Source: an uncultured Acidobacteriaceae bacterium (lineage in GTDB: Bacteria > Acidobacteriota > Terriglobia > Terriglobales > Acidobacteriaceae). Taken from it: a stretch of 64,000 bases of DNA. Location of the stretch: the NCBI GenBank assembly GCA_963733795.1, contig CAVTED010000003.1:155149-219148 (forward strand). Direction: 5' to 3'. Positions within the stretch are counted from its first letter, which is position 1; each line of letters starts with the position of its first letter. A program made the position numbers and the translations under genes. Positions 1 through 64,000 of this stretch are shown in pieces. The notes under the pieces were generated by a model. It had not been told where the DNA came from, did no database searches, and saw only the letters and a program-made list of their open reading frames with translations.

Positions 1-17
1 TCGCGGAAGGCTAACGG

Positions 18-257
18 GTGTCGATTGGAGAACACTTCCGCGACGAACCGAAAAAACACCCCAAGCCCATCTATCCGGCAGACCACGTGGTGGGCATGCG
101 TGTACCGAAGGGCGGCAGCGACTGCGCGAAATGCGAATATCTCGGGCCAAATGGCAAGACGTGCCGGAACAAGGGCTTCGTGATGTGGAACGGAACGGAC
201 AAACTACCAGATCCGCCGGACGAATACTGCTGTGATTTTTTTGAAGCGAAGGAATAG
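18..257 (+). CDS. small Cys-rich hypothetical protein (phage)
   Basis: 79-aa ORF with a GTG start and CxxC plus CC pairs. It is the first of a tightly packed co-directional string of small ORFs. Confidence 0.45.
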   Translation: MSIGEHFRDEPKKHPKPIYPADHVVGMRVPKGGSDCAKCEYLGPNGKTCRNKGFVMWNGTDKLPDPPDEYCCDFFEAKE

Positions 258-263
258 CCAATA

Positions 264-593
264 ATGCCTCTAGAGCCTTTAGTCGAATCGCTTCTCGATG
301 AGTTAGAAGCGGCCCATTGCACCTGCGGCGCGTGTGACGCCGGCGGGAAGTACACCAAGGAGCAAAAGCTGGCGATGAATAGTTGGGAGAAGTGCGGAAT
401 CCACGACCGCGTCGCACGCCTGAAACGGCTCATATCTCGTTCGTCCTTCTCTGAGGAGTACGAAATGTGGAAACGCGTCCTTGCGCATCCACTCGCCGCT
501 GAACTCTTGGCGTCTCCCGCGGTTCAGGAAAGGCTCCGAGACTTTATCTGCCCTGAAGCCGTGCTACCACACGAGAGTGCCCCATGCCGATGA
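264..593 (+). CDS. hypothetical protein (phage)
   Basis: 109-aa ORF starting 6 nt after the previous stop; CTCGAC Cys motif near the N-terminus. Confidence 0.45.
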   Translation: MPLEPLVESLLDELEAAHCTCGACDAGGKYTKEQKLAMNSWEKCGIHDRVARLKRLISRSSFSEEYEMWKRVLAHPLAAELLASPAVQERLRDFICPEAVLPHESAPCR

Positions 594-886
594 CTCCCCT
601 GATGTCGCAAGTGGCCAATGTGTTCGAAGCCCAGTTCCGTCCCGGCCTCGCAGAGTTCGTTAAGCGCGAGTACCACGCACGCGCGGCGAACGCACCGACA
701 GCGCTTCGCACTAAGGAACTGGTCGAGTCCTGCTTAAACCGCATGCGGCTGAGGCTCGAAGAATGCTTCGACCAGGGACTCGGAGCGAAGGAAGTCAGCA
801 ATCACTGTCTGCTGGCCATCCGCCTCGCGCTGGCCGACGAGTTGGACAAGGAATTCCCCAAGCCCATCGTGCTCGCCCAATCGTAG
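584..886 (+). CDS. hypothetical protein (phage)
   Basis: 100-aa ORF whose ATG overlaps the previous gene by 10 nt, suggesting translational coupling. Confidence 0.45.
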   Translation: MPMTPLMSQVANVFEAQFRPGLAEFVKREYHARAANAPTALRTKELVESCLNRMRLRLEECFDQGLGAKEVSNHCLLAIRLALADELDKEFPKPIVLAQS

Positions 887-906
887 AAGAACGACACCTC
901 ATTCCC

Positions 907-1167
907 ATGAATAACTTTGCACTGACGTATCCGCACTGCGCGGCGCTCGAGATCATCCCTGTCATCCACGCCGGACCCGGCTTCGATGTTCTGGATTTGG
1001 AAGAAAAGCTCGGCAAGGACCGCTTCCAGAAGCTCGAAGCCAAACTCACTCGCGTGTTTGTCGCCAACCATCGCCACTACCCCGAAGGCCACGCACTGGC
1101 AGGATACGAGGTGCACTGCGTTTACGCGGAAGACCTTGAGAAATTCCTCGCACAGGAGGGCAAATAG
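907..1167 (+). CDS. hypothetical protein (phage)
   Basis: In-frame ATG at 907 inside track ORF 763..1167 (86 aa); its stop abuts the next ATG at 1168. Confidence 0.45.
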   Translation: MNNFALTYPHCAALEIIPVIHAGPGFDVLDLEEKLGKDRFQKLEAKLTRVFVANHRHYPEGHALAGYEVHCVYAEDLEKFLAQEGK

Positions 1168-1521
1168 ATGGCCTCCCGACTCCGCCAGATTGCCGTCAAC
1201 TCGAACGCCGGCGCTTTCACCGACATCCTGGCCACCGGCCCGACGCGCTCCATCGAAATGATGGAAGACGAAGCCAACGCCACCGAAGGCTTGCAGGTGA
1301 AAAGCCTGCTCGACAGCTTTGCCACCGTCAACACCTTCAGCTTTAACGACGAGCCGCTGACTATTCCCAACGTGCAGCGCTACCCCAACAGCGGACCGCT
1401 ACTTGGGATGAATGCGCAGAACACCAGCGGAGCCTTCAACTATCGGGCGGCCGACAGGCTGGTTTCGGTCCGAGCCAACGGCGCAGCTGCCGCCACCCTC
1501 CGGTTTATCGAAAATGACTAA
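1168..1521 (+). CDS. hypothetical protein (phage)
   Basis: 117-aa ORF with an ATGA overlap with the next gene. Confidence 0.5.
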   Translation: MASRLRQIAVNSNAGAFTDILATGPTRSIEMMEDEANATEGLQVKSLLDSFATVNTFSFNDEPLTIPNVQRYPNSGPLLGMNAQNTSGAFNYRAADRLVSVRANGAAAATLRFIEND

Positions 1522-2617
1522 ACGCATCGTCCTCTTGCTTACGTCGTTTCTTCTGCTCACTGTTGCTGCGCTGGGGCAATCGAGCAATGGACATGGCTCG
1601 GGTGGCGGAGGCGCAGGCTTCGGCTGCTCAGGATCGCTGAACAACCTGACGTGCAACAGCGTCGCTACCAACAATCCCAATGGCGGCGTCGTCTTTACCG
1701 AGGGGAGTTGCGGGAACGTCACGCCAGCCATCGGCCTCATTGTCATTTGCGCGGAATCCACTTTAGGACCCTTGGGAGTAGATGCCTTAGTCCAGAACGT
1801 AGATAACACAGGATGGACGTTTCTGGGGTCGGTTCCAGCAGGCTCGACCGGGGACCTACAGATGAAAAACGGCGGAGGGTTATCGGCTAGCCACTTTAAT
1901 GATAGTGGAACCTCTATCGCTGCGAGTGAACAAGTTGCCCTCGTAAACGGTACGGCCAGCGTTCCCGGCCTGAAACTATCCTCCACTCTTGCTTGGGGTC
2001 TATTTAGCGCGGGCACGGGGATGCCCTTCTCTGGATATTCATCGTGTTTATCGGCGGCGGGAGACACCTGTGACGCCGTGGTAGGGGACAACGGTTTTAC
2101 CCTTAATCAGAGCGGTGTATTCGCGATCAACTCTCTCAGCACAACAGATGCGCGAACATTCGACACGGGTTTGTCGGTATTCACGGCTGGACTGTGGGAA
2201 GGGGGTAACGGGACCGCGCACGACCAAAGCGGGGGGTTTATTGGCAAAAAGGGAATCGGGGTAGTTCTGGTCTCCACCGCCGCGATCGGCATATTCTCTC
2301 CCGTAAAAGCTGACACTGCGAACGCGAACCAGGTGGTCATCACTACGACCACAGACACTGCCGCTGGCTTGGTTATCGGGATTTGTGCGGCTACCCCGGG
2401 AGCCGGGGGTAATTGCCCGGTTCAAACTACTGGTTATTTCGCGCTCACTCTCGGCACCGGAACCTGCTCGATAGGGAATTTTGTCATCGTTGATACCACG
2501 ACGAACGGCAGAGTGAAATGCACGGCCACATACACCGCCGGAACAGTGATCGGTGTTGCGATGGCGGCGAATTCCACGGTTGGGACAACCTTTAACGTGA
2601 TGGTGGGGCTGCGCTGA
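1514..2617 (+). CDS. secreted Gly/Thr/Ser-rich protein (fibre- or adhesin-like)
   Basis: ATG at 1514 is in frame with track ORF 1412..2617. The N-terminus MTKRIVLLLTSFLLLTVAALGQ is a signal peptide. The 367 aa have no frame break. Confidence 0.6.
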   Translation: MTKRIVLLLTSFLLLTVAALGQSSNGHGSGGGGAGFGCSGSLNNLTCNSVATNNPNGGVVFTEGSCGNVTPAIGLIVICAESTLGPLGVDALVQNVDNTGWTFLGSVPAGSTGDLQMKNGGGLSASHFNDSGTSIAASEQVALVNGTASVPGLKLSSTLAWGLFSAGTGMPFSGYSSCLSAAGDTCDAVVGDNGFTLNQSGVFAINSLSTTDARTFDTGLSVFTAGLWEGGNGTAHDQSGGFIGKKGIGVVLVSTAAIGIFSPVKADTANANQVVITTTTDTAAGLVIGICAATPGAGGNCPVQTTGYFALTLGTGTCSIGNFVIVDTTTNGRVKCTATYTAGTVIGVAMAANSTVGTTFNVMVGLR

Positions 2618-2634
2618 GACGGCTTCTCTTTGTA

Positions 2635-4274
2635 TTGGCGTTATTCTCTAGCTCGGCCTTCGCGCAGCTTGCTACACCTACGTTCGTGCTCGCGTCCAGC
2701 GGGTCTTTCTCCGCAACAAACGCCGTTTACGATCCCTTGTTAGGCCCATCTGGCTCAACTTTTTGTTGGTCAACAAACGGCACAACGCCGACAGCCACTG
2801 TTGCAGGCACGTGCGACTCCGGCTTCTATTCTTCGAATAATCAGGCAGGCTGCTACTTCGCTACTTCCGGAACTTGCAAGGCTATCGTCACCCAATCCGG
2901 TTTTACGAATAGCGCGGTGGCGACGGCCACCTACACCATTAGAAGGCGGGGGTGAGCAACCCGGTTCTGTCCCTACTCCAGTAAAGATCACCAGCGCCAC
3001 CACGAACATGATCACGAAGAGCCGCAAGCCGCCAATCAGAACGGGACAATCTATCTCTTCTTCTATAACGAAGGCATCGCCGGAGTCACGGTAGACAGCG
3101 GTGGGAACACGCGCATCATGATGAAGACGTGCAACCCCGGTTCCGTGAATTGTGCGGTGGGGAGCAACTGGACAGCTCCAACGTCGTCTGGTTTTTGCCA
3201 AAGCGGAGACCCCTTAACTGGATGTTTGTGGAATTCCAGCACTCCTTACGGAAATCAGGCGAACGGCAAGGGCGTCACGACGCAACGGAACCCTGCTCGT
3301 ATTTATCACCAGTTGGACGGCCCCGGTCAACAATACTCCTGCCGGCCTTACGGAATGCCGCTTACCCCTCAACGGTTCCTGGAATTGCTTTACGGTGGTG
3401 AGTCCATCCTTTCCCTCGCCCAACAATTTCGTAAACTCCACAACGAATGTCATCTCCATTGCGGCAGGCGAAACAGGGGTTACGGGACCGTGTTTTACTT
3501 CCGGTTGCGCCTTCATCAGCACAAAACAAGGCATCGCCGGAACCATCGGAAACATTTTCAGCTACGACGACGGGCTCACCTGGTCCGATCCAGTGACGAT
3601 TTCGACGGGATGCGGCTAGGCGGCTGCGCTTTCCATTCATCACCGAAGAACATGCCACGGTGCGGCTCCCCAATTCGATGAAGCTGATGAACTTCATGCG
3701 GCCCTCGGCGACCGCGCCGGTCAACGGTGGGCCTACACCCATCATGTTTCAGGAGTCGAGTAATTCTGGGAACGTCCTGGAGTGGATACACGAACGGAAG
3801 TTTACCTTCGGAAACGCCTCAAACCTTCCCCTGAGTCCCTGTTCTCCCACTCCCATGACGGGATGGATGGACGAGTTTCCTGAACCATCCGTCATCCAGG
3901 TTCCAAACAATCCGGCACTCTATACGGTGCTTTACGGAGAACGATTCTCCTGTCCCAGCCCCAGCGCCGCACATACCGAGTGGCAGATTGTGACCTTCAA
4001 CGGATCCAGCGTCTTCACCGGCAATGGATTAAATCTTCCACTCCCGCAAGTCCTAGACTTCAACACCATATCGACAAATCCCTGCGTAACGGGCTCGGCT
4101 AATCCGCATACCGCGTATTCCGATCTTGTGAAGCTGAATGCGACGCAGGCCATGATGTTCTACGAGTGCGGAACAACGGCGCCGCTGGAAGATATTTACG
4201 GAACGGTGATCAGTTACCCAGTCGGGGAAACGATGACTTCTGTGACATGGAACGGCGGAGTGGCTATTCAGTGA
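2635..4274 (+). pseudogene. secreted carbohydrate-active-like protein (chitobiase-C-like Ig module plus BNR/Asp-box), split over at least 4 frames
   Basis: Signal peptide (..LFVLALFSSSAFAQ). The ATPTF...SGFTNSAVATATYTI module is typical of CHB_HEX_C-type domains. The sequence continues in frames 2801..3094, 3118.., 3395..3619 (Asp-box SYDDGLTW) and 3660..4274. Confidence 0.5.
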
Positions 4275-4813
4275 GGCTTCTCTGCCCAGACACGGAATTC
4301 GTCAGTATTCACCGGCTTGCCATGCAGAATGTCGTCTGTTTTGACGTGATGGAGTTGAAGAATATTCCAGCCCGAAAGCAGTTCCAGCACACGGTCTTTG
4401 GTGGTGTAGTGCTCAACCATCGTCGGTTCGCTGTTCGCAGCGTAGGGAGTAAACAAAGCTCTACCGCCCAGAGCCAGCACTTCCCGAATATTGCAGGCCG
4501 TCTGCCGCGCAACGTCAAAAAAGGCTAAAACCAAGGCCGCACGTTCAAAGGCCAAATCAAACGGACCCTCGAAGGGAACCTCGGGAAAGGCGGCCACCGT
4601 CAACTCAACTCCGCCGCCGCAGCGAGTTTCGGCATATTGCACTGCGTCGGGATCGCGATCAAATCCCCACACCGAAAATCCTTCTTGATTCAAAAACCAG
4701 GCATTGTTTCCCGACCCACAGCCAACGTCCAATATGCGGGTTTCGCGGCGCGTATTTGTTGGTGCGAGTCGCCAAATACAAATGTGGCTACTTGATCGTG
4801 CGGACAGCGCCAT
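4268..4813 (-). CDS. class I SAM-dependent methyltransferase
   Basis: SAM motif I is ILDVGCGSGNNAWFL, followed by WGFDRD. The gene is antisense to the flanking phage genes. The N-terminus may be longer or frameshifted. Confidence 0.75.
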   Translation of the reverse strand: MALSARSSSHICIWRLAPTNTRRETRILDVGCGSGNNAWFLNQEGFSVWGFDRDPDAVQYAETRCGGGVELTVAAFPEVPFEGPFDLAFERAALVLAFFDVARQTACNIREVLALGGRALFTPYAANSEPTMVEHYTTKDRVLELLSGWNILQLHHVKTDDILHGKPVNTDEFRVWAEKPH

Positions 4814-4825
4814 CGTACTGGCATT

Positions 4826-5436
4826 TTGGCATCACTCATAAGCCCGGAATTATACATGCGCTTCCCCTTGGTTACCCGCGCCCACCACGAAACCGTAGTC
4901 CAGGCCATGAAACAGCAGATGGAGGGACTGGCGAAGCTGCTCTACCCGCGCGGCGTTCCCCCGGAATTCCAGTTGCGCTTGGGCATCCAGATCGAAGCCT
5001 CCGCCAACCAGTCGGAGCCGAGCCGGAACTGACGGACGACCAGAAAGCCATGGCCGAGATGAAAGCCCAGCAGGCCGCCGACCGCGCCCGCCTCGAACGT
5101 ATTCGCCGGACGCGGCCATCGCAACTCGGGCCTGTGTTTTCGGATCAGATGCGCAAGTGGGCTGGCAGAAGGGACGCATCCCACTTCGTCTGGTGCCCGG
5201 GCCATCTCCCGCTTCCGCCGTCTTCCCCCGCGCCGCAGCCGAGGCGCTCGACACAACTTCTGACGCATGAGCGCCACTCCCCAAAGTCTTGGAATGAGGG
5301 CGCACAGCCCAATGCCGGTCCGATTCGCGCCGAAATCACGCCTCCGAAAATTCCCCAGACCCAGGAGCCGACCGCCGAAGCTCCCGCCCAGGAATCGCCG
5401 GAAGACGCGATGTCAAAAAGTACGGCAAGCGGCTGA
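4826..5436 (+). pseudogene. hypothetical phage protein, at least one frame break
   Basis: ORF 4826..5032 (..MRFPLVTRAHHETVVQAMKQQMEG..) continues in the frame of 4756..5436 (..ELTDDQKAMAEMKAQQAADRARLE..). Confidence 0.3.
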
Positions 5437-7668
5437 TGGATGCCTGCATCAAGAAGCGCGAAGGCTGGCAGTGGAAGCGGCGCGGCATCGTCGAGAAAGT
5501 TTTCAAGAACAAGGAGAGTACAAGGGCAACCAGTACATCGGCTTTTATCCCGGCACCACCGACGCCTTCGACCCGATGCAGGAGTTCCAGAACTGGTCCG
5601 GCGCCGACTATAAAAACGCCGACCGCTCCATGGACCGCCGCCCGCACAACTTCTACCAGATGGTGGCCCGCGCCTACGTGGCCTCATGTGCTCGGAAGTT
5701 CCCAAAAGCCGCGCCACCCCGCTGAACGACGATCTCGAAGAGACCGCGAGACCGCCAAAGCCTACGACACCTGTCGAAGAGATCATCGAACGCGCCAACA
5801 AGATCAAGAGCCTGCTGCGGCAGGAGCTGATGGAGTTTTTTACCTCGGGCGGGTATTTCAAATTCACTCGCTATGTGGTCGATTCCGACCGCACCGGCAC
5901 CCACAAGCAGACCGTGTTGAAGCTCACGCAGAACGCGGAAATCCTGCCCGCGCGCTATCAGTGCTTTCACTGCGGCGTGGCCACTCCGGAAGATCAGGTT
6001 GTGGCCGGGGATTCGCTGGCCTGCCCCAACTGCGGCGCGCGCTTCAGCGGCGAGAATTACTTTCAGGGCTACTCCGCCGACGTTCCCCTGGCCGAAGAAA
6101 AACAAGGATGTGCCGAACGGAATGGTTCTCTGGGATGTGGTCGGGCCCATGCACATCGACACCGATCCGGACGCTCCCGACCTGGCTAACACCTGCCTTT
6201 TGAACTACGGCCTCGAGGTTCCGCTGGGCTGGTTGCGCATGACCTTCGACAAGTTTTGGGAGAAGTTGAGCGAAGGGCAGACCACCGGTACCGGCAATGA
6301 AATGGTGGAGCGGCAGTGGCGCGACATGCTGACCGCGCCCGCCGGGTATCAGCCGTGGTTTTCCGCCACCAACCAGTCGAAGCCCACCTACAACCGGGTC
6401 TGGATCCAGCCCATGCTCTTCGCGGAAATGGATCATGCGACCAAGCAGGAGTGCGACGAACTGCGACAGACGTTCCCCACCGGCTGCATGTTGGCTTACT
6501 GCGGCGATGTCGCCCTGTCGATTCGCAAGGCCAAGCTCACCGACGAGTGGACCTGGGGCGGACGCGACCAGAAAACCTACGGCCTTTATCCCACCCCGGC
6601 GGGCGATGCCATCGTTCCCGTGCAGGAGCGCATCAACGACTGCATTTCCAAGATCGACGAATACGCCGACCGGCTGGCCTGCGGCATCCTGCTGGCCAAC
6701 GGCGAGTACATCGACACCGCCGGGATGAACAACAAGGCCATGCTGCCCGGCGTGTTGAACGAAATTCGCGTCCGGCAGAACTCTGGCCGCTCTCCGACAT
6801 CAACCAGATGATCTTTCAGGTGAAAGGCGAAATCGACTCCGCTATCTTCACCTATCTCTCCCTGCTGAAGCAGGACATTGAACTGCTGGCCTCGACCCCG
6901 CCGCAGTTGATGGGAGTGGGAACCCAGGACGGCGTTGAAACTGCCTCGGGACAAGCGCAGCAGTTAGGTCAGGCGCAAACCAGATTGACTCTCGACTGGG
7001 ATTTGATCTGCGACGAGCACGCCGACGCCAGTGACAACGCTGTGCGCTGCGCCGCCAAGAACATGACCGAAAGCTGGCAGACGACGGTCGCCGACGAGTC
7101 CAAGGAATTCCGCACCAAGTACGTGCATCTCGACCAGATGAAAGGCTCGGTCCGCATCGAGCGCGACACCAATCAACTGTTTCCCATGACCGCCGCCGAC
7201 ATTCGCAACTGGTGGAGCGCCACCCTGCAAGACGGCAACGAGCAACTGGTGCAGATGCTTTTAGCCGAGCCCGAGAATATGGAAGCGGCGGTGCGCTTCG
7301 CCGGGGTGCCGGGACTGGTTCCGCCGCAGGGCGCGCTGCGCGGCAAGATGCTGCAAATCATCGCGCAACTGGTGTCGAACGCGCCCACCGAACAGCCCGA
7401 TCCGCAGAATCCGCAAGGCCCGCCGCTGGAACTTCCGTCGCTGGCTCCGACCTGGCTGCTGGCGACGAAATATCTCGACGACCTGCCCACCCTGATCAAA
7501 CTGATTCCCAACTGGGCGGCCAAGCACTGGGAACAGTTGAAGGATAACGAGCCGGGACTCAGGAATCTTCTGGCCTTTTATAAACAAGCCATCGTCTTCA
7601 ACAAGCAGTTGCAGGCCGAGATGCAGTTGACCGGCGACACCCCACAACCTCAAGGAGCGCAAGCATGA
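5436..7668 (+). pseudogene. putative portal protein (about 745 aa reconstructed from about 5 frames)
   Basis: Protein sequence can be followed across ORFs 5436.., 5267..5725, 5686..6189 (CxxC..CxxC ribbon), 5999..6811 and 6316..7668. Its size and its position just upstream of the scaffold-like and capsid-like genes suggest a portal, but there is no motif-level proof. Confidence 0.5.
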
Positions 7669-8912
7669 AACGAACCGAGCCCGTGATCTACTGTGACGCG
7701 AAGGGAGTGGAGCACGAAGCTCTGGTCTTCGCGGTCAATCCCCTCAACGAAGGCTATCTCTCGCTGGTCTACGTGGACCCCTCGAAACCCGACGCCGACA
7801 ACGTGGTCAAGGTCTTCGACGTGCGCCACATGAGTTCGATCAGTGAATTCCGGACAGTCAAAGACAGTTCCGGCCAGGACGCAGAGGAAGGCAATCCAGA
7901 CCTTCCCACTTATCACCTGAACTGCTGGAAGAATCTTTTCGAACATTCGAAGGCGTTGCCCTCCGACCATCCCGCCTACGACCATCCGCACCTGCCCACG
8001 ACCGACAAAGATGGCAAGCGCATCGAGCGGTCGCGGCCGGAGTATGACGCGCAGATTGAAGCGCATCAGGCTTCGACGCAGGCCGACGGCTACGCAGCGT
8101 CCAGCGAAGGAGAGCCGGAACCGCCGAAACGCCCGACCATCGCGGAATTGGACGCGATACTGAACGACCCTGTGGAATCCGCCGAAGGTTATCGTGAAGC
8201 CGGACGGATCAGTGAGCGCCCTGCCCGAACCTTCTGCTGCTCGATAAGGTTTTGCGACGAGCACGCCGACGCCAGTGACAACGCTGTGCGCTGCGCCGCC
8301 AAGAACATGACCGAAAGCTGGCAAACGACGGTCGCCGACGAGTCCAAGGAATTCCGCACCAAGTACGTGCATCTCGACCAGATGAAAGGCTCGGTCCGCA
8401 TCGAGCGCGACACCAATCAACTGTTTCCCATGACCGCCGCCGACATTCGCAACTGGTGGAGCGCCACCCTGCAAGACGGCAACGAGCAACTGGTGCAGAT
8501 GCTTTTAGCCGAGCCCCAGAATATGGAAGCGGCGGTGCGCTTCGCCGGGGTGCCGGGACTGGTTCCGCCGCAGGGCGCGCTGCGCGGCAAGATGCTGCAA
8601 ATCATCGCGCAACTGGTGTTGAATGCACTCACCGAACAGCCCGATCCGCAGAATCCGCAAGGCCCGCCGCTGGAACTTCCGTCGCTGGCTCCGACCTGGC
8701 TGCTGGCGACGAAATATCTCGACGACTTGCCCACCCTGATCAAACTGATTCCCAACTGGGCGGCCAAGCACTGGGAACAGTTGAAGGATAACGAGCCGGG
8801 ACTGAGGAATCTTCTGGCCTTTTATAAACAAGCCATCGTCTTCAACAAGCAGTTGCAGGCCGAGATGCAGTTGACCGGCGACACCCCACAACCTCAAGGA
8901 GCGCAAGCATGA
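7665..8912 (+). CDS. chimeric ORF: 191-aa-type phage gene (copy 1) fused to the duplicated portal C-terminus
   Basis: The N-terminal about 195 aa (MKRTEPVIYCDAKGVEHEAL..) match ORF 8909..9484. The C-terminal about 220 aa (DEHADASDNAVRCAAKN..GAQA) match the end of 6316..7668. Confidence 0.5.
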   Translation: MKRTEPVIYCDAKGVEHEALVFAVNPLNEGYLSLVYVDPSKPDADNVVKVFDVRHMSSISEFRTVKDSSGQDAEEGNPDLPTYHLNCWKNLFEHSKALPSDHPAYDHPHLPTTDKDGKRIERSRPEYDAQIEAHQASTQADGYAASSEGEPEPPKRPTIAELDAILNDPVESAEGYREAGRISERPARTFCCSIRFCDEHADASDNAVRCAAKNMTESWQTTVADESKEFRTKYVHLDQMKGSVRIERDTNQLFPMTAADIRNWWSATLQDGNEQLVQMLLAEPQNMEAAVRFAGVPGLVPPQGALRGKMLQIIAQLVLNALTEQPDPQNPQGPPLELPSLAPTWLLATKYLDDLPTLIKLIPNWAAKHWEQLKDNEPGLRNLLAFYKQAIVFNKQLQAEMQLTGDTPQPQGAQA

Positions 8913-9484
8913 AACGAACCGAGCCCGTGATCTACTGTGACGCGAAGGGAGTGGAGCACGAAGCTCTGGTCTTCGCGGTCAATCCCCTCAACGAAGGCTA
9001 TCTCTCGCTGGTCTACGTGGACCCCTCGAAACCCGACGCCGACAACGTGGTCAAGGTCTTCGACGTGCGCCACATGAGTTCGATCAGTGAATTCCGGACA
9101 GTCAAATACAGTTCCGGCCAGGACGCAGAGGAAGGCAATCCAGACCTTCCCACTTATCACCTGAACTGCTGGAAGAATCTTTTCGAACATTCGAAGGCGT
9201 TGCCCTCCGACCATCCCGCCTACTACCATCCGCACCTGCCCACGACCGACAAAGATGGCAAGCGCATCGAGCGGTCGCGGCCTGAGTATGACGCGCAGAT
9301 TGAAGCGCATCAGGCTTCGACGCAGGCCGACGGCTACGCAGCGTCCAGCGAAGGAGAGCCGGAACCGCCAAAACGCCCGACCATCGCGGAATTGGACGCG
9401 ATACTAACGACCCAATCCGCCGAAGGTTATCGTGAAGCCGGACGGATCAGTGAGCGCCCTGCCCGAACCTTCTGCTGTCGATAA
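8909..9484 (+). CDS. hypothetical phage protein (copy 2 of the duplicated gene)
   Basis: 191-aa ORF with an ATGA overlap with the preceding ORF; no recognisable motif. Confidence 0.55.
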   Translation: MKRTEPVIYCDAKGVEHEALVFAVNPLNEGYLSLVYVDPSKPDADNVVKVFDVRHMSSISEFRTVKYSSGQDAEEGNPDLPTYHLNCWKNLFEHSKALPSDHPAYYHPHLPTTDKDGKRIERSRPEYDAQIEAHQASTQADGYAASSEGEPEPPKRPTIAELDAILTTQSAEGYREAGRISERPARTFCCR

Positions 9485-9782
9485 GGTTGTGAGTATCGAG
9501 ACCAAGAACTACTCGGATGGCTCCAGCGCCACCGGACCCGCGCCACTTCCCGACCAGTCACCAGAACAACAGAAGGCCGCCGAAAGTGCCTCGGTTCCGT
9601 CTGCCGCCGACCTCGACGCGGATGCCGCCGAGAAAAACGCCGCAGAAGCGACCGCGGGAGACCAGCAGAAGGAAAGCTTGCTCCACAAGATCGGCGAACA
9701 CATCAAGCACGACGCCGAAGTGGTAGGAGAGGCCGCGGCCGAGATCGCCGCCAGCGGTCTGGGCGCGTTCCAGGACGAGTAG
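9432..9782 (+). CDS. acidic Ala/Glu-rich hypothetical protein
   Basis: 116-aa ORF with a GTG start, overlapping the end of 8909..9484 in another frame. Confidence 0.4.
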   Translation: MKPDGSVSALPEPSAVDKVVSIETKNYSDGSSATGPAPLPDQSPEQQKAAESASVPSAADLDADAAEKNAAEATAGDQQKESLLHKIGEHIKHDAEVVGEAAAEIAASGLGAFQDE

Positions 9783-9882
9783 CGTTTCGAAGTCAACCTT
9801 TCACCCAACCGCCCGCAGCCTGAGTGCTGCGGGCTTTTCATTGCCCGAAAAAGACTGACCGAAAAAAGAGAGGATCACGACT

Positions 9883-11486
9883 ATGCCTGATACTGCGGCC
9901 CCTAGCGCCCCAGCGGCTCCCGCTCCTGCAGCTACTCCCAGCGCACCTGCGCCGGCTCCAACGCCTGCCCCGGCTGTGCCTGCTTCCCCCAGTCCTGCGC
10001 CCACAGTCGAGAATTCTTCCTCGATCGCCGAAGCCTGGCAACGCGCCCAAGCCGAAGTTCCGGTCGGAGTCGAAGACGCGGAACTCGAAGCTCCCGCACC
10101 CGAAGCGGCAGCGCCCCAAGCTCAGGATGACGATCAACCCGACGCTGCGCCTGCGCCCGCCGACGAAGTTGAGGTCCAGGCCGGCGACCAGCCCGAGGTG
10201 CAACTCGACCCCGACCTGGCATTGCCGGAAATCGCTCTCGAAGACGGCGACTTTGGCCCCAAGGAACTGGGAGACTTCCTCAAGAAAGACGCCGCGGTCG
10301 ACAAGTTCTTCAACGACCATCCTGAAGTGAAGAACCGCATCTTCGGCATGGCCCGGCGGGATTCGGAAACTCGCGCCATCCGCGAGATCGCGCCCACGGT
10401 GGAAATCGCGCAGGAGATGCAGCGCGGCCATAAACTCTTCCACGACATCGACAACCGCTTCCTGACTGCCACCACGCCCGAAGGCTTCAAGAGCTTCATG
10501 GATATGTGGGTGGAACAGGCTCTGATCACCGACGACAAAGGTCAGCCATCAGAGGCGAGGACGGAAAATACAAAATCCATCCCGCGCTCACCAGCGTCAT
10601 CGAGAACATTCACTCCAACCGCAACACCTATCTTCTCGGAGAGATGGCGAAAGACGGCAAGATTCCCCCGCCCATCGCCGACTCCACCCTGAAGGTCATC
10701 GATTTCTTAAGCAAGTCCGCGGATGAACGGGTTCAGGAAGCCGCGCAGATCATCAAGGAGGCACTCTCGCCGTCCTCCTCGGCGCAAGGGGAACTGCCCG
10801 ACGAACTGAAGCCGTACTCGGAATCCCTCAAGGCGAAGAAGAGGGAGCTCAACGAACGAGCCGAAGCGCAGACTCGCCAACAGCGCGAATCCGAGCAAAC
10901 CGCCCGCGTCGAAGCGCTACGCCGCGCCGATTCGAAAGCAGCCGAATCGTGCCTGGCGCAAGTGAATGCCGTACTGAAAAAGGCAGGACTGACGGACTAC
11001 GAGCAGAAGGCCGCCCGCGGCAAAATCGGCGACCTCATCGACCAGAAACTGAAAGCGAATCCCACCTACCAATCGGCCCGAGATCGCCTGGAAGAGGAAA
11101 CGCTGGACGCCGCCCGCGAAAAGGCCATCTCCAAACTGGTGCTGCGTACACCCAGGAGATTTTAGGCCCCATCGTGCGCGACACCATCCGCGAAGCCACT
11201 CAAGGCAAAGTTGCCCGTCAAGCCGACACTGACCGGAGAGTCGCCGACCAGCAAGCCGCGAGCCGCACCGATGCCCGCGGCGGCAGCGTTACCTCCAGTC
11301 CCGGTGGGCCCATGACCACGGCGCAGATCGAAGCCGCCATCGTCAAGGAATACCAGGATGCGCATAACGGAGAGACCTCCCGCTCCCTCATCACGACTGA
11401 GATGTGGAAGCGGATGAATGCCAGTCCGGGCCGACGCGACTGCCCGAAAGACCCGAAACACTTTTCACAAGGAGACTTTTTCACCC
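9883..11486 (+). pseudogene. scaffolding-like protein (Pro/Ala-rich N-terminus, coiled-coil body), about 2 frame breaks; 3' end approximate
   Basis: An RBS (agagagga) lies before the ATG at 9883. The sequence runs through ORFs 9883..10692, 10506..11165 and 10949... It is rich in charged, helical segments and sits directly upstream of the capsid candidate. No stop occurs in any forward frame between 11404 and 11653. Confidence 0.45.
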
Positions 11487-12778
11487 ATGCCCGCACTTAC
11501 CGCACAACAGGCGCTTCCCCTGCAACTGGAAGCTTTTTCCCCTCAACATTGCCCGCGCTATCGAGGCCGACGCGGAACTCTCGCGCTACCTTGGCAACGG
11601 CAACGGCGGAGCCACCAAGGTTTCGCTGCGTTCTTTCCGTGCCCGGCTTTTGACCGCGCACGCTGGCGCAGTCGCCCAGTTCGATCTGGACAACGGATCG
11701 ATGCCCATGGGCGATGGCGACAAGTGGGATCAGTTCCTGTTTTCGCCCGTCGCCTGGACCAAACCGATTCAGTACAGCCAACTGGCGCAACTGGTCGGGG
11801 AGGGTGAGAACGTCGCCACCAACAACTCCGTCACCGAAACCATCCAGGGCGTCATCGAGCAGGTACAGATGTACCGCGACATGTTCCTGCAGGGCCCCGG
11901 CGACGGATCGCTGGCCTCGATCGATTCGACCACCGGCGGCAACTTCATCAACCTGCGCTCGACCATCACCGGCACCATCGATGGCCGCGGCGCGCACCTG
12001 GTGAAAGCGCAGCAGAAGGTGCAGATCATGTCGAACGCCGCCGGCGGCTACGTCCTCCGCGGCTCCTGCACCATCCAGAACGTGTTCGCTTCGCTGGGCT
12101 CGACTCAGCAGATTCAGGTGGACGCGATTCCGGCAGGCGTGGTGGCGGGCGATCTGGTAATCGTCGACGGCGCCGCTCCCGGCGCTCCGCAGTTCATCAA
12201 CGGCATTCCCTTCTTCGTCAACACCGCAACGCTCGGCAACGTGTACGGAATTTCCCGCGCACTGCCGTATGTGGTGGCCAGCGGCTTGAACCTCGCCAAT
12301 ACGGCGCAGGTCACGAAGCCGGTGTTCATCGTCGCGGAAAACCAGATCAAGCAGCGGTTGGGCAAAAAAGGGACTGAAAAACCAGTTCTACCAGACCTAC
12401 CCCTCGCAGCTTCAGGCGCTGGCCGAGCTGGCCTTCACCGACACCATCGTGCCGCTGCAGGGTGGCAAGGCGGGAAGCTACGACTTCATGTTCCGCGAGT
12501 TCACCATCAATGGCCGCATGGTCATGGAGAACGTGCACGCGGATCAGACCCGCTGGGATCTGCTTCTGAAAGAAGCGTGGAACACGATCAAGTGGGGCCC
12601 GGGCATGTTCTGGTTCAAAAACCGTGGCGGCCAAACCGTGTTTCAGGTGATGGACCCGACCACCGGCGGAATCACCGTGCAGGAGTTGATGTTCTACTGT
12701 GTTGCAGAGCAATGGTTTGTAAATAACCCCATGGCGCAGGGCGGAGTGCAACAAGCCAAAGTGCCGCAGGGTAACTGA
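11487..12778 (+). pseudogene. putative major capsid protein (about 430 aa, 2 frame breaks)
   Basis: A strong RBS (AAGGAG) lies 8 nt before the ATG at 11487. The sequence continues 11418-frame to 11404-frame to 12449..12778. The breaks fall at the T5C4 run 11534-11542 and the A6G3 run 12364-12372. The capsid call rests on position after the scaffold-like gene. Confidence 0.55.
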
Positions 12779-12855
12779 AGCCCTGATTTGAATTGAACTG
12801 AGCGCGTCTTCTGTTACGCTGTCGGAGAGCAGACAACAGGAGGCGCGAAAGTTTT

Positions 12856-13221
12856 ATGGATGAAGCCAAACACAAAACGTTTGCCGGTCTGCTGGTGGCC
12901 CTCAAGCGCCTCGCGTTGAAGCTGAATGCGCTCGATGTGCGCGCGCAGAACTTTATCGTCACTCTGCTCATGCGGCACTGTCAGGCTCGGATCGGCATGG
13001 GGCAACTCGAAGCGTTCGGCGGTAAACCGCCCGACAATCCTGAGAAATGCCTCGCGGAATTCCGCAAGATGGCGACCGAGTTGGAGCGCTTCTCCCTGAC
13101 CGACGAAACCTTTCTGGTGAACGTGCTGCAGCAAGCCTTCCAGCGGCGCATGGCGATCGATGTCGGCGAACTGCAAGGGGCGTTAGCCCAAATGCAGAAA
13201 CCGCAGGAGGTGGTGAATTGA
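12856..13221 (+). CDS. hypothetical phage protein
   Basis: 121-aa intact ORF. Confidence 0.5.
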   Translation: MDEAKHKTFAGLLVALKRLALKLNALDVRAQNFIVTLLMRHCQARIGMGQLEAFGGKPPDNPEKCLAEFRKMATELERFSLTDETFLVNVLQQAFQRRMAIDVGELQGALAQMQKPQEVVN

Positions 13222-13630
13222 CCGAAGCCCTCGCCAGAGTTCCCGCGCGGCTTCCAGCGCGCCGGCGCAAACTGAAACCGGAAGATGTCTCCGACGTCGA
13301 ACTCTCGACCATCGACCGCGCCACCGTGCTCGCCTATCCCCACGCCGCCAAAGTGGCGGATGGCTTGCGGACAACAAAGGGCGGCCGCTCGGCAATCGCG
13401 TGCTGGTCCTTCCCTTGCCGAAGGACGACCGCTACGGACGTATCATTATTCCCGCCACCGCGCAGGACAATCAGTGCGTGGGAATCGTCGTCGCTACCGG
13501 GAAAGACGCGCAGGATGTTCGCGTGGGCAACTACGTCGTGTTCCGCAAGTACTCGAACAGTTCCGTGAAACTCGGCGAGGTTGAGGTCTATCAGGTGTCG
13601 TCTTCCGACATCACCTTCGCTCTCGGCTAA
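13218..13630 (+). pseudogene. GroES/Hsp10-like co-chaperonin domain protein (one frame break near 13385)
   Basis: RPLGNRVLVLPLPKDDRYGRIIIPATAQDNQCVGIVVATGKDAQDVRVGNYVVFRKYS..EVEVYQVSSSDI parallels the GroES pattern (PLxDRVLV, GGIIIP, G.VvAvG, vGD.V.f.ky). The N-terminal 55 aa lie in the frame of 13047..13568. Confidence 0.55.
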
Positions 13631-13647
13631 ACCTCTTTTTCTCCATC

Positions 13648-14392
13648 GTGGAACTCATTCTTCGCGGCGACCTGAAGCGGGAAAACCCCGCGCCCAAGGA
13701 GCTGCAGCAATACCGCCTCGACGCCGGTGGAGAGAATCCTTACGGCGAACCGCTCATCCGACTCTGCCTGGCCGAAGACCGCATCATGCAGGCGGCGGCG
13801 AAGCGGAACGAGTGGGACGAGAATGCGCCCGTCGAAGAGCGCGGCGGATTGGGACTGGGCGTTGTTGCAGCAGATGCTGGCCCAACGGCAGGAAATCGTC
13901 CACGCCGCCAAACTCAAGGGATTCACCGACGACGAGATCGCGAAGCTCACCAAAGACATCTCGGGCATGATCGACGAGATCATTCAGGAATGCCTGGCGC
14001 GGCAACCGAAGAGTGTGTTTGTCGGCATGGCGGAGGTTGAAGTCTATCCCAGCGAAGGATGGATTTTAGAGAAGTGGAAGCCGGCGGAGGCCCGGGGGCC
14101 GGAAGAAGACTGGAACCTTTTCCGCTTTCAGGGCGTGGCCGCGCTCGGCGCTTACCCGCACTTCGGCGCCTACGAACTGTTTGCCGGTCCGTCTCCCTAC
14201 TTGCCGACTGAAGAGGAGATCGCCAACGCCATCCGCATTCACTTCAAGGAACTGGAATCCCGCCCCGCCTCCCCGCAACAGCTCGTGCTGCAGATGATGA
14301 ACGCGCGCGAAGAACGCAACCGCAGAAAAAGCGGCCCGGCTAGCGGATATTCAGGCTGCTGCCTCCGACAGTCCTGCCGGCCTCTTGCATAA
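13648..14392 (+). pseudogene. hypothetical phage head-module protein (frame break near 13850)
   Basis: ORF 13648..14040 continues in 13727..14392. Confidence 0.4.
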
Positions 14393-14490
14393 CCGCCTCT
14401 CGCTCGGGCCGGACGCGTGATCAACGAACTCGCCAAAAAATCTGGAATCAAGGGCCACGTAGGCTAACCACACTCGAAAGGAACGAACGC

Positions 14491-14872
14491 ATGAGAAAGC
14501 ATTCGCTGAGAATCGCCATGTCGATCACCGTATTGTTTCTGCTGTTCGCGCAGTTCATCACCACGGTTTCCGCCAACACGCCGGGCAAACACACCGTGTC
14601 GCTCACCTGGACCGCTTCCTCGACGTCCGGGTGACCTACAACATCTACCGGGGAGCCAGTGCGGGAGTTTGCAACGGGACGCCCACTCCGTATGCGACGG
14701 GAATTACAAGTACCGCCTACACCGACATGAATCCGCTCTCGGGCACGAATTTCTATAACGTCTCCGCCGTATCGAGACGAGCGGGGAGTCCGCCTGCGAT
14801 GGCGAGACTTCGGTCAACGTCCCAAACGTAAGCACCGCTCCTCCATCTGGTCTCGCTGGGGCGGTCAACTGA
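14491..14872 (+). pseudogene. secreted fibronectin-type-III-like protein (2 frame breaks)
   Basis: Signal peptide MRKHSLRIAMSITVLFLLFAQFITTVSA. An FN3-like pattern follows: HTVSLTWTASSTSG/VTYNIYRG...TAYTD..GTNFYNVSAVS/ETSGESAC. The breaks lie at the G-run at 14629-14631 and near 14775. Confidence 0.5.
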
Positions 14873-14891
14873 TTCGCTGGCTGAAAGCCGT

Positions 14892-14932
14892 CTTTTAATT
14901 ACTTTTTAATTACTTTTTAATTCCCTTTTAAT
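14892..14932 (+). repeat. AT-rich 11-bp tandem repeat (TTTTTAATTAC x3 plus a partial copy)
   Basis: Read directly: tcttttaattac tttttaattac tttttaattcc cttttaat. Confidence 0.9.
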
Positions 14933-14964
14933 CCCCCCCCCCCCCCCCCCCCCACACACACACA
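14933..14964 (+). repeat. poly-C tract (21 C) followed by (AC)5
   Basis: Read directly in the 139-nt spacer between the FN3-like gene and the ATG at 15012. Confidence 0.9.
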
Positions 14965-15011
14965 ACCTACAACCTTCAACCCGGCCCCTAGCGCCGCAGG
15001 AGAGCACTGTC

Positions 15012-16120
15012 ATGTCTGATTCCTTACCCATGCCCGGAGGCCCAGAGCCTTCAAGCGAAGTTGTTGTTCCCTATCAGGGCGGCGTAGTCCGCGTTCCGCC
15101 TGACGCCCAAGTCGCCTCGAAAGCCGCCGCAGAATTCACCAACGCATTTCATGGATTCCAAGGCCCAGGCAGAAAAAATAACCGGCTGGACGCGCAGACC
15201 CAGTCGAATCTCGACGAACTGATCCTGCAGATGCGGCGCGACCGTCCCAAACCGGCGACCGTCGTCAACCTGCATCCCTTCGAGTTGCAATTCAACGCCG
15301 ACAACTACCTGCTGCGCGGACACACCATTCCGGCGTGCATGCCGGGGATGCCGTTCAACTACAAAGCGATTCGCGGCTGGCGGCACGATGGCGGCTCCTA
15401 CAACGAGGACGGCTCGCGAAAATTCAAACCCATCACCCCAGTCATGGTGGCGGGGGAATTCATGCGCGAGTTTAACAAGGTGGAGACCTTCGGCCCTGGC
15501 GTGCTGATCTACTTGGGCGACTCCCATCCCGACAAAACCGGAACCATTGAAACCTACGACCAGATGGGCGGCTGATCACCGAAGACAAACAGGGCTTTGA
15601 CTTCGACGAAGAAGACCGCAAGATTCCCATCCTGGTCAAGGAGCCCGTGCTCGCCAGTTTCCCGGAGATGCTGAAAAGTCTGCGGGCGGCGCGCAACAAC
15701 TTCTATCTGCAGCAGGTGCGCAAGGCGGAACGCTGGGTGAAGAAAGGCGAGAAATTCGCGCCCTTCAGCCAGGACTACCACATCGCCATGGCGCAGGTGC
15801 TGGTCTCCGAAGGAGTCATCCCGGGCGTGCCCGAAGAACTCACTGGCCTCGCCACCCGCGAACAGCGCGCGATCGCCGAGCACAACTGCCCCTCCTGCCA
15901 GCATCCGGTCAACAAAAGCGCCTACCGCTGCGAGCACTGCTCGAACATCCTCGATGCCCTGGCTGCGTTCAAGGACGGCGCCATCGAATTCGCGCACGCC
16001 AAAATCGCCCTGCTGCCCGACGAGAAATACGCCGAAGCGGAGAAGATCCACAAGCAGCGCGAGAAGCGGTCTGCGAAACGGCAGAAGCCGGGAGTAAAGA
16101 GTAAGCCGTGCTGCAGGTAA
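15012..16120 (+). pseudogene. virion structural protein candidate (about 369 aa, frame break near 15570)
   Basis: ORF 15012..15575 continues in the frame of 15647..16120. The C-terminal part has a CPSC...CEHC ribbon. Confidence 0.45.
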
Positions 16121-16838
16121 GAGACGTCATCGCCCGGGTCGCCTCCAAGTGTGACGACCCGGACCAGACCTATATCACCACGGACTACGTCGCCGGATTC
16201 CTTGACGACACGCAGGACTGGTTGTTCGGCAAGCTGCGTCTGGCCAACAACCAGTTCTCCGAAGAGGTTGTCATCCTGCCCAACGTCACCGCCGGTACGC
16301 CGACGCTCGATGCCTTTCAGGTCACTGGACAGCCGTTGGCAGCGATGTGCGAGCCGAAAACCCTGCGCTGGATACTTCCCGGGCAGTCGAACATTTACTG
16401 GCGGAAAGCCGACGGCCCTCTGGACTATCCGCGCGACCTCAATCCGGCGGACCGGCGCTTGATTCCTGGGCATGGGTCCGCAACTCGGTGCAGCTCGCGA
16501 ACTTCTCGACCAACCTCGACCTCGAAGTCACCGGCGACTTCCTCTTCGATCATCTCGCCGACCCCGACGACGCCCTGCAGATGACTCGGCTCGCCAACCG
16601 CACCCTCACCTGCAAATTAGCGTCGGAGGTGGGGAAGGCCCGGGGGAACGACAAGTGGGTGACCACCTACGGGGCGGATGCGACCGAAGCTCTGGACGAT
16701 CTGATCATCGCCCTGAGTAAGGAAAAATCAGCGCAAGACGCATCGCCTGGCCCGCATGAACCGCAGAGGTGGTTCGTCGGTGGGCGACAACGTAGTCAGC
16801 CGCTAACCGAGGAATATCACGGAATCATGATTTCGTAA
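16108..16838 (+). pseudogene. virion structural protein candidate (frame break near 16460)
   Basis: The GTG at 16108 overlaps the previous stop. ORF 16108..16584 continues in 16347..16838. Confidence 0.4.
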
Positions 16839-16867
16839 TTTCGTAATTTCGTAATTTCGCTTTTCGG
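16831..16867 (+). repeat. tandem octamer TTTCGTAA x3 plus degenerate copies
   Basis: Read directly. The repeat overlaps the stop at 16836-16838 and ends at the RBS (ggaga) of the ATG at 16882. Confidence 0.9.
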
Positions 16868-16881
16868 AGAAACAACACACT

Positions 16882-17268
16882 ATGGCAAACGTACTCACCA
16901 TCAACGATTTGAACGCCGTGCGCGTCGAGCAACGGGAAAAGACCATCACTTACTCGGTGGCCTTGAGCGGCAACTACGCGCAGGCCGTCCGTGGGCAGAA
17001 CGTGGGCGAGGTCCTCGACCTGACCAAAGTCCAGTCCACCCAATACCTGCCCGAGCAGTTCTGGAAGTGTCGGGCCGCGCGTTGTCTACCCACTCAACAC
17101 CGGTTCGACCGGCTACTCGATGTCGGTCATTCCCGGTGCCGACAACCTGCACTGGCTGCTGATGATCTACTCGGGCGTGGCCGCGCAACTGGCCGCTGGA
17201 GCCATGCCGCCAACGCCGTGGGACTGCCAACCACGCCGATATTAAGGTGGAAGCGAGGGGTCGCGTGA
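16882..17268 (+). pseudogene. small virion protein candidate (frame breaks near 17065 and 17200)
   Basis: MANVLTINDLNAVRVEQREKTITYSVALSG.. continues as ..GPRVVYPLNTGSTGYSMSVIPGADNLHWLLMIYSG.. in another frame. Confidence 0.4.
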
Positions 17269-17272
17269 TGGA

Positions 17273-18115
17273 TTAAGCCGCAATGAGCGCGAAGGGTTTG
17301 CGTCTAGACCCTTTGCTTGAGTTGCACCGCTTACAGGCGGGCACGAGATTGGAAGCCCAATTCGGCCCGCCTTTACTTACCGGGATCACGTGATCCTTGG
17401 TGAGAGTCGCGGTTCAATTCCTTCTCACACCAGCGACATCGCCATCCGTAGTATGCGACTCGTGCAAGCCACTGCCCTGTCGTGTGCGATCCAGCTACGC
17501 CACGCCTCTTGAGTTTATCGTTGCGACTGTTGGTGCGCGATTCGTGCAGAGAGGCGTGATATCGAGCCTTGCGGCGCGCAGCAATCTCTGTGCGTTGCGA
17601 CTGATAGAAGCGACGAAAACGCGCTCGCGATCTCTCCGGATTTGCTTTGGCCCAGCGCTCTTGTGTCCTACGGTTAGTCTCTCGATTATTTTCCCGAGAT
17701 CGCCGTTGGTAGGCGCGAATTTTTTCAGGGTGATGTTTATTCCATCGCCGCTGTGCTGCGTACGCTTTCTCTCGGTTCTGAGCGCGCCAGCGACGGAGAT
17801 AGTCCAGGCGTTTGCGGCGATGGCGAGTTAGTAGTCGCGGCCCTCTGCCCGCACCTTGTCAGGATTTGCTTTCTGCCACTGGCGCACGGCTGCTCGCACC
17901 TTGTCAGGATTTGCTTTCTGCCAGCGCTTGACCCTCTTCTTGAATTGCTCCTTCTTGTCGGGATCGGCCATCGCCGCACGATAGCCTTTACGGTTCGCCT
18001 CATTGATCGCATCTCGATGCGCCTTGCATCTCTTCGATCCTTCAAAGGCCGCCGACCCGCACGCAATGCAGAGTCGATCTTTGATGCGCTGCAACTGTAC
18101 TTTGCTGTAACTCAC
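17273..18115 (-). pseudogene. HNH homing-type endonuclease (2 frame breaks), antisense within the structural operon
   Basis: The N-terminal part is ORF 17828..18115 (CIACG..KRCKAH ribbon, repeated WQKANPDKVRA). The middle frame has repeated R.W...NPEK-type segments. The C-terminus reads [30 protein letters not shown], the HNH signature. Confidence 0.7.
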
Positions 18116-18153
18116 GACATTACATGTAACACATTTTTGCGGGTGCGTGAAGT

Positions 18154-20910
18154 ATGAATTTCGACGGGTTCACAGCGCACCCAATAGAAAGGTTCAGCTC
18201 GTTGGTCGAGCAAGATGATGCGACGGTACTTCCCGCCGGGGTCTCGCCCGAAGCGCAAGACATCACCTTCCACCTGACCAGCGTGCGCACGCGCGACGGG
18301 ATTCAGTCGCAGTACGGCTTCACCCTTCCCGACGGCGGACAGGTCACCGGGCTCGATTCCGCGAAGCTCGCCGGCAACCCCGACCTGCAGGTGCCCTTCG
18401 CCTTCTCGTCTTTGGGAAACCTCTACAAGGAATTCCCTGCGGGCAGCGGCAACGTGATCCCGATATCGAGCCCGCAACTCAGCTTGCCCGCCGGGGCCAG
18501 CATGCAGTCTGCGCTGGCCTACAAAAAAGCCTTCCTGGTGTTTGGCGATCTGTTGAATTCGCTGGGTGCGCCCGCAGTGTTGAACCTCTCGACCGGAGTA
18601 CTCGACCCGCTTTCCGGCAAACCGTTCGGCGCCTCCTGGCTGGCGAACACGCAATACAACTTGGGTGAAGTCGTGACCCCGGCGAATCCGGTCGGCGGCA
18701 ACGGACACACCTATGTCTGCACACAGGCGGGAAAGAGCGGAGCCTTACAACCCGCTTTTCCGGTGCTCGAAGGCGGAACAATTGGAGACGGCGGAGCAAT
18801 CTGGACGGAAACGACGCCGTTGATGGTGCAGGCGATCCCAGCCCCTGAGCTCCGCCCGGAGGCGCGAGCCACAATCCCGGCGGCGGCGCTTTCCCGCCGG
18901 ACGAGACGTGTATTTGGTTTACACCATCGTCAATCCGCAGGGCGAATCGACCACTTCGGTCCCCATCGTCTTCGTCAACACGTCCGCGAACGACGAGATT
19001 CTCGCCAACAGCGCGAACTTTTTTAATTCCGCGGCCAATAACGCCCTGTGGTGGGCTGGGCTGGTTGAATCTACGCGCCTACCGGCTTCAACATTTACGA
19101 AGCCGACGTGCCCACCGGAAACCCAGCTCCCGCGCTGGCTGCCTACAAGAAAGTGACGGGAAGCCCGTTTGCGTTCAACGCTGCCACCGTCGTGACTGCC
19201 GCCGCTGCTGGCGCGGCGCCGCCTGTGGCCAACAGCGGCCTGGTGGTTCCCCTCGGGAATATCTGCTCCGGCCTGCGCTACATGATCGTGATGTTCATCA
19301 ACCGCAACGGCTATGTCTCGGGCGTGACCCAGGCGGCAGTCGTCTCCTATAACGGCGGCAGCAGTGGCTTCCAGCTTTACGTCCCGCATTTGCCCATCGG
19401 GCCTCCGAACACTTACGCAAGATTGTGTGGGTTTACTCCCGCCGGGCAGTTGAGCCAAACCGCGGGCTTTGGCATTTCGAGCGCGGGACCGTACTTCTGG
19501 ATTTCGCCGAATTTCCCCAGCGGCGTCTTCGACCTCACCAAGATTCCCGGCGGAGTCTCGATCGCCGACGTGGTCAATGGCGTGCAAATGACCTCGACCA
19601 TCGTCAACGACAACACCTCCACCTCGGCCACGTTCAACTTCACCGACGATTATCTGAAATTGGAGCAGAACGATCTCTCCGGCAACTTCCGCAAAATCCA
19701 GGTGCCCAACTGCTCCGATGTCTATTTCTCTCCCACCCTGCGTCGAGTCTTCTATGCCGACGACAACTTCCCCAGCGGCTGGCGCGTCTCCCTGCAGGAC
19801 GATCCCGAGTCGGTGTATGACGATTCGAGCGGCATCATCCAGGTGGCTCAGGACAACGGGGAGCGAAGGACGGCCGTCCGCGAATTCAACGGCATCGTCT
19901 ACCTAATGAAAGAGCGCTCCGGACATGTCCTGAACGCCAGCGCGGTCGACCCAAAGGACTGGGCGGCGACCAAGCAATGGGGCGGGGACAAAGACGGATC
20001 TGGGCCCTGCGGCCCGCGCGCGGTCGATACCGCCACCAATTTCATGTGCTACGTGCACCGCTCCGGGGTGTACATCTTTGAAGGCGGGCAGCCCTACCGC
20101 ATCTCGAAAGAATTGCCCATCACCTGGTCCGCGATCAACTGGGCTTACCAGCACCGCATCTGGGTCAAGATTGACGACGAGACCAGGGAAATCCGCATCG
20201 GCATCCCTTACCGGCAGTCGACCGTCCCGAACAAAGTCCTGAAACTGAATTACGAGGAACTGCCAGCGTGGTCTCCGCCCAGTTTTGCCCCTCCGGTCCA
20301 CTTCTCGCCCTATGTGGGAAAGGAAATCGCGGCGGGCGGATGCTACAAGTGGTCGGTCGACAACATCGCGGCCAACGTATGCGTTCGCGCCGAACGCAGC
20401 TTGCCACCCGTAGCCATCCCTGCATGGTTCGATCAGAAAACCGTGCAGTCCCAGATTCTCTACGGTTCCGCAAATCCGGACGGAGCCGTGTGCGCCATTA
20501 TTCCCGGCTCACTCGACGACAACGGCCAAGGGATCGATTCGGTCTATGAAACCGCCTGCCCGCCGGAAGACCCGCGCACCGGCGGAAACCTGATGCGGCC
20601 CAACCGGCTGGGCGGCGTGCAGGCCAATATCGACGGCCAGGGGCAAGGCTCGATTTACGTGCTGGCCTTGCGCGCCAAAGACCCCAAGGACGGCGAGCCG
20701 CAAAAGGCGGGACAGGCCAAAGCCACGCGCGGAGCCGAGATCAAACTCAAAAAACCCTGGATTGCCGGCATTCCTTACTCCTGCGGTGGGCAGATGACCA
20801 ACGAACGCATGCGCCTCAGGATCACCAACGACAAGCGCGCGGGATGCGGATTCGATTTGAAGTACGCCGCCATTTATGCCGTGCCCGTGACCGGCGCGCG
20901 GCCGCGATGA
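18154..20910 (+). pseudogene. large virion protein (about 920 aa; tail-tube/nozzle-size), 2-3 frame breaks between 18850 and 19110
   Basis: ORFs 18154..19026, 18908..19156 and 19108..20910 read as one protein. The call rests on its size and its position just before the tail fibre. Confidence 0.5.
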
Positions 20911-20920
20911 GATTGTCGCA

Positions 20921-22195
20921 GTGACTCTGCCCCAATTCAGAGGAGACTTCCTTAAGCTGAATCCGCGCCTGGCGCAGTGGAGCGACCAGCTTGAGCAAAG
21001 ACTGCAGAGCCTCGAACAGCAGGTGGGCGGCGTGCCTGCCGGGTTCGTCGACGATCCCTCGCAAGTCAACCAGGGCGTAGTACCTCCGCCTGCAGCAAGT
21101 TTTTCGGTGACTGGCATCGACGGCAAATTCATTGTGCTGGTGTCGAACCCCGAAACGGTAATCCCCCAAAGCGTCCTGCAATCAAGGCTGCGCTTCCAGG
21201 CAGGAACAAACCTGCGCGGGACAGCGATTCTGCACAACCTGCAATCGGCGACAGATTTGAACTTCAATCAGTCGTCGAATTTGAAAGACTACGGAACGTC
21301 CTCGCAGTTGCTGTGGACCGACCAGGACCCGAACGTCACCCGCTTTTTCCGGCTGCGATCTTCCTTCGATGGCGTGACCTGGAACGCCTGGCAGATTTTT
21401 TCGAGCACCATCACTTGCGGCCCGGAGGGAGTGTGGTCGGGCATCCTTCGGTCGGCGGCGCTCACGCAAGTGAACGCTTCGGCAACGCCCACCACCAAGC
21501 CTCTGACGGCGGCAACCGGAGTGGCGCCGAACAACGCCACCATCAGCATCGCCGCGTTTCAGGTGCAGTATCCGAATTCCGTCTCACCCGCGACGAACGG
21601 ACTGGTTTCCTACAACAGCGGAGCGGTGACAGGTTTGCTGGATTCGACGATGTACTTCGTCTACTGCCTCGATCCGAAATACGCCGGAGGGGCGCAGACG
21701 TATCTGGCGACAACCGACCAGACGTTGATCACCTCGCAAGACTATCTGGTGTACCTAGGAAACATCACGACGCCGGCGCACGGCGGAGGGGGAACCAGCG
21801 GTGGCGGCGGAGGGACTGGCCCTCCGGGCGGAAATTGTTTCACCGGAAATACTCTGGTCATTACCCGCGACGGACTGAAGCCCATTGCGGCCGTGATTGC
21901 GAAACAGGATCGGGTGCTCACGCAAAGAGGCTGGAGAACGGTTCGCACTCTGCGCGAACACTGCGACTTCTCCGGGCCAATGTGCGATATGGGCCACGAC
22001 GAGCTGGTCACCTTCCCGCACCGCTTCTGGTGGCGGCTAGGGTGGGTGCGGGCAGATCTTCTTTTCCTGGAACTTCCTCGACGGCACTTCAAGGGTTCCG
22101 TATTCAACCTCGAAGTCGAGGGTGACGGCTCCGACGAAGAACAGTGCTACGTACTGGCCAACGGCTGGATCCCGCACAACTTTCAGAAAATCTAA
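20921..22195 (+). CDS. tail-fibre-like protein with C-terminal Hint (intein-like) domain
   Basis: Intact 424-aa ORF. It has an N-terminal coiled-coil segment, a Gly-rich linker (HGGGGTSGGGGGTGPPGGN), then CFTGNTLVITRDG... and ends ...YVLANGWIPHN-FQKI. Confidence 0.65.
   Translation: MTLPQFRGDFLKLNPRLAQWSDQLEQRLQSLEQQVGGVPAGFVDDPSQVNQGVVPPPAASFSVTGIDGKFIVLVSNPETVIPQSVLQSRLRFQAGTNLRGTAILHNLQSATDLNFNQSSNLKDYGTSSQLLWTDQDPNVTRFFRLRSSFDGVTWNAWQIFSSTITCGPEGVWSGILRSAALTQVNASATPTTKPLTAATGVAPNNATISIAAFQVQYPNSVSPATNGLVSYNSGAVTGLLDSTMYFVYCLDPKYAGGAQTYLATTDQTLITSQDYLVYLGNITTPAHGGGGTSGGGGGTGPPGGNCFTGNTLVITRDGLKPIAAVIAKQDRVLTQRGWRTVRTLREHCDFSGPMCDMGHDELVTFPHRFWWRLGWVRADLLFLELPRRHFKGSVFNLEVEGDGSDEEQCYVLANGWIPHNFQKI
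21836..22180 (+). other. Hint / bacterial-intein-like domain (Cys306 to His419-Asn420)
   Basis: The N-terminal block is C-F-x-G-x-T-x-V and the C-terminal block ends in HN. There is no endonuclease insert, and the +1 residue is Phe. Confidence 0.6.
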
Positions 22196-22196
22196 G

Positions 22197-22451
22197 ATGG
22201 CGCATTCCGCTTCCATTGTTCGCGTGCACGAACCTGCGGACGGGATTCTCGCGGTAACTGTCCGGTGCTGCGGAGATCCCAAGACAGACTCCGTTCTGAG
22301 CATCCATGCTCTGCACCGGGAAGATGCGGAAATCCTAAAAGACATTCAGGCGCACAAGGCTCGGGTAGAGCACTTGCATGCTCACAAAGCGCGCGCGAAA
22401 GAGTTGATGAGTACGATCGGCGCGAGCGTCGAGGACTGCGGATGCCCGTAA
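22197..22451 (+). CDS. hypothetical phage protein
   Basis: The ATG at 22197 lies 2 nt after the fibre stop, in frame with track ORF 22122..22451 (84 aa). Confidence 0.45.
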   Translation: MAHSASIVRVHEPADGILAVTVRCCGDPKTDSVLSIHALHREDAEILKDIQAHKARVEHLHAHKARAKELMSTIGASVEDCGCP

Positions 22452-22903
22452 CCTGGCGCGACGCCACGCACGCCGACCTGCCGCGAATTCACGAACTGTG
22501 GGATGAACAGGAGTCGCGCTTTGACGGCACTGGCATTCCTGTTGACCGGCCTCAACTGCTGTATCCAGTGGAAGAGAAGGGTCATTTCTTTTATCCGTAC
22601 TTTCCTCCAGTCGTGAGGGTGCGAGTGGCAGAGCGCGAAGGCGTCATCGTGATGTGGAAGTATCAAGAGCTAGTTCCCGAAACCTGCATCGTCGGCAGCG
22701 ACAAAGAAGCAATGGAGTCCATCGGGAATGAACTCACGGCCGACGCGCACTGGGCGAAGTCGAAGGGCTTTCGTTCGGGATGGGGCCTGATCCCCGCCAA
22801 ATTTATCAGCGTCTTTGCACGCTTTCTACGCAATCACAAGCACATCCGTCCGTGGAAATCCCTCACTCCGGTCGGCATCAATTTTAAGGAACTCGGGGAC
22901 TAA
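22442..22903 (+). CDS. hypothetical phage protein
   Basis: The ATG at 22442 overlaps the previous gene, in frame with 22265..22903 (153 aa). Confidence 0.45.
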   Translation: MPVTWRDATHADLPRIHELWDEQESRFDGTGIPVDRPQLLYPVEEKGHFFYPYFPPVVRVRVAEREGVIVMWKYQELVPETCIVGSDKEAMESIGNELTADAHWAKSKGFRSGWGLIPAKFISVFARFLRNHKHIRPWKSLTPVGINFKELGD

Positions 22904-22907
22904 TCCC

Positions 22908-23498
22908 ATGGGCCGCAGTCAATCCGCACAGATTTCCCAGCAGAGCGAGCAGAACGCCCAGCAGAATCAGGGCAACGCGCAAGCCGCGCTGGGCTCGACC
23001 AATGCCGCGCTCACGAAATATTCCTCCGATGTCCAGAACTTCATGAAGTTTGGCCGCCAGACCTACGGGGCGAACGGCACCTACATGAAGGATCAGAACG
23101 CCATCGCCACCACGGGAGCTGCGGCGGGCTCGAACGCGATCAAAGGCAACTTGGCGCTGCATTCCCTTGCGACAGGTGAAAATACCGGGGGCTACGCCGG
23201 CAGCGTGGCGGAATCGCAGCGGCAGGCGCAGAGAGACCTGACCGGCACGATGGCCAACGCCGACGCCACCCGCTTACAGAATCTCACCGCGATCAACCAG
23301 CAAGGCGTGCAGGATTCCGCGTTACCGGCGCAGGTGCAGGCGAGTCTGTACGGAACTTCGCTGGGTGGATCGAATTCGGCCATGGGAACGGCGGAAAGCG
23401 CGTCGGCCGCTTCGCCGGGATTCTTTGATGTATTCGGGCAGGATTTGGCCAGTGGCGCGGGCGCGGCGCTCGGAGCCTACGCGGCGAAGAAGGCGTAA
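22908..23498 (+). CDS. Gln/Ala/Gly-rich internal-virion-like protein
   Basis: The ATG at 22908 is in frame with 22815..23498 (196 aa). The call rests on low-complexity composition and position after the fibre. Confidence 0.45.
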   Translation: MGRSQSAQISQQSEQNAQQNQGNAQAALGSTNAALTKYSSDVQNFMKFGRQTYGANGTYMKDQNAIATTGAAAGSNAIKGNLALHSLATGENTGGYAGSVAESQRQAQRDLTGTMANADATRLQNLTAINQQGVQDSALPAQVQASLYGTSLGGSNSAMGTAESASAASPGFFDVFGQDLASGAGAALGAYAAKKA

Positions 23499-23502
23499 AT
23501 AA

Positions 23503-24660
23503 ATGGCAGACGAAGAACTCGACGGACTTACCGGCGCAGGATCGGTCGGATCGGAAGAAGAAGATCCGCTTGAACGCCTGAGTATCGGCCAGCGCATTGC
23601 GGGCGTGAAAGACCCTGCCGCGGCTCCGCCGTCCGACCCGGCTCCGCCGATGCCCAAGGTTGCATTAGATCCCAACAGCATTCCAGAGAGCATTCGTCCG
23701 CGCCCCATGGCTCCGCAGCAAATTCCGCAACCGCCATCCCCAAGTCAGAATTCCGCACTCGTTCCCCTCATCCAGCAGCAGGCCCAACTTTCGAAGCCGA
23801 TCAATCCCATGGACGAGACCACGGGAAAGATCAAGCCGCAGTACCGCATGGGGATAGGACAAAGGACTCTCGGCACTGCCGCCAACTTCCTGCAGGGATT
23901 TGGGCGCAAGCCGTTTACTCCAGTTCCGGTCGGCCCTGGCGCTACCAATTGGAGATTTGGGCGGGAAGAAGCGCAGCGCGAAAAACAACTGGAGGGAGTG
24001 AACCAGCAGATCGGCACGCAGGAAAAACTCAACGACGAAAACGAGAAGCTCTACCGCGACGCCACGCGGCAAGCCTATGAAGGCCAACTAGGCGAAGCCC
24101 GGAAGCAGACTGCTGAGGCCCAAGAATCGAAGGCCGACACTGCCAGTAAGGTTGCAGATGTCAAGGCACTGGCGACAAAGAATCAATTCGAAGAAGCTAA
24201 GGCGAAACTCGAAGAAACGGCTCGTCGCAACGACCAGCTTATGAAGATAGGCCAGGGCAACCTGGAATTAAAGCAGCAACTCGGCCAAATGGCGCTCGAT
24301 CTCAGACAGCAGCAACTTGAGAACGAAAAGCAGAAATTTACCTCCGGACTGGATGCGAAGTCTCTTGAGGCTGAGCGCAAAGGGCGCCTCGATGCCATCG
24401 AAAAGCGATATCACGATCATCCCTACAAGACGATGTTCGACGATAAAGATGCGGAAATCAAAACTGTAAATGAGGATATCGATAGACGCCTGCAGCAAGT
24501 TGGCGTAGGCGCAGCCAAGCCGGGAACAGCGCCGACGAAAACTCCAGCTCCGCAAACCCACGCGTGGTCCCGCAGTGCATGGCAGAAGGCCAACCCCAAA
24601 GGCGATGTAAAGGCGGCAGAAAAGCAGGCTCGCGCTCAAGGCTTCGAGGTCGGCAACTAG
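23503..24660 (+). CDS. coiled-coil internal-virion-like protein
   Basis: Intact 385-aa ORF with a long charged heptad-like region (aa about 160-330). Confidence 0.5.
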   Translation: MADEELDGLTGAGSVGSEEEDPLERLSIGQRIAGVKDPAAAPPSDPAPPMPKVALDPNSIPESIRPRPMAPQQIPQPPSPSQNSALVPLIQQQAQLSKPINPMDETTGKIKPQYRMGIGQRTLGTAANFLQGFGRKPFTPVPVGPGATNWRFGREEAQREKQLEGVNQQIGTQEKLNDENEKLYRDATRQAYEGQLGEARKQTAEAQESKADTASKVADVKALATKNQFEEAKAKLEETARRNDQLMKIGQGNLELKQQLGQMALDLRQQQLENEKQKFTSGLDAKSLEAERKGRLDAIEKRYHDHPYKTMFDDKDAEIKTVNEDIDRRLQQVGVGAAKPGTAPTKTPAPQTHAWSRSAWQKANPKGDVKAAEKQARAQGFEVGN

Positions 24661-24672
24661 CGATTCGTTCGT

Positions 24673-27600
24673 ATGGATACCGACAGCAACGATTCAAGTA
24701 TCGGCCTCGGCGGTCTCACTCCGGGCGCGGCTCCGGCAACTGCCTCCAACCTTAGCCGCGCCGAGATCGCCGATTACCTTAACCGTGCGAATTGGGATCC
24801 AGCAAAAGCAGAGGCGCTGGCCACACATGAACGCCTGTCGAACCTTGGCGTCCATCCTGCCGTAGCCGCACGAGTCGCAGTCGCAGCCGCCCAACCAACG
24901 CTGCCTGCGGTATCCGATGCCTCGCAAGTAAGTCCTAACCAATCTCCATCTCCCGCAGCGCCCACTCCACAACCACGCTCCCCCCAGTCCCTCGCTGCTC
25001 CGGCCCAGCCCGCACCGCAAGCCAATGCGCCGACAGTAAGGCCAGCAATCGCGCCAGTCCGACGGCCCACGCCAGCACCACGGCCATCGTCTGCCCCGAT
25101 CGATCTCTCGGCGGGATTTGTGCCGAAGGCCAGCGCTCCGAAAGCGGCAGCGAAACCAGGCGAGATCGATTTGTCGGCAGGATTTGTTCCGAAAGACGCG
25201 GCGACACCAAGCGAACCGGCGCAGCCAGGACTTCTTGAGCGGACATACGAAACCTCCGGAATCAAAGGTCTGGTCGATGCCGCCGAAGCTAAGACCGACG
25301 CCGACCACCAAGTCGCGAACGAGATTCGCGATCACATCAAGGCTGGACGATGGGGCGACGCCACCAAGACACTTCTCAAACAGATCGGCGGGGCCGCGCT
25401 GGAAGGAGCAAAAGGTCCAGGCGGCGACTTTTTGGAAAGCGTTGGGAAAAGCACATACCAGCATGGAAAACAGGCCGTTGACGCGGTGCGGCGCGGCGAT
25501 ACCAAAGAGGCGATCGCGCAGGGAGCCGAGGCGGTTCCAGTGGTAGGCCAAGTAGGGGCTCAAATAGCCAAACCACTCGCGCAGGACATTGCCGATAAAA
25601 ACTGGTCAGGAGTCGCGGGAGATGTGCGCAGGAGGATTCCGGCAATCTTGAGCACGGCCAAGATGGCAGGAGAAGGACTTAAGTCTCCCAGTGAAGCTGC
25701 TGAAACCGCCATTCCGAAAGACCCCGTTGTGGCTGGAACCGAACTTCCTCGCACTGTAGGTCAAGCCGCATCCGAAGCCAATCCGGCGGGGCTTGGGGCG
25801 GACGTAAAGGGCATCGAAGATGTAGCGCGTCGCATCCCTGGCAGCGGCAGATTGCGCGAGATCAGCACAAAACAACAAGCAGGAGCGCGTCAGATTTTGA
25901 CCGACAAAGCGCGCACAGCCGTCCCAGGAGAGGCTGTCGAAGCCTCGAACGCCCCGGAATCTATAGAGCAGAATGCAGCCAATGCCGCCGAATCAGCTCG
26001 GCAGGCTGGCTCTGCGAAGTACCAGGAACTCGCCAAAGCCGCCGCAGATGCGGAGTTTGATAAGCCGGTAGAAGCGGCACACTCAATTCTCCAAGACGAA
26101 AACATTTCAAAAGTACTACCCAAGAGCGCGCGGGATGCTCTGAACAAAGTCGCATCCGGATTGACTGGTCGCGAAGAGATTTCACAACAGATATATGGGA
26201 GACCATTCGCCGATCTTGATGCAGCAAAGCAAGTAGAGGTAGGTAAGGCGATGACGACCGGTCCCCGTCCGGCTGACCCGTTCGCAGACATCATAAAAGC
26301 ACGGTCAGAGATTGGGGATGCTGCCAATGGGATGAAAGACGCAGCAGATCGCTTCCAGGCACACAAGGCACTTGACCAGTTCGACCAGGCAATAAGCGAT
26401 GCCCTGAATGAGCACGACATCAAAGCCGGGACGAATTTGTCCCAGACACTCTCCCAAGCAAAACAGCTCTGGTCTCAAAAATATGCTTTCGAACAATTCC
26501 GCGACGGACTGCAGGACATTATGCGCGAGCAGCCGCATACAGGAAACCGCCAAATCAACGGAGCCGCTTTCCAGAAGCTGATCAATGATCTCGACCCGCG
26601 GGCCGCGAAAGGGAAGACACCGCTACAGCGGATGTTCCCTGACGATCCGCAATCCGTGAAAGACCTCCACGACCTCGGGGACTTCATCGGGGAAGAATCA
26701 AGCGCAGGCGGGCGGGATGGCGAGCAGCATGGCGAAACTGCGAATTCTAGGATTGAAGGAAAGCGCGCTAGCGCTCATCGCCAACAACTTAGGGTTTTCT
26801 TATCTACTGTCAAAGCCAGGGCTGGCACGCGCGCTCCTAAGCGCACTGACGGCAGGGAAAAATGTTGTCAAAGCGAGTGCGGCGATCGGGGCGATCAATC
26901 ATGCTGCGGGAGACTTTCCGCGTGGGCGATCTAGCAAGTCATCGAAGGCCGACTTATTGCCAAACAGCCAGGAGAGCGCGGCCCAAGCCCAAGCGAACAC
27001 CAACACAATCCCGACAATTAGTCGACCGACAACCACTACGGCAACCACAGCGACCACAAAAAACAGCACCACACCGGCGGCGAATTTGAAGCCGAATTCC
27101 ACGGCCCAAGACTCTATCCCATCCGCTGCGTCTTCGCAAGCGGATCAAACTCCCAAGGGTTTTCAACGCCCCGAGATGCAGCAGCACAAGATGGCAGGAA
27201 TGCGGGCAGCAGCCGCGTCATCCAATACCCCTGACCACCTAAAAGAGCATCTTGCCAAACTGACATTCCCTCAAAAGGGAGATCAAGTCACGATGGCCAA
27301 CGGGCGTTCGGGCAAGGTTGAATTCGCCGATGCGAAACTTCGAGTGGTCCGCGTGCGCACGCCAGACGGCAAAGTCTATCGTCTCACTAAAAATAATGAG
27401 ATCGAAAAGCTCCAGGCGGAGCCGAAATACAAACACGGTTCTACCCAGGCCGCGATCCCGAAGGGTTCTCATGCCAGCTTTGGACTGGATCTCGCTCGCA
27501 GACGGATCGACTATCGCGATGTGGCTGGCGACGGAAAAGAGGTGGGCGGGGACCATGTGACTGTTAAATACGGAATCAAAGGCGACGATGTCGAGGGCAT

Positions 27601-27944
27601 CAAGAAATACCTGGCATCACTCGCTCCCTTCGACGCCACTTTGGGTAAAACAGAAAAGTTCCCGCCGACGGAACACTCCGACGGCGCTGCGGTGATCCAC
27701 GCGCCAGTGATATCTCCGGAACTGGAACGGATCAATCGCGAGATCGAAAAGCACGGAGAATTCGCACCCTCAAACTTCCCTGACTATCGTCCTCACGCAA
27801 CCGTGGCGTATGTGAAGCCAGAAAAAGCGGACAAGTACGTCGGCATGAAAGTGACCGACGAAGAAGTTCCGCGTGAGCGAGATCGCCATCACGGACAAAA
27901 ACGGCAAACAGCAAGTGGTGAAGTTAGGGGGGGCAACTGGATGA
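24673..27944 (+). pseudogene. giant internal-virion/ejection-like protein (about 1090 aa) with C-terminal 2H phosphoesterase domain; frame breaks near 26700 and 27865
   Basis: ORF 24673..26934 continues in the 26717 frame after a Thr-rich linker. The last about 25 codons (KKFRVSEIAITDKNGKQQVVKLGGATG*) are in a third frame. The 2H part may instead be a separate gene starting near 27180. Confidence 0.45.
27422..27944 (+). other. 2H phosphoesterase (LigT/cyclic-phosphodiesterase-like) domain
   Basis: Two H-x-T-x motifs lie 80 aa apart: GDHVTVKYG (His codon at 27554) and RPHATVAYV (His codon at 27794). Confidence 0.6.
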
Positions 27945-28222
27945 CGGTCAAGCAGCGCAAACTGGGCGCCCAGTACCGCAAGCTAAGGAAAAAGCGCCAG
28001 CAGTTGGCGACCAGAATCAAGTGCCTGGAATGTCTCGAACTGAAGAAGCTGGCAAAGCGTTATAAGGTGCGGCGTCGCTATTTTGCCGTAGCTTCCCATG
28101 GCAATGTCATGGGACAATGCGCCCATGACGAGTCAGACCCGAACCTTCATCGAATTCGGCGATTTGATTGCGCTGCATTTGGAGTGCAAGAAGTGCGGCT
28201 CCTCGCTCCTTGTGAGTGTTAG
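27941..28222 (+). CDS. small basic hypothetical protein (3' part doubtful)
   Basis: The ATG overlaps the stop of the 2H frame (gATGa): MTVKQRKLGAQYRKLRKKRQQL... The last about 40 codons overlap the better-looking ORF 28098..28439. Confidence 0.3.
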   Translation: MTVKQRKLGAQYRKLRKKRQQLATRIKCLECLELKKLAKRYKVRRRYFAVASHGNVMGQCAHDESDPNLHRIRRFDCAAFGVQEVRLLAPCEC

Positions 28223-28439
28223 CACCGAGGATGGCCCACTGAGCGCCTTAGTAGATAAATACAACGGTGCCCTGATCAAGTGTCCTACCTGCAGCACGGA
28301 GTGGATACCGTTCAATCAATCGACGGGCGCTCATACCACCGAAATTAAAGACTTCCTGCGCAAGATGGCTTTTCTCCGAAAGATCGAAGGAAACTTTGGC
28401 TGCAAAGTTTCCTTCGAGATCAAGACTCCTGAACCATGA
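28098..28439 (+). CDS. zinc-ribbon hypothetical protein
   Basis: 113-aa ORF with CKKC ... CPTC pairs. Confidence 0.5.
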   Translation: MAMSWDNAPMTSQTRTFIEFGDLIALHLECKKCGSSLLVSVSTEDGPLSALVDKYNGALIKCPTCSTEWIPFNQSTGAHTTEIKDFLRKMAFLRKIEGNFGCKVSFEIKTPEP

Positions 28440-28494
28440 AGCGGAGGCTTGCCGGTGATAAAACTGGCCAAACCCAAGGAGTAGAATCCCAATC

Positions 28495-28770
28495 ATGAAC
28501 GCATCAAAGACGCCTCGGGGCTACATTTTCTGCTGTGTGTGCGACCAGTGGATGCTTCACTGCCAACTTATTCCACAGACCCTGGTGATGGCTTGTCGAT
28601 GTGGAGCCCAAAATGTATTTGTAAATTCCATTCAGCCTGTTGGAATTGTTGCGCCTGCGCCCCAAAAACCGCGCCCTTCCATTCGCACTCGGGACACTTC
28701 AGATCAATCTTGCGCCCCGCAAAATCTCCCTGCTTCAGTTTCTGCGCAGAGTGAAACGTCTGGCAGATAG
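28495..28770 (+). CDS. small Cys-rich hypothetical protein (3' part doubtful)
   Basis: AAGGAG lies 13 nt upstream of the ATG. The N-terminal 45 aa contain CCVC..CRC. The ORF overlaps the convergent ORF 28568..28822. Confidence 0.3.
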   Translation: MNASKTPRGYIFCCVCDQWMLHCQLIPQTLVMACRCGAQNVFVNSIQPVGIVAPAPQKPRPSIRTRDTSDQSCAPQNLPASVSAQSETSGR

Positions 28771-28822
28771 GCCAGTTGCAGCGTCCGCATGGAAACACGA
28801 GAGTTTGGTTGTACCCGCTCAT
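28568..28822 (-). CDS. small zinc-ribbon hypothetical protein (3' part doubtful)
   Basis: AAAGGAG lies 8 nt upstream of the ATG. It contains CGRC ... CPEC pairs. This is the first gene of the antisense block. Confidence 0.4.
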   Translation of the reverse strand: MSGYNQTLVFPCGRCNWPICQTFHSAQKLKQGDFAGRKIDLKCPECEWKGAVFGAQAQQFQQAEWNLQIHFGLHIDKPSPGSVE

Positions 28823-28876
28823 GGCGGCTACTCCTTTTAGGGCAGCACGCGAATTATATAGCCAGGCGACTGCTTC

Positions 28877-29368
28877 CTATGCGGATACATTTTGCCTACT
28901 TTCGACAAGGCGCTCGCCGCCGAACTTGATTGCTATCGCCACGCAAAACTCTACGAACTCATCGTGAGTCAGTGCGTTTTTCACAAAATTGATCTGCATG
29001 TCTACCCATTGCAGGTTAGGTAAATCATTGTTACCTCCGCGCGAGGTTGGTATTTTGTGATCCAAGCTCGCATTGACACCCGGCATCAAACGCTTTCCGG
29101 TGTAGACGCAAAGCCCACCTTGCTGCTCGAACAGCTCACGTATAGCAGCTCCGTTTTTCAGTGAGCCAGTTCGATCTTTGGCGATACACCGAAACCAGCA
29201 ATCAGTACAGATTTTACTATTCTGGCGGACGGATGGTGCGTCTACTCCGCAGCGCATGCACACACCAGCATCTCTTCTCGTGTCCAGCGTGAGCCTCGTG
29301 TAGAAGCGTTTTCGTTCCGCCACTGATAGGTGAGCGATCTCGGGATATTTACGTCGTTTGTCAGGCAT
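28877..29368 (-). CDS. HNH endonuclease
   Basis: LDHKIPTSRGGNNDLPNLQWVDMQINFVKN is the HNH signature, with upstream C..C pairs. The start is taken at the ATG at 29368 inside track ORF 28877..29476. Confidence 0.75.
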   Translation of the reverse strand: MPDKRRKYPEIAHLSVAERKRFYTRLTLDTRRDAGVCMRCGVDAPSVRQNSKICTDCWFRCIAKDRTGSLKNGAAIRELFEQQGGLCVYTGKRLMPGVNASLDHKIPTSRGGNNDLPNLQWVDMQINFVKNALTHDEFVEFCVAIAIKFGGERLVESRQNVSA

Positions 29369-29472
29369 AAAGTTGCGTCGTCGCCATTTCGGGGGAGGTG
29401 GTGACGGTGCTCTGCAGAGGGAGTCGGAGTCGGCGCAACACCGGCGGCTCCGACCCTCTGCCAGAATTGGGA

Positions 29473-30531
29473 TCACGCTCTCCGCAAGTGCCGAACCGCG
29501 CGGCGACAGATTCGCGGCACTGCGACAGAACTTAAATCAACTTCAGGTTGTGGTGGCACGATCGGCTGCCGCTCCAGAACGTTAACGGCCTCTTGCTTTG
29601 CCCGTATCCGGATATGGGAGTAGCGCTCCAGCATCTGCCGGGAGACATGCCCAGCCAGTTCAATGACGGTGCGTTCGCTGACGGATTCGTTCTCCAGCAA
29701 CTTGGTAATCGCGTGGTGTCTCAAATCGTAAATTCGCAGCGTCGGCAATTCTGCCTTGATGCGCAGCTTGTCCCAACTTCCTCGCGAACTCGATATCGGT
29801 CTGCTCGGGTCAAAGCCCTTGGCCCCGTTGCGTGCGCGGTGGGGGAGGAAGTAGTCCTCGGGCCGGGTCGCTCCCAGTTCGTGGGCCCGCTTCACCAGTT
29901 GTTGCACTGCCCACGCCGCTACTTGAGACTTTCAAGGGGATTGTTCAGTTGTCGATATTCGTTCTTCACTCCCTCCTCAATGTGAATGGCGGGCGGCAAA
30001 GTATTGAGATCGATGTTCCGGAGTCGCAGGTGGCGGATTTCGCTGGGTCCGGCCGTGGTGTTGGCGGTGATCAGGGCGCAGCAGTAGGCAATTTTCCAAG
30101 CGGGGATTGGAACTGGCGATACGAAACAAGCGACGCTCTTCCTCTGGGCTCAGGGCTCGTCCCGCTTTGGGGCGTGGCAATTTCAGAGGGTCATAATGAT
30201 CCTTAATCGAAGCCCACAGCCCAACCCGATCAAGAATCTGCGAGAGCGTATTCAATTCGTGGTTGATCAAACTCGGTCCGGCTCGTCTCATCCCTGCGGT
30301 TCCAGCCCTTCTATGCTTCTGATACTCCTCGAAGTGGGTGGCGCGAATGTCGCTCAGCCGGACAAGACGAAAGACTGGCATCAGGGCTCGGATGCAATTC
30401 CGATAGTGCCGCAACGTCCCGGTTCCTATGTGGCGCTGATGGATACTGAGCCAGAGCGGGGCTGCCTCCGAGAACGTCATCGTTCTGGTTGGTTCACAAA
30501 CCGCCTGGATAGGAACAAACGAAGACGTCAT
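29473..30531 (-). pseudogene. int: tyrosine integrase, paralogue of 40218..41191, at least 3 frame breaks
   Basis: The N-terminal ORF is 29977..30531, the middle frame reads IAYCCALITANTTAGPSEIRHLRLRNIDL..GVKNEY, and the C-terminal ORF is 29473..29907 with YDLRHHAITKL...LAGHVSRQMLERYSH (HxxR, H, Y). Confidence 0.85.
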
Positions 30532-30552
30532 GTCGGTCTCCTCGCGAACAAT

Positions 30553-30756
30553 TCACAACATCTTCAGATACTTAAGAATCGAGTTGGTATTTTGTTCGAA
30601 CCAACCAAGGCGCATATTGCACGAAGCGCAGAGCAATCCGCGAAAGCAGAAGCCACAACTACGCCTACTGCTTGCGCAGCACGTATGATCGTGATCAACC
30701 GTAAGGATTCTTGCTCGATCGCAAATCGCACAGCGCCGCCTCTGGCGAAGGAACAC
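30553..30756 (-). CDS. recombination endonuclease VII family protein (N-terminus uncertain)
   Basis: CAICDRARILTVDHDH...FRGLLCASCNMRLGWFE matches the Endo VII pattern (CxxC..VDHDH..RGLLC..CN..LG). Confidence 0.7.
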   Translation of the reverse strand: MFLRQRRRCAICDRARILTVDHDHTCCASSRRSCGFCFRGLLCASCNMRLGWFEQNTNSILKYLKML

Positions 30757-31398
30757 TTGGTTATACTGCTCCTTGCTGATGTGGTGGCCGCGAGTGCACT
30801 GGGGAACCCGTGCGCAATAAGCGCGATTGTTTGCCTATGCCGTTCAGGTTGCGTTTCCCATCTTCGGAGGTTCACGCGCTGACGGGTGGCGTTGGCGAGT
30901 GGCCGGAGCCCGATATTGCTGCTGCCATATCATTCCGACAGGGTTGGCAGCGCTTGCCTTTATGCGTGGCGCTCCCGCATTTTTGGCATTGGGTCTCCTC
31001 AGCAGGAGCATTCACTCCTGGACCGGACGGAACGTCTCGCCCGGTTTCGACCTGGCGCTAGAACGGCAGATCGGGCGACTCGGGAATCGCCGCGATCATA
31101 TTCCTGGATGGCCTCGGTGACCTGGATGAGAATCTCCTCCTTCGAGTCCAGATGGTGGAGGGGTACTCTCGTAGATGTGCAGGATGCGAAGTCCGCGTTC
31201 CAGCTTTTCGAGCGAGAGCGCGTCGGCCGCTTCCTTCGACTTCACGCCGAAGATCAGATCGAGACTGCGAGCCGGACCTGTAAATCTTCCTTACCCCGGC
31301 CGCCGAAGAACGAGATCGAGACAGGCCTTGATCTCGGCGGCGACATGCGTCCTTGCGCTGGCGTGCCTGATAGTACTCGCCATTGCCGTTATCGTCGA

Positions 31399-32287
31399 TC
31401 ATGGCTTCGCTGGTCGCCGGTGGTGTCGAGAGTGACAAAGCCCATCGTCTCCTGTACGGCGGTGAAGTGCGGACGCAGGACTGCCCAGACCTGGCATATC
31501 CACCTGGTTTATAGCCGGACCTTGTCCGACCAGCGGAACTCTTTCCGTTGAACGCCCAGGTGCGATCCTTGAGCAACGTAGGCCGACGTGATTCATGCGG
31601 CCTCGCGTCTTCAATGTCCTGGCCTTTGCGCCTGCGCCGCGCTTTATTTCGAGCTTCATGCGCAGGACCAGGTGCGGCTCATAGCCGAAATTGTTGCGAT
31701 CCGCCGGCTTTCATCTTCTCGCCGGTCTTGATCTTGTGATCTCGCCCTGCTCGTCGATGAGGTCGTCGGTCACATCGCCCACGCGGACCGAGCGCGATGC
31801 AGTGCATCTTCGAGTTTAGAAAATGCGCGACATAGTCGGTCCACATGGAGTTCAATTCGTCCCCCCGTTCGTTTCCCGACTTCTTGCGGACGGTCTTCAG
31901 CAGCTCGATCCAGATTTTCTGCAGTTCGACCATCCACACGCAGGCCCCGGCTCGCTCGGCATCCCTGAGATCGGTAATCATCCCTTGAAAGGCGGGACGG
32001 TGCGCTGAATAAGTTCGATCTTCTCCGGAGCGAAGATGGTGCGCTTGGGAAACTGCATGCCAAGTCCGGATCAGTGCCCCAGACCGGAGCGCCGCCGTAG
32101 AACTCCTTCGAGAGCGCGGCCGCGTACAGGCAGGCAGTCGTGGTCTTGCCGACGCCCTGCTCCCCAAGATAGCGGAGCTTGGTGGGCACGACTTGCGCGG
32201 TCCTCACCTGCGGGACCGGCACAGCCTGAGGGATAGGACGAATAAGGTGAGTTGCGGTTGAGTTTCGGTAATGACAGCGGTAGCCAT
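31399..32287 (-). pseudogene. P-loop NTPase (phage AAA/Sak4-like), heavily frameshifted
   Basis: AAGGAGA RBS, then MATAVITE... The Walker A motif is LGEQGVGKTTT (about 32140-32170). The sequence continues in at least 4 frames (..GMITDLRDAERAGACVWMVELQKIW.., ..KTGEKMKAGGSQQF.., ..NFGYEPHLVLRMKLEIK..). Further degraded antisense coding remnants extend to about 30890. Confidence 0.45.
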
Positions 32288-32419
32288 GGTCATTCTCCTT
32301 GTATTTGGGATTCGACGCGCAGCGCGCGGCGGTTGAGTTCTTGAGCTTTTTGAGAGCCGGGTCTAAGTCTTATGGCGGGAAATGGTAGCTAACTAGTGGA
32401 GTAGACGACTACTTCCAGA

Positions 32420-32481
32420 CGAGAGATCGGAGCGCCGGATCGGGCAGACGACGAATGGGGAACGGCGGTCGAGAGATCGGA
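32420..32481 (+). promoter_or_regulatory. pair of 12-bp direct repeats (CGAGAGATCGGA) 50 bp apart in a divergent intergenic region
   Basis: Perfect copies at 32420-32431 and 32470-32481, inside the about 470-bp non-coding gap between the antisense block and the rightward small genes. Confidence 0.35.
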
Positions 32482-32864
32482 CGCAGACAACCAGAAACGA
32501 GGAAGACTGGGTAGGGATTGGACGAAGCCATCGGGCTTCCTATACAGGCTTGGTGGTCAGGGCTGCCTGGGTGGGCCTAACACTCAAAGTGGCCCGTATT
32601 GCTTTACGAGCCTAATCGTATACGCGGGGGGCGCGCATGTCAAGGGACGCATTTCATGGCAAAAGTTATTGCGTGGGGGCGGCGCATCGTGCTAGGGTGC
32701 GCATACGGCCGAAAAAAGGTCTTTGATCGTGATTTTTTGTGAAAGAGTGGGCGCAAAGGGGCCGCAATGACTAACAGCAAGCTCTCCGCGAAAGAACGGA
32801 AGCTGCGCCAGTCGCGCTGCGAAAGCCCGTCGGGCCAAAGTAAAAGCAGCAAAGGGCAAATGAG

Positions 32865-33128
32865 ATGACTCAGCAAGAATCGGATGCGGTTGTGGGGCGA
32901 GTGTTCCGAGAGCACAAAGCCGCAAAGGAACACCTGGCTAGGATCGAGAGTGAAATCGCAAGAGCGAGAGGCCAGATCCAATCATTCCTGACTACGGATC
33001 TCAATAATCTGCAAACTGCAAAACTGCCAGAGTGTCTTGCAGGCGCACAGCTTGGGAAGCTTCTGGACGATTACAAATCGGTATTCAGTGAAGTGCTCCG
33101 CCTAGATGGCGAAGTTACAGAGTTCTGA
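32865..33128 (+). CDS. hypothetical coiled-coil protein
   Basis: 87-aa ORF; its ATG overlaps a 33-codon upstream ORF (atgagATG). Confidence 0.45.
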   Translation: MTQQESDAVVGRVFREHKAAKEHLARIESEIARARGQIQSFLTTDLNNLQTAKLPECLAGAQLGKLLDDYKSVFSEVLRLDGEVTEF

Positions 33129-33232
33129 CGGAATACTGTTTCGCAAAAGCACCGGTCGTGACGGCGACACCAACCAGTGCCCAAGCGCGTTAGGCTAAAC
33201 AAAAGAAGGCAGTCCACCTGAAGAATGACCCG

Positions 33233-33615
33233 TTAATTGTGCTCTGCTCGAATCCTTTGCACAATTTTTGTTTTCAATTCCTTGCCATCCTTGCGCTTGA
33301 TGTACATGTGCTTCTGATCCAATCGAACGTCGATGGCATCATTCACAATGAAGTCCGATGGCTCGTAGCTCCAGCGAGTTCTAGGCCAATATGAGCCGAC
33401 GTAGATCATCTCCCGATTTGAACGCTGAAGCGATATTCGACATCCGTAACGGTGACAATCGAACCATTGTAGGAGTTTTCGACTTCTCGGTTGGAACGTG
33501 CGTCGGTTATGGCCAACAGTTTCCCGGTCTGGTACTGAGCTGCAGAGGCGACGACGGCCAAAAGAAGGAAGCCAACGGTTTTCGCTAGGCTCTGCACGGG
33601 CAGGGACTTTATCAT
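33233..33615 (-). pseudogene. small secreted hypothetical protein (one frame break near 33415)
   Basis: Signal peptide MIKSLPVQSLAKTVGFLLLAVVASAAQ (ORF 33406..33615) continues in the frame of 33233..33634. Confidence 0.4.
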
Positions 33616-33963
33616 GACCCCATCGAGGAAGCAATGATGCCAGACGCGAGAGCCACTTTCGGGCCTACGAGTTGGCGGAATACATCCCCAGGGCAGCCCT
33701 GTTTCGGGGAGTCGAGATCGTTTCCTACTGGGACGATTTTGGGGTTCCTGCGGACATGATCTGCCTGTTTAACCCAGAGAATGGAGCCTGCGGAATTCGG
33801 AGGGTAGTTTCGGCATCGGGGATTTAGTCAGGAAGTGCTGCCTTACAGGGGACATGCGCGAAGCGAGCGTAATCACCGAAATCCAGAACGCCATCACGGA
33901 CCTGCTGCAGGCGGATCAGGGGCGGCAGGTGGACATCGCGGAGTTGGAGAGGTTGGCAGGGCT

Positions 33964-34272
33964 ATGAACCAGATCGGGCAGCTTCTTAACGACGCATTTA
34001 TTGGTGGCGTATTCATTGGGGCAGTTCTGCTGGGGTTCTTGATCGGCGTTGTGATCGGGTGGAAGCTCCGTGGTGAACCTGTGATCAATCCGACTGACCC
34101 ACGCACGCGGCCCAGCGATTACCCCGTTAGCAATGCGGGATTCGGACCCGACTATCCCTTCAACGAGCGCCCGTTTCCGGAACGAAGTAATAAAAGTTTG
34201 GCTAGTTCCTCACAATTTGCCCGCGCCCACGCGGATGCCCAGAAGGCCGTCCTTCCTCCCTTCCGTCCTTAG
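33964..34272 (+). CDS. small membrane protein (one TM; holin-size)
   Basis: The ATG at 33964 is in frame with 33835..34272. The TM segment is FIGGVFIGAVLLGFLIGVVIGW. An ATGA overlap links it to a 37-codon upstream ORF (33854..33967). Confidence 0.45.
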   Translation: MNQIGQLLNDAFIGGVFIGAVLLGFLIGVVIGWKLRGEPVINPTDPRTRPSDYPVSNAGFGPDYPFNERPFPERSNKSLASSSQFARAHADAQKAVLPPFRP

Positions 34273-34564
34273 GTCCGAATCCTCCGCAACCGGAAGGAGC
34301 CCAGCCGAAACCGCATCCCCTCGCCAGCGCGACATCCTCGGCGAGATGACTCACGCCGCTGCCCTAGCCCGGCACGTCGAACAAGCCTCCGCCCGCATTG
34401 TGCAAGGACTCCCGGCGAATCCGAACCGCCACCCCGGAGCAGACCTTCGGCAACGTGCTCGATGTAGTGCACACCGGGAGCCCTGCAGCCGCCATTGCCG
34501 CGCACCCGAAGAAGAACGCTCGCGGCTGATTTCCGAAGCGCAGGATTCGGCCACCCAGTGGATC

Positions 34565-35602
34565 ATGGCGCATAACGGAAAAGTGGTCGTGCATGGGAAA
34601 GTGATGCTCGCGCATGATATGAAAGGTGCGCAGAGCCTTGCGGCGAAAATCGTGAATGACGAGGTAGAAGGGCATGACCAGGAAAACGCCGAAGCCGCCG
34701 CTGGGATGCCTGCCGCCGGGGACAAGGTGCCGCGCGGGAAACAGTCTGGTGGCTCTGACCGCTCAAGGGCTGGTCGAGTATCGAATCGATCCGGGAACGG
34801 GCGAAGTGCGGACGCTGCACCCGGCCAGGGAGATAACGCTGGCGGAGATGCGGCAGCGGTTCCCGAAACTGGACCTGCAGTCGGCGGCATCGACGCGGAC
34901 AGCGGTCGGGTCATCACTCACTCCACCGACGACCTCGACGAAGCCCAACAAACAGCCACCGCTGCGGCGCCGGAACTCGAAGACAAACTCCAGCAAGTTG
35001 CGGCCTCTGTCCCCGGCGTTAGGGTCCACGGCGTCAGGCCAGAGAAAGACAAGGATCGAGCCCAAAGGAAAACGGAAGCCGACGACAAACCGGTAAACAC
35101 CCACTCCGACCTGCTGGCGGGACGTTTGGTAGCGGACTCCACCGAGGCCAAGATGTCGCCGTGGAGGCCCTCAAGAATTCCGCGCCCGTCATCGACGAGG
35201 AAGACTCCTTCCAGAACGGCGATCCCGACTATGGCTTCCGCTCACACGACCTGCAGGTGGCCTTAGGAAAAGGCGACACTTCGGCGGAAGTGCAGATTGT
35301 CCAAAGAAGTAGCGGAGATCGACGAAGACACCCACCCCACTTACGAACGAGGCAGAGATGCCGAAGCCGACGGCGACACCGAAACCGCCGAGCAAGCCAA
35401 AGCGGAGAACCGGGACGCGCACGATGCCGCCATGGAGAAATTCAACGAGCGAAACGGGGACAAAAGCGCGAAGCTCCGCGAACTGCTGAAGCAGGCAGGC
35501 TTTGAAGTAACCGGAGAGCCGGTGCGATTGGGCGGACATGCATTTCTGCCGATCAAAGAGAGCGATGATAAGACTAGTCCCACTGACGCTGAAGCAGGCT
35601 AA
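34565..35602 (+). pseudogene. RelA/SpoT-like nucleotidyltransferase domain protein (at least 4 frame breaks; start uncertain)
   Basis: Reconstructed sequence: ..VRVHGVRPEKDKDRAQRK..DLLAGRLV (35108-35131) ..DYGFRSHDLQV (35230-35259) ..AEVQIV.. ..HPTYE (35329-35343). It parallels the small-alarmone-synthetase blocks RvK..S...K / DixGlRi / GYrSxHl / vEiQiRT / H..YK, though imperfectly. Confidence 0.4.
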
Positions 35603-36038
35603 CGCTTTGGTCGCACGTTTGCACCGGCACCACAAGCCGATTCAGGGGCACCGTTTTACGATTGGCGCGCAGAACGGTTCCCTGATCGGCGCGGCAATCG
35701 TGGGAAGGCCAGGAGCGCAGCAGACCGAGCAATACTTCGTTGCTGAAGTGACGCGACTGGTGAGCGATGGAACGCCGAACGTTTGCTCCATGCTCTACGC
35801 AGCTTGTGCCCGAGCGGCAGAGGCAATGGGCTACGAATCCATCCAAACATTCATCCTTGAAAGCGAGCCGGGCACATCCCTCAGGGCTGCTGGATGGAAA
35901 TTTGTGCACATGACCGAAGGTGGCGATCACAACCGGCCTTCGAGAAAAAGGCGCAGGCGCGACCGAGCCGGAATGCCCAAAACAAAAGTGGGAAAAGCGA
36001 TTCCCGAATGCCCCGCAGTAAAAAATCTTCCCAACTGA
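35565..36038 (+). CDS. GNAT-fold, XF1762-family-like phage protein
   Basis: MIRLVPLTLKQANALVARLHRHHKP..GHRFTIGA..GSLIGAAIVGRP...EVTRLVSDGTPNVCSMLYAACARAAEAMGY..IQTF. I recall this pattern from XF1762-type proteins found next to phage terminases. The ORF is intact. Confidence 0.5.
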   Translation: MIRLVPLTLKQANALVARLHRHHKPIQGHRFTIGAQNGSLIGAAIVGRPGAQQTEQYFVAEVTRLVSDGTPNVCSMLYAACARAAEAMGYESIQTFILESEPGTSLRAAGWKFVHMTEGGDHNRPSRKRRRRDRAGMPKTKVGKAIPECPAVKNLPN

Positions 36039-36516
36039 CCGAACTGGAGTTGGCCTGTGTCGCCAACTACCGAGGCAACCAGGTCGAAGCCGCCAAAGCT
36101 GCGGGCGTGAAGTGCGCCAAAAAGCAAGCCAGCGTGATCTTCAACCGGCCGAGTAAGAGAGCGGTGTCGAAAAGAAAGTGGCTGCGGCCATCACCAAAAG
36201 TGGGGAGAACTTAGGGGAAGCGATTACGCTGTCCCGCAATAAAATCATCAACCGTCTGGATCGGCTGTCCGAGCGCGCCGATTCGGACTCCGTCAAAGTA
36301 TCCGCGCTTCGAGAACTCGTCGACATTTGGGGCCTGAGAGCCAAAGATGGCAAGGGTGATCTCTTCGCGGGCTGGACCGAAGAAGACCTCCAGTACTACA
36401 TTCGCACCGGGGGTGCCATTCCGCCTCGTTTCCGATCCCCTCTCGGGGAATGGCGAAAGCGACCGAGAGTTTCTTCGGCTCCAACGAGCCCGTCAACTCC
36501 AGCAAAGTCAGGCTGA
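36008..36516 (+). pseudogene. terS: terminase small subunit (one frame break near 36170)
   Basis: The N-terminal HTH-like segment is LTELELACVANYRGNQVEAAKAAGVKCAKKQASVIFNRP. The sequence continues in ORF 36178..36516, immediately upstream of terL. Confidence 0.55.
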
Positions 36517-36561
36517 GCAGGCCCAGCAGGCGTCCAGCTTCTGGACCAGGCTGGCGATGCT

Positions 36562-38255
36562 GTGCGCGATCCCTACCTGTGGGCCACTCGCTACACCGAG
36601 ACGTACAACCCGCACTGGGTGGAGGAGCAGCGGCCCTCGCCCTACGAACCCTTCCCTTCATTCGAAGAGTATCCCCACATCTATGACCTGTTTCAGGCGT
36701 TCGCGCTGGAGCGGATTCACTTCATCGAAAAGTCGCGCGACGTGATGGCGACCTGGGGATGCGTGGCCTACCTCACCAACAAGGCCATGATCGTGCCTGC
36801 CCGCGAAGTTCTTTTCCAGACGCAAAAACTCGACAAGGCCAAGCAGCTCATCAAGTATGCGCGCTGCCTTTACGCAGCGCCAGCCGCAGTGGCTCAAAGA
36901 CGCCTTCCCTCTGGGCAAGCACCAGTCCGATACCAAGCTCACCTTCCAGCATGGTGGCGGGGTGTACGGGATTCCGGGCGGCTCCGATCAGATCCGCTCT
37001 TACCATCCCTGGGGCTATCTGAACGACGAGAGCTCGTTTCAGCCGGACGCCGGCGAGTGCTACAACGAGGCGCTGGCGGCGGTCGCAGGACCGATCATCT
37101 TCAACTCTTCGGCGGGCCCGGGCTGGTTCGCCGACGTCACCCACGGAGTGATTCTTGACGCCGAAGAGTAAAGTCGCGGAAGCGCTGGCGGTGGCGAAGA
37201 CTGTGCCGGCGCAGGATCCCGTTCCTGTCCGCCGCGGCTACACCGTGCGCCGCACCAGCGGCGGCATCCCCGTCCATCGCGTGCACTACAGCGTTATGCC
37301 CTCGCGCGATCCGGAACAAACTCCAGCATGGAGAAGGGCGGAGCGTTCCACCTACACCTCGCAGGCCGCCTGGGACCGCGAACAGGAAATCGTACACAAC
37401 GCCGGCGGCGGCGAGCTGGTCTTTGCCGACACGCTGATCACCTACTGGAAAAAGATCGTCATCACCGCGCCGGAGTGGCGGCCCGATGAGCGCTGGCACG
37501 TGGAGTCAGGCTTTGACCACGGGAAGACGAACGCGACCGCCTTCGAGCGCTACTACGTCGACTACGATGGCGTGATCTATTTCTGCGGCGAGTATTACCA
37601 GCCGGGAAGAGAAGTCTGGCAGCACGCGCCGGTTCTGAAAACGATGTCGGATATCCGCAAGGTGGAAGTAGCCTACGCCGATCCGACCATCTTCGATGCC
37701 ACCATGCAGCAGTCGAATCAGCCCAGCCAGCCGGGCAAAGCCGCGGAGCGCGCGAAATCGATCAACAATCTTTACGTCGAGCAAGGCATTCAACTCTTCA
37801 GCCCGTTCGTAGGCGATCGCTCTGACATCAGTTTCGCCGCCCGGTTGCTCATGCACTGGTCGAATCTCGACCGGCGCGAACCCACCGTCAAGATCGTCTG
37901 CCGCTTCCCCAATGTCGACGTGCCGCGCCCTGGGCTGCACAACTGGGATTGCCCAAACCTGCTGTGGGAGCTGATGCGCACCCGCCGGCAGAAACTCACC
38001 GCGCAACAGGCGCTGACCCGGAACAAGAGCGAGGCCATCGTCGACAAGGACAACCACGCGAGAGACGCCATGAAGTACGGGCTCATGTCCCATCCCGAGC
38101 CCACCGTGAAATCGCTGCGGGAGAAAATCGCCGAAGAGTTGAAACCGCTGACCGACGCCGGAGACTACACCTCTGCCATGATCCGCTACAACCAGCAGTT
38201 GAGCGTGAGCAAGCCCAAGCCGATCCGGATTGGGAGAAGGCAGCCGAAGCGCTAG
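36562..38255 (+). pseudogene. terL: terminase large subunit (2 frame breaks near 36880 and 37160)
   Basis: ATPase part: IHFIEKSRDVMATWG (Walker-A-region analogue) and GYLNDESSF (Walker B DE). Nuclease part: SGFDHGKTN, VAYADPTIF and IVDKDNHARDAMKYG, the Asp triad typical of terminase RNase-H-like nucleases. Confidence 0.85.
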
Positions 38256-38281
38256 CACCTCCGGTTACCCCAAAAAATACA

Positions 38282-38310
38282 TTGATTCCTGTAGATATTC
38301 TAGGCATTAT
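38282..38310 (+). promoter_or_regulatory. sigma70-like promoter candidate (TTGATT-17-CATTAT)
   Basis: Read in the AT-richer spacer after terL; it would drive 38468 and the recombinase genes. Confidence 0.3.
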
Positions 38311-38467
38311 TCCAAGCAAGGGAGGAGGAGGGGAGCTGTATCCTCTGGCGCGCCCGAGTAGAAAAGAAAAGCCAGCCCTCGGTAAAAGGGCCGGCTCCGG
38401 GAAGGGATTCGGGAAAGCTGCTGTTTCTGGCTGGTTACCGTAAACCCTAACACAACCGGAGCCTTGA

Positions 38468-38968
38468 ATGACTGAGAATTTACCGCCCAGTGCTGCGGAA
38501 GTCGACGCCCTTGCCGAAGAGATGCTCACCTTAAAGGGCAAGGTCGGCTCCATTCTGGAGAAAGCCCAGCAGGACTCCAAACCTCACCTCGACCGGATGG
38601 GAGAACTGAAGGAAGTGGCCGAACGCTGGATCCGCGCATTCGGTTCCGCTCACGCCGAGAAATCGAAACTCCTGCACGGCATCCTCTACGAAATCATGGG
38701 CACGTTTGGTATGTCGACGTCGATCGATGCGGCGGCGGTCGAGGCGTTCCGGAAGGGCCTGGTCAAATCCAAGCAGGCAAAGTTGCTGAAGAAGCTTTTC
38801 ACTAAGACTGTGCGCTTCGACCTGAATCCCGACGGTGCGGAGATCGTGAAAGGCGTGACCCTGAAACCGCGACTGGTGGCGTTGTGGGCGAAGTGCTTTG
38901 TGAACCAGTCGAAGACGCCGGTGATCACCCCGCGGTTGAAGAAGAAAGAGAATGGGGTGGCCGCGTAA
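38468..38968 (+). CDS. hypothetical protein (loosely Gam/host-nuclease-inhibitor-like)
   Basis: Intact 166-aa ORF. The N-terminal coiled coil and ..EKSKLLHGILYE.. are reminiscent of Mu Gam-type proteins; this is a weak resemblance. Confidence 0.45.
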   Translation: MTENLPPSAAEVDALAEEMLTLKGKVGSILEKAQQDSKPHLDRMGELKEVAERWIRAFGSAHAEKSKLLHGILYEIMGTFGMSTSIDAAAVEAFRKGLVKSKQAKLLKKLFTKTVRFDLNPDGAEIVKGVTLKPRLVALWAKCFVNQSKTPVITPRLKKKENGVAA

Positions 38969-39068
38969 AAACGGTAGAACGTTTTCCACAGTGACGCACA
39001 TACCGCCTAAGCAGTAGTCTTCCGTTCACCCGCAGTCCCAGTTAGTTTTCCCAGCCCCGGACAACTGA

Positions 39069-39878
39069 ATGAAAGCCCCAGTCTCCCTGACCTCCGAGGA
39101 GCTCCTCGCGGTTCTCGCCAAGGCGCGCACGCGACGGTTGCGCGACTGGGCCATCCTCGTCCTGCTCTATTGGCACGGATATCGGGTGAGCGAACTGGTC
39201 CGCAGCTCGACCAGGCAGCTAGGGCTGTTCTTCACTCACGAGAAGGCGCAGCAACGCTGTGAAGAATGCCCCGGTTCCTCCGTCCAGGAGGTTGTGCGCA
39301 AAATCAAACACAAGCCCCGCACCTGTTACCTCGTGACTTCCCCCGTGGCGATTGAGCGGCCCGGCCTGACCGTGGACGCCGTCGAGGGCGCCGAGATCAC
39401 CGTCCAGAGGCTCAAAGGCTCCATGCGCACCACCCAGAACCTGCAGGACCACGAAAACCCCCTGCTCGACGAAAAACAGGCTTGGCGGGAGTGGCTGGCC
39501 GAGCGTCCGAGGCTCGGGAAGAAGGGTGCCGCAAAAATGTCCCAAAAAGACGTTTTGGGACATTTCCCATCGGATGAGGTCTTTAACATCTCCCGCCGCC
39601 AGGTCCACCGGCTGTTTCAGCGCTATGCGACCGAGGCCGGACTACCCCGGCGAAAAAGGCACCCCCACTGCCTCAAACACACGATCGGAACTGATCTTGT
39701 CGAATCCGGGCTACCCCTGCCCAAGGTCCAAGTGCATCTCGGTCACAAGTCTCTCGCCTCGACCGGAAAGTACACCTTGCCCAAAGAAGACGAGGTCTCG
39801 CGCGCCGTCGGTCGCGCCATCCGCGCAAAGTCAGAACTGCGACAATTGCAGCAGCAACCCCTCTTTCCCGCCGATTAG
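39069..39878 (+). CDS. tyrosine recombinase (XerC/D-like) with a large insertion and non-canonical HxxK
   Basis: HGYRVSEL (Arg I), VQRLKGS (Lys), HPHCLKHT (HxxK instead of HxxR), HLGHKSLASTGKY (His, Tyr). The 269-aa ORF is intact. Confidence 0.8.
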   Translation: MKAPVSLTSEELLAVLAKARTRRLRDWAILVLLYWHGYRVSELVRSSTRQLGLFFTHEKAQQRCEECPGSSVQEVVRKIKHKPRTCYLVTSPVAIERPGLTVDAVEGAEITVQRLKGSMRTTQNLQDHENPLLDEKQAWREWLAERPRLGKKGAAKMSQKDVLGHFPSDEVFNISRRQVHRLFQRYATEAGLPRRKRHPHCLKHTIGTDLVESGLPLPKVQVHLGHKSLASTGKYTLPKEDEVSRAVGRAIRAKSELRQLQQQPLFPAD

Positions 39879-39879
39879 T

Positions 39880-39898
39880 CTGTTCTGTTTTCGTAACA
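39880..39898 (+). repeat. 19-bp direct repeat copy 1 (CTGTTCTGTTTTCGTAACA)
   Basis: Matches 40068-40086 at 17 of 19 positions and shares the core TTTCGTAA with the octamer array at 16831. Confidence 0.8.
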
Positions 39899-40067
39899 CT
39901 CCTCCCTTCGTCGTCCTCGCGCTCCCGCAATTCTGCACACTCCTCTGGTAAGGCTTCGTTCCCGGGGCTTCTTTACCCCTTGCGCCTCAACTTACTTCTG
40001 TAGCAGAATTTAGCCTCTTAGCGGCGGCCTTTCCCCATCCTGCCGCCGCTCGGCCCTAAGCCCACAT

Positions 40068-40086
40068 TTGTTCGGTTTTCGTAACA
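40068..40086 (+). repeat. 19-bp direct repeat copy 2 (TTGTTCGGTTTTCGTAACA)
   Basis: See copy 1; it lies 130 nt upstream of the integrase ATG. Confidence 0.8.
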
Positions 40087-40217
40087 GCGGAGAGGCCCGT
40101 GCGCAAGAAGTCTCTGTCTGTTGTACAAACCGCAGCACCGTTCCCCGCGCGGCCAAAGGCCTCCCCCACTCCCCTGGGCATATCGATTGCCCATCTTGTG
40201 AACGCTCGCGCGCGCGG

Positions 40218-41191
40218 ATGCTCGAACCTCAGGCCCTGTCTACTCTCCGGTTTCCCGAAGCTGCGGAGGTATGGTTTCACTCCCATACCTTGCACGTGGA
40301 ACCAGGAACCGTCCGCCACTACACCAACTGCATTCGCGCGCTCACCAAATTCTTTGCCCAGTTGCGCCTCGACCAAGTTCACATCGGCCACTTCGAGCAG
40401 TACCAGCGCATGCGCTCCGCGGGCGACGGGCTGCGGAAGGCGGGACCGAGTTTGATCAACCACGAACTGAACACGCTCTCGCAGATCCTGACGCGGGCCA
40501 ACCTGTGGGCGCCGCTGGCCGCCAACTACAAACCCCTGCGCCTGCCGCGGCCCACGGTCGGCTGCGCCATTCCGGAAGAGGATGAGCGACGCCTCTTCCG
40601 CGCCGCCGAGTCCAACCCCCGCTGGAAGATTGCCTACTGCTCGCGCTGATCACCGCCAACACGACGGCGGGACCGAGCGAAATCCGCCATTTGACCATGG
40701 GCGACGTTGACCTGGCCACGCCGGCGATCCGCATTCTCGAAGGCGTGAAGAACGAATACCGGAGAAGGACCATTCCACTGAATCAGCCGGCGGCCTGGGC
40801 CGTGAAGGAACTGGTCAAGCGCGCGAAGGAGATGGGCGCGGTCGAGCCGCAGCACTACCTGCTGCCGCACCGGGCGAGAAACGGGGAGACGGGATTCGAC
40901 GTGACGCGGCCGATCTCGAGCTGGAAGGGAAGCTGGAACCGGCTGCGGATCGCCGCCGGGATGCCGCATTTGCGCCGGTACGACCTGCGACACCATGCCA
41001 TCACCAAACTCCTCGAGGACGAGAACGTCAGCGAGCGCACCGTGATCGAACTGGCCGGGCACGTCTCCCGGCAGATGCTGGAGCGTTACTCCCATATCCG
41101 CATGCGGACCAAGCGGGAAGCGGTCGACGCCTTGGCGAAGAAGGGATCGCGGAACGTCGGAGGGGCGAATCTGGTGTTGATCAAAAAATGA
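40218..41191 (+). pseudogene. int: tyrosine integrase (single 1-nt frame break near 40640; possibly functional if that is a sequencing error)
   Basis: The ATG at 40218 is in frame with 40068..40649, and the sequence continues in 40691..41191. Catalytic motifs are YDLRHHAITKL, LAGHVSRQMLERYSH. Reading through the break gives ..RWKIAYCCALITANTTAGPSEIRHL... Confidence 0.85.
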
Positions 41192-41316
41192 CCCCTGTGA
41201 ATTCCCTCTGCAAAACCTTTCGGGCTGCGCTAGAATCGCCGCAACAGACGCGGGTTTTGTCGTGATCCAACTTTACACTTGACTCGTGTCCGCTCTTGGC
41301 AGACAATCCTTTCGCA

Positions 41317-41493
41317 ATGGCGACCAAGACTTTACCCAGAGTGACCGTCCGGCTGAAAGATGAGGATGAAAAGTACGTGGAAGCCCTGTGTGCGCATTAC
41401 GGTGAGGGCATCGCCACCATCTTCCGGCTGGGCCTTCGTGCTCTGGCAGCAAAGGAAAAGTTGAAAGTCGCCGTTAATCCCGTCCGTTCCTAG
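41317..41493 (+). CDS. ribbon-helix-helix (CopG-like) DNA-binding protein
   Basis: TLPRVTVRLKDEDEKYVEALCAHYGEGIATIFRLGLRAL fits a beta-strand plus two helices. It lies between int and the tRNA and is a candidate excisionase or regulator. Confidence 0.55.
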   Translation: MATKTLPRVTVRLKDEDEKYVEALCAHYGEGIATIFRLGLRALAAKEKLKVAVNPVRS

Positions 41494-41529
41494 CCTGGTT
41501 TCCCTTAGAGCAGTAGCTTGAGTCGCTGC

Positions 41530-41605
41530 GGGCCTATAGCTCAACGGTTAGAGCAGCAGACTCATAATCTGTTGGTTCCAGGTTCAAATCCTGGTGGGCC
41601 CACCA
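41530..41605 (+). tRNA. tRNA with CAU anticodon (elongator Met, or Ile2 if lysidine-modified), CCA encoded
   Basis: Manual fold: acceptor GGGCCTA/TGGGCCC, D stem GCTC/GAGC, anticodon stem GCAGA/TCTGT with loop CTCATAA, T stem CCAGG/CCTGG with loop TTCAAAT, discriminator A, CCA; 76 nt. The G1-C72 pair excludes an initiator. Confidence 0.9.
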
Positions 41606-41643
41606 CTCTCGCCGGGCGCGATACGAAATCGTCACGGCAATCT

Positions 41644-42444
41644 TCAGTCCTTTCGCCGGAGCACCTTCCTGCGGAAGTCGGGCCAGAATTCGGGAGCCAG
41701 ATTCACGAAGCCGTTGTCGGCCACATCGATCAGGAAGTGCATCAAGGTGGCGCTGCCGGTGCGGCTGGGGGCGGGGTAGTAGAGATTGGAGAAGCCGGCG
41801 CTGGCCGCGCTGCCGAGCACATTGTCGAAATTGAAAGTGTTGCGGCCGTTGTTGTTGCGGATCACTAGCGCGCGGCTGATCGCGTAACCGGCGCGATACT
41901 TCAGCGAGTATCCTTCGCCCTTGCGAAAGTAGCGTGGGTCTTCGTGGAAGGCCGATGCCACGACGAAGTCTCCAAAGAAATTCTGGCTGGCGATGTCAGC
42001 GATGGAGGCGCCGAAGCGCTTGCCGAATGCGGCGCCGTTGACTCCATACTTGGGATCGGTATTGGTCACCTGGGAAAACGCTGCGTTGAACGCGCCTCCG
42101 CCCAGAGTCAACGGGCTGGCTGTTTCATGCACAAAGTTGGTCCAATATTCTCGCGTCGTGCGAAAAGGGAATAACTGAGTGCGTGACACCGAATCTGGGT
42201 GGCCCGAGGTTGCTGGCGCGGATTGCGCGGCATCCTGCGCAAGAATCGGGACACAGACACAAATCATCGCCGTGAATAGTTCGATCAACCATGCAGTCGC
42301 GTTTGAAGAGCGCAGCAAAAGGGCCCCCGGCACCTTCCAAGGATTTGCCACCCGAAAAGCTCGATATTGGAGGTTGAGCGGGGAGCCATGGTTGGCAAGA
42401 ATTGTTTTGTCCCCTGAGGCGTCGCGCGTCCGTGTCGTTGACAC
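41644..42444 (-). CDS. hypothetical secreted protein (true start probably downstream, near 42267)
   Basis: 266-aa ORF with an internal MICVCVPILAQDAAQ signal-like segment; no known motif recognised. Confidence 0.55.
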   Translation of the reverse strand: MSTTRTRDASGDKTILANHGSPLNLQYRAFRVANPWKVPGALLLRSSNATAWLIELFTAMICVCVPILAQDAAQSAPATSGHPDSVSRTQLFPFRTTREYWTNFVHETASPLTLGGGAFNAAFSQVTNTDPKYGVNGAAFGKRFGASIADIASQNFFGDFVVASAFHEDPRYFRKGEGYSLKYRAGYAISRALVIRNNNGRNTFNFDNVLGSAASAGFSNLYYPAPSRTGSATLMHFLIDVADNGFVNLAPEFWPDFRRKVLRRKD

Positions 42445-42488
42445 CCTCCTATGCGGGAAGTAGAGTTGCCTAGGTTTCAGAAGAAAAT

Positions 42489-42968
42489 ATGCGACTCGGA
42501 CTGGAGGCAGGGATGAGGTCGACGCTACTCTGGGTGACGTTCGTGTGTCTGGCCACTGCGTGCAGCGAGGGGCAGGATCCCACGAAAGTTGAGCCGAAGC
42601 ACTACAAACTGGACTTCGAGAACGAGCGGGTGCAGGTACTGTCGGTTCACTATGGACCGCATGAAAAGTCGGTGCTGCACGATCATCCGGGCGGGGTGGT
42701 GGTGAGCCTGACCGAGGCGCACCTGCGCTTTACCGATGAGAGCGGGAAAACGCGCGAAGTGTTTTCCAAGGCCGGCGAAGTGCGATGGTATCCGCCATTC
42801 AAGCACCGGGTTGAGAATCTGGGTGATACTACCTATGACGGGGTCTACATTGGAGTGAAGGGTAAACTGGCGACGGCGTCGAACGCGTCAACGGAACCTT
42901 CGACTGCAACGCAAGAAGAAATGAAGAAAGTCGTTGCGGAATATCTTCTGGCCTCGGGAAAGCCGTGA
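42489..42968 (+). CDS. cupin-fold protein, probable lipoprotein/secreted
   Basis: Signal peptide with ..CLATAC. A cupin-like segment follows: HDHPGGVVVSLTEAHLRF...AGEVRWYPPFKHRVEN. Confidence 0.55.
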   Translation: MRLGLEAGMRSTLLWVTFVCLATACSEGQDPTKVEPKHYKLDFENERVQVLSVHYGPHEKSVLHDHPGGVVVSLTEAHLRFTDESGKTREVFSKAGEVRWYPPFKHRVENLGDTTYDGVYIGVKGKLATASNASTEPSTATQEEMKKVVAEYLLASGKP

Positions 42969-43041
42969 GCAGGTTGAAGCGAAAGCCGCGACCGGGAACT
43001 TTTTTCCGCCACGGTTCGAAACCTAGGGCCCGGAAAATTCG

Positions 43042-44563
43042 ATGAGGGCCCTCCCACAGCAATCTCCTTCGCATTCTAATCATCATTCTCATTCTCGTTA
43101 TCATTATCATTGCAAGGCGGCAATCCTGCTGGGCCTCGTAATCTTCTTCTCGTTTATCTATTTCTATGAAGGTGGGGGATGGAATCAGAACTCCCGCTTC
43201 GATTTGCTGCGCGCTATCGTCGAGCGCCACACCTTGCAGATCGATGCCTATCATGAGAATACGCAGGACAAGGCGCACTTTCAGGGACACTATTATTCCG
43301 ACAAGGCGCCGGGGCTGGTGTTTCTTGCGCTGCCCTTTGCGCTGATTGCGAGGCCGGTGGTGCGCATGGCAGGAGTTGATCCGGAATCGGCGCGGGGCGA
43401 GATCGCGTTGTCGTATCTGGTCACTGCGGGGGCGGTCGCGTTGCCGGCCGCGCTGGCGGGAGTGTGCCTGTTTTTTCTGGGCTTGCGATTCGCCGGCAGC
43501 AGCAGCGGGGCGGCGTTTGGAGCTTTGGTGATGTCGCTCGGCACGCCGATGTGGGCGTATGCCAGTTTGTTCTGGGCGCATGCTCTGGTGGGAGCGTGCC
43601 TGATTTTCGCGTTTGCCTCGGCGCTGCAGCTGCGCGAGAGCGAAATGCGCGCGCCGCGATTTTCTTTGGGCGCTGGCAGTTGGGCTCGCGGCGGGATGGG
43701 CGACGGTAACGGAATATCCCGCAGCCCCGGCTTCTGCGATGCTGGCATGTTTCGCGCTGTCGCAGGCATGGGAGCGCGGTAGTGCGGCGCGCTGGCGCGT
43801 GATCGCGGGGGTGGGCCTGGGGGCTGGGATTTGCGTGGTGGTCCTGCTGGGCTATCTGCACGCGGCGTTTGGGACGTTTCGTCCGAGTTATTCCTACTAC
43901 GATCCAAATTCGTTTTCGTTCATGCAGCGGCAAGGATACCTGGGACTGACTTATCCTCATCCGGACCGGCTGCTCAAGATTTTGTTTGGATGTTCGCGTG
44001 GGCTGTTCTTTGCATCGCCAGTTTTGTTGGCCGCCCCCGTAGGACTCTGGTGGTTGTGGAAAGAGAAAGTGTATTCGGCGGCCGCGATAGTGGCGGCGGC
44101 CATCGTTTCGTACTACTTTTTGTTCAACGCATCGTTCTACTGGTGGAAGGCGGGATTGTCGTTCGGGCCGCGATATGCGGGCGCGAGCATTCCACTGCTA
44201 TGCCTGGGTCTGCCCGTGGCGTGGCGGCGGGCCACGCCGGTGTGGCGCCGGGTAATGATTGCTTTGGCTCTATGCAGCGTGTTTGTGGCCCTGATGGTGG
44301 TTTCGACAACATCGCAATTGTCCATGCAGGATGGTTGTCCGATTGGGCACTCGGTCTGGCCGGCGTTCTGGTCGGGGCAGGTTGCGCTCAACCGCGAGTC
44401 GATGTTGACGGTTACCGAAGCGGGATCGAACAGGGAGTATGGGGCGTTCAATTTGGGCCAGTTGATGGGATTGCGCGGGGTGGCGAGCCTGATTCCGTTG
44501 TTGGCGGTGTGGGGAGTTGCGTCGGTCCTGTGGATACGGATGCAACGGACAAGCGGCCGATAG
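43042..44563 (+). pseudogene. GT-C type membrane glycosyltransferase (PMT/ArnT-like), one frame break near 43650
   Basis: There are more than 10 hydrophobic segments and a YYSDKAPGLVFLALPF loop motif. ORF 43042..43782 continues in 43613..44563 (..LRESEMRAPR / DFLWALAVGLAAGWATVTEYP..). Confidence 0.6.
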
Positions 44564-44619
44564 AAGTCTCTGCCGAAGCCGGTACCGAAGCCCGTGTAAG
44601 ATAATCTTTAGGATCATTT

Positions 44620-44985
44620 ATGGGAGACGTCCAAATGGCGGCGGCCGAGATTGAATTACTTCATCGCGCATATGCGGCCTTCAACCGGCGGGAAATTGAG
44701 GCCGTGCTCGCTTTGATGCATGCCAATGTCGATTGGCCGAACGGGATGGAAGGCGGCCGCGTGCTGGGAACCGCAGCCGTGCGCGACTATTGGAAGCGGC
44801 AGTTCGAGTCGATTGATTCGCACGTCGAGCCCAAGGCGTTCACCACCGAAGCAGATGGCAGGATCGCGGTCGACGTGCATCAGGTGGCGCACGACAAAGC
44901 CGGAAAGGTGCTGGACGACCGGATGATTCAGCATGTCTACAAAATTCGCGACGGCCTGATTCAAAGCATGGAAATTCGAGACTGA
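44620..44985 (+). CDS. SnoaL/NTF2-like fold protein
   Basis: 121 aa with the pattern ..LLHRAYAAFNRREIEAVLALMHANVDW.. Confidence 0.6.
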   Translation: MGDVQMAAAEIELLHRAYAAFNRREIEAVLALMHANVDWPNGMEGGRVLGTAAVRDYWKRQFESIDSHVEPKAFTTEADGRIAVDVHQVAHDKAGKVLDDRMIQHVYKIRDGLIQSMEIRD

Positions 44986-45003
44986 ATTCATTTTGAGGAT
45001 ATT

Positions 45004-45276
45004 ATGGCGCACACTGTTTTTTGCGTGAAGCTGAAGAAGGAAATGCCGGGGCTGGACGAGCCTCCGTTCGACAACGACTTGGGACAAAAAGTTTATGACA
45101 ATGTCTCCCAGGAAGCCTGGAACATGTGGACGGAGCATTGCAAGATGCTGCTGAACGAATACCGGCTGAATCCGGCGCGGCGCGAGGATCAGGAAGTCAT
45201 CGTTAAGCAGTTGGATCAATTTTTCTTCGGTGAAGGATCGGCCAAGCCGAAGGAGTACGTGCCGCCAGCGAAGTGA
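45004..45276 (+). CDS. yggX: Fe(2+)-trafficking protein YggX
   Basis: MAHTVFCVKLKKEMPGLDEPPF..LGQKVYDNVSQEAWNMWTEHCKMLLNEYRLN aligns well with the YggX sequence as I recall it. Confidence 0.85.
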   Translation: MAHTVFCVKLKKEMPGLDEPPFDNDLGQKVYDNVSQEAWNMWTEHCKMLLNEYRLNPARREDQEVIVKQLDQFFFGEGSAKPKEYVPPAK

Positions 45277-45374
45277 GGCTGCATCAAAATCAAAAACGAA
45301 GACTGATGCTAAAGTGCGGCGAGTGCGGAGCCAGACACCTCGAGGCCTTTAATCGCAGGGGACGCAGAGGAAGG

Positions 45375-45422
45375 CGCAGAGAACGCGGAGAATAGCTAGA
45401 ATTTCACTCTGCGTTCTCTGCG
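45375..45422. terminator. 16-bp-stem hairpin (REP-like) between convergent genes
   Basis: CGCAGAGAACGCGGAG (45375-45390) pairs with CTCTGCGTTCTCTGCG (45407-45422) with one mismatch. It lies between the yggX stop and the peptidase stop. Confidence 0.4.
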
Positions 45423-45506
45423 TTCTTTCTTTGCGAACTTCGCGATCAAAAGCTCTTGCCTTGACGGTCTGCGGAGATTGGCGCCGACACTCTTGCTGCG
45501 ACCGCT

Positions 45507-48005
45507 CTACTGCACGACCAGCTGGAACGTGGTTGAGGAGCTCGCGGTGCCCGAAGTGCCTGTCACAGTAATGCTGTAGGTCCCCGGCGTCGTTCCTCCC
45601 GTAGGGGCCCGGTTGGCGTTGCCGCCGCAAGAGGCCAGCCACAGTGTGGAGAATCCCAGAACGACGATCAGTCCCAGGAAGCGCATGCCGCGCAGCGAGC
45701 GCCGCCGCGATCCGGCTGTAAAGACAAGACCCAGTAATCCCGGCAACAGCGACGCATAGAAGATTCGCATGCCGTGATCGGAGGGACGAAGCGATCCGAC
45801 GGTTGGGGCGGTAGTCGCGATGTTGAAACTAACCTGCCCAGCGGCGTTAATCTGCGGAGGAATAGTGCAGAGCGATCCCGGAGCAGGGTCCGTACAAGTG
45901 AAGGTGATGGTCCCGGCAAAGCCGTTGTTGAAAGTGACGTTGACCGTCGCATTCACACTGGCGCCAGGAGTGACCGCGAAGCTGGCTGCGGTGGAAGCAA
46001 GAGTAAAGTCAGAAGAAGATGTTGTTGTTGCACCCCAGGCGGTCGCGAGCTTGTCTGCGTCCACCGAGCCCAGTCCCGTGACCTGGTCGTAGCCCGTCCC
46101 GGCGCTGAAGCCGATCTGGGTGGTGCCAGCCGGGCAATTGATCGTCCCGCTGGTGCAAGGCACATCATTGTTGCCCGAAGTCACATCATGAAAGGCCGAG
46201 GGAGTAGAACTGGCGAACTGATAGAGATTCGGATTCACATTGGCCAAGCCCGGACTGCCGAGGGATTGGTTGATCAAGGCCAGGATCGCCGAAAATGTCG
46301 GCGCAGCGACTGAGGTGCCCCCAACTACGGTAAAGCTGCCATTAACACCTGCGGCGTCGCGGAAGCCTGCTACGCAGCTGGCCTGAGTCTGGCTGCTCCC
46401 GGAATCTTCGGAGCACATCAAGTAGCCGTCGTGATTGGGGGAGGCAGCGATCGAAACGTCCGGGACATCGCGTTGGTGGTCGGCCGGAACGCCCGCCCCT
46501 GTCTGCCAGGTGGGCTTCGCAAAGAAGATGCTTGCGCCACCGCCCGAGGCCGACAGGGTGCCGCCGGAAACGGCAAGATCGGCGACGGTGTCGTTCCAGG
46601 CATCTTCGGGAATGTATTCCAGAGCCGACGAAACGGTGTCAGCTGTAGCGCCAGCCGCGGCCCAGTAGGGCGGATTAGCGCCGGGAGGATTGGGAGTGGT
46701 GTAAGTAGGGCTGTCGCCCGTGAAAGTATTGCCGCCCATACCCGTGACTTCGGGAATGGAGGCGGGAACGTCAACCGCGAATCCCTGTGTAGCCGACGTG
46801 TCGTTCGGGTCAGAACTGTTGGGATCGCAATCCGCGGCGCCAGAGTCGCCCGAGGCGGCGACCACTGTCTGACCCTGAGAGTTAGCTTGTTGTACCCATC
46901 CTCGAACTGTCTGAGCAAAAGTGAGGCCTACTCCCGACTGCCCTGTCGCGCCGCCTTCGCAGAAACCATAGCTGGTGCTGATGAAAGGCGCGACTGTGAA
47001 CTGAACCGCGTAATCGAGGGCATCCCAAACCGTTTTGCCGTTACGGTTAGTACAAGTGTCTCCGGCGGTAAGCCCGGCATAGACGAAGGTGATGGAAGCG
47101 TTCTTAGCCACGCCACCCGACCACTCCAAATCCAAATCGGATTCGCCTTCATCGCCCGGGCAGCGGGTAGAAGTCGTGGCTGGGAGCACGGTCATCGTAG
47201 GAGTATTTGCTGACAGGCCGGCGGCGCTGCGGAAATTGGCTAGATCGGCAGTGCTGACGCTGCTTTGCCCGACAATCGCGATCCTCTGGCCGGTGCCGTC
47301 GCTGCCCGCTGCGTACAACGGCGCCACATCATAAATGGTGGCGAAATCTCCCGGAGCCACGAAATGATTGCCACTGATATAGGAAGTCAGATGCGGTCGA
47401 ATTTTTGCGCGAGGCTTCGGAGCGAAGTCATGAAGGTGACTTATGGAAAGGGCCGATCCGGCAAGCGCCGCCGGAACTGAAGGATTGGTAGCGTTGGCGA
47501 AATGGACCTCGCTACCCACCAGATAGTTGTGAATCTCGGTGTGGAACGTTACCTCGACCTGCGATACCGTTCCATCGAACGAAATTGCGTTGCGGCTGTT
47601 GGCAACGGAGGTCACGGCGAAGCCTTGCGATTGTAACCATGCCGTGATGCGCTGGATATCGCCGCGAGTCATTCCAAAACGATCGGCAAACTGGGCCGGC
47701 GTAAGCCATTTGTGATAATTCGGGGACGAGCGATCCTGCTGCTGCGCCAGCAAGTTATCGAGATCCTGCTGCTGCGCGGTCGAGGGCCGGAATGCCAGCG
47801 TGACCTCGTGCATCATTTTGCTGGAGTCGGCGCGACCCAGATCGAACCGCGGCTGGGCTAGGCCGTGCATGTTGCCCTTGAGTTCGACCATTTGGCTCGA
47901 ATTGATCTCCGCCTTAATGCGGTCCGGCGTGGCGGCATGGCTCAGGCTCGAGAAAAAGCTGAGGATGATCAGGAGGGCAGGTAGGGTTGACTTCACCAAT
48001 CGCAT
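45507..48005 (-). CDS. S53 (sedolisin/kumamolisin-like) serine peptidase with pro-domain and C-terminal Ig-like/TM region
   Basis: Signal peptide; pro-kumamolisin activation pattern (..SPNYHKWLTPAQFADRFG..ITAWLQSQGF..); catalytic-Ser block GGTSVAAPTFSAILALI. The 832-aa ORF is intact. Confidence 0.8.
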   Translation of the reverse strand: MRLVKSTLPALLIILSFFSSLSHAATPDRIKAEINSSQMVELKGNMHGLAQPRFDLGRADSSKMMHEVTLAFRPSTAQQQDLDNLLAQQQDRSSPNYHKWLTPAQFADRFGMTRGDIQRITAWLQSQGFAVTSVANSRNAISFDGTVSQVEVTFHTEIHNYLVGSEVHFANATNPSVPAALAGSALSISHLHDFAPKPRAKIRPHLTSYISGNHFVAPGDFATIYDVAPLYAAGSDGTGQRIAIVGQSSVSTADLANFRSAAGLSANTPTMTVLPATTSTRCPGDEGESDLDLEWSGGVAKNASITFVYAGLTAGDTCTNRNGKTVWDALDYAVQFTVAPFISTSYGFCEGGATGQSGVGLTFAQTVRGWVQQANSQGQTVVAASGDSGAADCDPNSSDPNDTSATQGFAVDVPASIPEVTGMGGNTFTGDSPTYTTPNPPGANPPYWAAAGATADTVSSALEYIPEDAWNDTVADLAVSGGTLSASGGGASIFFAKPTWQTGAGVPADHQRDVPDVSIAASPNHDGYLMCSEDSGSSQTQASCVAGFRDAAGVNGSFTVVGGTSVAAPTFSAILALINQSLGSPGLANVNPNLYQFASSTPSAFHDVTSGNNDVPCTSGTINCPAGTTQIGFSAGTGYDQVTGLGSVDADKLATAWGATTTSSSDFTLASTAASFAVTPGASVNATVNVTFNNGFAGTITFTCTDPAPGSLCTIPPQINAAGQVSFNIATTAPTVGSLRPSDHGMRIFYASLLPGLLGLVFTAGSRRRSLRGMRFLGLIVVLGFSTLWLASCGGNANRAPTGGTTPGTYSITVTGTSGTASSSTTFQLVVQ

Positions 48006-48100
48006 GAAAGCTCCGGAGGAGTAAGAGATACTGGCTATATTTTAACCTTAATAAGGCACGTCCCTATTCGATCAGACGGTTGCCGCGAAGGTTGTATTGC

Positions 48101-48152
48101 TGACAAAAGATGACACAAAAGATGACAAAAGGATGACAAAAGATAGCAAAGA
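48101..48152. repeat. phased 9-12-bp tandem repeat (TGACAAAAGA x5, imperfect)
   Basis: Read directly, about 100 nt upstream of the peptidase start. On that gene's strand it reads TCTTTTGTCA. Confidence 0.85.
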
Positions 48153-48305
48153 TCCAACCTTCAAACCCGGCCGCTGGGCGAAAGTTGCCTTCAATTTCGA
48201 AATAAAGCTTGGTTGATCAGGGATCCTCATGGTCCGCCTCCAACCCTCAAAATCACGGATTTCTGGCCCGCTGCCGTATACTGCCGGTGCGAATCTTAGC
48301 CGCGC

Positions 48306-49451
48306 ATGCCTCCGCCAGACGCCGCCAAATCTCGCCTCGCTTACATCGACTGGATGCGCGGGCTGGCCTGCCTGCTGATGTTTCAGACCCACTGCTACGA
48401 CTCCTGGCTGAGCCCGCAAGCTCGCCAAAGCCGTTTTTTTATGTACTCCCAGCTGGGTGGAACCTTTCCCGCGCCGCTGTTTCTGTTTCTCGCCGGGATG
48501 TCATTCGCGCTGGTCACGGAAAAGTTACTCCGGAAAAATCTTCCGCCCGCCCAGATCGCCCGCACTACTATTTGGCGCGGCGCGGAAATCTTCGGCTTCG
48601 GATTACTCTTTCGCCTGCAAGAGTATCTCGTCGCCTGGGGATGGGCGCCGAAGAGCGACCTGCTTCGCGTCGACATTCTCAACACCATCGGCATGTCGAT
48701 GATGCTGATGGGAGTGGTCTGCTGGTTGGCTCTGGTCATTACGCGCGACAGGCGCGGCCCGGGGATGCGGGTCGCTTTAGTGCTGACCGCAGCCGGAACT
48801 GCTCTTCTCATTTCTCTGCTGACGCCTCCGCTTTGGACCACTTGGCGTCCGGCCTGGCTGCCGTGGCCGCTTGAGTCCTACGTCGATGGCGTCCACAACC
48901 TGGGGACTCCGCAAGCCGGGTTGTTCCCCGTTTTTCCCTGGACAGGATTCGCCTTCGCCGGATTGGCCGTGGGATTCATCCTGCAAAGTTCGTGGGCGCG
49001 CGAGCGGGAACCGAGAGCATTCTTTTCTTTAGGCCTGGCGGGGAGCCTGCTGATCGAATTCGCCCGTTGGCTGGAGGCGCAGCCGCGCCAACTCTATGCG
49101 GTCAACGATTACTGGCGTACCAGTCCCAGTTTTTTTCTGATTCGCGTGGGAATGTTACTGGTGATTCTGACCACGGGCTACGCCTGGTGCCGCTGGGGCG
49201 CAGGAGCCTGGGGATTCAGTCCACTCATTTTGCTCGGCCAGGCGTCTCTGCTGGTCTATTGGGTACACCTCGAATTTGTCTACGGCCGGGTCTCAATCCT
49301 GCCCAAGCGGGCCATGACGATTCGCGGCGCGTCGGCGGGACTGCTCATCATTTTTTTGGCGATGCTGGCGCTGGCCTACATTCGCACAAAGACGAAAGGC
49401 CGCGGCGCGGAGGCGCTGCCGTGGTTGAATCGCGCGCCTGCGCGGATTTAA
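48306..49451 (+). CDS. DUF1624/HGSNAT-like membrane acyltransferase family protein
   Basis: RLAYIDWMRGLACLLMFQTHC at the N-terminus and about 9 TM segments. Confidence 0.65.
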   Translation: MPPPDAAKSRLAYIDWMRGLACLLMFQTHCYDSWLSPQARQSRFFMYSQLGGTFPAPLFLFLAGMSFALVTEKLLRKNLPPAQIARTTIWRGAEIFGFGLLFRLQEYLVAWGWAPKSDLLRVDILNTIGMSMMLMGVVCWLALVITRDRRGPGMRVALVLTAAGTALLISLLTPPLWTTWRPAWLPWPLESYVDGVHNLGTPQAGLFPVFPWTGFAFAGLAVGFILQSSWAREREPRAFFSLGLAGSLLIEFARWLEAQPRQLYAVNDYWRTSPSFFLIRVGMLLVILTTGYAWCRWGAGAWGFSPLILLGQASLLVYWVHLEFVYGRVSILPKRAMTIRGASAGLLIIFLAMLALAYIRTKTKGRGAEALPWLNRAPARI

Positions 49452-49851
49452 TGCCGACAAGCTTTCCCCTGACGAGAACTTCCGGACCCCGGTCTTAGCC
49501 ACGGCCTTGTCAGCAACGTTATATACGTGTATATCTGTACGTACAATAGTGTACTTCGTACCCTGACCGCATAAACTCGATGGAGTCCTGACGTAGGTTG
49601 CCCTTTCCGGGGCCGGAAACGGCCCTGGCTTCGACGATCGATGCCGCCGCCAAGGACAAGTCGTCTGCGAAAAAACTGCGTCTCCTGGAAGCCGTAAAGG
49701 GCCTCTACAACTTTTCAATCACTTACACGAAGACGCAACAACTTAAGGGAAAGGTTTGGCGAGAACCACTTGGGTCAATGAGCGTAATCGCCTGATAACA
49801 ACAGTTGAATTGCACCAAAGGGAATACAATTAGCGTGGCGTGGAGGTACTG

Positions 49852-50424
49852 ATGCGGCTGAGTCGAGTGGTTGAGTTCGTTCTGCTCGCGATTGTGTTGT
49901 TGTCGATCGCGCTTCCCGTGAGCCTCGCAGCCCAAACTCCCGACCGCTTCGAGGTGTTCGGCGGTTACTCTTACACTACGTTTTCGATTTTCGACAGATA
50001 CAGTGGTCCGTGGCAGCGTTTCGGCTACAACGGTTGGGAAGCGGCGGTGGCAGCGACAATCGTGCCGCACCTGGCTGTTGAAGGGGACTTCGCGGGCGGA
50101 TTCTCCAACCCAAACGGCAACTCCAGTACCGTTGAAACCTTTATGGGCGGCCCGCGCATTTTCGGAAATTTCGGCAAAGCTTCGGTTTACGCCCACGCGC
50201 TGGTCGGGGAAGTGAGCTTCGCTGTTGGGGGGAGCGGTTCAGCCATGGCAGTTGGCGCCGGTGGTGGCGCAAACATTTGGATGACCCGCCACATCGGAGC
50301 CCGGATCATTCAATTCGACTATCTGCACACCGGCTTCATCTCTGCTGCGGTTCTCGGGAACGGCGCCACTACGAACGGCCAGAACAACTTCCGAATTTCA
50401 ACCGGGGTTGTTTTCCGCTTCTGA
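49852..50424 (+). CDS. outer-membrane beta-barrel protein (OmpW/OmpA-barrel-like)
   Basis: GGAGG lies 5 nt before the ATG at 49852 (track ORF starts at GTG 49840). It has a signal peptide ..PVSLAAQ, alternating beta pattern and the terminal motif GVVFRF. Confidence 0.7.
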   Translation: MRLSRVVEFVLLAIVLLSIALPVSLAAQTPDRFEVFGGYSYTTFSIFDRYSGPWQRFGYNGWEAAVAATIVPHLAVEGDFAGGFSNPNGNSSTVETFMGGPRIFGNFGKASVYAHALVGEVSFAVGGSGSAMAVGAGGGANIWMTRHIGARIIQFDYLHTGFISAAVLGNGATTNGQNNFRISTGVVFRF

Positions 50425-50487
50425 CGGGCCAGCCACTCGGAAGCTCTCTGTCAGTTGGCGAAACATCGCTATTACGCTCATTGAGGT

Positions 50488-50682
50488 ATGCTCTCCCCAT
50501 CTTTGGAATCCGGTTTCCAATGCGCGGCTTGTGGAGAATGGAACACAACTTCTGTGGATGAATCCGCGGGACGGCGGCAGAGCTATGTGGAAGATTGCCA
50601 GGTCTGCTGCAAGCCGAATGTGCTTCGCGTCGAGTATGACAATTCATCGCAGGAATTTCTTGTTACCGCGGAGCTGGAATGA
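50488..50682 (+). CDS. CPXCG-motif Cys-rich small protein
   Basis: FQCAACGEWNTTSVDESAGRRQSYVEDCQVCCKPNVLRV. Confidence 0.7.
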   Translation: MLSPSLESGFQCAACGEWNTTSVDESAGRRQSYVEDCQVCCKPNVLRVEYDNSSQEFLVTAELE

Positions 50683-50687
50683 AAAAA

Positions 50688-50771
50688 CAGACCTCAGACC
50701 TCAGACCTCAGACCTCAGACCGCAGACTTCAGACCGCAGACTTCAGACCGCAGACTTCAGACCGCAGACTT
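50688..50771 (+). repeat. 12 tandem heptamers: (CAGACCT)4 then (CAGACCG CAGACTT)4
   Basis: Read directly. The partly complementary GAGGTCC repeats at 50808-50843 could pair with it. Confidence 0.9.
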
Positions 50772-50904
50772 CAGCTGGCTTCATCAAAGCAGGCGCGTGG
50801 TTGGGCGGAGGTCCGAGGTCCGATGCCTGAGGTCCGAGGTCGGCATATTCGCTCTCACTCCCGTCTCGCGCTATATTTACTTGCTCACGGAAAGGTCGAC
50901 CGCA

Positions 50905-51267
50905 ATGGCTACTGGCTACGGCGCTGGCAGGATGGTGGCTCACAATATGGTGACTACGCAGTTTGAGCTTGACGGGTTTCGCGTGACGCGGACGTTGGGG
51001 GTGGTGCGGGGGATCGTGGTGCGCTCGCGGTCCATCTTCGGAACCATCGGCGCGGGCTTGCAGACGCTGGTTGGGGGCAACATCACGCTGCTTACGAACT
51101 TATGCGAGAAGACGCGGGCGGAGGCCTTTGACTTGATGCTGCAGCACGCGGCGGAGTTAGGCGGGAATGCTGTGGTGGGTGCTCGGTACGATGCGACTGA
51201 GGTGATGCAGGGGGTGACCGAAGTGCTGGCCTATGGCACGGCTGTATTCGTGGAACCGGCCAAATAA
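50905..51267 (+). CDS. ybjQ: YbjQ/UPF0145 family protein
   Basis: [28 protein letters not shown]...[15 protein letters not shown]...AYGTAV. Confidence 0.8.
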
Positions 51268-51270
51268 CGA

Positions 51271-51735
51271 CTAACCGCAGACAAACTTCTCGTGGCACCA
51301 GGTTGCGTCGAACCTGCCTTTTTCAACACTACCGTCCCTGAAATGGAGTTCATATTCGCCCGCGGAACTCTTGTCGTTTATGAACTTGTCGAGATGCAGA
51401 CTCCCAGAAGTTGCCGCCTCGCACGCCCCTGGTTTCAAGCACCGAATCGCTCCAACCTCGGTTGCACGCACCTCGACGGAGTACGGAGCCGACTTCGGAA
51501 GGTCTTTCCAAATGGAAATCTTAACGAAGGGCTCGCTGTACTTTCCGCACTCACTCTTCTCCGCAGTGAAATAGAAATCGAGGGCGAGAGCGTCAGTCGG
51601 TGCGCAGCCATATTGCGCATAGGAGAAAGGAAAATGCGCGGGAGGACCAGCCTGCGGGTTGGAAGTCGCGGATTCAGGTAGAAGGAAACCCGCCAGCAGG
51701 CATACGGTCGCGGTTGCTTTCAACAGCCACGGCAT
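51271..51735 (-). CDS. hypothetical secreted protein
   Basis: The ATG at 51735 lies within track ORF 51271..51822. Signal peptide MPWLLKATATVCLLAGFLLPESA. Confidence 0.5.
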   Translation of the reverse strand: MPWLLKATATVCLLAGFLLPESATSNPQAGPPAHFPFSYAQYGCAPTDALALDFYFTAEKSECGKYSEPFVKISIWKDLPKSAPYSVEVRATEVGAIRCLKPGACEAATSGSLHLDKFINDKSSAGEYELHFRDGSVEKGRFDATWCHEKFVCG

Positions 51736-51760
51736 CGGTTGTTCTCCGGTCAGGCGAAAA

Positions 51761-52186
51761 CTATTCTTTGTAGATAAATCCTGCGACCAGCGCGGCCAGG
51801 ATCGCGCCCAGCCACATGTCAATCATCCAGCCGAGGGGAAGGGCGCGGCCTACGGCGGACCATTCGGCTTGCGCGAAGTTGTCGGGGAAGCCGGCAAAGA
51901 AGCCGGCCAGAAATCCGACTTTCAGAGCGGTGCCGGGACCGGGACCCAGGCCCGCACGCGCCCAGGCATAGAGATGCGCGATCGCGATGGCCATAATAAA
52001 CAGCGTCAAGATCCAGGCGCCTGCAAAAAAGGGATAGCGCGGCGACTTGAGAAAGTGTCCGGCATTTTGGGCCACCGCGTAACGCGCATCGGTAATCACG
52101 AACTTGCCAATGATAAAGCTCCACAGCGTCCAGACCACGCCTCCCGCTAAACCGCCTAGCCAGATTCTGCCTCTGTTGAGCGCCAT
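51761..52186 (-). CDS. hypothetical integral membrane protein
   Basis: GGAGG RBS before the ATG at 52186; 4 hydrophobic segments. Confidence 0.5.
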   Translation of the reverse strand: MALNRGRIWLGGLAGGVVWTLWSFIIGKFVITDARYAVAQNAGHFLKSPRYPFFAGAWILTLFIMAIAIAHLYAWARAGLGPGPGTALKVGFLAGFFAGFPDNFAQAEWSAVGRALPLGWMIDMWLGAILAALVAGFIYKE

Positions 52187-52590
52187 GCGGCACCTCCTGT
52201 GATTTGCTTTTTCGGAACAGGGCCCGGGACGAGATGGGCGCAGTGTACACCAAAGGGTTGGTGAACGGGTTGCCGCCGGTAACGGGGAGATAAAAAGCAA
52301 GCCGCGGCAGAAGGACCGCGGCACGTCGAAGACCGGGACCCACACGGAGCTCTCACAGCCGAAGCGGCCGTGGCTGCGTCAGCAAAATCGCGCGATCCGC
52401 GATCCCCGACGCGAATTTCCACAGGGAAATCCGCGTCCCTCGCGGAGGTCAAGAAAAATCGAAGCGAAAGAATAGCGAAGGAACCTAGGCCATAAACGCA
52501 ACCGCTTGTGGTCGCCTGATTGGTTAACCACAAGCCTTCGTAGTTTCCCGAATCAGCGTCCAAGTGGGTTGAGGACCATCAAGTTTCTGC

Positions 52591-52618
52591 TTGACAATAA
52601 ACGACTTAGCGCTAAGAT
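52591..52618 (+). promoter_or_regulatory. Pmra-like sigma70 promoter (TTGACA-16-TAAGAT)
   Basis: Read directly, 209 nt upstream of the mraZ ATG. Confidence 0.55.
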
Positions 52619-52648
52619 GTGGTACAAAGTGGTACGAAGTGGTAGAGA
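52619..52648 (+). promoter_or_regulatory. three 10-bp-phased direct repeats GTGGTAC/GTGGTAC/GTGGTAG: candidate MraZ operator
   Basis: gtggtacaaa gtggtacgaa gtggtagaga lies immediately after the -10 element. MraZ is known to bind phased GTGG/TGGG-type repeats at its own promoter. Confidence 0.55.
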
Positions 52649-52826
52649 CAGTTAAGGCCGTGGGACGCTGGAGCTGAAAACGAGGAGCCGGTGGAAAACC
52701 GACCCATAAGCACGATAGACAGCCCGAAACGACCGAGTTCGAACGAGTTTTGCGTGCTAGTAACCTCCGTTGTGGTGGCAGAGATCCTTCGGCGGCAAAA
52801 AGCGTGTCGCCTGAGGATGACAAAAC

Positions 52827-53267
52827 ATGTTTCGCGGCAATCATCCAACCCGGGTCGACGAAAAAGGACGGCTCAAGGTCCCGGCCGAGTTCAAGCGGGT
52901 GATCGACGAGAAATACGGTCAGCAATTCTACATCACAAGTTTGGATGGCAAGGTTGCTCAGGTGTATCCCTTCGAGGAATGGGAGCGGATCGAGCAGAAG
53001 CTGGCGGGGCTCTCCAATTTCAATCCCACGAAGAAAAAATTTCTGGACCGGACGAACTACTACGGGCAGCAGGTCGAGATGGACGGGCAGGGACGGTTGT
53101 TGCTGCCGCAGTTGCTGCGCGAGACGGGGCAGATCAAGGGCGAAGTAGCGGTTCTGGGGAATTTGACGTATCTCGTGGTCAGGAACCTGGAACTGTTCAA
53201 GCGCGAGATCGAGGAAGAAAAGTTCACGCCTGACGATGAGAAGACGCTCGACGAATTGGGCATCTAG
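52827..53267 (+). CDS. mraZ: transcriptional regulator MraZ
   Basis: MFRGNHPTRVDEKGRLKVPAEFKR and a second ..MDGQGRLLLPQLLRE repeat (two SpoVT/AbrB-like halves). Confidence 0.9.
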   Translation: MFRGNHPTRVDEKGRLKVPAEFKRVIDEKYGQQFYITSLDGKVAQVYPFEEWERIEQKLAGLSNFNPTKKKFLDRTNYYGQQVEMDGQGRLLLPQLLRETGQIKGEVAVLGNLTYLVVRNLELFKREIEEEKFTPDDEKTLDELGI

Positions 53268-54250
53268 TGGGCGAGGGTTTAACAGACACCCCTCAGGGGG
53301 TTGGGCATGGTGGTGGAAGGGAAGCCAGCCATGTTCCCGTTCTTTTAAAAGAAGCGATCGACTTTTTAGCCGTGCGGCGGGGTGGGACCTATATCGACGC
53401 CACGGTGGGCTTGGGCGGACACAGTTACGAAATCGCAAAACGCCTCGGCGCACCGGGACATTTGATTGGCTTAGATAAGGATCCTGCAGCGCTGAAGATT
53501 GCGGGCTTCCGGCTCTCGGCTTCCGGCTTTCGAACTCATGTAGATCCGGAAGCCGGAAGCCCAGAGCCGACAGCCGACTGGCCGACGATCACTTTGCTGC
53601 ATCGATCATTTGCAGAGATTGCGAAGGGTCAGAAGGCGGCGACGGTGGATGGCGTTCTGGCCGACATAGGCGTGAGCAGCCTGCAGTTGGACGATGCGGC
53701 GCGCGGATTTAGTTTTCAGGCGGATGGACCGCTCGACATGCGGATGGATCCGCGGTCGGAGCGTAGCGCCGAACAAGTGGTAAACCACCTCGACGAGCGA
53801 CAGCTTGCCGATGTGATTTACGAATTCGGAGAGGAAAGGAGGTCGCGGAGAATCGCCAGAGCCATTTGCCGGTCGCGGCCGATACGATCTACCGCACATC
53901 TTGCGGACGTCATATCAGCCGCGGCCCGGCCAATGAATCAAGCAGAGAGGCGAATTCATCCGGCGACCAAAACTTTTCAAGCTCTTCGAATCTTCGTAAA
54001 CCGCGAACTGGAGGATCTGAAGGCGCTGCTGGAAGCGGCGCCGCGGATCCTGAAGCCGGGAGGACGCGTGGTGGTGATCAGTTTTCACTCGTTGGAAGAC
54101 CGCATCGTAAAGGATGCCTTCCGCGAGGGCGCGATAAAGGACAAGCACTTTCGAGTCCTAACCAAGAAGCCGGTGACGGCAACTGAATTAGAAAGCGATC
54201 GCAATCCGCGGGCACGCAGCGCGAAATTGCGAGCGGCGGAACGAATTTAA
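53267..54250 (+). CDS. rsmH: 16S rRNA (cytosine1402-N4)-methyltransferase RsmH, with an about 25-aa insertion
   Basis: HVPVLLKEAIDFL, YIDATVGLGGHS, DGVLADIGVSSLQLD, GPLDMRMD, ISFHSLEDRIVK. The start overlaps the mraZ stop. Confidence 0.9.
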   Translation: MGEGLTDTPQGVGHGGGREASHVPVLLKEAIDFLAVRRGGTYIDATVGLGGHSYEIAKRLGAPGHLIGLDKDPAALKIAGFRLSASGFRTHVDPEAGSPEPTADWPTITLLHRSFAEIAKGQKAATVDGVLADIGVSSLQLDDAARGFSFQADGPLDMRMDPRSERSAEQVVNHLDERQLADVIYEFGEERRSRRIARAICRSRPIRSTAHLADVISAAARPMNQAERRIHPATKTFQALRIFVNRELEDLKALLEAAPRILKPGGRVVVISFHSLEDRIVKDAFREGAIKDKHFRVLTKKPVTATELESDRNPRARSAKLRAAERI

Positions 54251-54260
54251 AAGCTGGACG

Positions 54261-54340
54261 TCGGACCTCAGGCGTCGGACCTGAGCAAAACCGACGGTCC
54301 AGGTTGAAGGTCCAAAGTCCGAGGTCTGAGGTCCGATTTT
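54261..54340 (+). terminator. long hairpin plus T-run after rsmH (REP-like, GGACCTC family)
   Basis: TCGGACCTCAG (54261-54271) pairs perfectly with CTGAGGTCCGA (54326-54336), with inner partial pairing, followed by TTTT. Confidence 0.55.
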
Positions 54341-54688
54341 AGAGTTTAGCTCCGGAAAACCTGCCGGAGTTCCCGGCACAGCTGTAATGGCGTGCCGGGC
54401 CCTAAAGATTCAGGTTCAAGCGGACAAAGATCCGCTGGAACAAGCTGAGAGCTGACGGCTGATAGCTGAAAGCTACTTTCGGGTTCCGTGGTAGGAATCC
54501 AAATTGAGGTAGCGGGACATGCACACAGGCACCATGCACACAGGAACACTGATCAGCGATTTGATGGCGACGGTAGAGCGGGCCGAGCAGAAAGTGCGCG
54601 AACTCGCTATGGAACAGGAGCTGCATACGATCTTTGCCATGCAGATACCAGTGACAGAGAGAGACCAGATGTTCATGGGGGCGGCATA

Positions 54689-55156
54689 ATGGCAGCAGCG
54701 GCGGCAACAATGCGCAGTGCGTATCCCGAGACGTATTCCGAGAAATATTCCGACACATATTCCGACACAAGGACAGAGCGTCGGTCGTTTTGGACAGGTA
54801 CGCCGGAGATCTACTTTTCCAAGGCGATCGACAATTCCCGTCTGGTCAAAGTGGAAGATCCGCGGCGCAACCGCGAGATGAAACAGTTTGGCACCGCACT
54901 GGCTTGCCTGTTTCTGCTGGTCTTCACTTATGCCTGGCAGCACTTCAAGGCAATCGAGTACGGCTACCAGATTGAATCGGCCAAGCGGGAACTGAGCGAG
55001 CGAACTGAGATGAATCATGCACTGCGTCTGGAAGATGCGTCGCTGCGTGATCCCGAGCGGATTGATGTGCTGGCACGGCGGATCGGATTGGTGCCGCCGG
55101 AGCCGGGGCAAGTGATCCGCATGGATGCTACCTCAGGCGACGGCAAGGGCCGGTGA
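54689..55156 (+). CDS. ftsL: cell division protein FtsL-like
   Basis: Single TM segment (FGTALACLFLLVFTYAW) followed by a coiled coil, positioned between rsmH and ftsI. The start is taken at the ATG at 54689 within the track ORF. Confidence 0.65.
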   Translation: MAAAAATMRSAYPETYSEKYSDTYSDTRTERRSFWTGTPEIYFSKAIDNSRLVKVEDPRRNREMKQFGTALACLFLLVFTYAWQHFKAIEYGYQIESAKRELSERTEMNHALRLEDASLRDPERIDVLARRIGLVPPEPGQVIRMDATSGDGKGR

Positions 55157-55528
55157 TGGCGAGCGCCGCTCCGGTGATGGTGATCCCGGGGCAGTAGATC
55201 GTGTGGCGACAGATTGTGTAGGAGGGTTTGTGTGGGTCCGGGTCTTTGACCCGGACGGGCCGAGCGAAGCTCGGCTGGATCTCGGCGGCGGCCTGTCTGT
55301 ACGTGGGCCGCCATGTTTGTCTGACGGCAAAAAGCAAGGCAGCGGTCTTGATGGAAACTCCTTCGGCGCGCCGATGATGTGCAGCTCCAAGGGATCCTTC
55401 GACTCCGCATGCCGATTCGCTTCGCTTCGCTCATCGACATGCTCCGCTCAGGATGACAGGGCGGAGGAGGCGAACGAGAAACCACGAACGACGAACGGCG
55501 AATGACCAACGACTAACGACCAGTTTCA

Positions 55529-57730
55529 ATGGCCAACAACTCCAGCCTCGGCAACAACTCTAGACTCTACTTTCTGGGCGCGCTGATGCTGCTGTGGTGC
55601 GTTGCGATTTGTGGCCGGCTCGTCTTTCTTCAGGTTTTCAGTTACGGCAAGTTCGTCAAGCAGGCGGGCCACCAGCAGCAGCGCGCCATCCCGCTCGCCG
55701 CCAAGCGCGGAGTCATCTACGACCGCGCCGGCCATGAGTTGGCCATGTCGGTGCTCGTCGATTCTGCGTTCGCTGTGCCTACGGAAGTTAAAGATCTTCC
55801 GACCGCGGTTTCTCTCATCACACGCATCACGGGAGATGATTACAACGTTGTTCTAGCGGATTGCCGCGCGCACAGAACGTTCTGCTGGGTAGCGCGCAAA
55901 GCCAACGACGAAACTATCCAACGCATTAATTCGCTGAAGCTGCAGGGAATTCACTTCCAGAAAGAACCGAAGCGCTTCTATCCGGCGCGCGATCTAGCGG
56001 CGCAGGTGCTGGGTTCCGTTGGCATGGAGGATTCCGGGCAGAGCGGCATCGAGCATGAATTCGATGACGAACTTCGTGGAAGCCCGGGAAAAATGTTCAT
56101 CTCGGTCGACGCGCGCCGGCAGTGGTTCGCGGACGTTGAAACCCAGCCTGATCCGGGCGACAACCTGGTCTTGACGATCGACAAGAATATCCAGTACGTC
56201 GCCGAAAAAGAACTAGACCAGGCGATTCACGACACGCAGGCGATCGCAGGAACTGTGATTGTAGAGAACCCGCATACGGGAGAAATCCTCGCGCTCGCCA
56301 ACCGGCCGACGTTTAATCCGAATCTGCGTAAGCAGATTACGCCGGGAGCGCTGACAAACCGCGCGGTCAGCTACGTCTACGAACCCGGATCGACCTTCAA
56401 GCTGGTGACGATCTCCGCGGCGCTGGAAGAGAAGCTCACGAACCCGAATGAAATTTTCGACTGCCAGATGGGGTCGATCGTTTACAACGGCATGCGCATT
56501 CGCGACTCCAAGCCGCACGGCTTGCTGCCGGTGTGGGGAGTGCTCGCGGAATCGAGCGATGTGGGGTCAATCAAAATCGCGCTGCGGTTGGGCGAAGATC
56601 GTTACTACAAATACATTCGCGCATTCGGGTTCGGGCAGCGGACCGGGATTGAACTTCCCGGCGAGACTCGCGGCTTGACGAAGCCCCCGAGCCGCTGGTC
56701 GCGAGTTTCCATCGCCGCCATCTCGATCGGCCAGGAGATTGGCATTTCGCCGATTCAACTCGCCGGATTAGTCTCGACCTTTGCCAACGATGGCGTGTGG
56801 GTGGCGCCGCGCATCGTTGCTGGAACTGTACAGCCGCGAGGCACGCCGCAGACGGTTGCGTTTCATCCGGGCGCTGCGCACCGCGTGATTTCTTCCTACA
56901 CAGCTGCCGAGATGCGCGCGATGATGCAGAAAGTTGTGCTCGAAGGCACGGGCCGCAAGGCGATTCTCGAAGGTTATACGTCGGCGGGAAAGACCGGCAC
57001 GGGGCAGAAGGTCGATCCCGCGACGGGGGCCTATTCGAAGACAAAATATATCGGGTCGTTCGCCGGCTTCGCTCCCCTGAACAATCCCCAAATCGTGGTC
57101 GCGGTGATTCTGGATTCGGCCATGGGACTGCACCAGGGCGGCCAAATCGCTGCGCCAGTATTCCGCCGCATTTCTCAGCAGGTGCTCGAGTATCTGCACG
57201 TGCCGCACGACCTGCCGCTGGCTCCGCAGCATCAACTGCTGTTGGCGCAGGCCAAGACGAAAGATAAGGACCTGGAAGAAGGAACCCCGGATCATCCCGG
57301 CGAAACGCTGGAAACCGCGGAAGTGAACGGCGATTCTTCGGAGGCGGCGAAGCCGTCGAGTGTGGCTCAGCCGCCCACGCCCGCGAATGCCGCAACCAAC
57401 GGGAACGTCATGCCAGCGGCAATACGAGAGCCAGTTCCCTCGAACGCCACCGACGCGGCGAATGCCGGAGTTCCCCAGAAACCTGCAGACGCTGTAATCC
57501 AAGCGAAGGAAAAATTGCCTTCCAACGGAACTGTAGTGCTGGACGTCGAGCAAGGCGGAATCGAAGTGCCGTCGTTCGTGGGCAAGACTGTGCGCGGCGC
57601 TGTCGAATCCGCGCAGGACATTGGCCTGCAACTTGAAGCCGTAGGCAGCGGTATTGCTCGCCAGCAGTCCCCGGTCGCAGGCACGCATGTGGCCGCGGGA
57701 GCGCGGGTCACGGTGCAGTTTGGTCGGTAG
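55529..57730 (+). CDS. ftsI: penicillin-binding protein 3-type transpeptidase (FtsI) with C-terminal PASTA domain
   Basis: N-terminal TM segment, SxxK (GSTFK), SSD, KTGT, and C-terminal VPSFVGKTVRGAVESAQDIGLQLE. The 733-aa ORF is intact. Confidence 0.85.
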   Translation: MANNSSLGNNSRLYFLGALMLLWCVAICGRLVFLQVFSYGKFVKQAGHQQQRAIPLAAKRGVIYDRAGHELAMSVLVDSAFAVPTEVKDLPTAVSLITRITGDDYNVVLADCRAHRTFCWVARKANDETIQRINSLKLQGIHFQKEPKRFYPARDLAAQVLGSVGMEDSGQSGIEHEFDDELRGSPGKMFISVDARRQWFADVETQPDPGDNLVLTIDKNIQYVAEKELDQAIHDTQAIAGTVIVENPHTGEILALANRPTFNPNLRKQITPGALTNRAVSYVYEPGSTFKLVTISAALEEKLTNPNEIFDCQMGSIVYNGMRIRDSKPHGLLPVWGVLAESSDVGSIKIALRLGEDRYYKYIRAFGFGQRTGIELPGETRGLTKPPSRWSRVSIAAISIGQEIGISPIQLAGLVSTFANDGVWVAPRIVAGTVQPRGTPQTVAFHPGAAHRVISSYTAAEMRAMMQKVVLEGTGRKAILEGYTSAGKTGTGQKVDPATGAYSKTKYIGSFAGFAPLNNPQIVVAVILDSAMGLHQGGQIAAPVFRRISQQVLEYLHVPHDLPLAPQHQLLLAQAKTKDKDLEEGTPDHPGETLETAEVNGDSSEAAKPSSVAQPPTPANAATNGNVMPAAIREPVPSNATDAANAGVPQKPADAVIQAKEKLPSNGTVVLDVEQGGIEVPSFVGKTVRGAVESAQDIGLQLEAVGSGIARQQSPVAGTHVAAGARVTVQFGR

Positions 57731-57735
57731 GAAAA

Positions 57736-58461
57736 CTACTTCAGCTGCGCCAGTTTCTGGGTTGCGAGCTGTCCCGCTTCGGCACCGGGATTTTCTTTCT
57801 TGATCTGCTCGTAGAGCCTCTTGGCTTCGAGAGGTTGGTTGGAGTTCTGGTAGAGTTCGGCCAACTGCAGTTGCGCCGTCACCTTGCTGACGGATGCGGT
57901 CGGCTTGTTGATCAATTCCTGATAAAGCGCTATGGCATCTTTCGGGCGATGGGTCTGGCTATAGAGCGAGGCGAGAGCAGACTTGGCAACGGCCGCAACC
58001 TCTCGGTTGCCGGTGGAAGCTACCAGCTTGAAGTTGCGCTCGGCGGCGGTGTTGTCATTTAAATTCGCCGCGGTCACGCCGAGGAAGTAATGAGCCATGT
58101 CGGCGGTACGGGTGTGAGGATACTTGTCGACGATGGCCTGAAACTGCTTCTGCGCGGTCTGGGCGCGTTCCTTGGCGGAAGTGAAGCTGGGGACGTCAGG
58201 CTGAGCGGGGCTCCCTTCTGGACGGAGTTGAGTATCCATGGTGCGCACCGCCTGCGAGAGGTCGAAGCTGGCCTTTTCGTCCTGGGCGCTCAGGTAGTAC
58301 CATCCGCCAATCACGGCGGCGAGAACGATGGCGATGGCGACTGCGGAAATGAGCAGCGTGGTGCGGTGGGCGACGGTCCAATCGGCAGTTTTCTCGGCGG
58401 CGTCGAAGGTTACACGGCTGAAGGCATCCTGTTTCAGTTGATGGCGGGTTTCTGCGCGCAC
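57736..58461 (-). CDS. TPR-repeat membrane-anchored protein (YfgM-like)
   Basis: N-terminal TM segment (LLISAVAIAIVLAAVIGGWYY) followed by TPR-like helices. Confidence 0.6.
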   Translation of the reverse strand: MRAETRHQLKQDAFSRVTFDAAEKTADWTVAHRTTLLISAVAIAIVLAAVIGGWYYLSAQDEKASFDLSQAVRTMDTQLRPEGSPAQPDVPSFTSAKERAQTAQKQFQAIVDKYPHTRTADMAHYFLGVTAANLNDNTAAERNFKLVASTGNREVAAVAKSALASLYSQTHRPKDAIALYQELINKPTASVSKVTAQLQLAELYQNSNQPLEAKRLYEQIKKENPGAEAGQLATQKLAQLK

Positions 58462-58498
58462 GGACTTCCCTTCTGAATAGAACGGTGGGCTGGTCGAA

Positions 58499-58526
58499 CT
58501 AATAACGACAAACTAATAATGACAAA
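58499..58526. repeat. tandem 14-mer CTAATAAYGACAAA x2 upstream of the TPR gene
   Basis: Read directly. On the gene's strand it reads TTTGTCRTTATTAG, sharing TTTGTCA with the array at 48101. Confidence 0.8.
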
Positions 58527-58667
58527 GTAAAAGTCTAACAGGGGCACATCGGCGCGTAAAGTGCGGATCGGCCTGAATGGCTGCCGGCGTCCTGAGTGGA
58601 TTGCAGGGATGCTTCGGCCCGCAAAGAGCGCGGGTCTCAGGATCACAGAGCGCTTTAGGAGGTCACG

Positions 58668-59831
58668 CTACGCTGCTGCGGGTGAGGTGTCGGTGACCGC
58701 GATGGGAGTGGCGGGCTGCGAACTTTCCGCGACGGGCAAGCGGACGCTGATGAGGGTGCCGGTGGCGTTGGAGTCGATTTCCAGCGTGCCGCCAAGCTGG
58801 CGGAGTCTTTCCCGCATGCCTCGGATGCCGACGCCGGGCGTGCCCGAGGAAGACATTTCTTCTCTTTTTTCGGGCGGGATGCCTTTGCCTTTGTCCGCGA
58901 TCTCGACAAGCACTTCATGGTCGCGCTGACGAAGGCGGATATGGGCGACCGGACTTCCGGAATGGCGATGAATATTGGTGAGGCATTCCTGTACGACGCG
59001 AAAAACAGCGGTCTCGGATTCACGGTGCAGGCGTCCGAGGTCCTCGGGGAGATCCAGATCAACATGGATTTTGCTGCGGACAGCGAATCCGTCGACATAC
59101 CAGCGAAGGGCGGACGAGAGGCCGGCTTCATCGAGTAAAGGCGGATGCAGCAAATGAGAAATCGTGCGAACTTCCGTGGTCATTTCATGGACCAGACTCT
59201 CACTATCGGCCAGTGCATTGGCGGTCTTGGACAGGCGTTCGATGTCGGCTCGCACCGCCGAGAGATTCATGTTTAGAGCGGCCAACATCTGGCCAACGCT
59301 GTCGTGCAGTTCGCGGGCGATGCGGCGTCTTTCTTCATCCTGCAACTGGAGCAGGCGTGCGGAAAGTTCTCGCAGATTCTGATTCGCAGCGTCCAGGTCT
59401 GCGGTTCGTTCCTGAACACTGGTTTCGAGTTCTCCCTGCGCCCTGCGCAGTTTTTCATTTTGCCGCCTTCGGGACTCGGCCAAGGCAACGATGACGAGGG
59501 AAGAGAACAAGAATGCCAGCAGGGGAACGAGTTCGGCCGGAGTGACAATGCGAAACTCGTGGATGGGATGAGTGAATCCGTAGAGCGCGTTTGCGAGGGC
59601 TAACCCGATGGCGACTATTGAGGGTCCGATGCCACAGTACCAGGCAGAAAAGGCGATTGCGGGGAGAAGCAGGACGTAGGATACCTGCTCACCGGACCAA
59701 GCATGGAGTGCGCCGCCAACCACAAACGCGGTCACAACCGCTGCGATTGCGAGGGCATACTGCAGGAGGGTGGTTCCTAGGTTTCGCTTCGAAAGCGTAG
59801 GATTGGTCCCCATGGTTGCATCCTCGAACAT
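58668..59831 (-). CDS. sensor histidine kinase (HisKA_3 / NarL-partner type)
   Basis: 4 N-terminal TM segments, coiled coil, H-box ARELHDSVGQMLAAL, and HATPase blocks (ECLTNIHRHS, DKGKGIP, GVGIRGMRERL). Confidence 0.8.
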   Translation of the reverse strand: MFEDATMGTNPTLSKRNLGTTLLQYALAIAAVVTAFVVGGALHAWSGEQVSYVLLLPAIAFSAWYCGIGPSIVAIGLALANALYGFTHPIHEFRIVTPAELVPLLAFLFSSLVIVALAESRRRQNEKLRRAQGELETSVQERTADLDAANQNLRELSARLLQLQDEERRRIARELHDSVGQMLAALNMNLSAVRADIERLSKTANALADSESLVHEMTTEVRTISHLLHPPLLDEAGLSSALRWYVDGFAVRSKIHVDLDLPEDLGRLHRESETAVFRVVQECLTNIHRHSGSPVAHIRLRQRDHEVLVEIADKGKGIPPEKREEMSSSGTPGVGIRGMRERLRQLGGTLEIDSNATGTLISVRLPVAESSQPATPIAVTDTSPAAA

Positions 59832-60001
59832 CGAGTCCTACGAAAGCAAGATGGCGAAGGGCAGATCGTAGATTGATACAGCGACACTAACGCTAATGAT
59901 AACAGGAGCGCTAGGATCGAGAGAAGACTTAAAATTCTTTTGGGCTGCATCGTCGAGCGGGGAATCCGAGCATGACGCACTTGTTCTGTTCTACAGTCGG
60001 G

Positions 60002-60223
60002 TTAAGATGCACCTGTCTTGCGCCAGGCGTGCAGGTTGATTGCGCTCATCACCATGCAAAATATATTGGCGGGAATGAAGCCTAGTTGATCGGTTCGGAG
60101 GCCGATGATGCACACCACTACACTATTGACGCCGGCCAGTGCCCAGCCTTCGCAGCGCCGCCGCCCAACCAGAATCGTGGACGCGACGGTTAACACGCAA
60201 GACAAATAATCGAGCCGAAGCAC
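60002..60223 (-). CDS. small hypothetical membrane protein
   Basis: 73 aa with two hydrophobic segments. Confidence 0.35.
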   Translation of the reverse strand: MLRLDYLSCVLTVASTILVGRRRCEGWALAGVNSVVVCIIGLRTDQLGFIPANIFCMVMSAINLHAWRKTGAS

Positions 60224-60345
60224 GGATGAATGTCCCCCAACATCATTGTGAGTGAAGGACGCGGGTCTTGACAGTGCTGGTGTCCTTTCGTTACATGACT
60301 GAGGTCACTTGCCGGGTTTCAAGATGAATTTTCCTGGAGGATCCC

Positions 60346-60618
60346 ATGTCGAACGAATGCACCCATCTGAATCAGATCAAAATCAAGGAAACGAGCACGC
60401 ACGTCTGTGAGGAATGCATTAAAACCGGCGACCGCTGGGTTCACTTGCGCCTGTGCCTGGTCTGCGGACATGTGGGCTGCTGCGACTCCTCGAAGAACAA
60501 GCATGCCACCAAACATTTCAAAAAGACGCACCATCCCCTCATCCGTTCCAATGAGCCTGGGGAGTCCTGGGTGTGGTGTTACGTGGACGAAATCGAACTG
60601 GACGACGTCCTGTCGTAA
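60346..60618 (+). CDS. UBP-type zinc-finger protein
   Basis: CTHL...CEEC...WVHLRLCLVCGHVGCCDSSKNKHATKHF..THHP. Confidence 0.8.
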   Translation: MSNECTHLNQIKIKETSTHVCEECIKTGDRWVHLRLCLVCGHVGCCDSSKNKHATKHFKKTHHPLIRSNEPGESWVWCYVDEIELDDVLS

Positions 60619-60711
60619 GAACACTCCACTTGATGCGACCGAATCGGAGTTTAGTTATCTAATCAGACTGTTCGGGAATCCCTGATTTTCTCTTTAAGCC
60701 GAAGAACGAGC

Positions 60712-62382
60712 ATGGCGAAGCCGATTCTGCTGACCGTGGACGACGATCCCGATGTGTTGCGGGCCATCGAGCGCGATTTGCGTTCGCAGTACGGCGCGGG
60801 CTATCGCGTCCTGAGCAGCGACTCCCCGGAAGGCGCCCTCGATCTTCTCAAGGGGCTGAAGGTTCGCAATGACGGCGTCGCACTCCTGCTCGCGGACCAG
60901 CGCATGCCTCACATGGATGGCGTGGTTTTCCTGCAGGAGGCCCGGAAGATATTTCCCGATGCCAAGCGGGCGCTGCTCACCGCCTACGCCGACACCAATG
61001 CCGCGATCAGCGCCATTAACCAGGCTAACCTCGACTACTTTTTCATGAAGCCGTGGGATCCTCCCACCGAGCACTTGTATCCTCAGCTCGACGACTTGCT
61101 CGACGACTGGCAGGCTTCGTACCGTCCAGCGTTTCAGGGCATTCGGGTATTGGGCACGCGATGGTCTCCGCGATCCTACGAACTCAGGGATTTTCTGGCT
61201 CGCAGCCACGTTCCGTATCAGTGGATCGACGTTGAGGGTTCGGCCAATGATCCGGAAACCAAACGCCTCCTCGAAGCCCTGGGGCCTGATGCCGCCGATC
61301 TTCCCATTGTTTTGTTTTCGGATGGAACGAAGCTTCTCAACGGCGTGCCGTCAGAAGTGGCGCAAAAAGTTGGATTGCGCACGCGCGCCGAGACGAGCTT
61401 TTATGACTTGGCCATTGTGGGCGGAGGGCCGGCCGGGCTAGCCGCAGCTGTCTATGGCGCGTCGGAGGGTTTGCACACCGTAATGCTCGACCGGGAAGCT
61501 CCGGGGGGCCAGGCAGGAATGAGTTCTCGGATTGAAAACTACCTCGGATTCCCCGCCGGTCTCAGCGGGGGCGATCTGGCTCGCCGGGCGGTGGTGCAAG
61601 CCAAGCGTTTTGGGGTTGAAATCCTCGCTCCCCAGGAGGCGATTGGCGTTCGCACCGAGGGCCCTTACCGCATTATTAAAGTGGCGGACGGCAGCGAGAT
61701 TTCCTGCCACGCCCTGATGATCGCAACCGGAGTGCAATGGAGAAAACTGGAAGCTCCCGGTATTGACCGGTTGCAAGGCGCCGGCGTTTACTATGGCGGC
61801 GGCGCCACCGAGGCACTGTCTTGCAAGGGCGAGGTCGTGTACGTTGTTGGCGGCGCGAATTCGGCCGGCCAGGCGGCGATGAATTTTGCCAAATATGCCG
61901 AGCGGGTCGTCATTCTGGTTCGCGGAGATTCGCTTTCCAGCACCATGTCGCAATATCTAATTGATCAGATTAAAGAGACTCCGAACATTCAATTGTGGAC
62001 CCATGCCGGCGTTGCAGAAGTTCATGGCGAAACCCACCTGGAAGAAATTTCGGTCCTCTGTTCGGACACCGATAAGATCGAGCGTGTCCCGGCAAGTTCG
62101 ATGTTCATCTTCATCGGAGCCCTGCCGCGAACGGATTGGCTGGCGGGCACTGTCGAACGGGACGAACGCGGATTCATTCGGACTGGACCCGATCTGATGC
62201 AAGGTGGACAGCGTCCCAAGGGTTGGGCGCCCGATCGCGATCCGTTTCTTCTGGAAACGAATGTGCCAGGTATATTTGCGGTGGGAGATGTGCGCCACGG
62301 TTCGGTCAAACGCGTGGCCTCGGGAGTTGGCGAAGGTTCCGTGGCGGTGCAATTCATCCATCAATATTTGAGCAAGGTCTAA
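60712..62382 (+). CDS. response-regulator receiver fused to a thioredoxin-reductase-like FAD/NAD(P) oxidoreductase
   Basis: REC domain: LLTVDDDPDV..LLLADQRMPHMDG..K. Flavoprotein part: DLAIVGGGPAGLAAAVYGASEGL, VVGGANSAGQAAM, GIFAVGDVR. No CxxC occurs at the TrxR active-site position. Confidence 0.8.
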   Translation: MAKPILLTVDDDPDVLRAIERDLRSQYGAGYRVLSSDSPEGALDLLKGLKVRNDGVALLLADQRMPHMDGVVFLQEARKIFPDAKRALLTAYADTNAAISAINQANLDYFFMKPWDPPTEHLYPQLDDLLDDWQASYRPAFQGIRVLGTRWSPRSYELRDFLARSHVPYQWIDVEGSANDPETKRLLEALGPDAADLPIVLFSDGTKLLNGVPSEVAQKVGLRTRAETSFYDLAIVGGGPAGLAAAVYGASEGLHTVMLDREAPGGQAGMSSRIENYLGFPAGLSGGDLARRAVVQAKRFGVEILAPQEAIGVRTEGPYRIIKVADGSEISCHALMIATGVQWRKLEAPGIDRLQGAGVYYGGGATEALSCKGEVVYVVGGANSAGQAAMNFAKYAERVVILVRGDSLSSTMSQYLIDQIKETPNIQLWTHAGVAEVHGETHLEEISVLCSDTDKIERVPASSMFIFIGALPRTDWLAGTVERDERGFIRTGPDLMQGGQRPKGWAPDRDPFLLETNVPGIFAVGDVRHGSVKRVASGVGEGSVAVQFIHQYLSKV

Positions 62383-63801
62383 ATGGTCGAAACATCCGAA
62401 CTGCTTCGCGTTCCCGTATTCGCCGATTTGCCGGACGATCAGCTCGCCTGGTTCCTCAGCCAGTCGCAGGAGATGCGTCTTAAGGCGGGCGAGGTCTATT
62501 CACGCCAGGGCGATCCGGCCGATGCCATGTTTGTGCTTCTTGAGGGTATTTTCCAAGCTCGGGGCGAACTAGCGGGCGAGACCGTCATCTTTAGCCTGGA
62601 GCCCGGCGACGTTACGGGAGTATTGCCGTTCTCGAGAATGAAGCAGTTTACAGTGGGCGGGCGAGCTGAGACCGACAGCCGCGCCCTGCGATTTCCCGCC
62701 TCGAAATTTCCAGAACTCATACAGAAAATGCCGGAACTCACCCAGCGTCTGGTGGGCCTGATGTCGGACCGGATCCGCGAAGCGACCCGCTTTGAACAGC
62801 AACGCGACCGGCTTGCGGCGCTGGGCAAATTGTCAGCGGGTCTGGCTCATGAACTCAACAATCCTTCTTCGGCCGCGAAGCGCGCGGCCAGCCAGTTGCG
62901 CGAAATTCTAAAACGGGTCCGCGATGCCAGCCATGATCTGGGAAGCCGCGACCTCACGCCGGCACAAAAGGCAGAAATTGAGAAGTTGGAGGCTTCGCTG
63001 GTCCAGGTGGACGGCCCGCCTCCGGACGCTCTCACCATCAGCGATCTGGAAGAACGGCTCGACACCTTGCTTCGCAGCCACGGACAAAATGACCTATGGC
63101 AGCTTGCCGCTGACCTGGCGCGCAAGAACTTCAAGGTCGAAGCATTGGAACAACTGTTCGCCCATCTTGACGCGGCAACCGCCCGGGCAGCGCTGGTGCG
63201 AATTTCAGCTTCCCTGGAAATCGCGGACTTGTTGAATCAAATTGAGAGCAGCACTTCGCGAATCTCCGAACTGGTGGGCGCGATCAAGGAATACACCTTC
63301 ATGGATCAGTCGCCCATCCAGAACGTCGATATCGTGAAGACCCTTGAGACCACGCTGACCATCTTGAATCACAAGCTCAAGCGCGGAGTGGAGGTGCAGC
63401 GGAATTATCAGAAGACTCCGCTCTTCGTAAATTCTTTCGGCAGCGAGCTCAACCAGGTCTGGACCAACGTCATCGACAACGCCATCGACGCGATGGGCGG
63501 GAAAGGCGTACTGCGGGTACGAGCCTTTCGCGAAGACGATTGCGTTGTAGTCGAGATCGGCGACAATGGCCCGGGAATTTCTCCGGAAGTCGAGCCCCAC
63601 ATTTTTGAACCATTCTTCACCACCAAGGGAGTCGGGGAGGGAACCGGGCTTGGCCTCGACACGGTCCAACGCATCGTGAAAAAACATCGCGGCAACATTC
63701 AGGTGATTTCCAAACCCGGAGACACGCGCTTCCAGGTTCGGCTGCCCTTGTCGGAAAGCGTGGCCCGAGGCTCGATAGCGTCCACTCCGAAAAGGGGCTA
63801 A
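62383..63801 (+). CDS. cyclic-nucleotide-binding domain histidine kinase
   Basis: cNMP-binding fold (VPVFADLPDDQLAWF..GDPADAMFVLLEG..), H-box LSAGLAHELNNP, and N/G boxes (VIDNAIDAM, GDNGPGI, GTGLGL). The start abuts the previous stop. Confidence 0.8.
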   Translation: MVETSELLRVPVFADLPDDQLAWFLSQSQEMRLKAGEVYSRQGDPADAMFVLLEGIFQARGELAGETVIFSLEPGDVTGVLPFSRMKQFTVGGRAETDSRALRFPASKFPELIQKMPELTQRLVGLMSDRIREATRFEQQRDRLAALGKLSAGLAHELNNPSSAAKRAASQLREILKRVRDASHDLGSRDLTPAQKAEIEKLEASLVQVDGPPPDALTISDLEERLDTLLRSHGQNDLWQLAADLARKNFKVEALEQLFAHLDAATARAALVRISASLEIADLLNQIESSTSRISELVGAIKEYTFMDQSPIQNVDIVKTLETTLTILNHKLKRGVEVQRNYQKTPLFVNSFGSELNQVWTNVIDNAIDAMGGKGVLRVRAFREDDCVVVEIGDNGPGISPEVEPHIFEPFFTTKGVGEGTGLGLDTVQRIVKKHRGNIQVISKPGDTRFQVRLPLSESVARGSIASTPKRG

Positions 63802-63818
63802 CAAAGAAAGAGGGGCTT

Positions 63819-64000
63819 ATGAATTCTTCACTCGCCCTGGGCCTCGCATTCAGTATCGGAGTCGTAGCGGGGCTGCGGTCTTTCACAGCGCCCACGGTCG
63901 TGGCCTGGGCGGCGCATCTCGGTTGGATCAATCTTAACGGTTCTCCGCTGGCGTTCATGGGATCGGCGTGGGCAGTAGGCGCCTTTACCATTCTGGCGTT
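63819..64000 (+). CDS. membrane protein (DUF4126-like), 5' part only
   Basis: ATG at 63819, hydrophobic N-terminus MNSSLALGLAFSIGVVAGLRSF..; the ORF runs off the window. Confidence 0.4.
   Translation, partial: MNSSLALGLAFSIGVVAGLRSFTAPTVVAWAAHLGWINLNGSPLAFMGSAWAVGAFTILA

Follow-up and report, generated by a model that had tools for sequence, protein, structure and literature searches.

The window analysed here, a stretch of 64,000 nucleotides, holds the right part of a prophage and, beyond a tRNA-Met gene, 22 kb of chromosome. The whole prophage (G000:C3:126370-196676) reaches 28.8 kb to the left of the window and is flanked by a perfect direct repeat of 40 nt found with blastn (window 41528-41567 and C3:126330-126369); the right copy, attR, overlaps the tRNA-Met gene, and there is no tRNA at the left copy. 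A tailed-phage prophage at a tRNA gene is identified by the att repeat, the tRNA-Met, the integrases (Pfam), and the portal, capsid, and terminase genes; the portal and capsid take their names only from the Atlas resemblance of the intact homologues in a related viral record (G043), and the terminase only from weak PHROG matches. The element is colinear with two intact viral records, G043 (80,460 bp) and G044 (69,003 bp); over 37 kb the gene order is that of the intact relatives, with no large deletions seen. PHROGs assigned a family to only 5 of 150 ORF pieces and Pfam (E ≤0.01) to only 12 of 119, none of them portal, capsid, or terminase; the intact G043 proteins received a family in 4 of 17 cases in PHROGs and 2 of 17 in Pfam. 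The prophage belongs to a set of 69-80 kb phages that have been little described and whose core proteins go unrecognised by Pfam and PHROGs.

Many of the genes in this part of the prophage are interrupted by changes of reading frame. To locate these, 19 reference proteins of intact relatives (from the viral records G043 and G044 and the loci L010, L011, L015, and L017) were compared with the window by frameshift-aware protein-to-DNA alignment; a break was called robust when the segment on each side of it aligned over 15 residues or more with an identity of no less than 30%. The interval from 2.6 to 41.2 kb yielded 30 robust and 5 tentative breaks, and one further break in an integrase gene, found by tblastn, brings the robust breaks to 31 overall; the first-pass annotation of this DNA, made from the letters and their open reading frames, had estimated about 35-40 in the same interval. 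The broken frames are confirmed as real in the deposited sequence. At the level of DNA, the matches over 4.7-14.4 kb are short and weak (at most 191 nt, in 4 of 40 related genomes), and the phage collection gave no DNA match to this interval; exact DNA-level calling of the indels in the prophage is therefore impossible. One of these genomes, G040, is flagged as unpublished, and no claim is built on it. The features are as follows.

1..41527, + strand: right part of the prophage (41.5 kb of the 70.3 kb element)
5353..7659, + strand: portal-like gene, homologue of a 798-aa G043 protein
7009..9482, + strand: tandem duplication (copies 7009-8245 and 8253-9482, with 12 substitutions and 3 gaps between them)
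9804..11437, + strand: homologue of a G043 protein of 546 aa, broken at 10548 and 11126; tentative break at 9860
11487..12775, + strand: major-capsid-like gene (70% identity to its 434-aa G043 homologue), broken at the T5C4 run (11543/11545) and at the A6G3 run (12363/12365)
13221..14464, + strand: GroES/Cpn10-like gene (Pfam Cpn10, E 7.6e-13) with a break at 13376, then a homologue of a 257-aa protein (by alignment) with breaks at 13863, 14328, and 14408
15021..16767, + strand: two genes, with G043 homologues of 386 and 257 aa; broken at 15560, 16440, and 16721
18151..20901, + strand: homologue of a G043 protein of 900 aa; an out-of-frame stretch lies between two compensating breaks (18888 and 19075)
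19076..27863, + strand: break-free stretch (about 1680 aligned codons, no robust break)
29620..30492, - strand: second integrase-like gene; breaks at 29925 and 30074 (alignment to L017)
34183..35578, + strand: homologue of a 479-497-aa protein (L010, L011); breaks at 34251, 34316, 34428, 34505, 35152, and 35300, on which both references agree
35511..36463, + strand: piece of a Mom-like DNA-modification gene (35511-36035; PHROG), then a gene with a break at 36163 (alignment)
36494..38255, + strand: two adjacent terminase-like genes, the first with breaks at 36538 and 36876-36878, the second (37155-38255) intact
39069..41188, + strand: two integrases (Pfam Phage_integrase), one intact (39069-39878) and one adjacent to the tRNA (40014-41188), broken at about 40646-40658
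41528-41567, + strand: attR repeat, overlapping tRNA-Met (41530-41605; ARAGORN)
43042..44560, + strand: chromosomal "GT-C" gene; a single break next to a T4 run (about 43654)

The portal-like gene is broken at 5430, 5519, 5677, 6105-6107, and 6775-6778, and more tentatively at 5742 and 5762; the sites are identical by both references (G043 and G044) and include those that the first-pass annotation had placed near 5520, 5690, 6100, and 6790. The intact G043 homologue resembles P22/SU10-type portals in the Atlas; neither the pieces in the window nor this homologue have a Pfam or PHROGs match. The tandem duplication, which is absent from G043, has as its unit the portal C-terminus plus the next gene, so that G043 residues 574-783 match twice. 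For the capsid-like gene, which in 5 of 5 related viral records forms an open frame of 429-441 aa and whose Atlas clusters bear the names major capsid or SU10_MCP, both breaks fall at the two runs where the first-pass annotation had placed them; a pattern scan of the viral contigs with the capsid piece found nothing. Two of the three integrase genes in the prophage are broken: in the second integrase-like gene, Pfam Phage_integrase and Phage_int_SAM_3 lie on separate pieces, and the tRNA-adjacent gene, in which a break near 40640 had been noticed, is matched in two frames by the 501-aa protein of L017.

The breaks are unevenly distributed. At the densest spot there are seven breaks in 1.35 kb, beside 8.8 kb with none; this is the region that the first-pass annotation had described as a clean island at 20.9-26.7 kb, and the alignments widen it (no robust break from 19076 to 27863, the sole tentative one, at 24216, resting on 6 of 28 identities). 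Alongside the 30 breaks, the 6296 aligned codons contain no in-frame stop, as the early impression that stops by substitution are rare had suggested; the damage is thus of a kind expected of an artefact, that is, indels without accompanying substitutions or nonsense changes. Had natural mutation produced the breaks, with 4 to 10 substitutions for every indel, these codons should hold 4 to 10 stops, and the probability of seeing none would be 0.015 to 3e-5; were substitutions only twice as frequent as indels, that probability would be 0.12 and zero stops would be unsurprising. Runs of at least five bases lie within 10 nt of 6 of 23 breaks but of only 3.6% of 3000 random positions (binomial p 1.4e-4), in line with the remark that several breaks sit at short homopolymers. 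Inspection of the break contexts, by eye only, revealed no common motif.

The 22 kb to the right of the tRNA contain a single break, in the GT-C gene, as had been claimed (near 43650); the open frame is 319 aa, compared with 604 aa in the G006 homologue, and the gene has no Pfam match. An apparent in-frame stop at 43024 in the GT-C alignment lies in low-complexity sequence upstream of the start codon and was rejected as a nonsense change. In a synteny control, a 30-kb segment of G006 carrying the GT-C homologue shared gene order with the window for just two genes (782 aligned codons), so the chromosomal part of the window was judged by long open frames, full-length Pfam matches, and a frame-aware model. 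By this model, strict candidates number 14 in 2.6-41.2 kb and 1 in 41.6-64 kb (p = 0.01). The contrast between a damaged prophage and a spared chromosome holds only inside the window; 22 kb of clean flank does not suffice as a control, and it was the rest of the genome that proved decisive.

Applied to the whole 3.51 Mb genome (353 bins of 10 kb), the model called 252 strict candidates, and these are strongly clustered: there are 23 clusters of at least three candidates (mean 7.3 and maximum 15 in 500 uniform simulations), and 14 of the 353 bins hold at least four candidates (2.2 expected from a Poisson distribution). In six flagged chromosomal regions of 20 kb, single genes are fragmented, and the fragments of each match successive segments of a single Pfam profile. 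The aconitase gene (acnA) is in pieces that match profile positions 4-113, 110-224, 224-317, and 331-463; FtsW is in two (3-143 and 151-354), and MurG is split between its N-terminal and C-terminal domains. MurC, FtsQ, Mfd, Der, and YjeF are likewise cut, as are an amino-acid permease (1-117 and 117-421) and an outer-membrane barrel protein (six pieces). In relatives acnA, mfd, der, ftsW, murG, murC, and ftsQ are whole. The ftsW open frame spans 207 aa in this assembly, whereas 9 of 10 relatives have 362-371 aa and the remaining one is truncated by a contig end; that of aconitase is 644 aa vs 906-1062 aa in 8 of 10. Exact alignment located four breaks in the aconitase gene and one in murG, with no stops and with the indel bases mostly outside runs; outside the prophage as a whole, 6% of breaks are at homopolymers, compared with 8.7% at random. 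In G003, another assembly of the genus, the aconitase gene is also shattered.

From model bacteria, ftsW, murG, murC, ftsQ, der, acnA, and mfd are essential. Since a living cell cannot have lost the function of all seven, the assembly has patches of uncorrected single-base indels; and because the same damage strikes indispensable chromosomal genes elsewhere in the genome, the breaks in the window are very probably of the same origin: consensus errors of the assembly, namely single-base insertions and deletions left uncorrected, distributed in patches over the genome. The first-pass annotation had likewise favored indel or consensus error over ordinary decay; its expectation that the chromosome is spared fails outside the window. 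The patches would extend over about 1 to 13 kb and be scattered genome-wide, the prophage structural-gene module being the largest, and they would coincide with places where read support was poor, mixed, or left unpolished. Their cause would then be technical. The assembly was presumably made from error-prone long reads of a metagenome, the single indication being five contigs, 0.29-1.34 Mb long, with a completeness of 74.6%.

Small indels that cause frameshifts have been described as a problem of long-read metagenome assemblies (10.1101/2021.08.23.457338; PMC9262707). The present case resembles uncorrected indel errors of long-read genomes and metagenomes, the target of proovframe-type correctors and short-read polishing, in that genes are split into adjacent pieces in different frames, nonsense changes do not accompany the splits, essential genes are affected, and completeness is low despite very long contigs. 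It differs in that the errors in this genome, instead of being even, are strongly clustered (23 vs about 7 clusters), and outside the prophage they have no tie to homopolymers. The remaining integrity of the prophage, with perfect att repeats and colinearity with intact relatives, also supports an artefact.

Some observations count against an artefact, and these would suit a genuinely decaying cryptic prophage with real single-base indels, in which case only the chromosomal clusters elsewhere would be assembly errors. About a quarter of the prophage breaks are at runs of five or more bases, which also fits slippage in vivo; the prophage is struck harder than the rest of the genome, with the top candidate rate and the largest cluster; and it contains real-looking rearrangement, including a 2173-nt inserted repeat (a 100% identical copy lies elsewhere on the contig), a tandem duplication in which most differences between the copies are substitutions, and three integrases, two of them broken. 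Cryptic prophages do decay by pseudogenisation, for example in Escherichia coli K-12, typically with deletions, nonsense mutations, and loss of modules. Ours is like them in its position beside a tRNA, its many interrupted genes, its broken integrases, and its inserted repeat element; it differs in being full length relative to the 69-80 kb relatives and in having perfect att repeats and no in-frame stop. The lost content, degraded att sites, and mixture of nonsense changes with frameshifts that characterise decay were not found, and decay would not readily leave 8.8 kb untouched next to seven breaks in 1.35 kb. Moreover, essential genes elsewhere in the assembly demonstrably carry breaks of this type as artefacts, which makes a second cause unnecessary. 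We therefore consider decay quite unlikely; among the three causes offered in the first-pass annotation, an indel-ridden cryptic prophage is the least likely. Assembly error remains the preferred reading, and the organism most likely carries a complete and probably functional 70 kb prophage in tRNA-Met; judged from its sequence, the prophage itself is probably intact.

The heavier damage in the prophage deserves separate consideration. Strict candidates occur at 0.256 per kb in the prophage and 0.068 per kb in the rest of the genome (3.8-fold; Poisson p 3e-6), and the prophage cluster of 11 is about twice the next largest, so a factor linked to the prophage may add to the errors. One such factor would be modification of phage DNA by a Mom-like enzyme, with replicating or packaged phage DNA dominating the reads and degrading base-calling. 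The Mom-like piece matches positions 16-171 of 245 in phrog_1384 (E 4.3e-32), and a SAM-dependent methyltransferase is encoded at 4271-4813 on the minus strand (Pfam). Against this explanation, housekeeping genes of the chromosome, in which phage modification is not anticipated, carry equal clusters; the break contexts share no motif evident by eye; and the damage is patchy within the prophage, with the 8.8 kb free of breaks and the left 31 kb holding only 4 of its 18 strict candidates, gaps that modification of the whole phage genome would not leave. We regard this explanation as highly unlikely and, the Mom-like gene notwithstanding, not needed. The break-free stretch speaks against any cause that affects the prophage as a whole. 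Lower or mixed read support, the remaining one of the causes suggested earlier, is plausible; given that stretch and the few candidates in the left 31 kb, it must act in patches. More broadly, it is unlikely that the extra error load reflects phage biology rather than chance patchiness, whether through abundant phage DNA with Mom-type adenine modification degrading base-calling or through several co-existing, diverged phage variants merged in one consensus; if it did, the map of breaks would be a record of a phage population that is active, modified, or polymorphic.

For users of this genome, uncorrected consensus errors mean that gene calls, pseudogene counts, completeness, and verdicts of "defective prophage" are wrong in the affected patches; on present evidence the prophage should not be scored as cryptic.

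Recoding, by programmed ribosomal frameshifts or an unusual genetic code, has nothing in its favor but the breaks themselves and is scarcely conceivable; we rejected it because the frame changes are not conserved, relatives at 40-70% protein identity being uninterrupted at every tested site, and there are no in-frame stops to reassign. The sole conserved frame change is in the terminase region, where the first-pass annotation had placed breaks near 36880 and 37160. The former stands (36876-36878). The latter does not: in 19 of 19 relatives that have the two ORFs, a stop codon closes the first, and a separate start codon for the second lies nearby, at varying spacing; the junction at about 37160 is a natural boundary between two terminase-like genes, the first with a G043 homologue that weakly matches phrog_2 (E 4.9e-6) and the second with a weak match to phrog_5653 (E 7e-4).

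We called frame breaks (changes of frame within one gene) in the prophage by a protein-to-DNA alignment permitting frame changes, using the open frames of relatives as references. With 19 non-redundant references and 6296 codons, we found 30 robust breaks (both flanks with at least 15 aligned residues at at least 30% identity), 5 tentative breaks and no in-frame stops; tblastn added an integrase break at ~40650, which the first-pass annotation had placed near 40640. That annotation was made from sequence without searches, and its observation of frame breaks is accurate: the sites that it reported were recovered in the genes that it labeled portal (5519, 5677, 6105 and 6775), capsid (11544 and 12364) and terL (36876, reported near 36880). 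Its second terL site, near 37160, is instead a gene boundary, that is, 19 of 19 relatives have a stop codon there, and the start of a distinct gene follows or overlaps that stop, with variable spacing.

By frame class, 18 breaks resemble a missing base and 12 an extra base. Runs of at least five bases lie within 10 nt of 6 of the 23 breaks called against G043 (an intact viral record) and inspected for sequence context, compared with 3.6% of random positions (p 1.4e-4); all six are in the extra-base frame class, and five were called as a single extra base. Within the portal gene, seven breaks fall in 1.35 kb; another six fall in 1.1 kb at 34.2–35.3 kb. No robust break was found at 37173–40640 or at 19076–27863 (~1680 aligned codons); the break density elsewhere in the alignments (~2.3 per kb) would predict ~12 in the latter (19.1–27.9 kb).

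Of the prophage, the window (C3:155149–219148) covers just the right 41.5 kb, and the first-pass annotation saw that part alone. The features that define its extent are:

Window 41530–41605: tRNA-Met gene
Window 41528–41567: 40-nt stretch with a perfect second copy at C3:126330–126369 (same contig), where no tRNA was found

From this repeat, the integrated element is 70.3 kb (C3:126370–196676). Its left arm contains a 2173-nt stretch (C3:138155–140327; window −16994 to −14822), probably an insertion sequence, with a 100% identical copy at C3:577415–579587.

For the whole assembly (3,510,080 bases in 5 contigs of 0.29–1.34 Mb, GC ~57%; estimated completeness 74.6%, with relatives in the genus at 4–8 Mb), we fitted a three-periodic fifth-order Markov model (training set, 1024 long ORFs from this genome) and applied seven-state Viterbi decoding (six frames and non-coding) to all contigs, retaining frame switches on the same strand if the new frame starts at least 36 nt ahead of the old frame's stop. 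This yielded 252 strict candidates, which are not an error count because a few flagged pairs are ordinary gene neighbors (e.g., STAS beside an anti-sigma kinase), that is, the model has false positives. The claimed contrast within the window holds: 14 candidates at 2.6–41.2 kb versus 1 at 41.6–64 kb (p 0.01). The chromosomal side is, as reported, nearly unbroken: its one break (~43654) is in the GT-C gene, a 604-aa frame in a related bacterial genome (G006), and right of the tRNA-Met the long frames are open and cover Pfam profiles end to end (e.g., RsmH, 2–309 of 309). A tandem array of 7-nt units (CAGACCT, CAGACCG and CAGACTT variants; 50674–50785) lies there immediately upstream of an ORF or within its start.

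The whole prophage has 18 candidates (0.256 per kb versus 0.068 elsewhere, a 3.8-fold excess), just four of them in the left arm. Candidates cluster throughout the genome: 14 of 353 10-kb bins contain at least four (2.2 expected), and there are 23 clusters of at least three (mean 7.3, maximum 15 in 500 uniform simulations), the largest being in the prophage (11 candidates over 13.4 kb).

As a chromosomal control, we scanned 79 adjacent pieces from six hot regions with Pfam; the pieces are successive parts of single well-known proteins:

Aconitase: four pieces
Mfd: four or five pieces
Der, FtsW, MurG, MurC and FtsQ: two pieces each
Asparaginase, MFS transporter and GT2 enzyme: two pieces each
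YjeF: ~five pieces
Amino-acid permease: two pieces
Outer-membrane barrel: six pieces

These genes are whole in relatives. Exact alignment gives four breaks in aconitase, one in murG and no stops, and DNA alignment with two relatives reveals single bases gained or lost, mostly differing from the adjacent bases. A cell with all of these genes broken is not possible; thus, the assembly carries patches of uncorrected indels. The aconitase gene is also in four frame-shifted pieces in another assembly of the genus (G003:C2:140025–141534), so this class of artefact is not unique to the present one.

The prophage breaks are most likely also an assembly artefact and not a property of the prophage. They resemble the chromosomal breaks in being single-base, without stops and several per gene; they are patchy (dense spots, an empty 19.1–27.9 kb and a sparse left arm); and the element is otherwise complete. 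Natural mutation, at 4 to 10 substitutions per indel, would have left 4 to 10 in-frame stops, the absence of which argues against it. The prophage excess may be due to chance among ~23 patches, or to a variable element having less or mixed support from reads. Contig sizes and completeness suggest metagenome long reads; frameshifts caused by small indels have been described as a weakness of such assemblies (10.1101/2021.08.23.457338; PMC9262707).

Families could be named for few ORF pieces of the prophage (Pfam, 12 of 119; PHROGs, 5 of 150); these include three integrase genes, a Cpn10/GroES-like gene, a 2'-5' RNA ligase-like domain, a methyltransferase and a Mom-like DNA-modification protein (phrog_1384, E 4.3e-32). 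A viral-contig pattern scan with the intact ORF at 37170–38252 identified 23 related loci (40–68% identity). Two complete relatives, G043 (80,460 bp) and G044 (69,003 bp with terminal repeats), have genes colinear with window 0.75–38.2 kb. In the Atlas, the intact G043 homologue of the 'portal' is similar to portals of the P22/SU10 type, and that of the 'capsid' to major capsid clusters. The 'terL' label is suggested by weak PHROG hits; across the phage group (window 36494–38255; 19 related loci), two separate adjacent genes (~260 aa and ~365 aa), neither with a Pfam match, appear to encode the terminase-like function.

Relatives also encode giant proteins of 2324–2895 aa (L035:7556–15016 of G043; the L007 and L009–L010 loci) that carry a 2'-5' RNA ligase-like domain and, in another region, match the C-terminal portion of phrog_21 (annotated 'portal protein', E 2.6e-72); in the window (24673–28222), the homologous ORFs are all shorter. 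At 28200–34100, colinearity is broken, the ORFs are mostly on the minus strand with an atypical coding signal, and a second integrase has ~70% DNA identity to the tRNA-adjoining integrase in opposite orientation; this block may be a nested mobile element. A ~1244-nt tandem duplication (7009–9482), absent from G043 and G044, spans the C-terminal end of the portal and the gene after it; 12 substitutions and 3 gaps distinguish its copies, and it may be real or two phage variants assembled in series. Finally, an odd low-complexity stretch (14893–14985) has repeated TTTTTAATTAC-like units followed by a 21-C run and then an AC-rich tract. The intergenic gap that contains it exceeds its G043 counterpart by ~430 nt; the stretch may be naturally hypervariable or may be a spurious product of a join in a read or in the assembly.

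Follow-up and report, generated by a model that had tools for sequence, protein, structure and literature searches.

Inteins occupy conserved sites of essential enzymes, where the loss of splicing is lethal. In the Peptidase_S74 chaperones, a Ser-Lys dyad is located in a trimeric helical domain. The A-type bacterial intein-like (BIL) domains are defined by an N-terminal Cys (Cys1) and a C-terminal His-Asn pair, with no nucleophile at position +1 (PMC7765530, PMC7664689). For these domains we draw on Amitai et al. 2003 and Dassa et al. 2004 as they are summarised in the same two articles, according to which cleaved products predominate for BIL domains that lack a +1 nucleophile (PMC7664689; PMC7765530). 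Another relevant precedent is BIL2 of the Tetrahymena polyubiquitin-like locus BUBL1, whose N-terminal flank ends in Gly and whose thioester is resolved onto a lysine (PMC8616854). We found no description of Hint or BIL modules in phage fibres in the literature searched; what is described for phages are true inteins, located in terminases and proteins of that kind. A literature search by the Pfam accession numbers likewise gave nothing relevant.

The window analysed here is a stretch of 64,000 nucleotides from an uncultured Acidobacteriaceae bacterium, and it contains a gene for a protein of 424 amino acids that terminates in a HINT domain (Table 1). There are 76 homologues whose architecture is identical to that of the window protein. 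The N-terminal helix is the least conserved segment (30% mean pairwise identity) and is presumed to serve as an attachment or coiled-coil segment, and the Gly-rich linker is the most conserved one (85% identity). Residues 296-302 of the linker have pLDDT values below 50 in the AlphaFold2 model, and both the linker and the short tail are predicted to be disordered. The Hint itself exhibits 59.5% mean pairwise identity within the family. Because both domains of the body are conserved to a similar degree (64% and 68.5%), the Hint is not a decaying remnant. Domain 1 is specific to the family, as it is matched by 0 of 147 other Hint carriers. Domain 2 is present in 33 of these 147 unrelated carriers, each time immediately N-terminal to the linker, and it also occurs in the IMG/VR loci L014, L016, L019 and L020.

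Table 1. Coordinates of the Hint-carrying gene, its parts and its neighbours in the window
Feature	Residues	Position	Strand	Remarks
Upstream virion gene		18154..20910	+	Interrupted by three in-frame stops; ORFs at 18154-19026 and 19108-20910; orthologous to a protein of 904 aa
Gene for fibre/needle-like virion protein with C-terminal Hint	1-424	20921..22195	+	Complete ORF, 424 aa plus stop; start codon GTG at 20921
N-terminal long helix	3-35	20927..21025	+	AlphaFold helices H3-13 and H15-35
Domain 1, FN3-like beta sandwich	59-172	21095..21436	+	Tandem FN3 structure matches; lambda gpJ FN3 region
Domain 2, 'type A' distal beta domain	173-285	21437..21775	+	Travels with linker and Hint
Gly-rich flexible linker AHGGGGTSGGGGGTGPPGGN	286-305	21776..21835	+	Residue -1 is Asn305
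Mini-HINT domain	306-420	21836..22180	+	115 aa; AlphaFold model, structure matches, family profile matches
Start of Hint	Cys306	21836..21838	+	Opens CFTGNTLVITRDG
HINT key residue	Thr364	22010..22012	+	Block B
HINT key residue	His367	22019..22021	+	Block B
HINT key residue	Asn396	22106..22108	+	Block F
HINT key residues	His419-Asn420	22175..22180	+	Block G
Tail FQKI	421-424	22181..22192	+	4 residues; low pLDDT; stop codon next
Tail lysine	Lys423	22187..22189	+	
Small downstream gene ("RCC")		22197..22451	+	84 aa, motif VRCCGDxKTDS; cognate partner of domain 2

The C-terminal module is a genuine HINT domain. When searched alone, the window protein is below threshold in Pfam (Vint, E=0.048; intein_Nterm, E=0.053; 13.9 bits against a cut-off of 27). 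At the level of the family the matches are significant, with Vint recognised in 24 of the 47 aligned homologues (best E of 1.7e-9) and Hint_2 in 9 of the 47, and the corresponding figures among the wider carriers are 38 and 29 of 81. A Hint-only family profile retrieves the gp41-1 intein from the PDB with an E of 5e-4 and the C. thermocellum BIL domain with an E of 0.086. The AlphaFold2 model has a mean pLDDT of 84.8, with values above 90 across residues 306-420, and Foldseek matches it to the HINT structures 6y75, 6qaz, 2lwy and 8r2c with a probability of 1.00 and target-normalised TM scores of 0.52-0.63. Matches to viral Hints and to inteins were also obtained for the predicted fold. The initial annotation had proposed a Hint/BIL-type domain and had named a profile search and a structure prediction as checks; both came out in its favour, through Vint, Hint_2 and gp41-1 in the first case and the HINT fold in the second. 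Its account of the ORF extent, the Gly-rich linker and the terminal Cys and His-Asn blocks followed by FQKI is likewise accurate, and the set of blocks is more complete than it had described: blocks A (Cys1), B (Thr364-Phe-Pro-His367, a TxxH motif), F (VFNLEV) and G (ANGWIPHN) can all be recognised.

Across 81 unrelated carriers, whose mean column identity is 9%, no variation is seen in Cys1, in the block-B TxxH or in the terminal His-Asn. In the family alignment, Cys1, the His of block B and the terminal His-Asn pair are likewise invariant. Judged by these invariant residues, the domain appears to be catalytically complete. It resembles an A-type BIL domain and not a canonical intein, because Cys1, TxxH and His-Asn are kept and neither Cys nor Ser ever occupies position +1 in the family. 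The block-B His is missing from some of the family's type-2 Hints, such as that of P0034 (VSSTEPI). There is no Pfam match to Peptidase_S74 in the window protein or its family, the Pfam polymorphic-toxin HINT model is absent among the family matches at E<=0.01, and neither the window nor the loci of the family contain additional Hint copies. A word-indexed homologue search with the Hint-only profile yielded only 10 short proteins, which carry no useful names.

There are 3,916 representative relatives of this Hint subtype, and nearly all are located at the extreme C-terminus of their carriers, behind a Gly linker. The carriers range from 137 to 2,360 amino acids and have unrelated bodies that include fibre, lectin and CBM domains, and J-like central tail fibres and lectin-domain proteins are found among them. 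At least six Gly occur in the 15 residues preceding Cys1 in 99 of 116 terminal-Hint carriers, and about 112 of 147 carriers have a tail of 2-8 residues after the Hint. Many carriers exhibit a Hedgehog-like G|CF junction. No endonuclease domain is present in any carrier examined. The Gly linker and terminal Hint module caps thousands of uncharacterised metagenomic phage fibre-like proteins, and a tblastn search of 50,697 phage records with the window protein and two other carriers gave no match. What appears to be new is the abundance of this Hint subtype, its C-terminal placement, the excess of Lys after the Asn, and the cassette of domain 2, linker and Hint together with the RCC gene.

The description 'tail-fibre-like' given by the initial annotation is supported indirectly, by gene order in relatives, by the occurrence of the same cassette on J-like fibres and by the cognate small gene downstream. 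The window protein has no fibre match in PHROG or Pfam, and neither its body nor the upstream protein yields anything significant against PDB sequences. In relatives, an SU10-type adaptor gene and a large virion gene precede this gene, and putative ejection genes follow it. The unit of domain 2, linker and Hint also terminates a J-like central tail fibre within a siphovirus-type tail module, and other Hint carriers match tail-fibre PHROGs or lectin and CBM domains. The putative position of the window protein in the virion is read from synteny only. Pfam and PHROG matches of the neighbouring genes are weak, as are those of the upstream protein to virion structural, head decoration and CBM_5_12 families.

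The gene is, as had been claimed, one of the few large prophage genes that are intact. It aligns end to end and in a single frame with its intact orthologue in L001, an intact relative, whereas most L001 orthologues align to the window in two frames and the orthologue of the 904-amino-acid protein immediately upstream is interrupted. The prophage that holds this copy is decaying, and the gene may never be expressed. The RCC gene is found in every locus that is positive for domain 2 and has downstream sequence, it is kept beside Hint genes in very different phages, and it is missing beside five Hint-less alleles. We considered its product as a partner of the Hint or an acceptor of the thioester and rejected this role: it tracks domain 2 exactly and is absent beside Hint carriers without domain 2, and it is retained as a partner of domain 2.

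Closely related Angelobacter phages possess alleles with and without the Hint, and two very different Hint types occupy the identical site in the family. The Hint-less homologues retain the Gly linker and a short basic or hydrophobic tail, ending GGG-NNKLPQL or GGGG-RQIAQL, and they have another distal domain and another downstream gene. A simple intein-type insertion was considered for these alleles. The linkers and tails are alike but the distal domain differs, and a clean insertion is unsupported; among the Hint-less homologues compared there is no allele pair that is distinguished solely by the Hint.

The reading that we favour, with somewhat better than even confidence, is that this gene encodes a host-recognition protein, of the distal fibre or needle type, from a podovirus-like prophage of an Acidobacteriota host, and that its Hint removes itself as a maturation module. 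The most likely function of the domain is autoprocessing by which the fibre loses the Hint. After folding, Cys306, aided by Thr364 and His367, would attack the Asn305-Cys306 bond in an N-S acyl shift. The resulting thioester would be resolved mainly by hydrolysis, being barred from canonical splicing because there is no Cys, Ser or Thr at +1, and cyclisation at His419-Asn420 would release the FQKI tail. With the Hint removed, the mature virion protein would end in the Gly-rich linker. The Hint would thus mature the fibre tip in cis and in a single turnover. In this reading the module is part of a portable cassette that consists of the distal domain, the Gly linker, the Hint, a short tail with Lys and, in the case of this distal domain, a small accessory gene downstream, and phages swap the cassette among different fibre scaffolds.

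The +1 residue is Phe421 in the window protein and is hydrophobic in most carriers. Within the family it is Cys or Ser in none and Thr in 4 of 65, and in the wider set of 150 there are 14 with Ser or Thr at this position and none with Cys. The initial annotation had expected cleavage rather than canonical splicing, which agrees with the non-nucleophilic +1 residue across the family and with the published behaviour of BIL domains (PMC7664689, PMC7765530).

Some observations sit less easily with self-removal. The strict His-Asn and the Lys that follows it would be superfluous if only N-terminal cleavage mattered, and they hint at a more elaborate reaction; Hedgehog proteins and B-type BIL domains do without the terminal Asn. 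In addition, the residue at -1 is Pro in most family members (Asn305 in the window protein), and Pro at this position disfavours the acyl shift in engineered inteins. The FN3-like body domains, as modelled, probably need no trimerisation chaperone, and therefore the purpose of removing the Hint is not evident.

One possibility, unlikely but credible and not raised by the initial annotation, is that the reaction ends in ligation. Perhaps the Asn305-Cys306 thioester is resolved by an amine of the tail, either the epsilon amine of Lys423, which would form an isopeptide, or the alpha amine of Phe421 after cyclisation of Asn420, as in BIL splicing that is free of nucleophiles. In that event the Gly linker at the end of the mature fibre would be capped by FQKI, much like the ends of the Hint-less homologues. 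A Lys within positions +1 to +4 after the terminal Asn is found in 65 of 65 family members, covering both Hint types, and in 101 of 150 wider Hints (67%), rising to 86% of tandem or internal Hints, against a fraction of about 0.11 expected from composition. The invariant His-Asn points in the same direction, as does the presence among the best structural matches of BIL2, which forms a Lys isopeptide (PMC8616854), and PMC7664689 cites (as its reference 16) trans-splicing by BIL domains without nucleophilic side chains. However, cleavage products predominate for BIL domains (PMC7664689), Lys is missing from the tail in one third of the wider carriers, and a four-residue cap has no obvious function. 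The resemblance to the Hint-less ends spans 3-7 residues, which often include Arg and not Lys, and the distal domain of those alleles differs, so that the tails need not be homologous.

A quite improbable alternative is that the domain is non-catalytic and retained at the fibre tip in a structural, receptor-binding or assembly role, and that its intein-like residues are historical. Cleavage is deduced here from the sequence and a model, and the -1 Pro and the loss of the block-B His from some type-2 Hints are compatible with an inactive domain. However, the four catalytic positions never change among the 81 carriers, which are very divergent and vary elsewhere in the domain. The Hint is also placed on a disordered tether of 20 residues and is not packed on the body, and the Hint-less homologues show that the mature architecture can do without it.

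Trans-conjugation seems decidedly improbable. Here the Gly-rich C-terminal thioester would be passed to a nucleophile on another molecule, either a lysine of a virion protein, which would covalently anchor or cross-link the fibre, or a component of the host envelope; cholesterol transfer in Hedgehog and conjugation in BUBL would be the parallels. The nearly universal flexible Gly-rich segment before Cys1 and the frequent G|CF junction are in keeping with it, as are the best Pfam matches, which are to the Hog-like Vint and Hint_2 and not to intein models, and the precedent of BIL2, which conjugates several substrates. However, with 4 residues after the Hint there is no adduct-recruiting region of the sterol-recognition type, and no partner is conserved alongside the Hint, the RCC protein being tied to domain 2. 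The Hint-less homologues share the Gly linker, and so the linker needs no Hint chemistry. The poly-Gly tether, terminal Hint and conserved Lys might together constitute an ATP-independent C-terminal conjugation device that delivers the thioester to the tail Lys, as an isopeptide cap, or to a lysine of another virion or host protein, as a covalent anchor, an idea that we consider rather unlikely. If true, it would be a phage counterpart of ubiquitin-like conjugation by BUBL/BIL2 and of Hedgehog lipidation.

Very improbable indeed is a selfish remnant of a mobile mini-intein that inserted near the 3' end of fibre genes, lost its homing endonuclease and +1 nucleophile, and persists although the phage gains nothing from it. 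In favour of it, the module has all four splicing blocks, its closest relative by sequence among solved structures is the phage-type mini-intein gp41-1, Hint and Hint-less alleles occur in closely related Angelobacter phages and two Hint types share one site. Against it, the protein is variable and the site lies only 3-6 residues before its C-terminus, no carrier examined has an endonuclease domain, and no allele pair among those compared differs by the Hint alone. The +1 nucleophile is missing in essentially all carriers examined from a family of thousands, which is a stable state and not decay.

For phage receptor-binding proteins, the known self-cleaving C-terminal chaperones are of one fold, and the Hint would add another solution, different in its chemistry and apparently very common, found on a poly-Gly tether in thousands of metagenomic fibre-like proteins and in none of the isolated-phage records searched. 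If the Hint self-cleaves, a new maturation step exists for the fibres of soil and Acidobacteriota phages and the annotation of mature protein ends must change. In that case there would also be very small natural Hints that generate thioesters next to Gly-rich sequences, which are attractive for protein ligation technology. If instead the conserved lysine or another protein receives the thioester, virion assembly would include a new covalent chemistry, and the role that BIL domains play in biology would become directly testable.

Among the described systems, the A-type BIL domains (structure 2LWY) share with the phage module the N-terminal Cys, the block-B TxxH, the His-Asn and the lack of a +1 nucleophile, and also a size of about 115-140 amino acids, the HINT fold, the absence of an endonuclease and a location in variable regions of non-conserved, surface-type proteins. 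The phage module differs in being essentially terminal, with a tail of 3-6 residues, and in its poly-Gly tether, conserved Lys and fibre carriers; the family profile matches the C. thermocellum BIL of solved structure only marginally (E=0.086). BIL2 (PDB 6Y75/6TMM) is among the best structural matches, and its resolution onto lysine parallels the conserved Lys after the His-Asn. In contrast to the phage Hint, which is followed by no folded domain, BIL2 is eukaryotic, zinc-regulated and located between two ubiquitin-like domains, and its ligation has been shown, where that of the phage Hint is hypothetical.

The gp41-1 class 1 mini-intein (PDB 6QAZ, cyanophage-like) is the closest solved relative by both profile (E=5e-4) and fold. 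Class 1 mini-inteins have recognisable blocks A, B, F and G, a similar size and a C-terminal His-Asn. Unlike them, the phage Hint has no +1 Cys, Ser or Thr and does not appear to interrupt a conserved site of an enzyme, and none of the Hint-less homologues compared offers a contiguous conserved extein. Hedgehog Hog and Vint domains (PF01079, PF14623; PDB 8R2C) are similarly C-terminal to a cargo domain, with a G|CF-like junction in many of the phage carriers, Vint as the source of the best Pfam matches, and N-terminal cleavage via a thioester as the core chemistry. The phage Hint differs from Hog in lacking a sterol- or adduct-recognition region, as only 4 residues follow Asn420, and in conserving a terminal His-Asn that Hog does not need. 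Peptidase_S74 chaperones and the fibre-chaperone cassettes (PMC10579305) differ from the phage Hint in fold and chemistry, and the analogy is a functional one only: in both cases a C-terminal, single-use module is carried on a receptor-binding protein and is swapped horizontally with the fibre tip.

The open reading frame for the fibre-like window protein runs from 20921 (GTG) to 22195 on the + strand and comprises 424 codons, exactly as placed in the initial annotation. An identical 424-aa product is present in the database, and there are 75 homologues, nearly all of which share the start and layout. An AlphaFold2 model built from the family alignment (mean pLDDT 84.8) predicts a long N-terminal helix (residues 3-35) and a disordered stretch, followed by two beta-sandwich domains (domain 1, 59-172; domain 2, 173-285), a Gly tether, the Hint domain and a disordered four-residue tail. 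The pLDDT exceeds 90 over residues 306-420 and drops below 50 in the linker only, and the model thus depicts a Hint that is flexibly tethered to the body. By structural comparison, both body domains look like FN3 repeats in tandem, and the matches include the FN3 stretch of gpJ, the lambda central fibre. Conservation of the Hint in the close family is on par with that of the body domains (mean pairwise identity: Hint, 59.5%; domain 1, 64%; domain 2, 68.5%), and the N-terminus is the most variable part (30%).

The terminal module is shown by family profiles, structure prediction and structural matches to have a predicted HINT fold. This assignment rests on family-level evidence because the window sequence alone is sub-threshold (Pfam Vint, E=0.048; NCBIfam intein_Nterm, E=0.053), and a phmmer search with the window protein gave no match in the PDB. 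Among 47 aligned homologues, 24 match Pfam Vint (best E 1.7e-9) and nine match Hint_2. A profile of the Hint region only matches the gp41-1 mini-intein in the PDB at E=5e-4, with a weak match to the BIL (bacterial intein-like) domain of C. thermocellum (E=0.086), and its alignment brings the family VTPxH onto the intein block-B motif. Foldseek comparison of the model with the PDB recovers BIL2 of the Tetrahymena BUBL locus, gp41-1, the C. thermocellum BIL and a Tetrahymena Vint domain, all with probability 1.00 and target-normalised TM values of 0.52-0.63. Of the refuting conditions named beforehand, the two open to computation (no significant profile match, or a predicted fold other than HINT) were therefore both checked, and neither holds. 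The N-terminal Cys block and C-terminal His-Asn block recognized earlier are present, and all four splicing blocks are readable.

Features of the window protein and its surroundings, with residues numbered in the 424-aa product and other positions in the window; L001 is the intact relative of the window prophage
Feature	Position	Strand	Basis
Gly-rich linker AHGGGGTSGGGGGTGPPGGN	residues 286-305	+	sequence
Hint start, beginning CFTGNTLVITRDG	Cys306	+	sequence
Block A	Cys306		sequence
Block B	Thr364-x-x-His367		sequence
Block F, VFNLEV			sequence
Block G, ANGWIPHN			sequence
Hint end, then FQKI and stop codon	His419-Asn420	+	sequence
RCC gene (84 aa; VRCCGDxKTDS motif)	22197-22451	+	sequence
Orthologues aligning in two frames (example positions)	12369/12386, 13860/13970, 15647, 16440, 17064, 27856/27861		alignment to L001

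Two very different Hint types are found at the same position in the family. Cys409 (22145-22147; QCY) precedes the terminal Asn by 11 residues. It is fully conserved in the close family, nearly so in type-1 Hints, and has no counterpart in type-2 Hints. It could form a disulfide with Cys1 or serve as a second nucleophile. Some type-2 Hints (locus L008 6332-7609; carrier proteins P0032, P0065 and P0070) appear internally permuted, wherein a block-F-like segment FTVYRIHLDRSHTF precedes a block-B-like segment ACSEHIIQYFGGGF; those of the P0067 type have the blocks in the usual order. The HINT fold has a pseudo-twofold symmetry, with which such a permutation would be consistent.

An exhaustive search of 1.84 billion representative proteins with the Hint-only profile yielded 3,916 proteins with a cut-off of E<=1e-3, of which 439 reach E<=1e-10. 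Among the best 147 of the 3,916, approximately 112 carry a terminal Hint that ends 2-8 residues from the C-terminus (mode 4). These best 147 range from 137 to 2,360 aa, and 99 of the 116 terminal cases among them have at least six Gly in the 15-residue stretch preceding Cys1. In a set of 81 carriers with a column identity of only 9%, the sole invariant positions are Cys1, the block-B His and the terminal His-Asn. Some carriers are J-like central tail fibres, among them P0115 (tail-fibre PHROG, E=3e-82; central fibre J, E=7e-49). Others belong to further tail-fibre families, one is head-decoration-like, and many contain Laminin_G_3, PA14 or CBM domains. The J-like carrier P0152 closes a siphovirus-type tail module (tail completion, major tail and tape-measure genes) in a Terriglobia prophage with an integrase nearby, and 16 more loci are found in IMG/VR viral contigs. 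A few carriers have an internal Hint and some have tandem pairs. In the C-terminal tandems (P0077-P0082, P0086, P0088, P0090, P0091, P0094, P0095; locus L023 1406-4372), only 3-6 residues, including Lys (KKRV, MKKN, LKAGGG), separate the first His-Asn from the second Cys1.

The sequence has all residues that an N-S acyl shift (Cys1, block-B Thr/His) and cyclisation of Asn (His-Asn) require, and they are strongly constrained. The +1 residue is Phe, as originally read, and no Cys, Ser or Thr side-chain nucleophile is available there. BIL domains, which are HINT domains lacking a +1 nucleophile, yield mostly N- and C-terminal cleavage products, and A-type BILs are defined by a conserved terminal His-Asn (PMC7664689; PMC7765530). 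Together with the predicted fold and flexible tether, these observations suggest that the Hint probably removes itself from the fibre. Cleavage would occur at Asn305|Cys306, FQKI would be released at Asn420, and the mature protein of ~31 kDa would end in the Gly linker.

One alternative is that the Gly-rich fibre end is ligated, either to Lys423 or to the alpha-amine freed at Phe421. All 65 family members (both Hint types) have a Lys among the four residues that follow the terminal Asn, as do 101 of 150 wider Hints and 24 of 28 tandem or internal Hints, well above the ~11% expected from composition in all three sets. Simple N-terminal cleavage requires neither this Lys nor an invariant His-Asn. 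Furthermore, in BIL2, which is among the top structural matches, the thioester is passed to a lysine and an isopeptide results (PMC8616854). The Lys enrichment, the invariant His-Asn and the BIL2 precedent make ligation a serious rival to self-cleavage, even if an unlikely one. A non-catalytic domain that is simply retained is improbable, since it fits the conservation pattern poorly. Thioester transfer to another protein is more remote than ligation and seems quite improbable, and a selfish intein remnant, also a poor fit to the conservation pattern, is very improbable indeed.

Profiles of the window N-terminus and domain 1 match none of the 147 Hint carriers. The domain 2 profile matches 33 of them, always ending ~15-20 residues before Cys1. 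This indicates that the exchanged unit consists of the distal domain, linker, Hint and tail. Approximately nine of 76 family members lack the Hint and terminate in a Gly linker with a short basic or hydrophobic tail (e.g. GGGNNKLPQL, GGGGRQIAQL). Their distal domain is of another kind, and thus a clean intein-like insertion is not demonstrated. In an HK97-type capsid gene (P0076; L035 1893-2990) within a portal, S78 protease and capsid module, the C-terminus comprises the last strand of domain 2 and a Gly linker YVGKITTPADGGGGTGGGGGGGLIP with no Hint, followed by an RCC-like small ORF. It resembles a chimera produced by deletion or recombination, or else an artefact of the assembly.

The RCC gene is located directly 3' of the Hint gene in the close family, the distant branch, type-2-Hint Angelobacter loci, the J-like prophage and three IMG/VR carriers. 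Copies (L001 11254-11511, L004 11181-11417, L012 13457-13759, L016 4318-4611, L019 4382-4636, L020 4386-4637) encode ~80-100 aa with a conserved (V/F)R.RCC.D..(S/T)DS motif, and many end in CGC or CxxC. The gene adjoins domain 2-carrying fibre genes in both podovirus-like and siphovirus-like phages, and occurs in every locus with a domain 2 carrier where downstream sequence exists. A different small protein occupies its position in five of five Hint-less loci. The RCC protein is a cognate partner of the distal domain. A role as Hint partner (e.g. thiol acceptor) was rejected, because the gene tracks domain 2 and is absent next to Hint carriers without it. A fibre tip with an accessory gene is a usual arrangement, and this resemblance supports a host-recognition reading in which the RCC protein may be a fibre-tip accessory or chaperone.

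Relatives are found in soil-type metagenomes and in MAGs of Acidobacteriaceae, Candidatus Angelobacter and Terriglobia. In the distant branch, a P22-type portal, an SU10-type adaptor and a 648-aa protein precede the Hint gene, and both small genes and several of large size come after it. Its flanking genes in the closest intact relative encode a virion protein of 904 aa on one side and, on the other, a protein of 2,608 aa that has a 2',5'-RNA-ligase-like domain. Podoviruses place a needle or fibre gene after the nozzle, and synteny, the sole guide to virion position, suggests such a role for the window protein. In the intact relatives L001 and L002, positions 2228-2791 (head-gene region) encode a protein of 187 aa that contains a Cpn10 (GroES) domain.

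The prophage has decayed in the window, where the alignments of most orthologues from the intact relative fall in two different frames (at least six genes, window ~11500-28000) and three in-frame stops interrupt the 904-aa virion gene (codons 291, 296 and 305 of the frame from 18154; region 19024-19068). The Hint gene aligns end to end in one frame, in keeping with its original description as intact. The decay is probably real rather than a sequencing error, as the long, host-like ORFs on the right-hand side appear undamaged. An ORF at 26717-28222 (+), the counterpart of part of the 2,608-aa giant protein in intact relatives (L001 14628 onward), contains a phosphodiesterase domain of the 2',5'-RNA-ligase / Acb1-like type (E 9.5e-9 in Pfam; Acb1, E 3e-4). 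This domain could represent a nuclease of anti-CBASS type borne by a virion protein that is putatively ejected. The window has a single tRNA gene, for tRNA-Met (CAT) at 41530-41605 (+), which could mark an integration site or prophage boundary. Adjacent ORFs at 6316-7668 (450 aa) and 7665-8912 (415 aa), both (+) and both lacking a family match, have nearly identical C-terminal 240 residues (90% over 248 aa, with differences almost all at the start). Either ~1.24 kb was duplicated in tandem recently, or the pair is an artefact of assembly.

Public annotation lists these proteins as hypothetical or, at most, 'Hint-domain'. Three different carriers had no match among 50,697 isolated-phage records, and literature searches on Hint/intein-like domains in phages revealed only true inteins in phage enzymes. 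The kind of domain is already known, and what appears to be undescribed is its use in a portable phage fibre-tip cassette, as a terminal module that is Gly-tethered and Lys-flanked. The module is not a canonical intein because it has no +1 nucleophile, nor is it a Hog domain because no adduct-recognition region follows the Hint. S74 chaperone domains are functional analogues only. In its defining features the module resembles an A-type BIL.

What the first reader, a model, noticed from the sequence alone, without database searches (positions are those of the whole stretch)
24673..27944. 2H phosphoesterase domain at the C-terminus of a giant internal-virion-like protein (possible injected anti-signalling enzyme)
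Codons around 27554 (GDHVTVKYG) and 27794 (RPHATVAYV) give two H-x-T-x motifs 80 aa apart. That is the hallmark of the 2H (LigT/cyclic phosphodiesterase) superfamily. The domain follows a Thr-rich linker at the end of an about 1090-aa protein in the position of T7-type ejection proteins.

Some phage 2H-fold enzymes, such as Acb1, are known to destroy cyclic-oligonucleotide immune signals. A virion-delivered copy would act before any phage transcription. That link is inference only. The domain could equally be a separate gene starting near 27180, or an RNA-repair or tRNA-repair enzyme. Two frame breaks (near 26700 and 27865) complicate the model.
Basis: partly seen in the sequence, partly recalled or inferred. 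Interest (0 to 1): 0.7.

Follow-up and report, generated by a model that had tools for sequence, protein, structure and literature searches.

The report
2H phosphoesterase on phage cargo protein
A prophage in an Acidobacteria genome encodes a roughly 1,090-residue probable internal-virion protein ending in a genuine 2H phosphoesterase domain, a type already predicted in the literature to be injected with phage DNA against host defences; the carrier protein is undescribed, and this copy is interrupted by two frameshifts.

Summary
After two +1 frame corrections (26692 and about 27860-27866), 24673..27944 reads as one 1089-1090 aa protein. Its last ~175 residues are a 2H phosphoesterase. Pfam PF13563 scores 43.6 bits against a cut-off of 27. 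HVTV and HATV sit 80 aa apart on the two central strands of a confident model. Every significant Foldseek PDB hit but the trypanosomatid mitoribosome chains is a named 2H enzyme.

The fusion does not depend on the corrections. The end of the core, the linker and most of the 2H domain share one frame.

The carrier is an orphan all-helical family, with 13 proteins found among 5.8 billion. It is the last gene of a podovirus-like structural module, so an ejection-protein role rests on synteny only.

The 2H domain belongs to a large clade found mostly inside 1,000-5,000 aa polyvalent proteins. One is gp321 of the cultured Tunturiibacter phage Tunturi_5. Iyer et al. (2017, 2022) already predicted that head-packaged 2H domains are injected to degrade nucleotide signals. 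The domain does not meet the Acb1 threshold.

The prophage carries at least 9 frameshifts while the host genes checked carry none, so this copy may be dead or badly assembled.

Verdict: a new carrier variant of a known, predicted but untested kind.

The parts
24673..27944 (+). Whole gene: carrier plus effector protein, 1089-1090 aa after two frame corrections.
   Evidence: ORFs 24673..26934 and 26717..28222 overlap in frames 1 and 2. Homologues P0001, P0003 and P0005 read straight through both junctions.
24748..24876 (+). Short conserved N-terminal segment (NLSRAEIADYLNRANWDP...), shared only with P0001 and P0005.
   Evidence: tblastn shows 70-72% identity over 36-37 aa.
25099..25200 (+). Two tandem copies of the peptide IDLSAGFVPK (25099-25134 and 25165-25200).
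   Evidence: Equivalent paired peptides open most family members and about half of the giant proteins that carry this 2H clade.
25222..26911 (+). All-alpha core of the orphan carrier family (aa 184-746).
   Evidence: 13 homologues, none with a Pfam domain in this part. Model of P0003 is all helical, with pLDDT 80-90 over residues 260-545. No significant PHROG, PDB or INPHARED match.
26689..26692 (+). Frame break 1: GGGG where the reading frame needs GGG.
   Evidence: Homologues read DF[MI]GKNQ continuously.
26996..27157 (+). Thr/Pro/Ser-rich low-complexity linker.
   Evidence: Read directly from the sequence. A similar linker with a TPAAN.KPN motif occurs in P0005 and P0006.
27158..27262 (+). 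Conserved peptide module 'M' (GFQRPE..HK..TPDHLKEHL).
   Evidence: TP.HL[KR].HL is found in only P0001, P0005, P0015 and P0028 among the 167 proteins fetched. Its position relative to the 2H domain differs between relatives.
27275..27415 (+). Small beta module 'B' (KGDQVTMANGRSGKVEF..VRVRTPDGKVYRL).
   Evidence: Shared with P0001, P0014 and P0015. Modelled as two short strands plus a helix at low pLDDT (59-65) at the N-terminus of P0014.
27419..27944 (+). 2H phosphoesterase domain.
   Evidence: PF13563 at 43.6 bits. Model and fold hits. Clade profile search.
27554..27565 (+). First catalytic motif, H-V-T-V.
   Evidence: Lies on strand E73-80 of the model.
27794..27805 (+). Second catalytic motif, H-A-T-V. 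His and Thr are invariant in the alignment.
27860..27866 (+). Frame break 2, just before the last beta-strands of the 2H domain.
   Evidence: P0014 reads TDGKKFRV where the window has gac-g-aag-aag-ttc.
16108..16835 (+). Context: head-to-tail adaptor homologue, itself frameshifted.
   Evidence: Matches the L001 231-aa protein. That protein aligns end to end with the L004 protein carrying Pfam SU10_adaptor, E=6e-16.
18154..20910 (+). Context: large tail protein (931 aa in L001, 1172 aa in L004), split in the window.
   Evidence: Weak sub-threshold CBM_5_12 and head-decoration matches.
22448..24660 (+). Context: three small-to-medium genes directly upstream, conserved in order in L001, L004 and L005. 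They are positional analogues of podovirus internal proteins.
   Evidence: None has a family match.
40014..41605 (+). Context: frameshifted integrase followed by tRNA-Met, marking the right end of the prophage.

Best explanation
The gene encodes a cargo or ejection-type internal virion protein of a short-tailed temperate phage, integrated next to tRNA-Met in an Acidobacteriaceae genome.

Proposed layout:
- The N-terminal paired peptides and the ~560-aa helical core are the part that gets packaged into the head and expelled with the DNA.
- A flexible Thr/Pro-rich linker and two small modules follow.
- A C-terminal 2H phosphoesterase is the payload.

Proposed action: the 2H domain is delivered into the cell at the moment of DNA entry, before any phage gene is expressed. 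It uses its two His-x-Thr motifs to hydrolyse phosphodiester or cyclic-phosphate bonds of host nucleotide molecules. The most likely targets are cyclic-oligonucleotide or 2'-5'-linked immune second messengers from CBASS, type III CRISPR or similar systems. This would blunt abortive-infection signalling.

What is shown: the domain identity, the fusion, the position in the structural module, and membership of the 2H clade that lives in polyvalent proteins.

What is inferred: packaging, ejection and substrate.

In this particular genome the copy carries two frameshifts. It may therefore be inactive, or the sequence may be wrong at those points.
For: 2H identity:
- PF13563 at 43.6 bits against a cut-off of 27.
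- Confident model with both HxTx motifs on central strands.
- The significant PDB fold hits are named 2H enzymes, apart from mitoribosome chains I did not check.

Fusion:
- One frame runs from 26693 to 27865.
- The same architecture occurs in P0005.

Structural-module position:
- Order is adaptor homologue, large tail protein, four small or medium proteins, then this gene. This order is conserved in L001, L004 and L005.
- No gene in that module matched any Pfam or PHROG family, so none was recognised as a tail-tube or tape-measure gene.

Clade:
- The profile search found 5010 representatives (634 at E<=1e-30).
- Of the 144 newly found proteins among the best 150 hits, 84 are >=1000 aa and 61 are >=2000 aa.
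- Partner domains are typical of polyvalent proteins: ddrB-ParB, ART-PolyVal, GGDEF, RelA_SpoT, a methylase-helicase pair and SprT-like.

Cultured example:
- Tunturi_5 gp321 carries the same clade (44% identity). It lies between the head-tail connector and the minor tail and tail terminator genes.

Other annotated examples:
- BFVD fold hits include 2H domains inside proteins annotated as capsid morphogenesis or structural proteins of Microbacterium and Gordonia phages.

Literature:
- The same mechanism is predicted for 2H domains fused to MuF, portal or polyvalent proteins (PMC5512222 section 20; PMC9503650 section 3.4.5).
- An ejection protein acting against CBASS has precedent in ICP3 Gp15 (bioRxiv 10.1101/2025.07.23.666291).

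No RNA ligase or kinase partner was seen among the neighbours scanned.
Against: - No homology of the carrier to any proven virion or ejection protein. Foldseek hits against viral models are weak (E about 1e-4, TM below 0.25) and mostly to unnamed proteins.
- There are no virion proteomics for any relative.
- The substrate cannot be read from sequence. Acb1 scores below its threshold, and the fold matches Usb1, CPDase and LigT equally well.
- The 2H module can be a separate gene (L005) or sit apart from the structural genes (L006), so packaging is not obligatory for its function.
- Only 2 of 13 carrier homologues carry the domain.
- P0001 sits in a bacterial chromosome without a recognisable prophage around it.
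- As assembled, the window copy is truncated. The core ORF ends out of frame, and the 2H domain loses its last strands.
Confidence: 0.5

Rival explanations
1. The domain is still delivered with the virion but acts on RNA. Either it is a Usb1-like 3'-5' RNase that damages host RNAs, or it opens 2',3'-cyclic phosphate ends left by host anticodon nucleases.
For: - Usb1 and plant CPDase are among the best fold hits (E about 1e-5, TM about 0.6), as good as Acb1.
- PF13563 and TIGR02258 (RNA 2',3'-cyclic phosphodiesterase) are the sequence models that respond. TIGR02258 does so only weakly, at 20 bits against a cut-off of 65.7.
- Iyer et al. 2017 list an RNase role as their first alternative.
Against: - No RNA ligase, kinase or Tpt1 partner was seen in the neighbourhood.
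- The paper reports that this version of 2H never associates with RNA ligases.
- 10 of 12 clade members also respond to the Acb1 model.
Confidence: 0.2
2. The carrier is not packaged or ejected. It could be a tape-measure-like or other late protein, or a cytoplasmic scaffold. In that case the 2H domain acts only after late expression, like an ordinary phage-encoded phosphodiesterase.
For: - No detectable homology to known ejection proteins.
- The 2H module exists as a free-standing gene in L005 and L006.
- Tape-measure proteins appear among the very weak fold hits.
Against: - The gene is the last of the structural block. It is not followed by baseplate or distal-tail genes, and no tail tube or chaperone pair precedes it.
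- An enzyme made only late in infection would be too late to stop signalling. The clade's strong bias to giant proteins in virion modules argues for packaging.
Confidence: 0.15
3. Whatever the family does, this genomic copy is a pseudogene in a decaying prophage and has no current function. This explanation is not exclusive of the others.
For: - At least 9 frameshifts in about 28 kb of prophage when compared with intact L001 proteins. Both integrases are affected.
- Host genes at 50.4-57.4 kb are collinear with orthologues at 80-95% identity and show no frame change.
- MraW and an acyltransferase match their Pfam models end to end.
- Most of the breaks are not in long homopolymers.
Against: - All disruptions seen are indels. 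There are no clear nonsense mutations, no deletions and no loss of synteny, which fits consensus errors of a long-read metagenome assembly.
- Independent assemblies of relatives (P0008, P0010, P0022) show the same kind of frame garbling. P0010's out-of-frame stretch ends close to the same KNQ..AGGMAS site.
- Break 1 is in a G-run.
Confidence: 0.45

Closest known systems
2H phosphoesterase domains of polyvalent proteins and of MuF/portal fusions (Iyer, Burroughs, Anand, de Souza, Aravind 2017, PMC5512222; Iyer et al. 2022, PMC9503650)
   Same: - Same 2H clade. A profile built from this domain retrieves mainly 1-5 kaa proteins with ddrB-ParB, ART-PolyVal, GGDEF, RelA_SpoT and methylase-helicase partners.
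- Encoded among virion genes.
- Same predicted logic: packaged, injected, and acting against nucleotide signals or as an RNase.
   Different: - The carrier here has no MuF, portal or LPD domain, and no second recognisable enzymatic domain.
- It is an orphan helical family found only in 13 metagenomic proteins.
Tunturiibacter phage Tunturi_5 gp321 (PP885688.1 261501-265589; deposited as 'MutT/NUDIX hydrolase')
   Same: - Its host belongs to the same bacterial family, Acidobacteriaceae.
- Its 2H domain is 44% identical over 97% of the query.
- The gene lies in the structural module.
   Different: - It comes from a jumbo myovirus.
- The protein is a classic polyvalent protein: SprT-like peptidase, 2H, three ART-PolyVal stretches and GNAT.
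- It has no carrier core like the one here and no N-terminal paired peptides.
Acb1 anti-CBASS nuclease (Pfam PF23474; solved phage FBB1 structure 7t26; Hobbs et al. 2022, PMC9117128)
   Same: - 2H fold with two HxT motifs.
- Phage-encoded.
- Foldseek E=2.8e-5 and TM 0.61 relative to 7t26.
- 10 of 12 clade members respond to the Acb1 model.
   Different: - The window domain scores 23-24 bits against a gathering cut-off of 27.
- Acb1 models are small proteins (137-165 residues in the solved structures and 144 Pfam positions), not a C-terminal domain of a structural-module protein.
- The fold is no closer to Acb1 than to CPDase or Usb1.
Podovirus ejection proteins (T7 gp14/gp15/gp16; P22 gp7/gp20/gp16), including enzyme-bearing ones and ICP3 Gp15, which inhibits the CBASS effector CapV
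   Same: - Position after the adaptor and tail genes.
- A run of proteins of rising size ending in a large helical protein.
- An enzymatic add-on at one end.
- Precedent for anti-CBASS action by an ejection protein.
   Different: - No sequence or fold similarity detected.
- ICP3 Gp15 acts stoichiometrically on the effector, not enzymatically on the signal.
- No transglycosylase domain here.
LigT/ThpR RNA 2',3'-cyclic phosphodiesterase (TIGR02258, PF02834)
   Same: 2H fold and motifs; LigT structures appear among the fold hits.
   Different: - TIGR02258 scores 20 bits against a cut-off of 65.7.
- PF02834 scores 16.5 bits against 23.3.
- There is no RNA-repair gene context.

Membership tests
2H phosphoesterase superfamily | Two H-x-[TS]-x motifs, one per lobe | tested here: met
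   HVTV at aa 961 and HATV at aa 1041. The second His and Thr are invariant in the alignment, and the first motif is conserved wherever sequences cover it.
2H phosphoesterase superfamily | Significant match to a superfamily profile | tested here: met
   PF13563 at 43.6 bits against a cut-off of 27. All 12 aligned relatives match.
2H phosphoesterase superfamily | Bilobed alpha+beta fold with the two motifs on central strands | tested here: met
   Model of the 82%-identical proxy P0014 has pLDDT 87.6, with the motifs on strands E73-80 and E153-159. The PDB hits at E<=1e-3 are named 2H enzymes, apart from three mitoribosome chains not checked.
2H phosphoesterase superfamily | Phosphodiesterase or cyclic phosphodiesterase activity | not testable with these tools
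   Needs enzymology.
Acb1 (anti-CBASS nuclease, PF23474) | Score at or above the family gathering threshold | tested here: not met
   23.3-24.3 bits against 27 for the window domain. Some clade members pass, for example P0137 at 31.3 bits.
Acb1 (anti-CBASS nuclease, PF23474) | Fold specifically closest to Acb1 structures | tested here: inconclusive
   7t26 ranks 7th at E=2.8e-5, behind CPDase and Usb1 at similar scores.
Acb1 (anti-CBASS nuclease, PF23474) | Hydrolysis of 3'3'-cGAMP and other cyclic oligonucleotides | not testable with these tools
   Needs enzymology.
Polyvalent proteins (Iyer et al. 2017) | Two or more domains of disparate biochemical activity in one polypeptide | tested here: not met
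   Only one recognisable enzymatic domain; the rest has no family match.
Polyvalent proteins (Iyer et al. 2017) | Carries a domain version characteristic of polyvalent proteins | tested here: met
   The clade profile retrieves mostly 1-5 kaa proteins with ddrB-ParB, ART-PolyVal, GGDEF, RelA_SpoT and methylase-helicase partners.
Polyvalent proteins (Iyer et al. 2017) | Encoded among virion or packaging genes, or fused to MuF or portal | tested here: inconclusive
   The gene lies in the structural module downstream of an adaptor homologue, but no MuF, portal or LPD domain was found.
T7-type ejection / internal virion proteins | Sequence or structural homology to gp14, gp15, gp16 or equivalents | tested here: not met
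   No significant Pfam, PHROG or PDB-sequence match to any virion or ejection protein. Foldseek against viral models gave only weak hits, mostly unnamed.
T7-type ejection / internal virion proteins | Gene position after adaptor and tail genes in a short-tailed phage module | tested here: met
   The order is conserved in the window, L001, L004 and L005.
T7-type ejection / internal virion proteins | Present in virions and expelled into the host | not testable with these tools
   Needs proteomics and infection assays.
LigT/ThpR RNA 2',3'-cyclic phosphodiesterase | Equivalog-level match (TIGR02258) | tested here: not met
   20.4 bits against a cut-off of 65.7, measured on the proxy P0014.

The most novel reading that the evidence does not exclude
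The paired short N-terminal peptides are a shared head-packaging or ejection signal. They consist of two or three near-identical 8-14 aa copies separated by 10-25 residues. They occur in this carrier family and in about half of the giant proteins that carry the same 2H clade.

On this reading, the orphan carrier here is the minimal, single-payload member of a very large class of injected effector carriers. Its 2H payload would destroy immune nucleotide signals before the first phage gene is transcribed.
Probability: 0.2. Interest if true: 0.6.

Novelty: new variant of a known kind. Interest (0 to 1): 0.35.

Why it matters
Pre-packaged enzymes would let a phage disarm signalling-based immunity (CBASS, type III CRISPR, Pycsar and similar systems) before transcription begins. 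This has been predicted from genomics since 2017, and my searches of the held paper library found no experimental test.

This locus adds a new, simple carrier: one scaffold and one payload. The payload module appears fused, split off as an adjacent gene, or absent in close relatives. That pattern is what one expects of an exchangeable cargo.

The locus is a poor experimental entry point. Its host is uncultured, the family is rare and this copy is frameshifted.

The same 2H clade in gp321 of Tunturi_5 is a testable system, because that phage has a culturable Acidobacteria host. So are the actinophage structural-protein fusions seen among the viral fold hits.

Tried and rejected
Searches that gave nothing useful:
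- PHROG and Pfam scans of about 40 neighbouring ORFs, plus the intact L001 orthologues. The only returns were a weak head-decoration/CBM match.
- tblastn of the carrier core against 50,697 phage records: no match.
- Carrier alignment against GTDB species genomes and IMG/VR: no relatives. JGI metagenomes gave one 44-aa fragment.
- Profile searches against PDB sequences. For the 2H domain the only relevant hit was Acb1 at E=0.83. For the core only spurious mTOR hits appeared.
- Foldseek of the core model against viral models: too weak to name a family.
- NCBIfam: nothing above cut-off.
- Context look-up for P0013: not on record.

Ideas rejected:
- Tape-measure protein. No tail-tube, chaperone or distal-tail genes were recognised around the gene.
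- Membrane-spanning segment in the conserved hydrophobic stretch. The highest 19-residue hydropathy is 1.2.
- Programmed frameshifting. The same kind of break occurs in at least 9 unrelated genes.
- A separate 2H gene in this window. There is no stop codon between core and domain.
- Assigning the 929-aa neighbour of P0001 to the phage. It has no match in the window or the related loci, and from its sequence alone it looks like a secreted host protein.

A GC3 frame plot was uninformative.
Full report
**1. The observation**

The region holds two overlapping + strand ORFs: 24673..26934 in frame 1 and 26717..28222 in frame 2.

Three-frame translation and the DNA show where the sense reading moves.
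- It moves from frame 1 to frame 2 at a GGGG run at 26689-26692.
- It moves from frame 2 to frame 3 at 27860-27866.

Homologues read straight through both points.
- Across the first they read DF[MI]GKNQ..AGGMAS.
- Across the second, the 82%-identical P0014 reads TDGKKFRV where the window has gac-g-aag-aag-ttc. The second break is therefore most simply a 2-nt loss in a Gly codon.

With both corrections the product is 1089-1090 aa and stops at 27942-27944.

**2. Is it a 2H domain?**

Yes.
- Pfam PF13563 (2_5_RNA_ligase2) scores 43.6 bits against a gathering cut-off of 27.
- PHROG 755 scores E=1e-7.
- The tool would not accept the frame-corrected chimera, so I modelled P0014 with 11 aligned relatives. 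Mean pLDDT was 87.6, and both HxTx motifs open central beta-strands.
- Foldseek against the PDB returned 37 hits at E<=1e-3. Apart from three trypanosomatid mitoribosome chains that I did not check, they are named 2H enzymes: plant CPDase, Usb1, Acb1 (7t26), LigT, AKAP18, ASCC1 and a Burkholderia phage phosphodiesterase.

No sub-family stands out.
- Acb1 (PF23474) scores 23-24 bits, below its cut-off of 27.
- TIGR02258 scores 20 bits against 65.7.

**3. Fusion or separate gene?**

The end of the carrier core, the linker, two small modules and the 2H domain up to residue 1064 lie in one open frame (26693-27865). The fusion therefore does not depend on any correction.

Relatives show several arrangements.
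- P0005 (1045 aa, on a 42-kb contig) has the same core-linker-2H arrangement.
- In L005 the module is a separate 292-aa gene. It starts at the residue equivalent to window aa 829 and overlaps the core gene's stop in a TAATG.
- In L006 the 2H gene stands further from the structural genes.
- P0001 has the two small modules without 2H.
- Nine other homologues end in a different short tail.

The payload is therefore exchangeable. The order of the peptide module (TP.HL.PHL), the small beta module and 2H differs between the window, P0005 and P0015.

**4. What is the carrier?**

It is an orphan family.
- A search of 5.8 billion proteins found 13 relatives. None has a Pfam domain in the core.
- There is nothing in INPHARED phages, GTDB species genomes or IMG/VR, and one fragment in JGI metagenomes.
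- A model of P0003 is entirely helical, with confident residues 260-545.
- Fold matches to viral models are weak (E about 1e-4, TM below 0.25) and mostly unnamed. A few carry LT_GEWL or polyvalent-associated annotations, and one is a Myxococcus phage Mx8 virion protein.
- No transmembrane-like segment is present.

Position is the only positive evidence for a virion role.
- The window is collinear with L001, L004 and L005.
- The protein in L004 that hits Pfam SU10_adaptor aligns end to end with the L001 231-aa protein (E=6e-16). That protein corresponds to window 16108-16835.
- The gene order is adaptor, a 126-aa protein, a 931-aa tail protein, four proteins of 153-409 aa, then the carrier. Non-structural genes follow.
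- No gene in the module matched any family, so none was recognised as a tail tube or tape measure.
- This resembles the layout of short-tailed phages, where internal or ejection proteins of rising size follow the tail genes. That comparison rests on established knowledge of T7 and P22, not on a test made here.

**5. The 2H clade**

A profile of the domain, searched against 1.84 billion representatives, found 5010 proteins at E<=1e-3 and 634 at E<=1e-30.

Among the best 150 hits, 144 were newly found proteins. Their median length is 1578 aa. Of these, 84 are >=1000 aa and 61 are >=2000 aa, with the domain internal.

Pfam scans of ten of these large proteins show partners typical of polyvalent proteins:
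- ddrB-ParB
- ART-PolyVal
- GGDEF
- RelA_SpoT
- His_Phos_1
- an Eco57I-type methylase with an SNF2-like helicase
- SprT-like
- GNAT

The only strong hit in annotated phages is gp321 of Tunturiibacter phage Tunturi_5.
- It is a cultured jumbo phage of Acidobacteriaceae.
- The protein is 1362 aa and its 2H domain is 44% identical to the window's.
- The gene lies between the head-tail connector and the minor tail, tail terminator and sheath genes.
- It is deposited as 'MutT/NUDIX hydrolase'.

BFVD fold hits also include 2H domains inside proteins annotated as capsid morphogenesis or structural proteins of Microbacterium and Gordonia phages.

**6. What is already known**

- Iyer et al. 2017 describe 2H domains in polyvalent proteins and in MuF/portal fusions. 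They note that these never associate with RNA ligases, and propose that they act as RNases or degrade nucleotides made by nucleotide-activated defence systems (PMC5512222 section 20).
- Iyer et al. [quoted passage not shown]
- My searches of the held library found no experimental test of this.
- A 2025 preprint shows that a T7-type ejection protein (ICP3 Gp15) blocks the CBASS effector CapV, without degrading the signal.

What is new here is the carrier.

**7. State of this copy**

Host and prophage boundaries:
- The host is an Acidobacteriaceae-like bacterium. Its MraW is 84-85% identical to proteins of MAGs of that family.
- The prophage ends at an integrase followed by tRNA-Met at 41530-41605.

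Frameshift distribution:
- Measured against intact L001 proteins, at least nine window genes change frame. These include the adaptor, a possible capsid gene (assigned by size and position only), both integrases and the target gene twice. Most breaks are outside long homopolymers.
- Host genes at 50.4-57.4 kb are collinear with orthologues at 80-95% identity, with no frame change.
- MraW and an acyltransferase match their Pfam models end to end.
- Other host ORFs of 387-832 aa are intact.

Interpretation:
- The contrast favours real decay of the prophage.
- However, every disruption is an indel. There are no clear nonsense mutations, deletions or loss of synteny.
- Independent metagenome assemblies of relatives show similar frame garbling (P0008, P0010, P0022). 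This favours consensus error.
- I cannot decide between the two and put real inactivation at about 0.45.

**8. Verdict**

The 2H domain and the fusion are certain. A virion-cargo role is plausible from synteny and from the clade's habits. The substrate is unknown. Acb1 membership is not met.
- The most likely mechanism is a head-packaged, ejected carrier delivering a 2H phosphodiesterase against nucleotide second messengers (confidence 0.5). An RNA-directed role is the main functional rival (0.2).
- It is a new carrier variant of a known, predicted, untested kind, and of moderate interest (0.35).
- The better experimental handles are Tunturi_5 gp321 and the actinophage fusions.

Noticed in passing
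window 25099-25134 and 25165-25200; proteins P0002-P0013, P0025-P0158: Two or three near-identical short peptides (8-14 aa, 10-25 aa apart) open the carrier family and many giant proteins that carry the same 2H clade. Examples are IDLSAGFVPK x2 here, DPFAALGFQPD x3 in P0086 and FSDVPDGYKVLPP x2 in P0041. Of 117 large proteins, 58 have a 9-mer pair with >=6/9 identities in the first 130 residues. The control region gives 10/117 and shuffles give 6/117. The polyvalent-protein paper has none of the repeat-related terms I searched for. This may be a packaging or targeting signal.
   Followed up: partly
window about 13.6-41.2 kb against 45-64 kb: At least nine frameshifts fall in prophage genes (near 13.86-13.92 kb, 15557, 16445, 17050, 26692, 27862, 29.92-29.98 kb, 36874 and 40.6 kb). 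None was found in host genes checked against orthologues (50.4-57.4 kb). All disruptions are indels. This is either a decaying prophage or locally poor consensus.
   Followed up: partly
window 21640-22195 (C-terminal ~130 aa of ORF 20921..22195): This tail-module protein is 424 aa, against 174 aa for its L001 orthologue. The extra part is a Gly-rich linker followed by a segment that starts CFTGNTLVI, contains TFPH and ends PHN. By eye it looks like a Hint or bacterial intein-like domain. No Pfam, NCBIfam or PDB-sequence match supports this.
   Followed up: partly
window about 28.0-34.0 kb: Compared with L001, an extra block sits between the carrier gene and the rest of the prophage. It holds a 199-aa ORF on the - strand (28877-29476) that looks HNH-like by eye (no Pfam match) and a second, frameshifted integrase (29473-30531, - strand). 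It may be a second mobile element inserted in the prophage.
   Followed up: no
L004 5234-6454 and 12132-13658: A related phage has a BCS1-type AAA ATPase gene inside its structural module. It also has a 508-aa protein with a weak RelA_SpoT hit directly after the carrier gene. That protein matches window 34085-35263 only weakly (33% identity over 85 aa, E 2e-6). It may be another nucleotide-signalling effector.
   Followed up: no
L088 (PP885688.1 261501-265589): Tunturi_5 gp321 is deposited as 'MutT/NUDIX hydrolase'. Pfam finds no NUDIX domain. It finds SprT-like, 2H, three ART-PolyVal stretches and GNAT. It is a polyvalent protein in the virion module of a cultured Acidobacteria phage.
   Followed up: yes
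L002 10001-12820 (P0001): The closest full-length homologue (49% identity, no 2H domain) sits in a 973-kb bacterial contig among housekeeping genes and two resolvase genes, with no recognisable prophage around it. It may be a remnant of a deleted prophage end.
   Followed up: partly
window 27158-27415; P0001, P0005, P0015, P0028: A conserved peptide module (GF..(E)HK..G[WM].AA..TP.HL[KR].HL) and a small beta module (..VRVRTPDG..Y..) travel with the 2H domain but in different orders: M-B-2H here, 2H-M in P0005, M-2H-B in P0015 and M-B alone in P0001. Their function is unknown.
   Followed up: no
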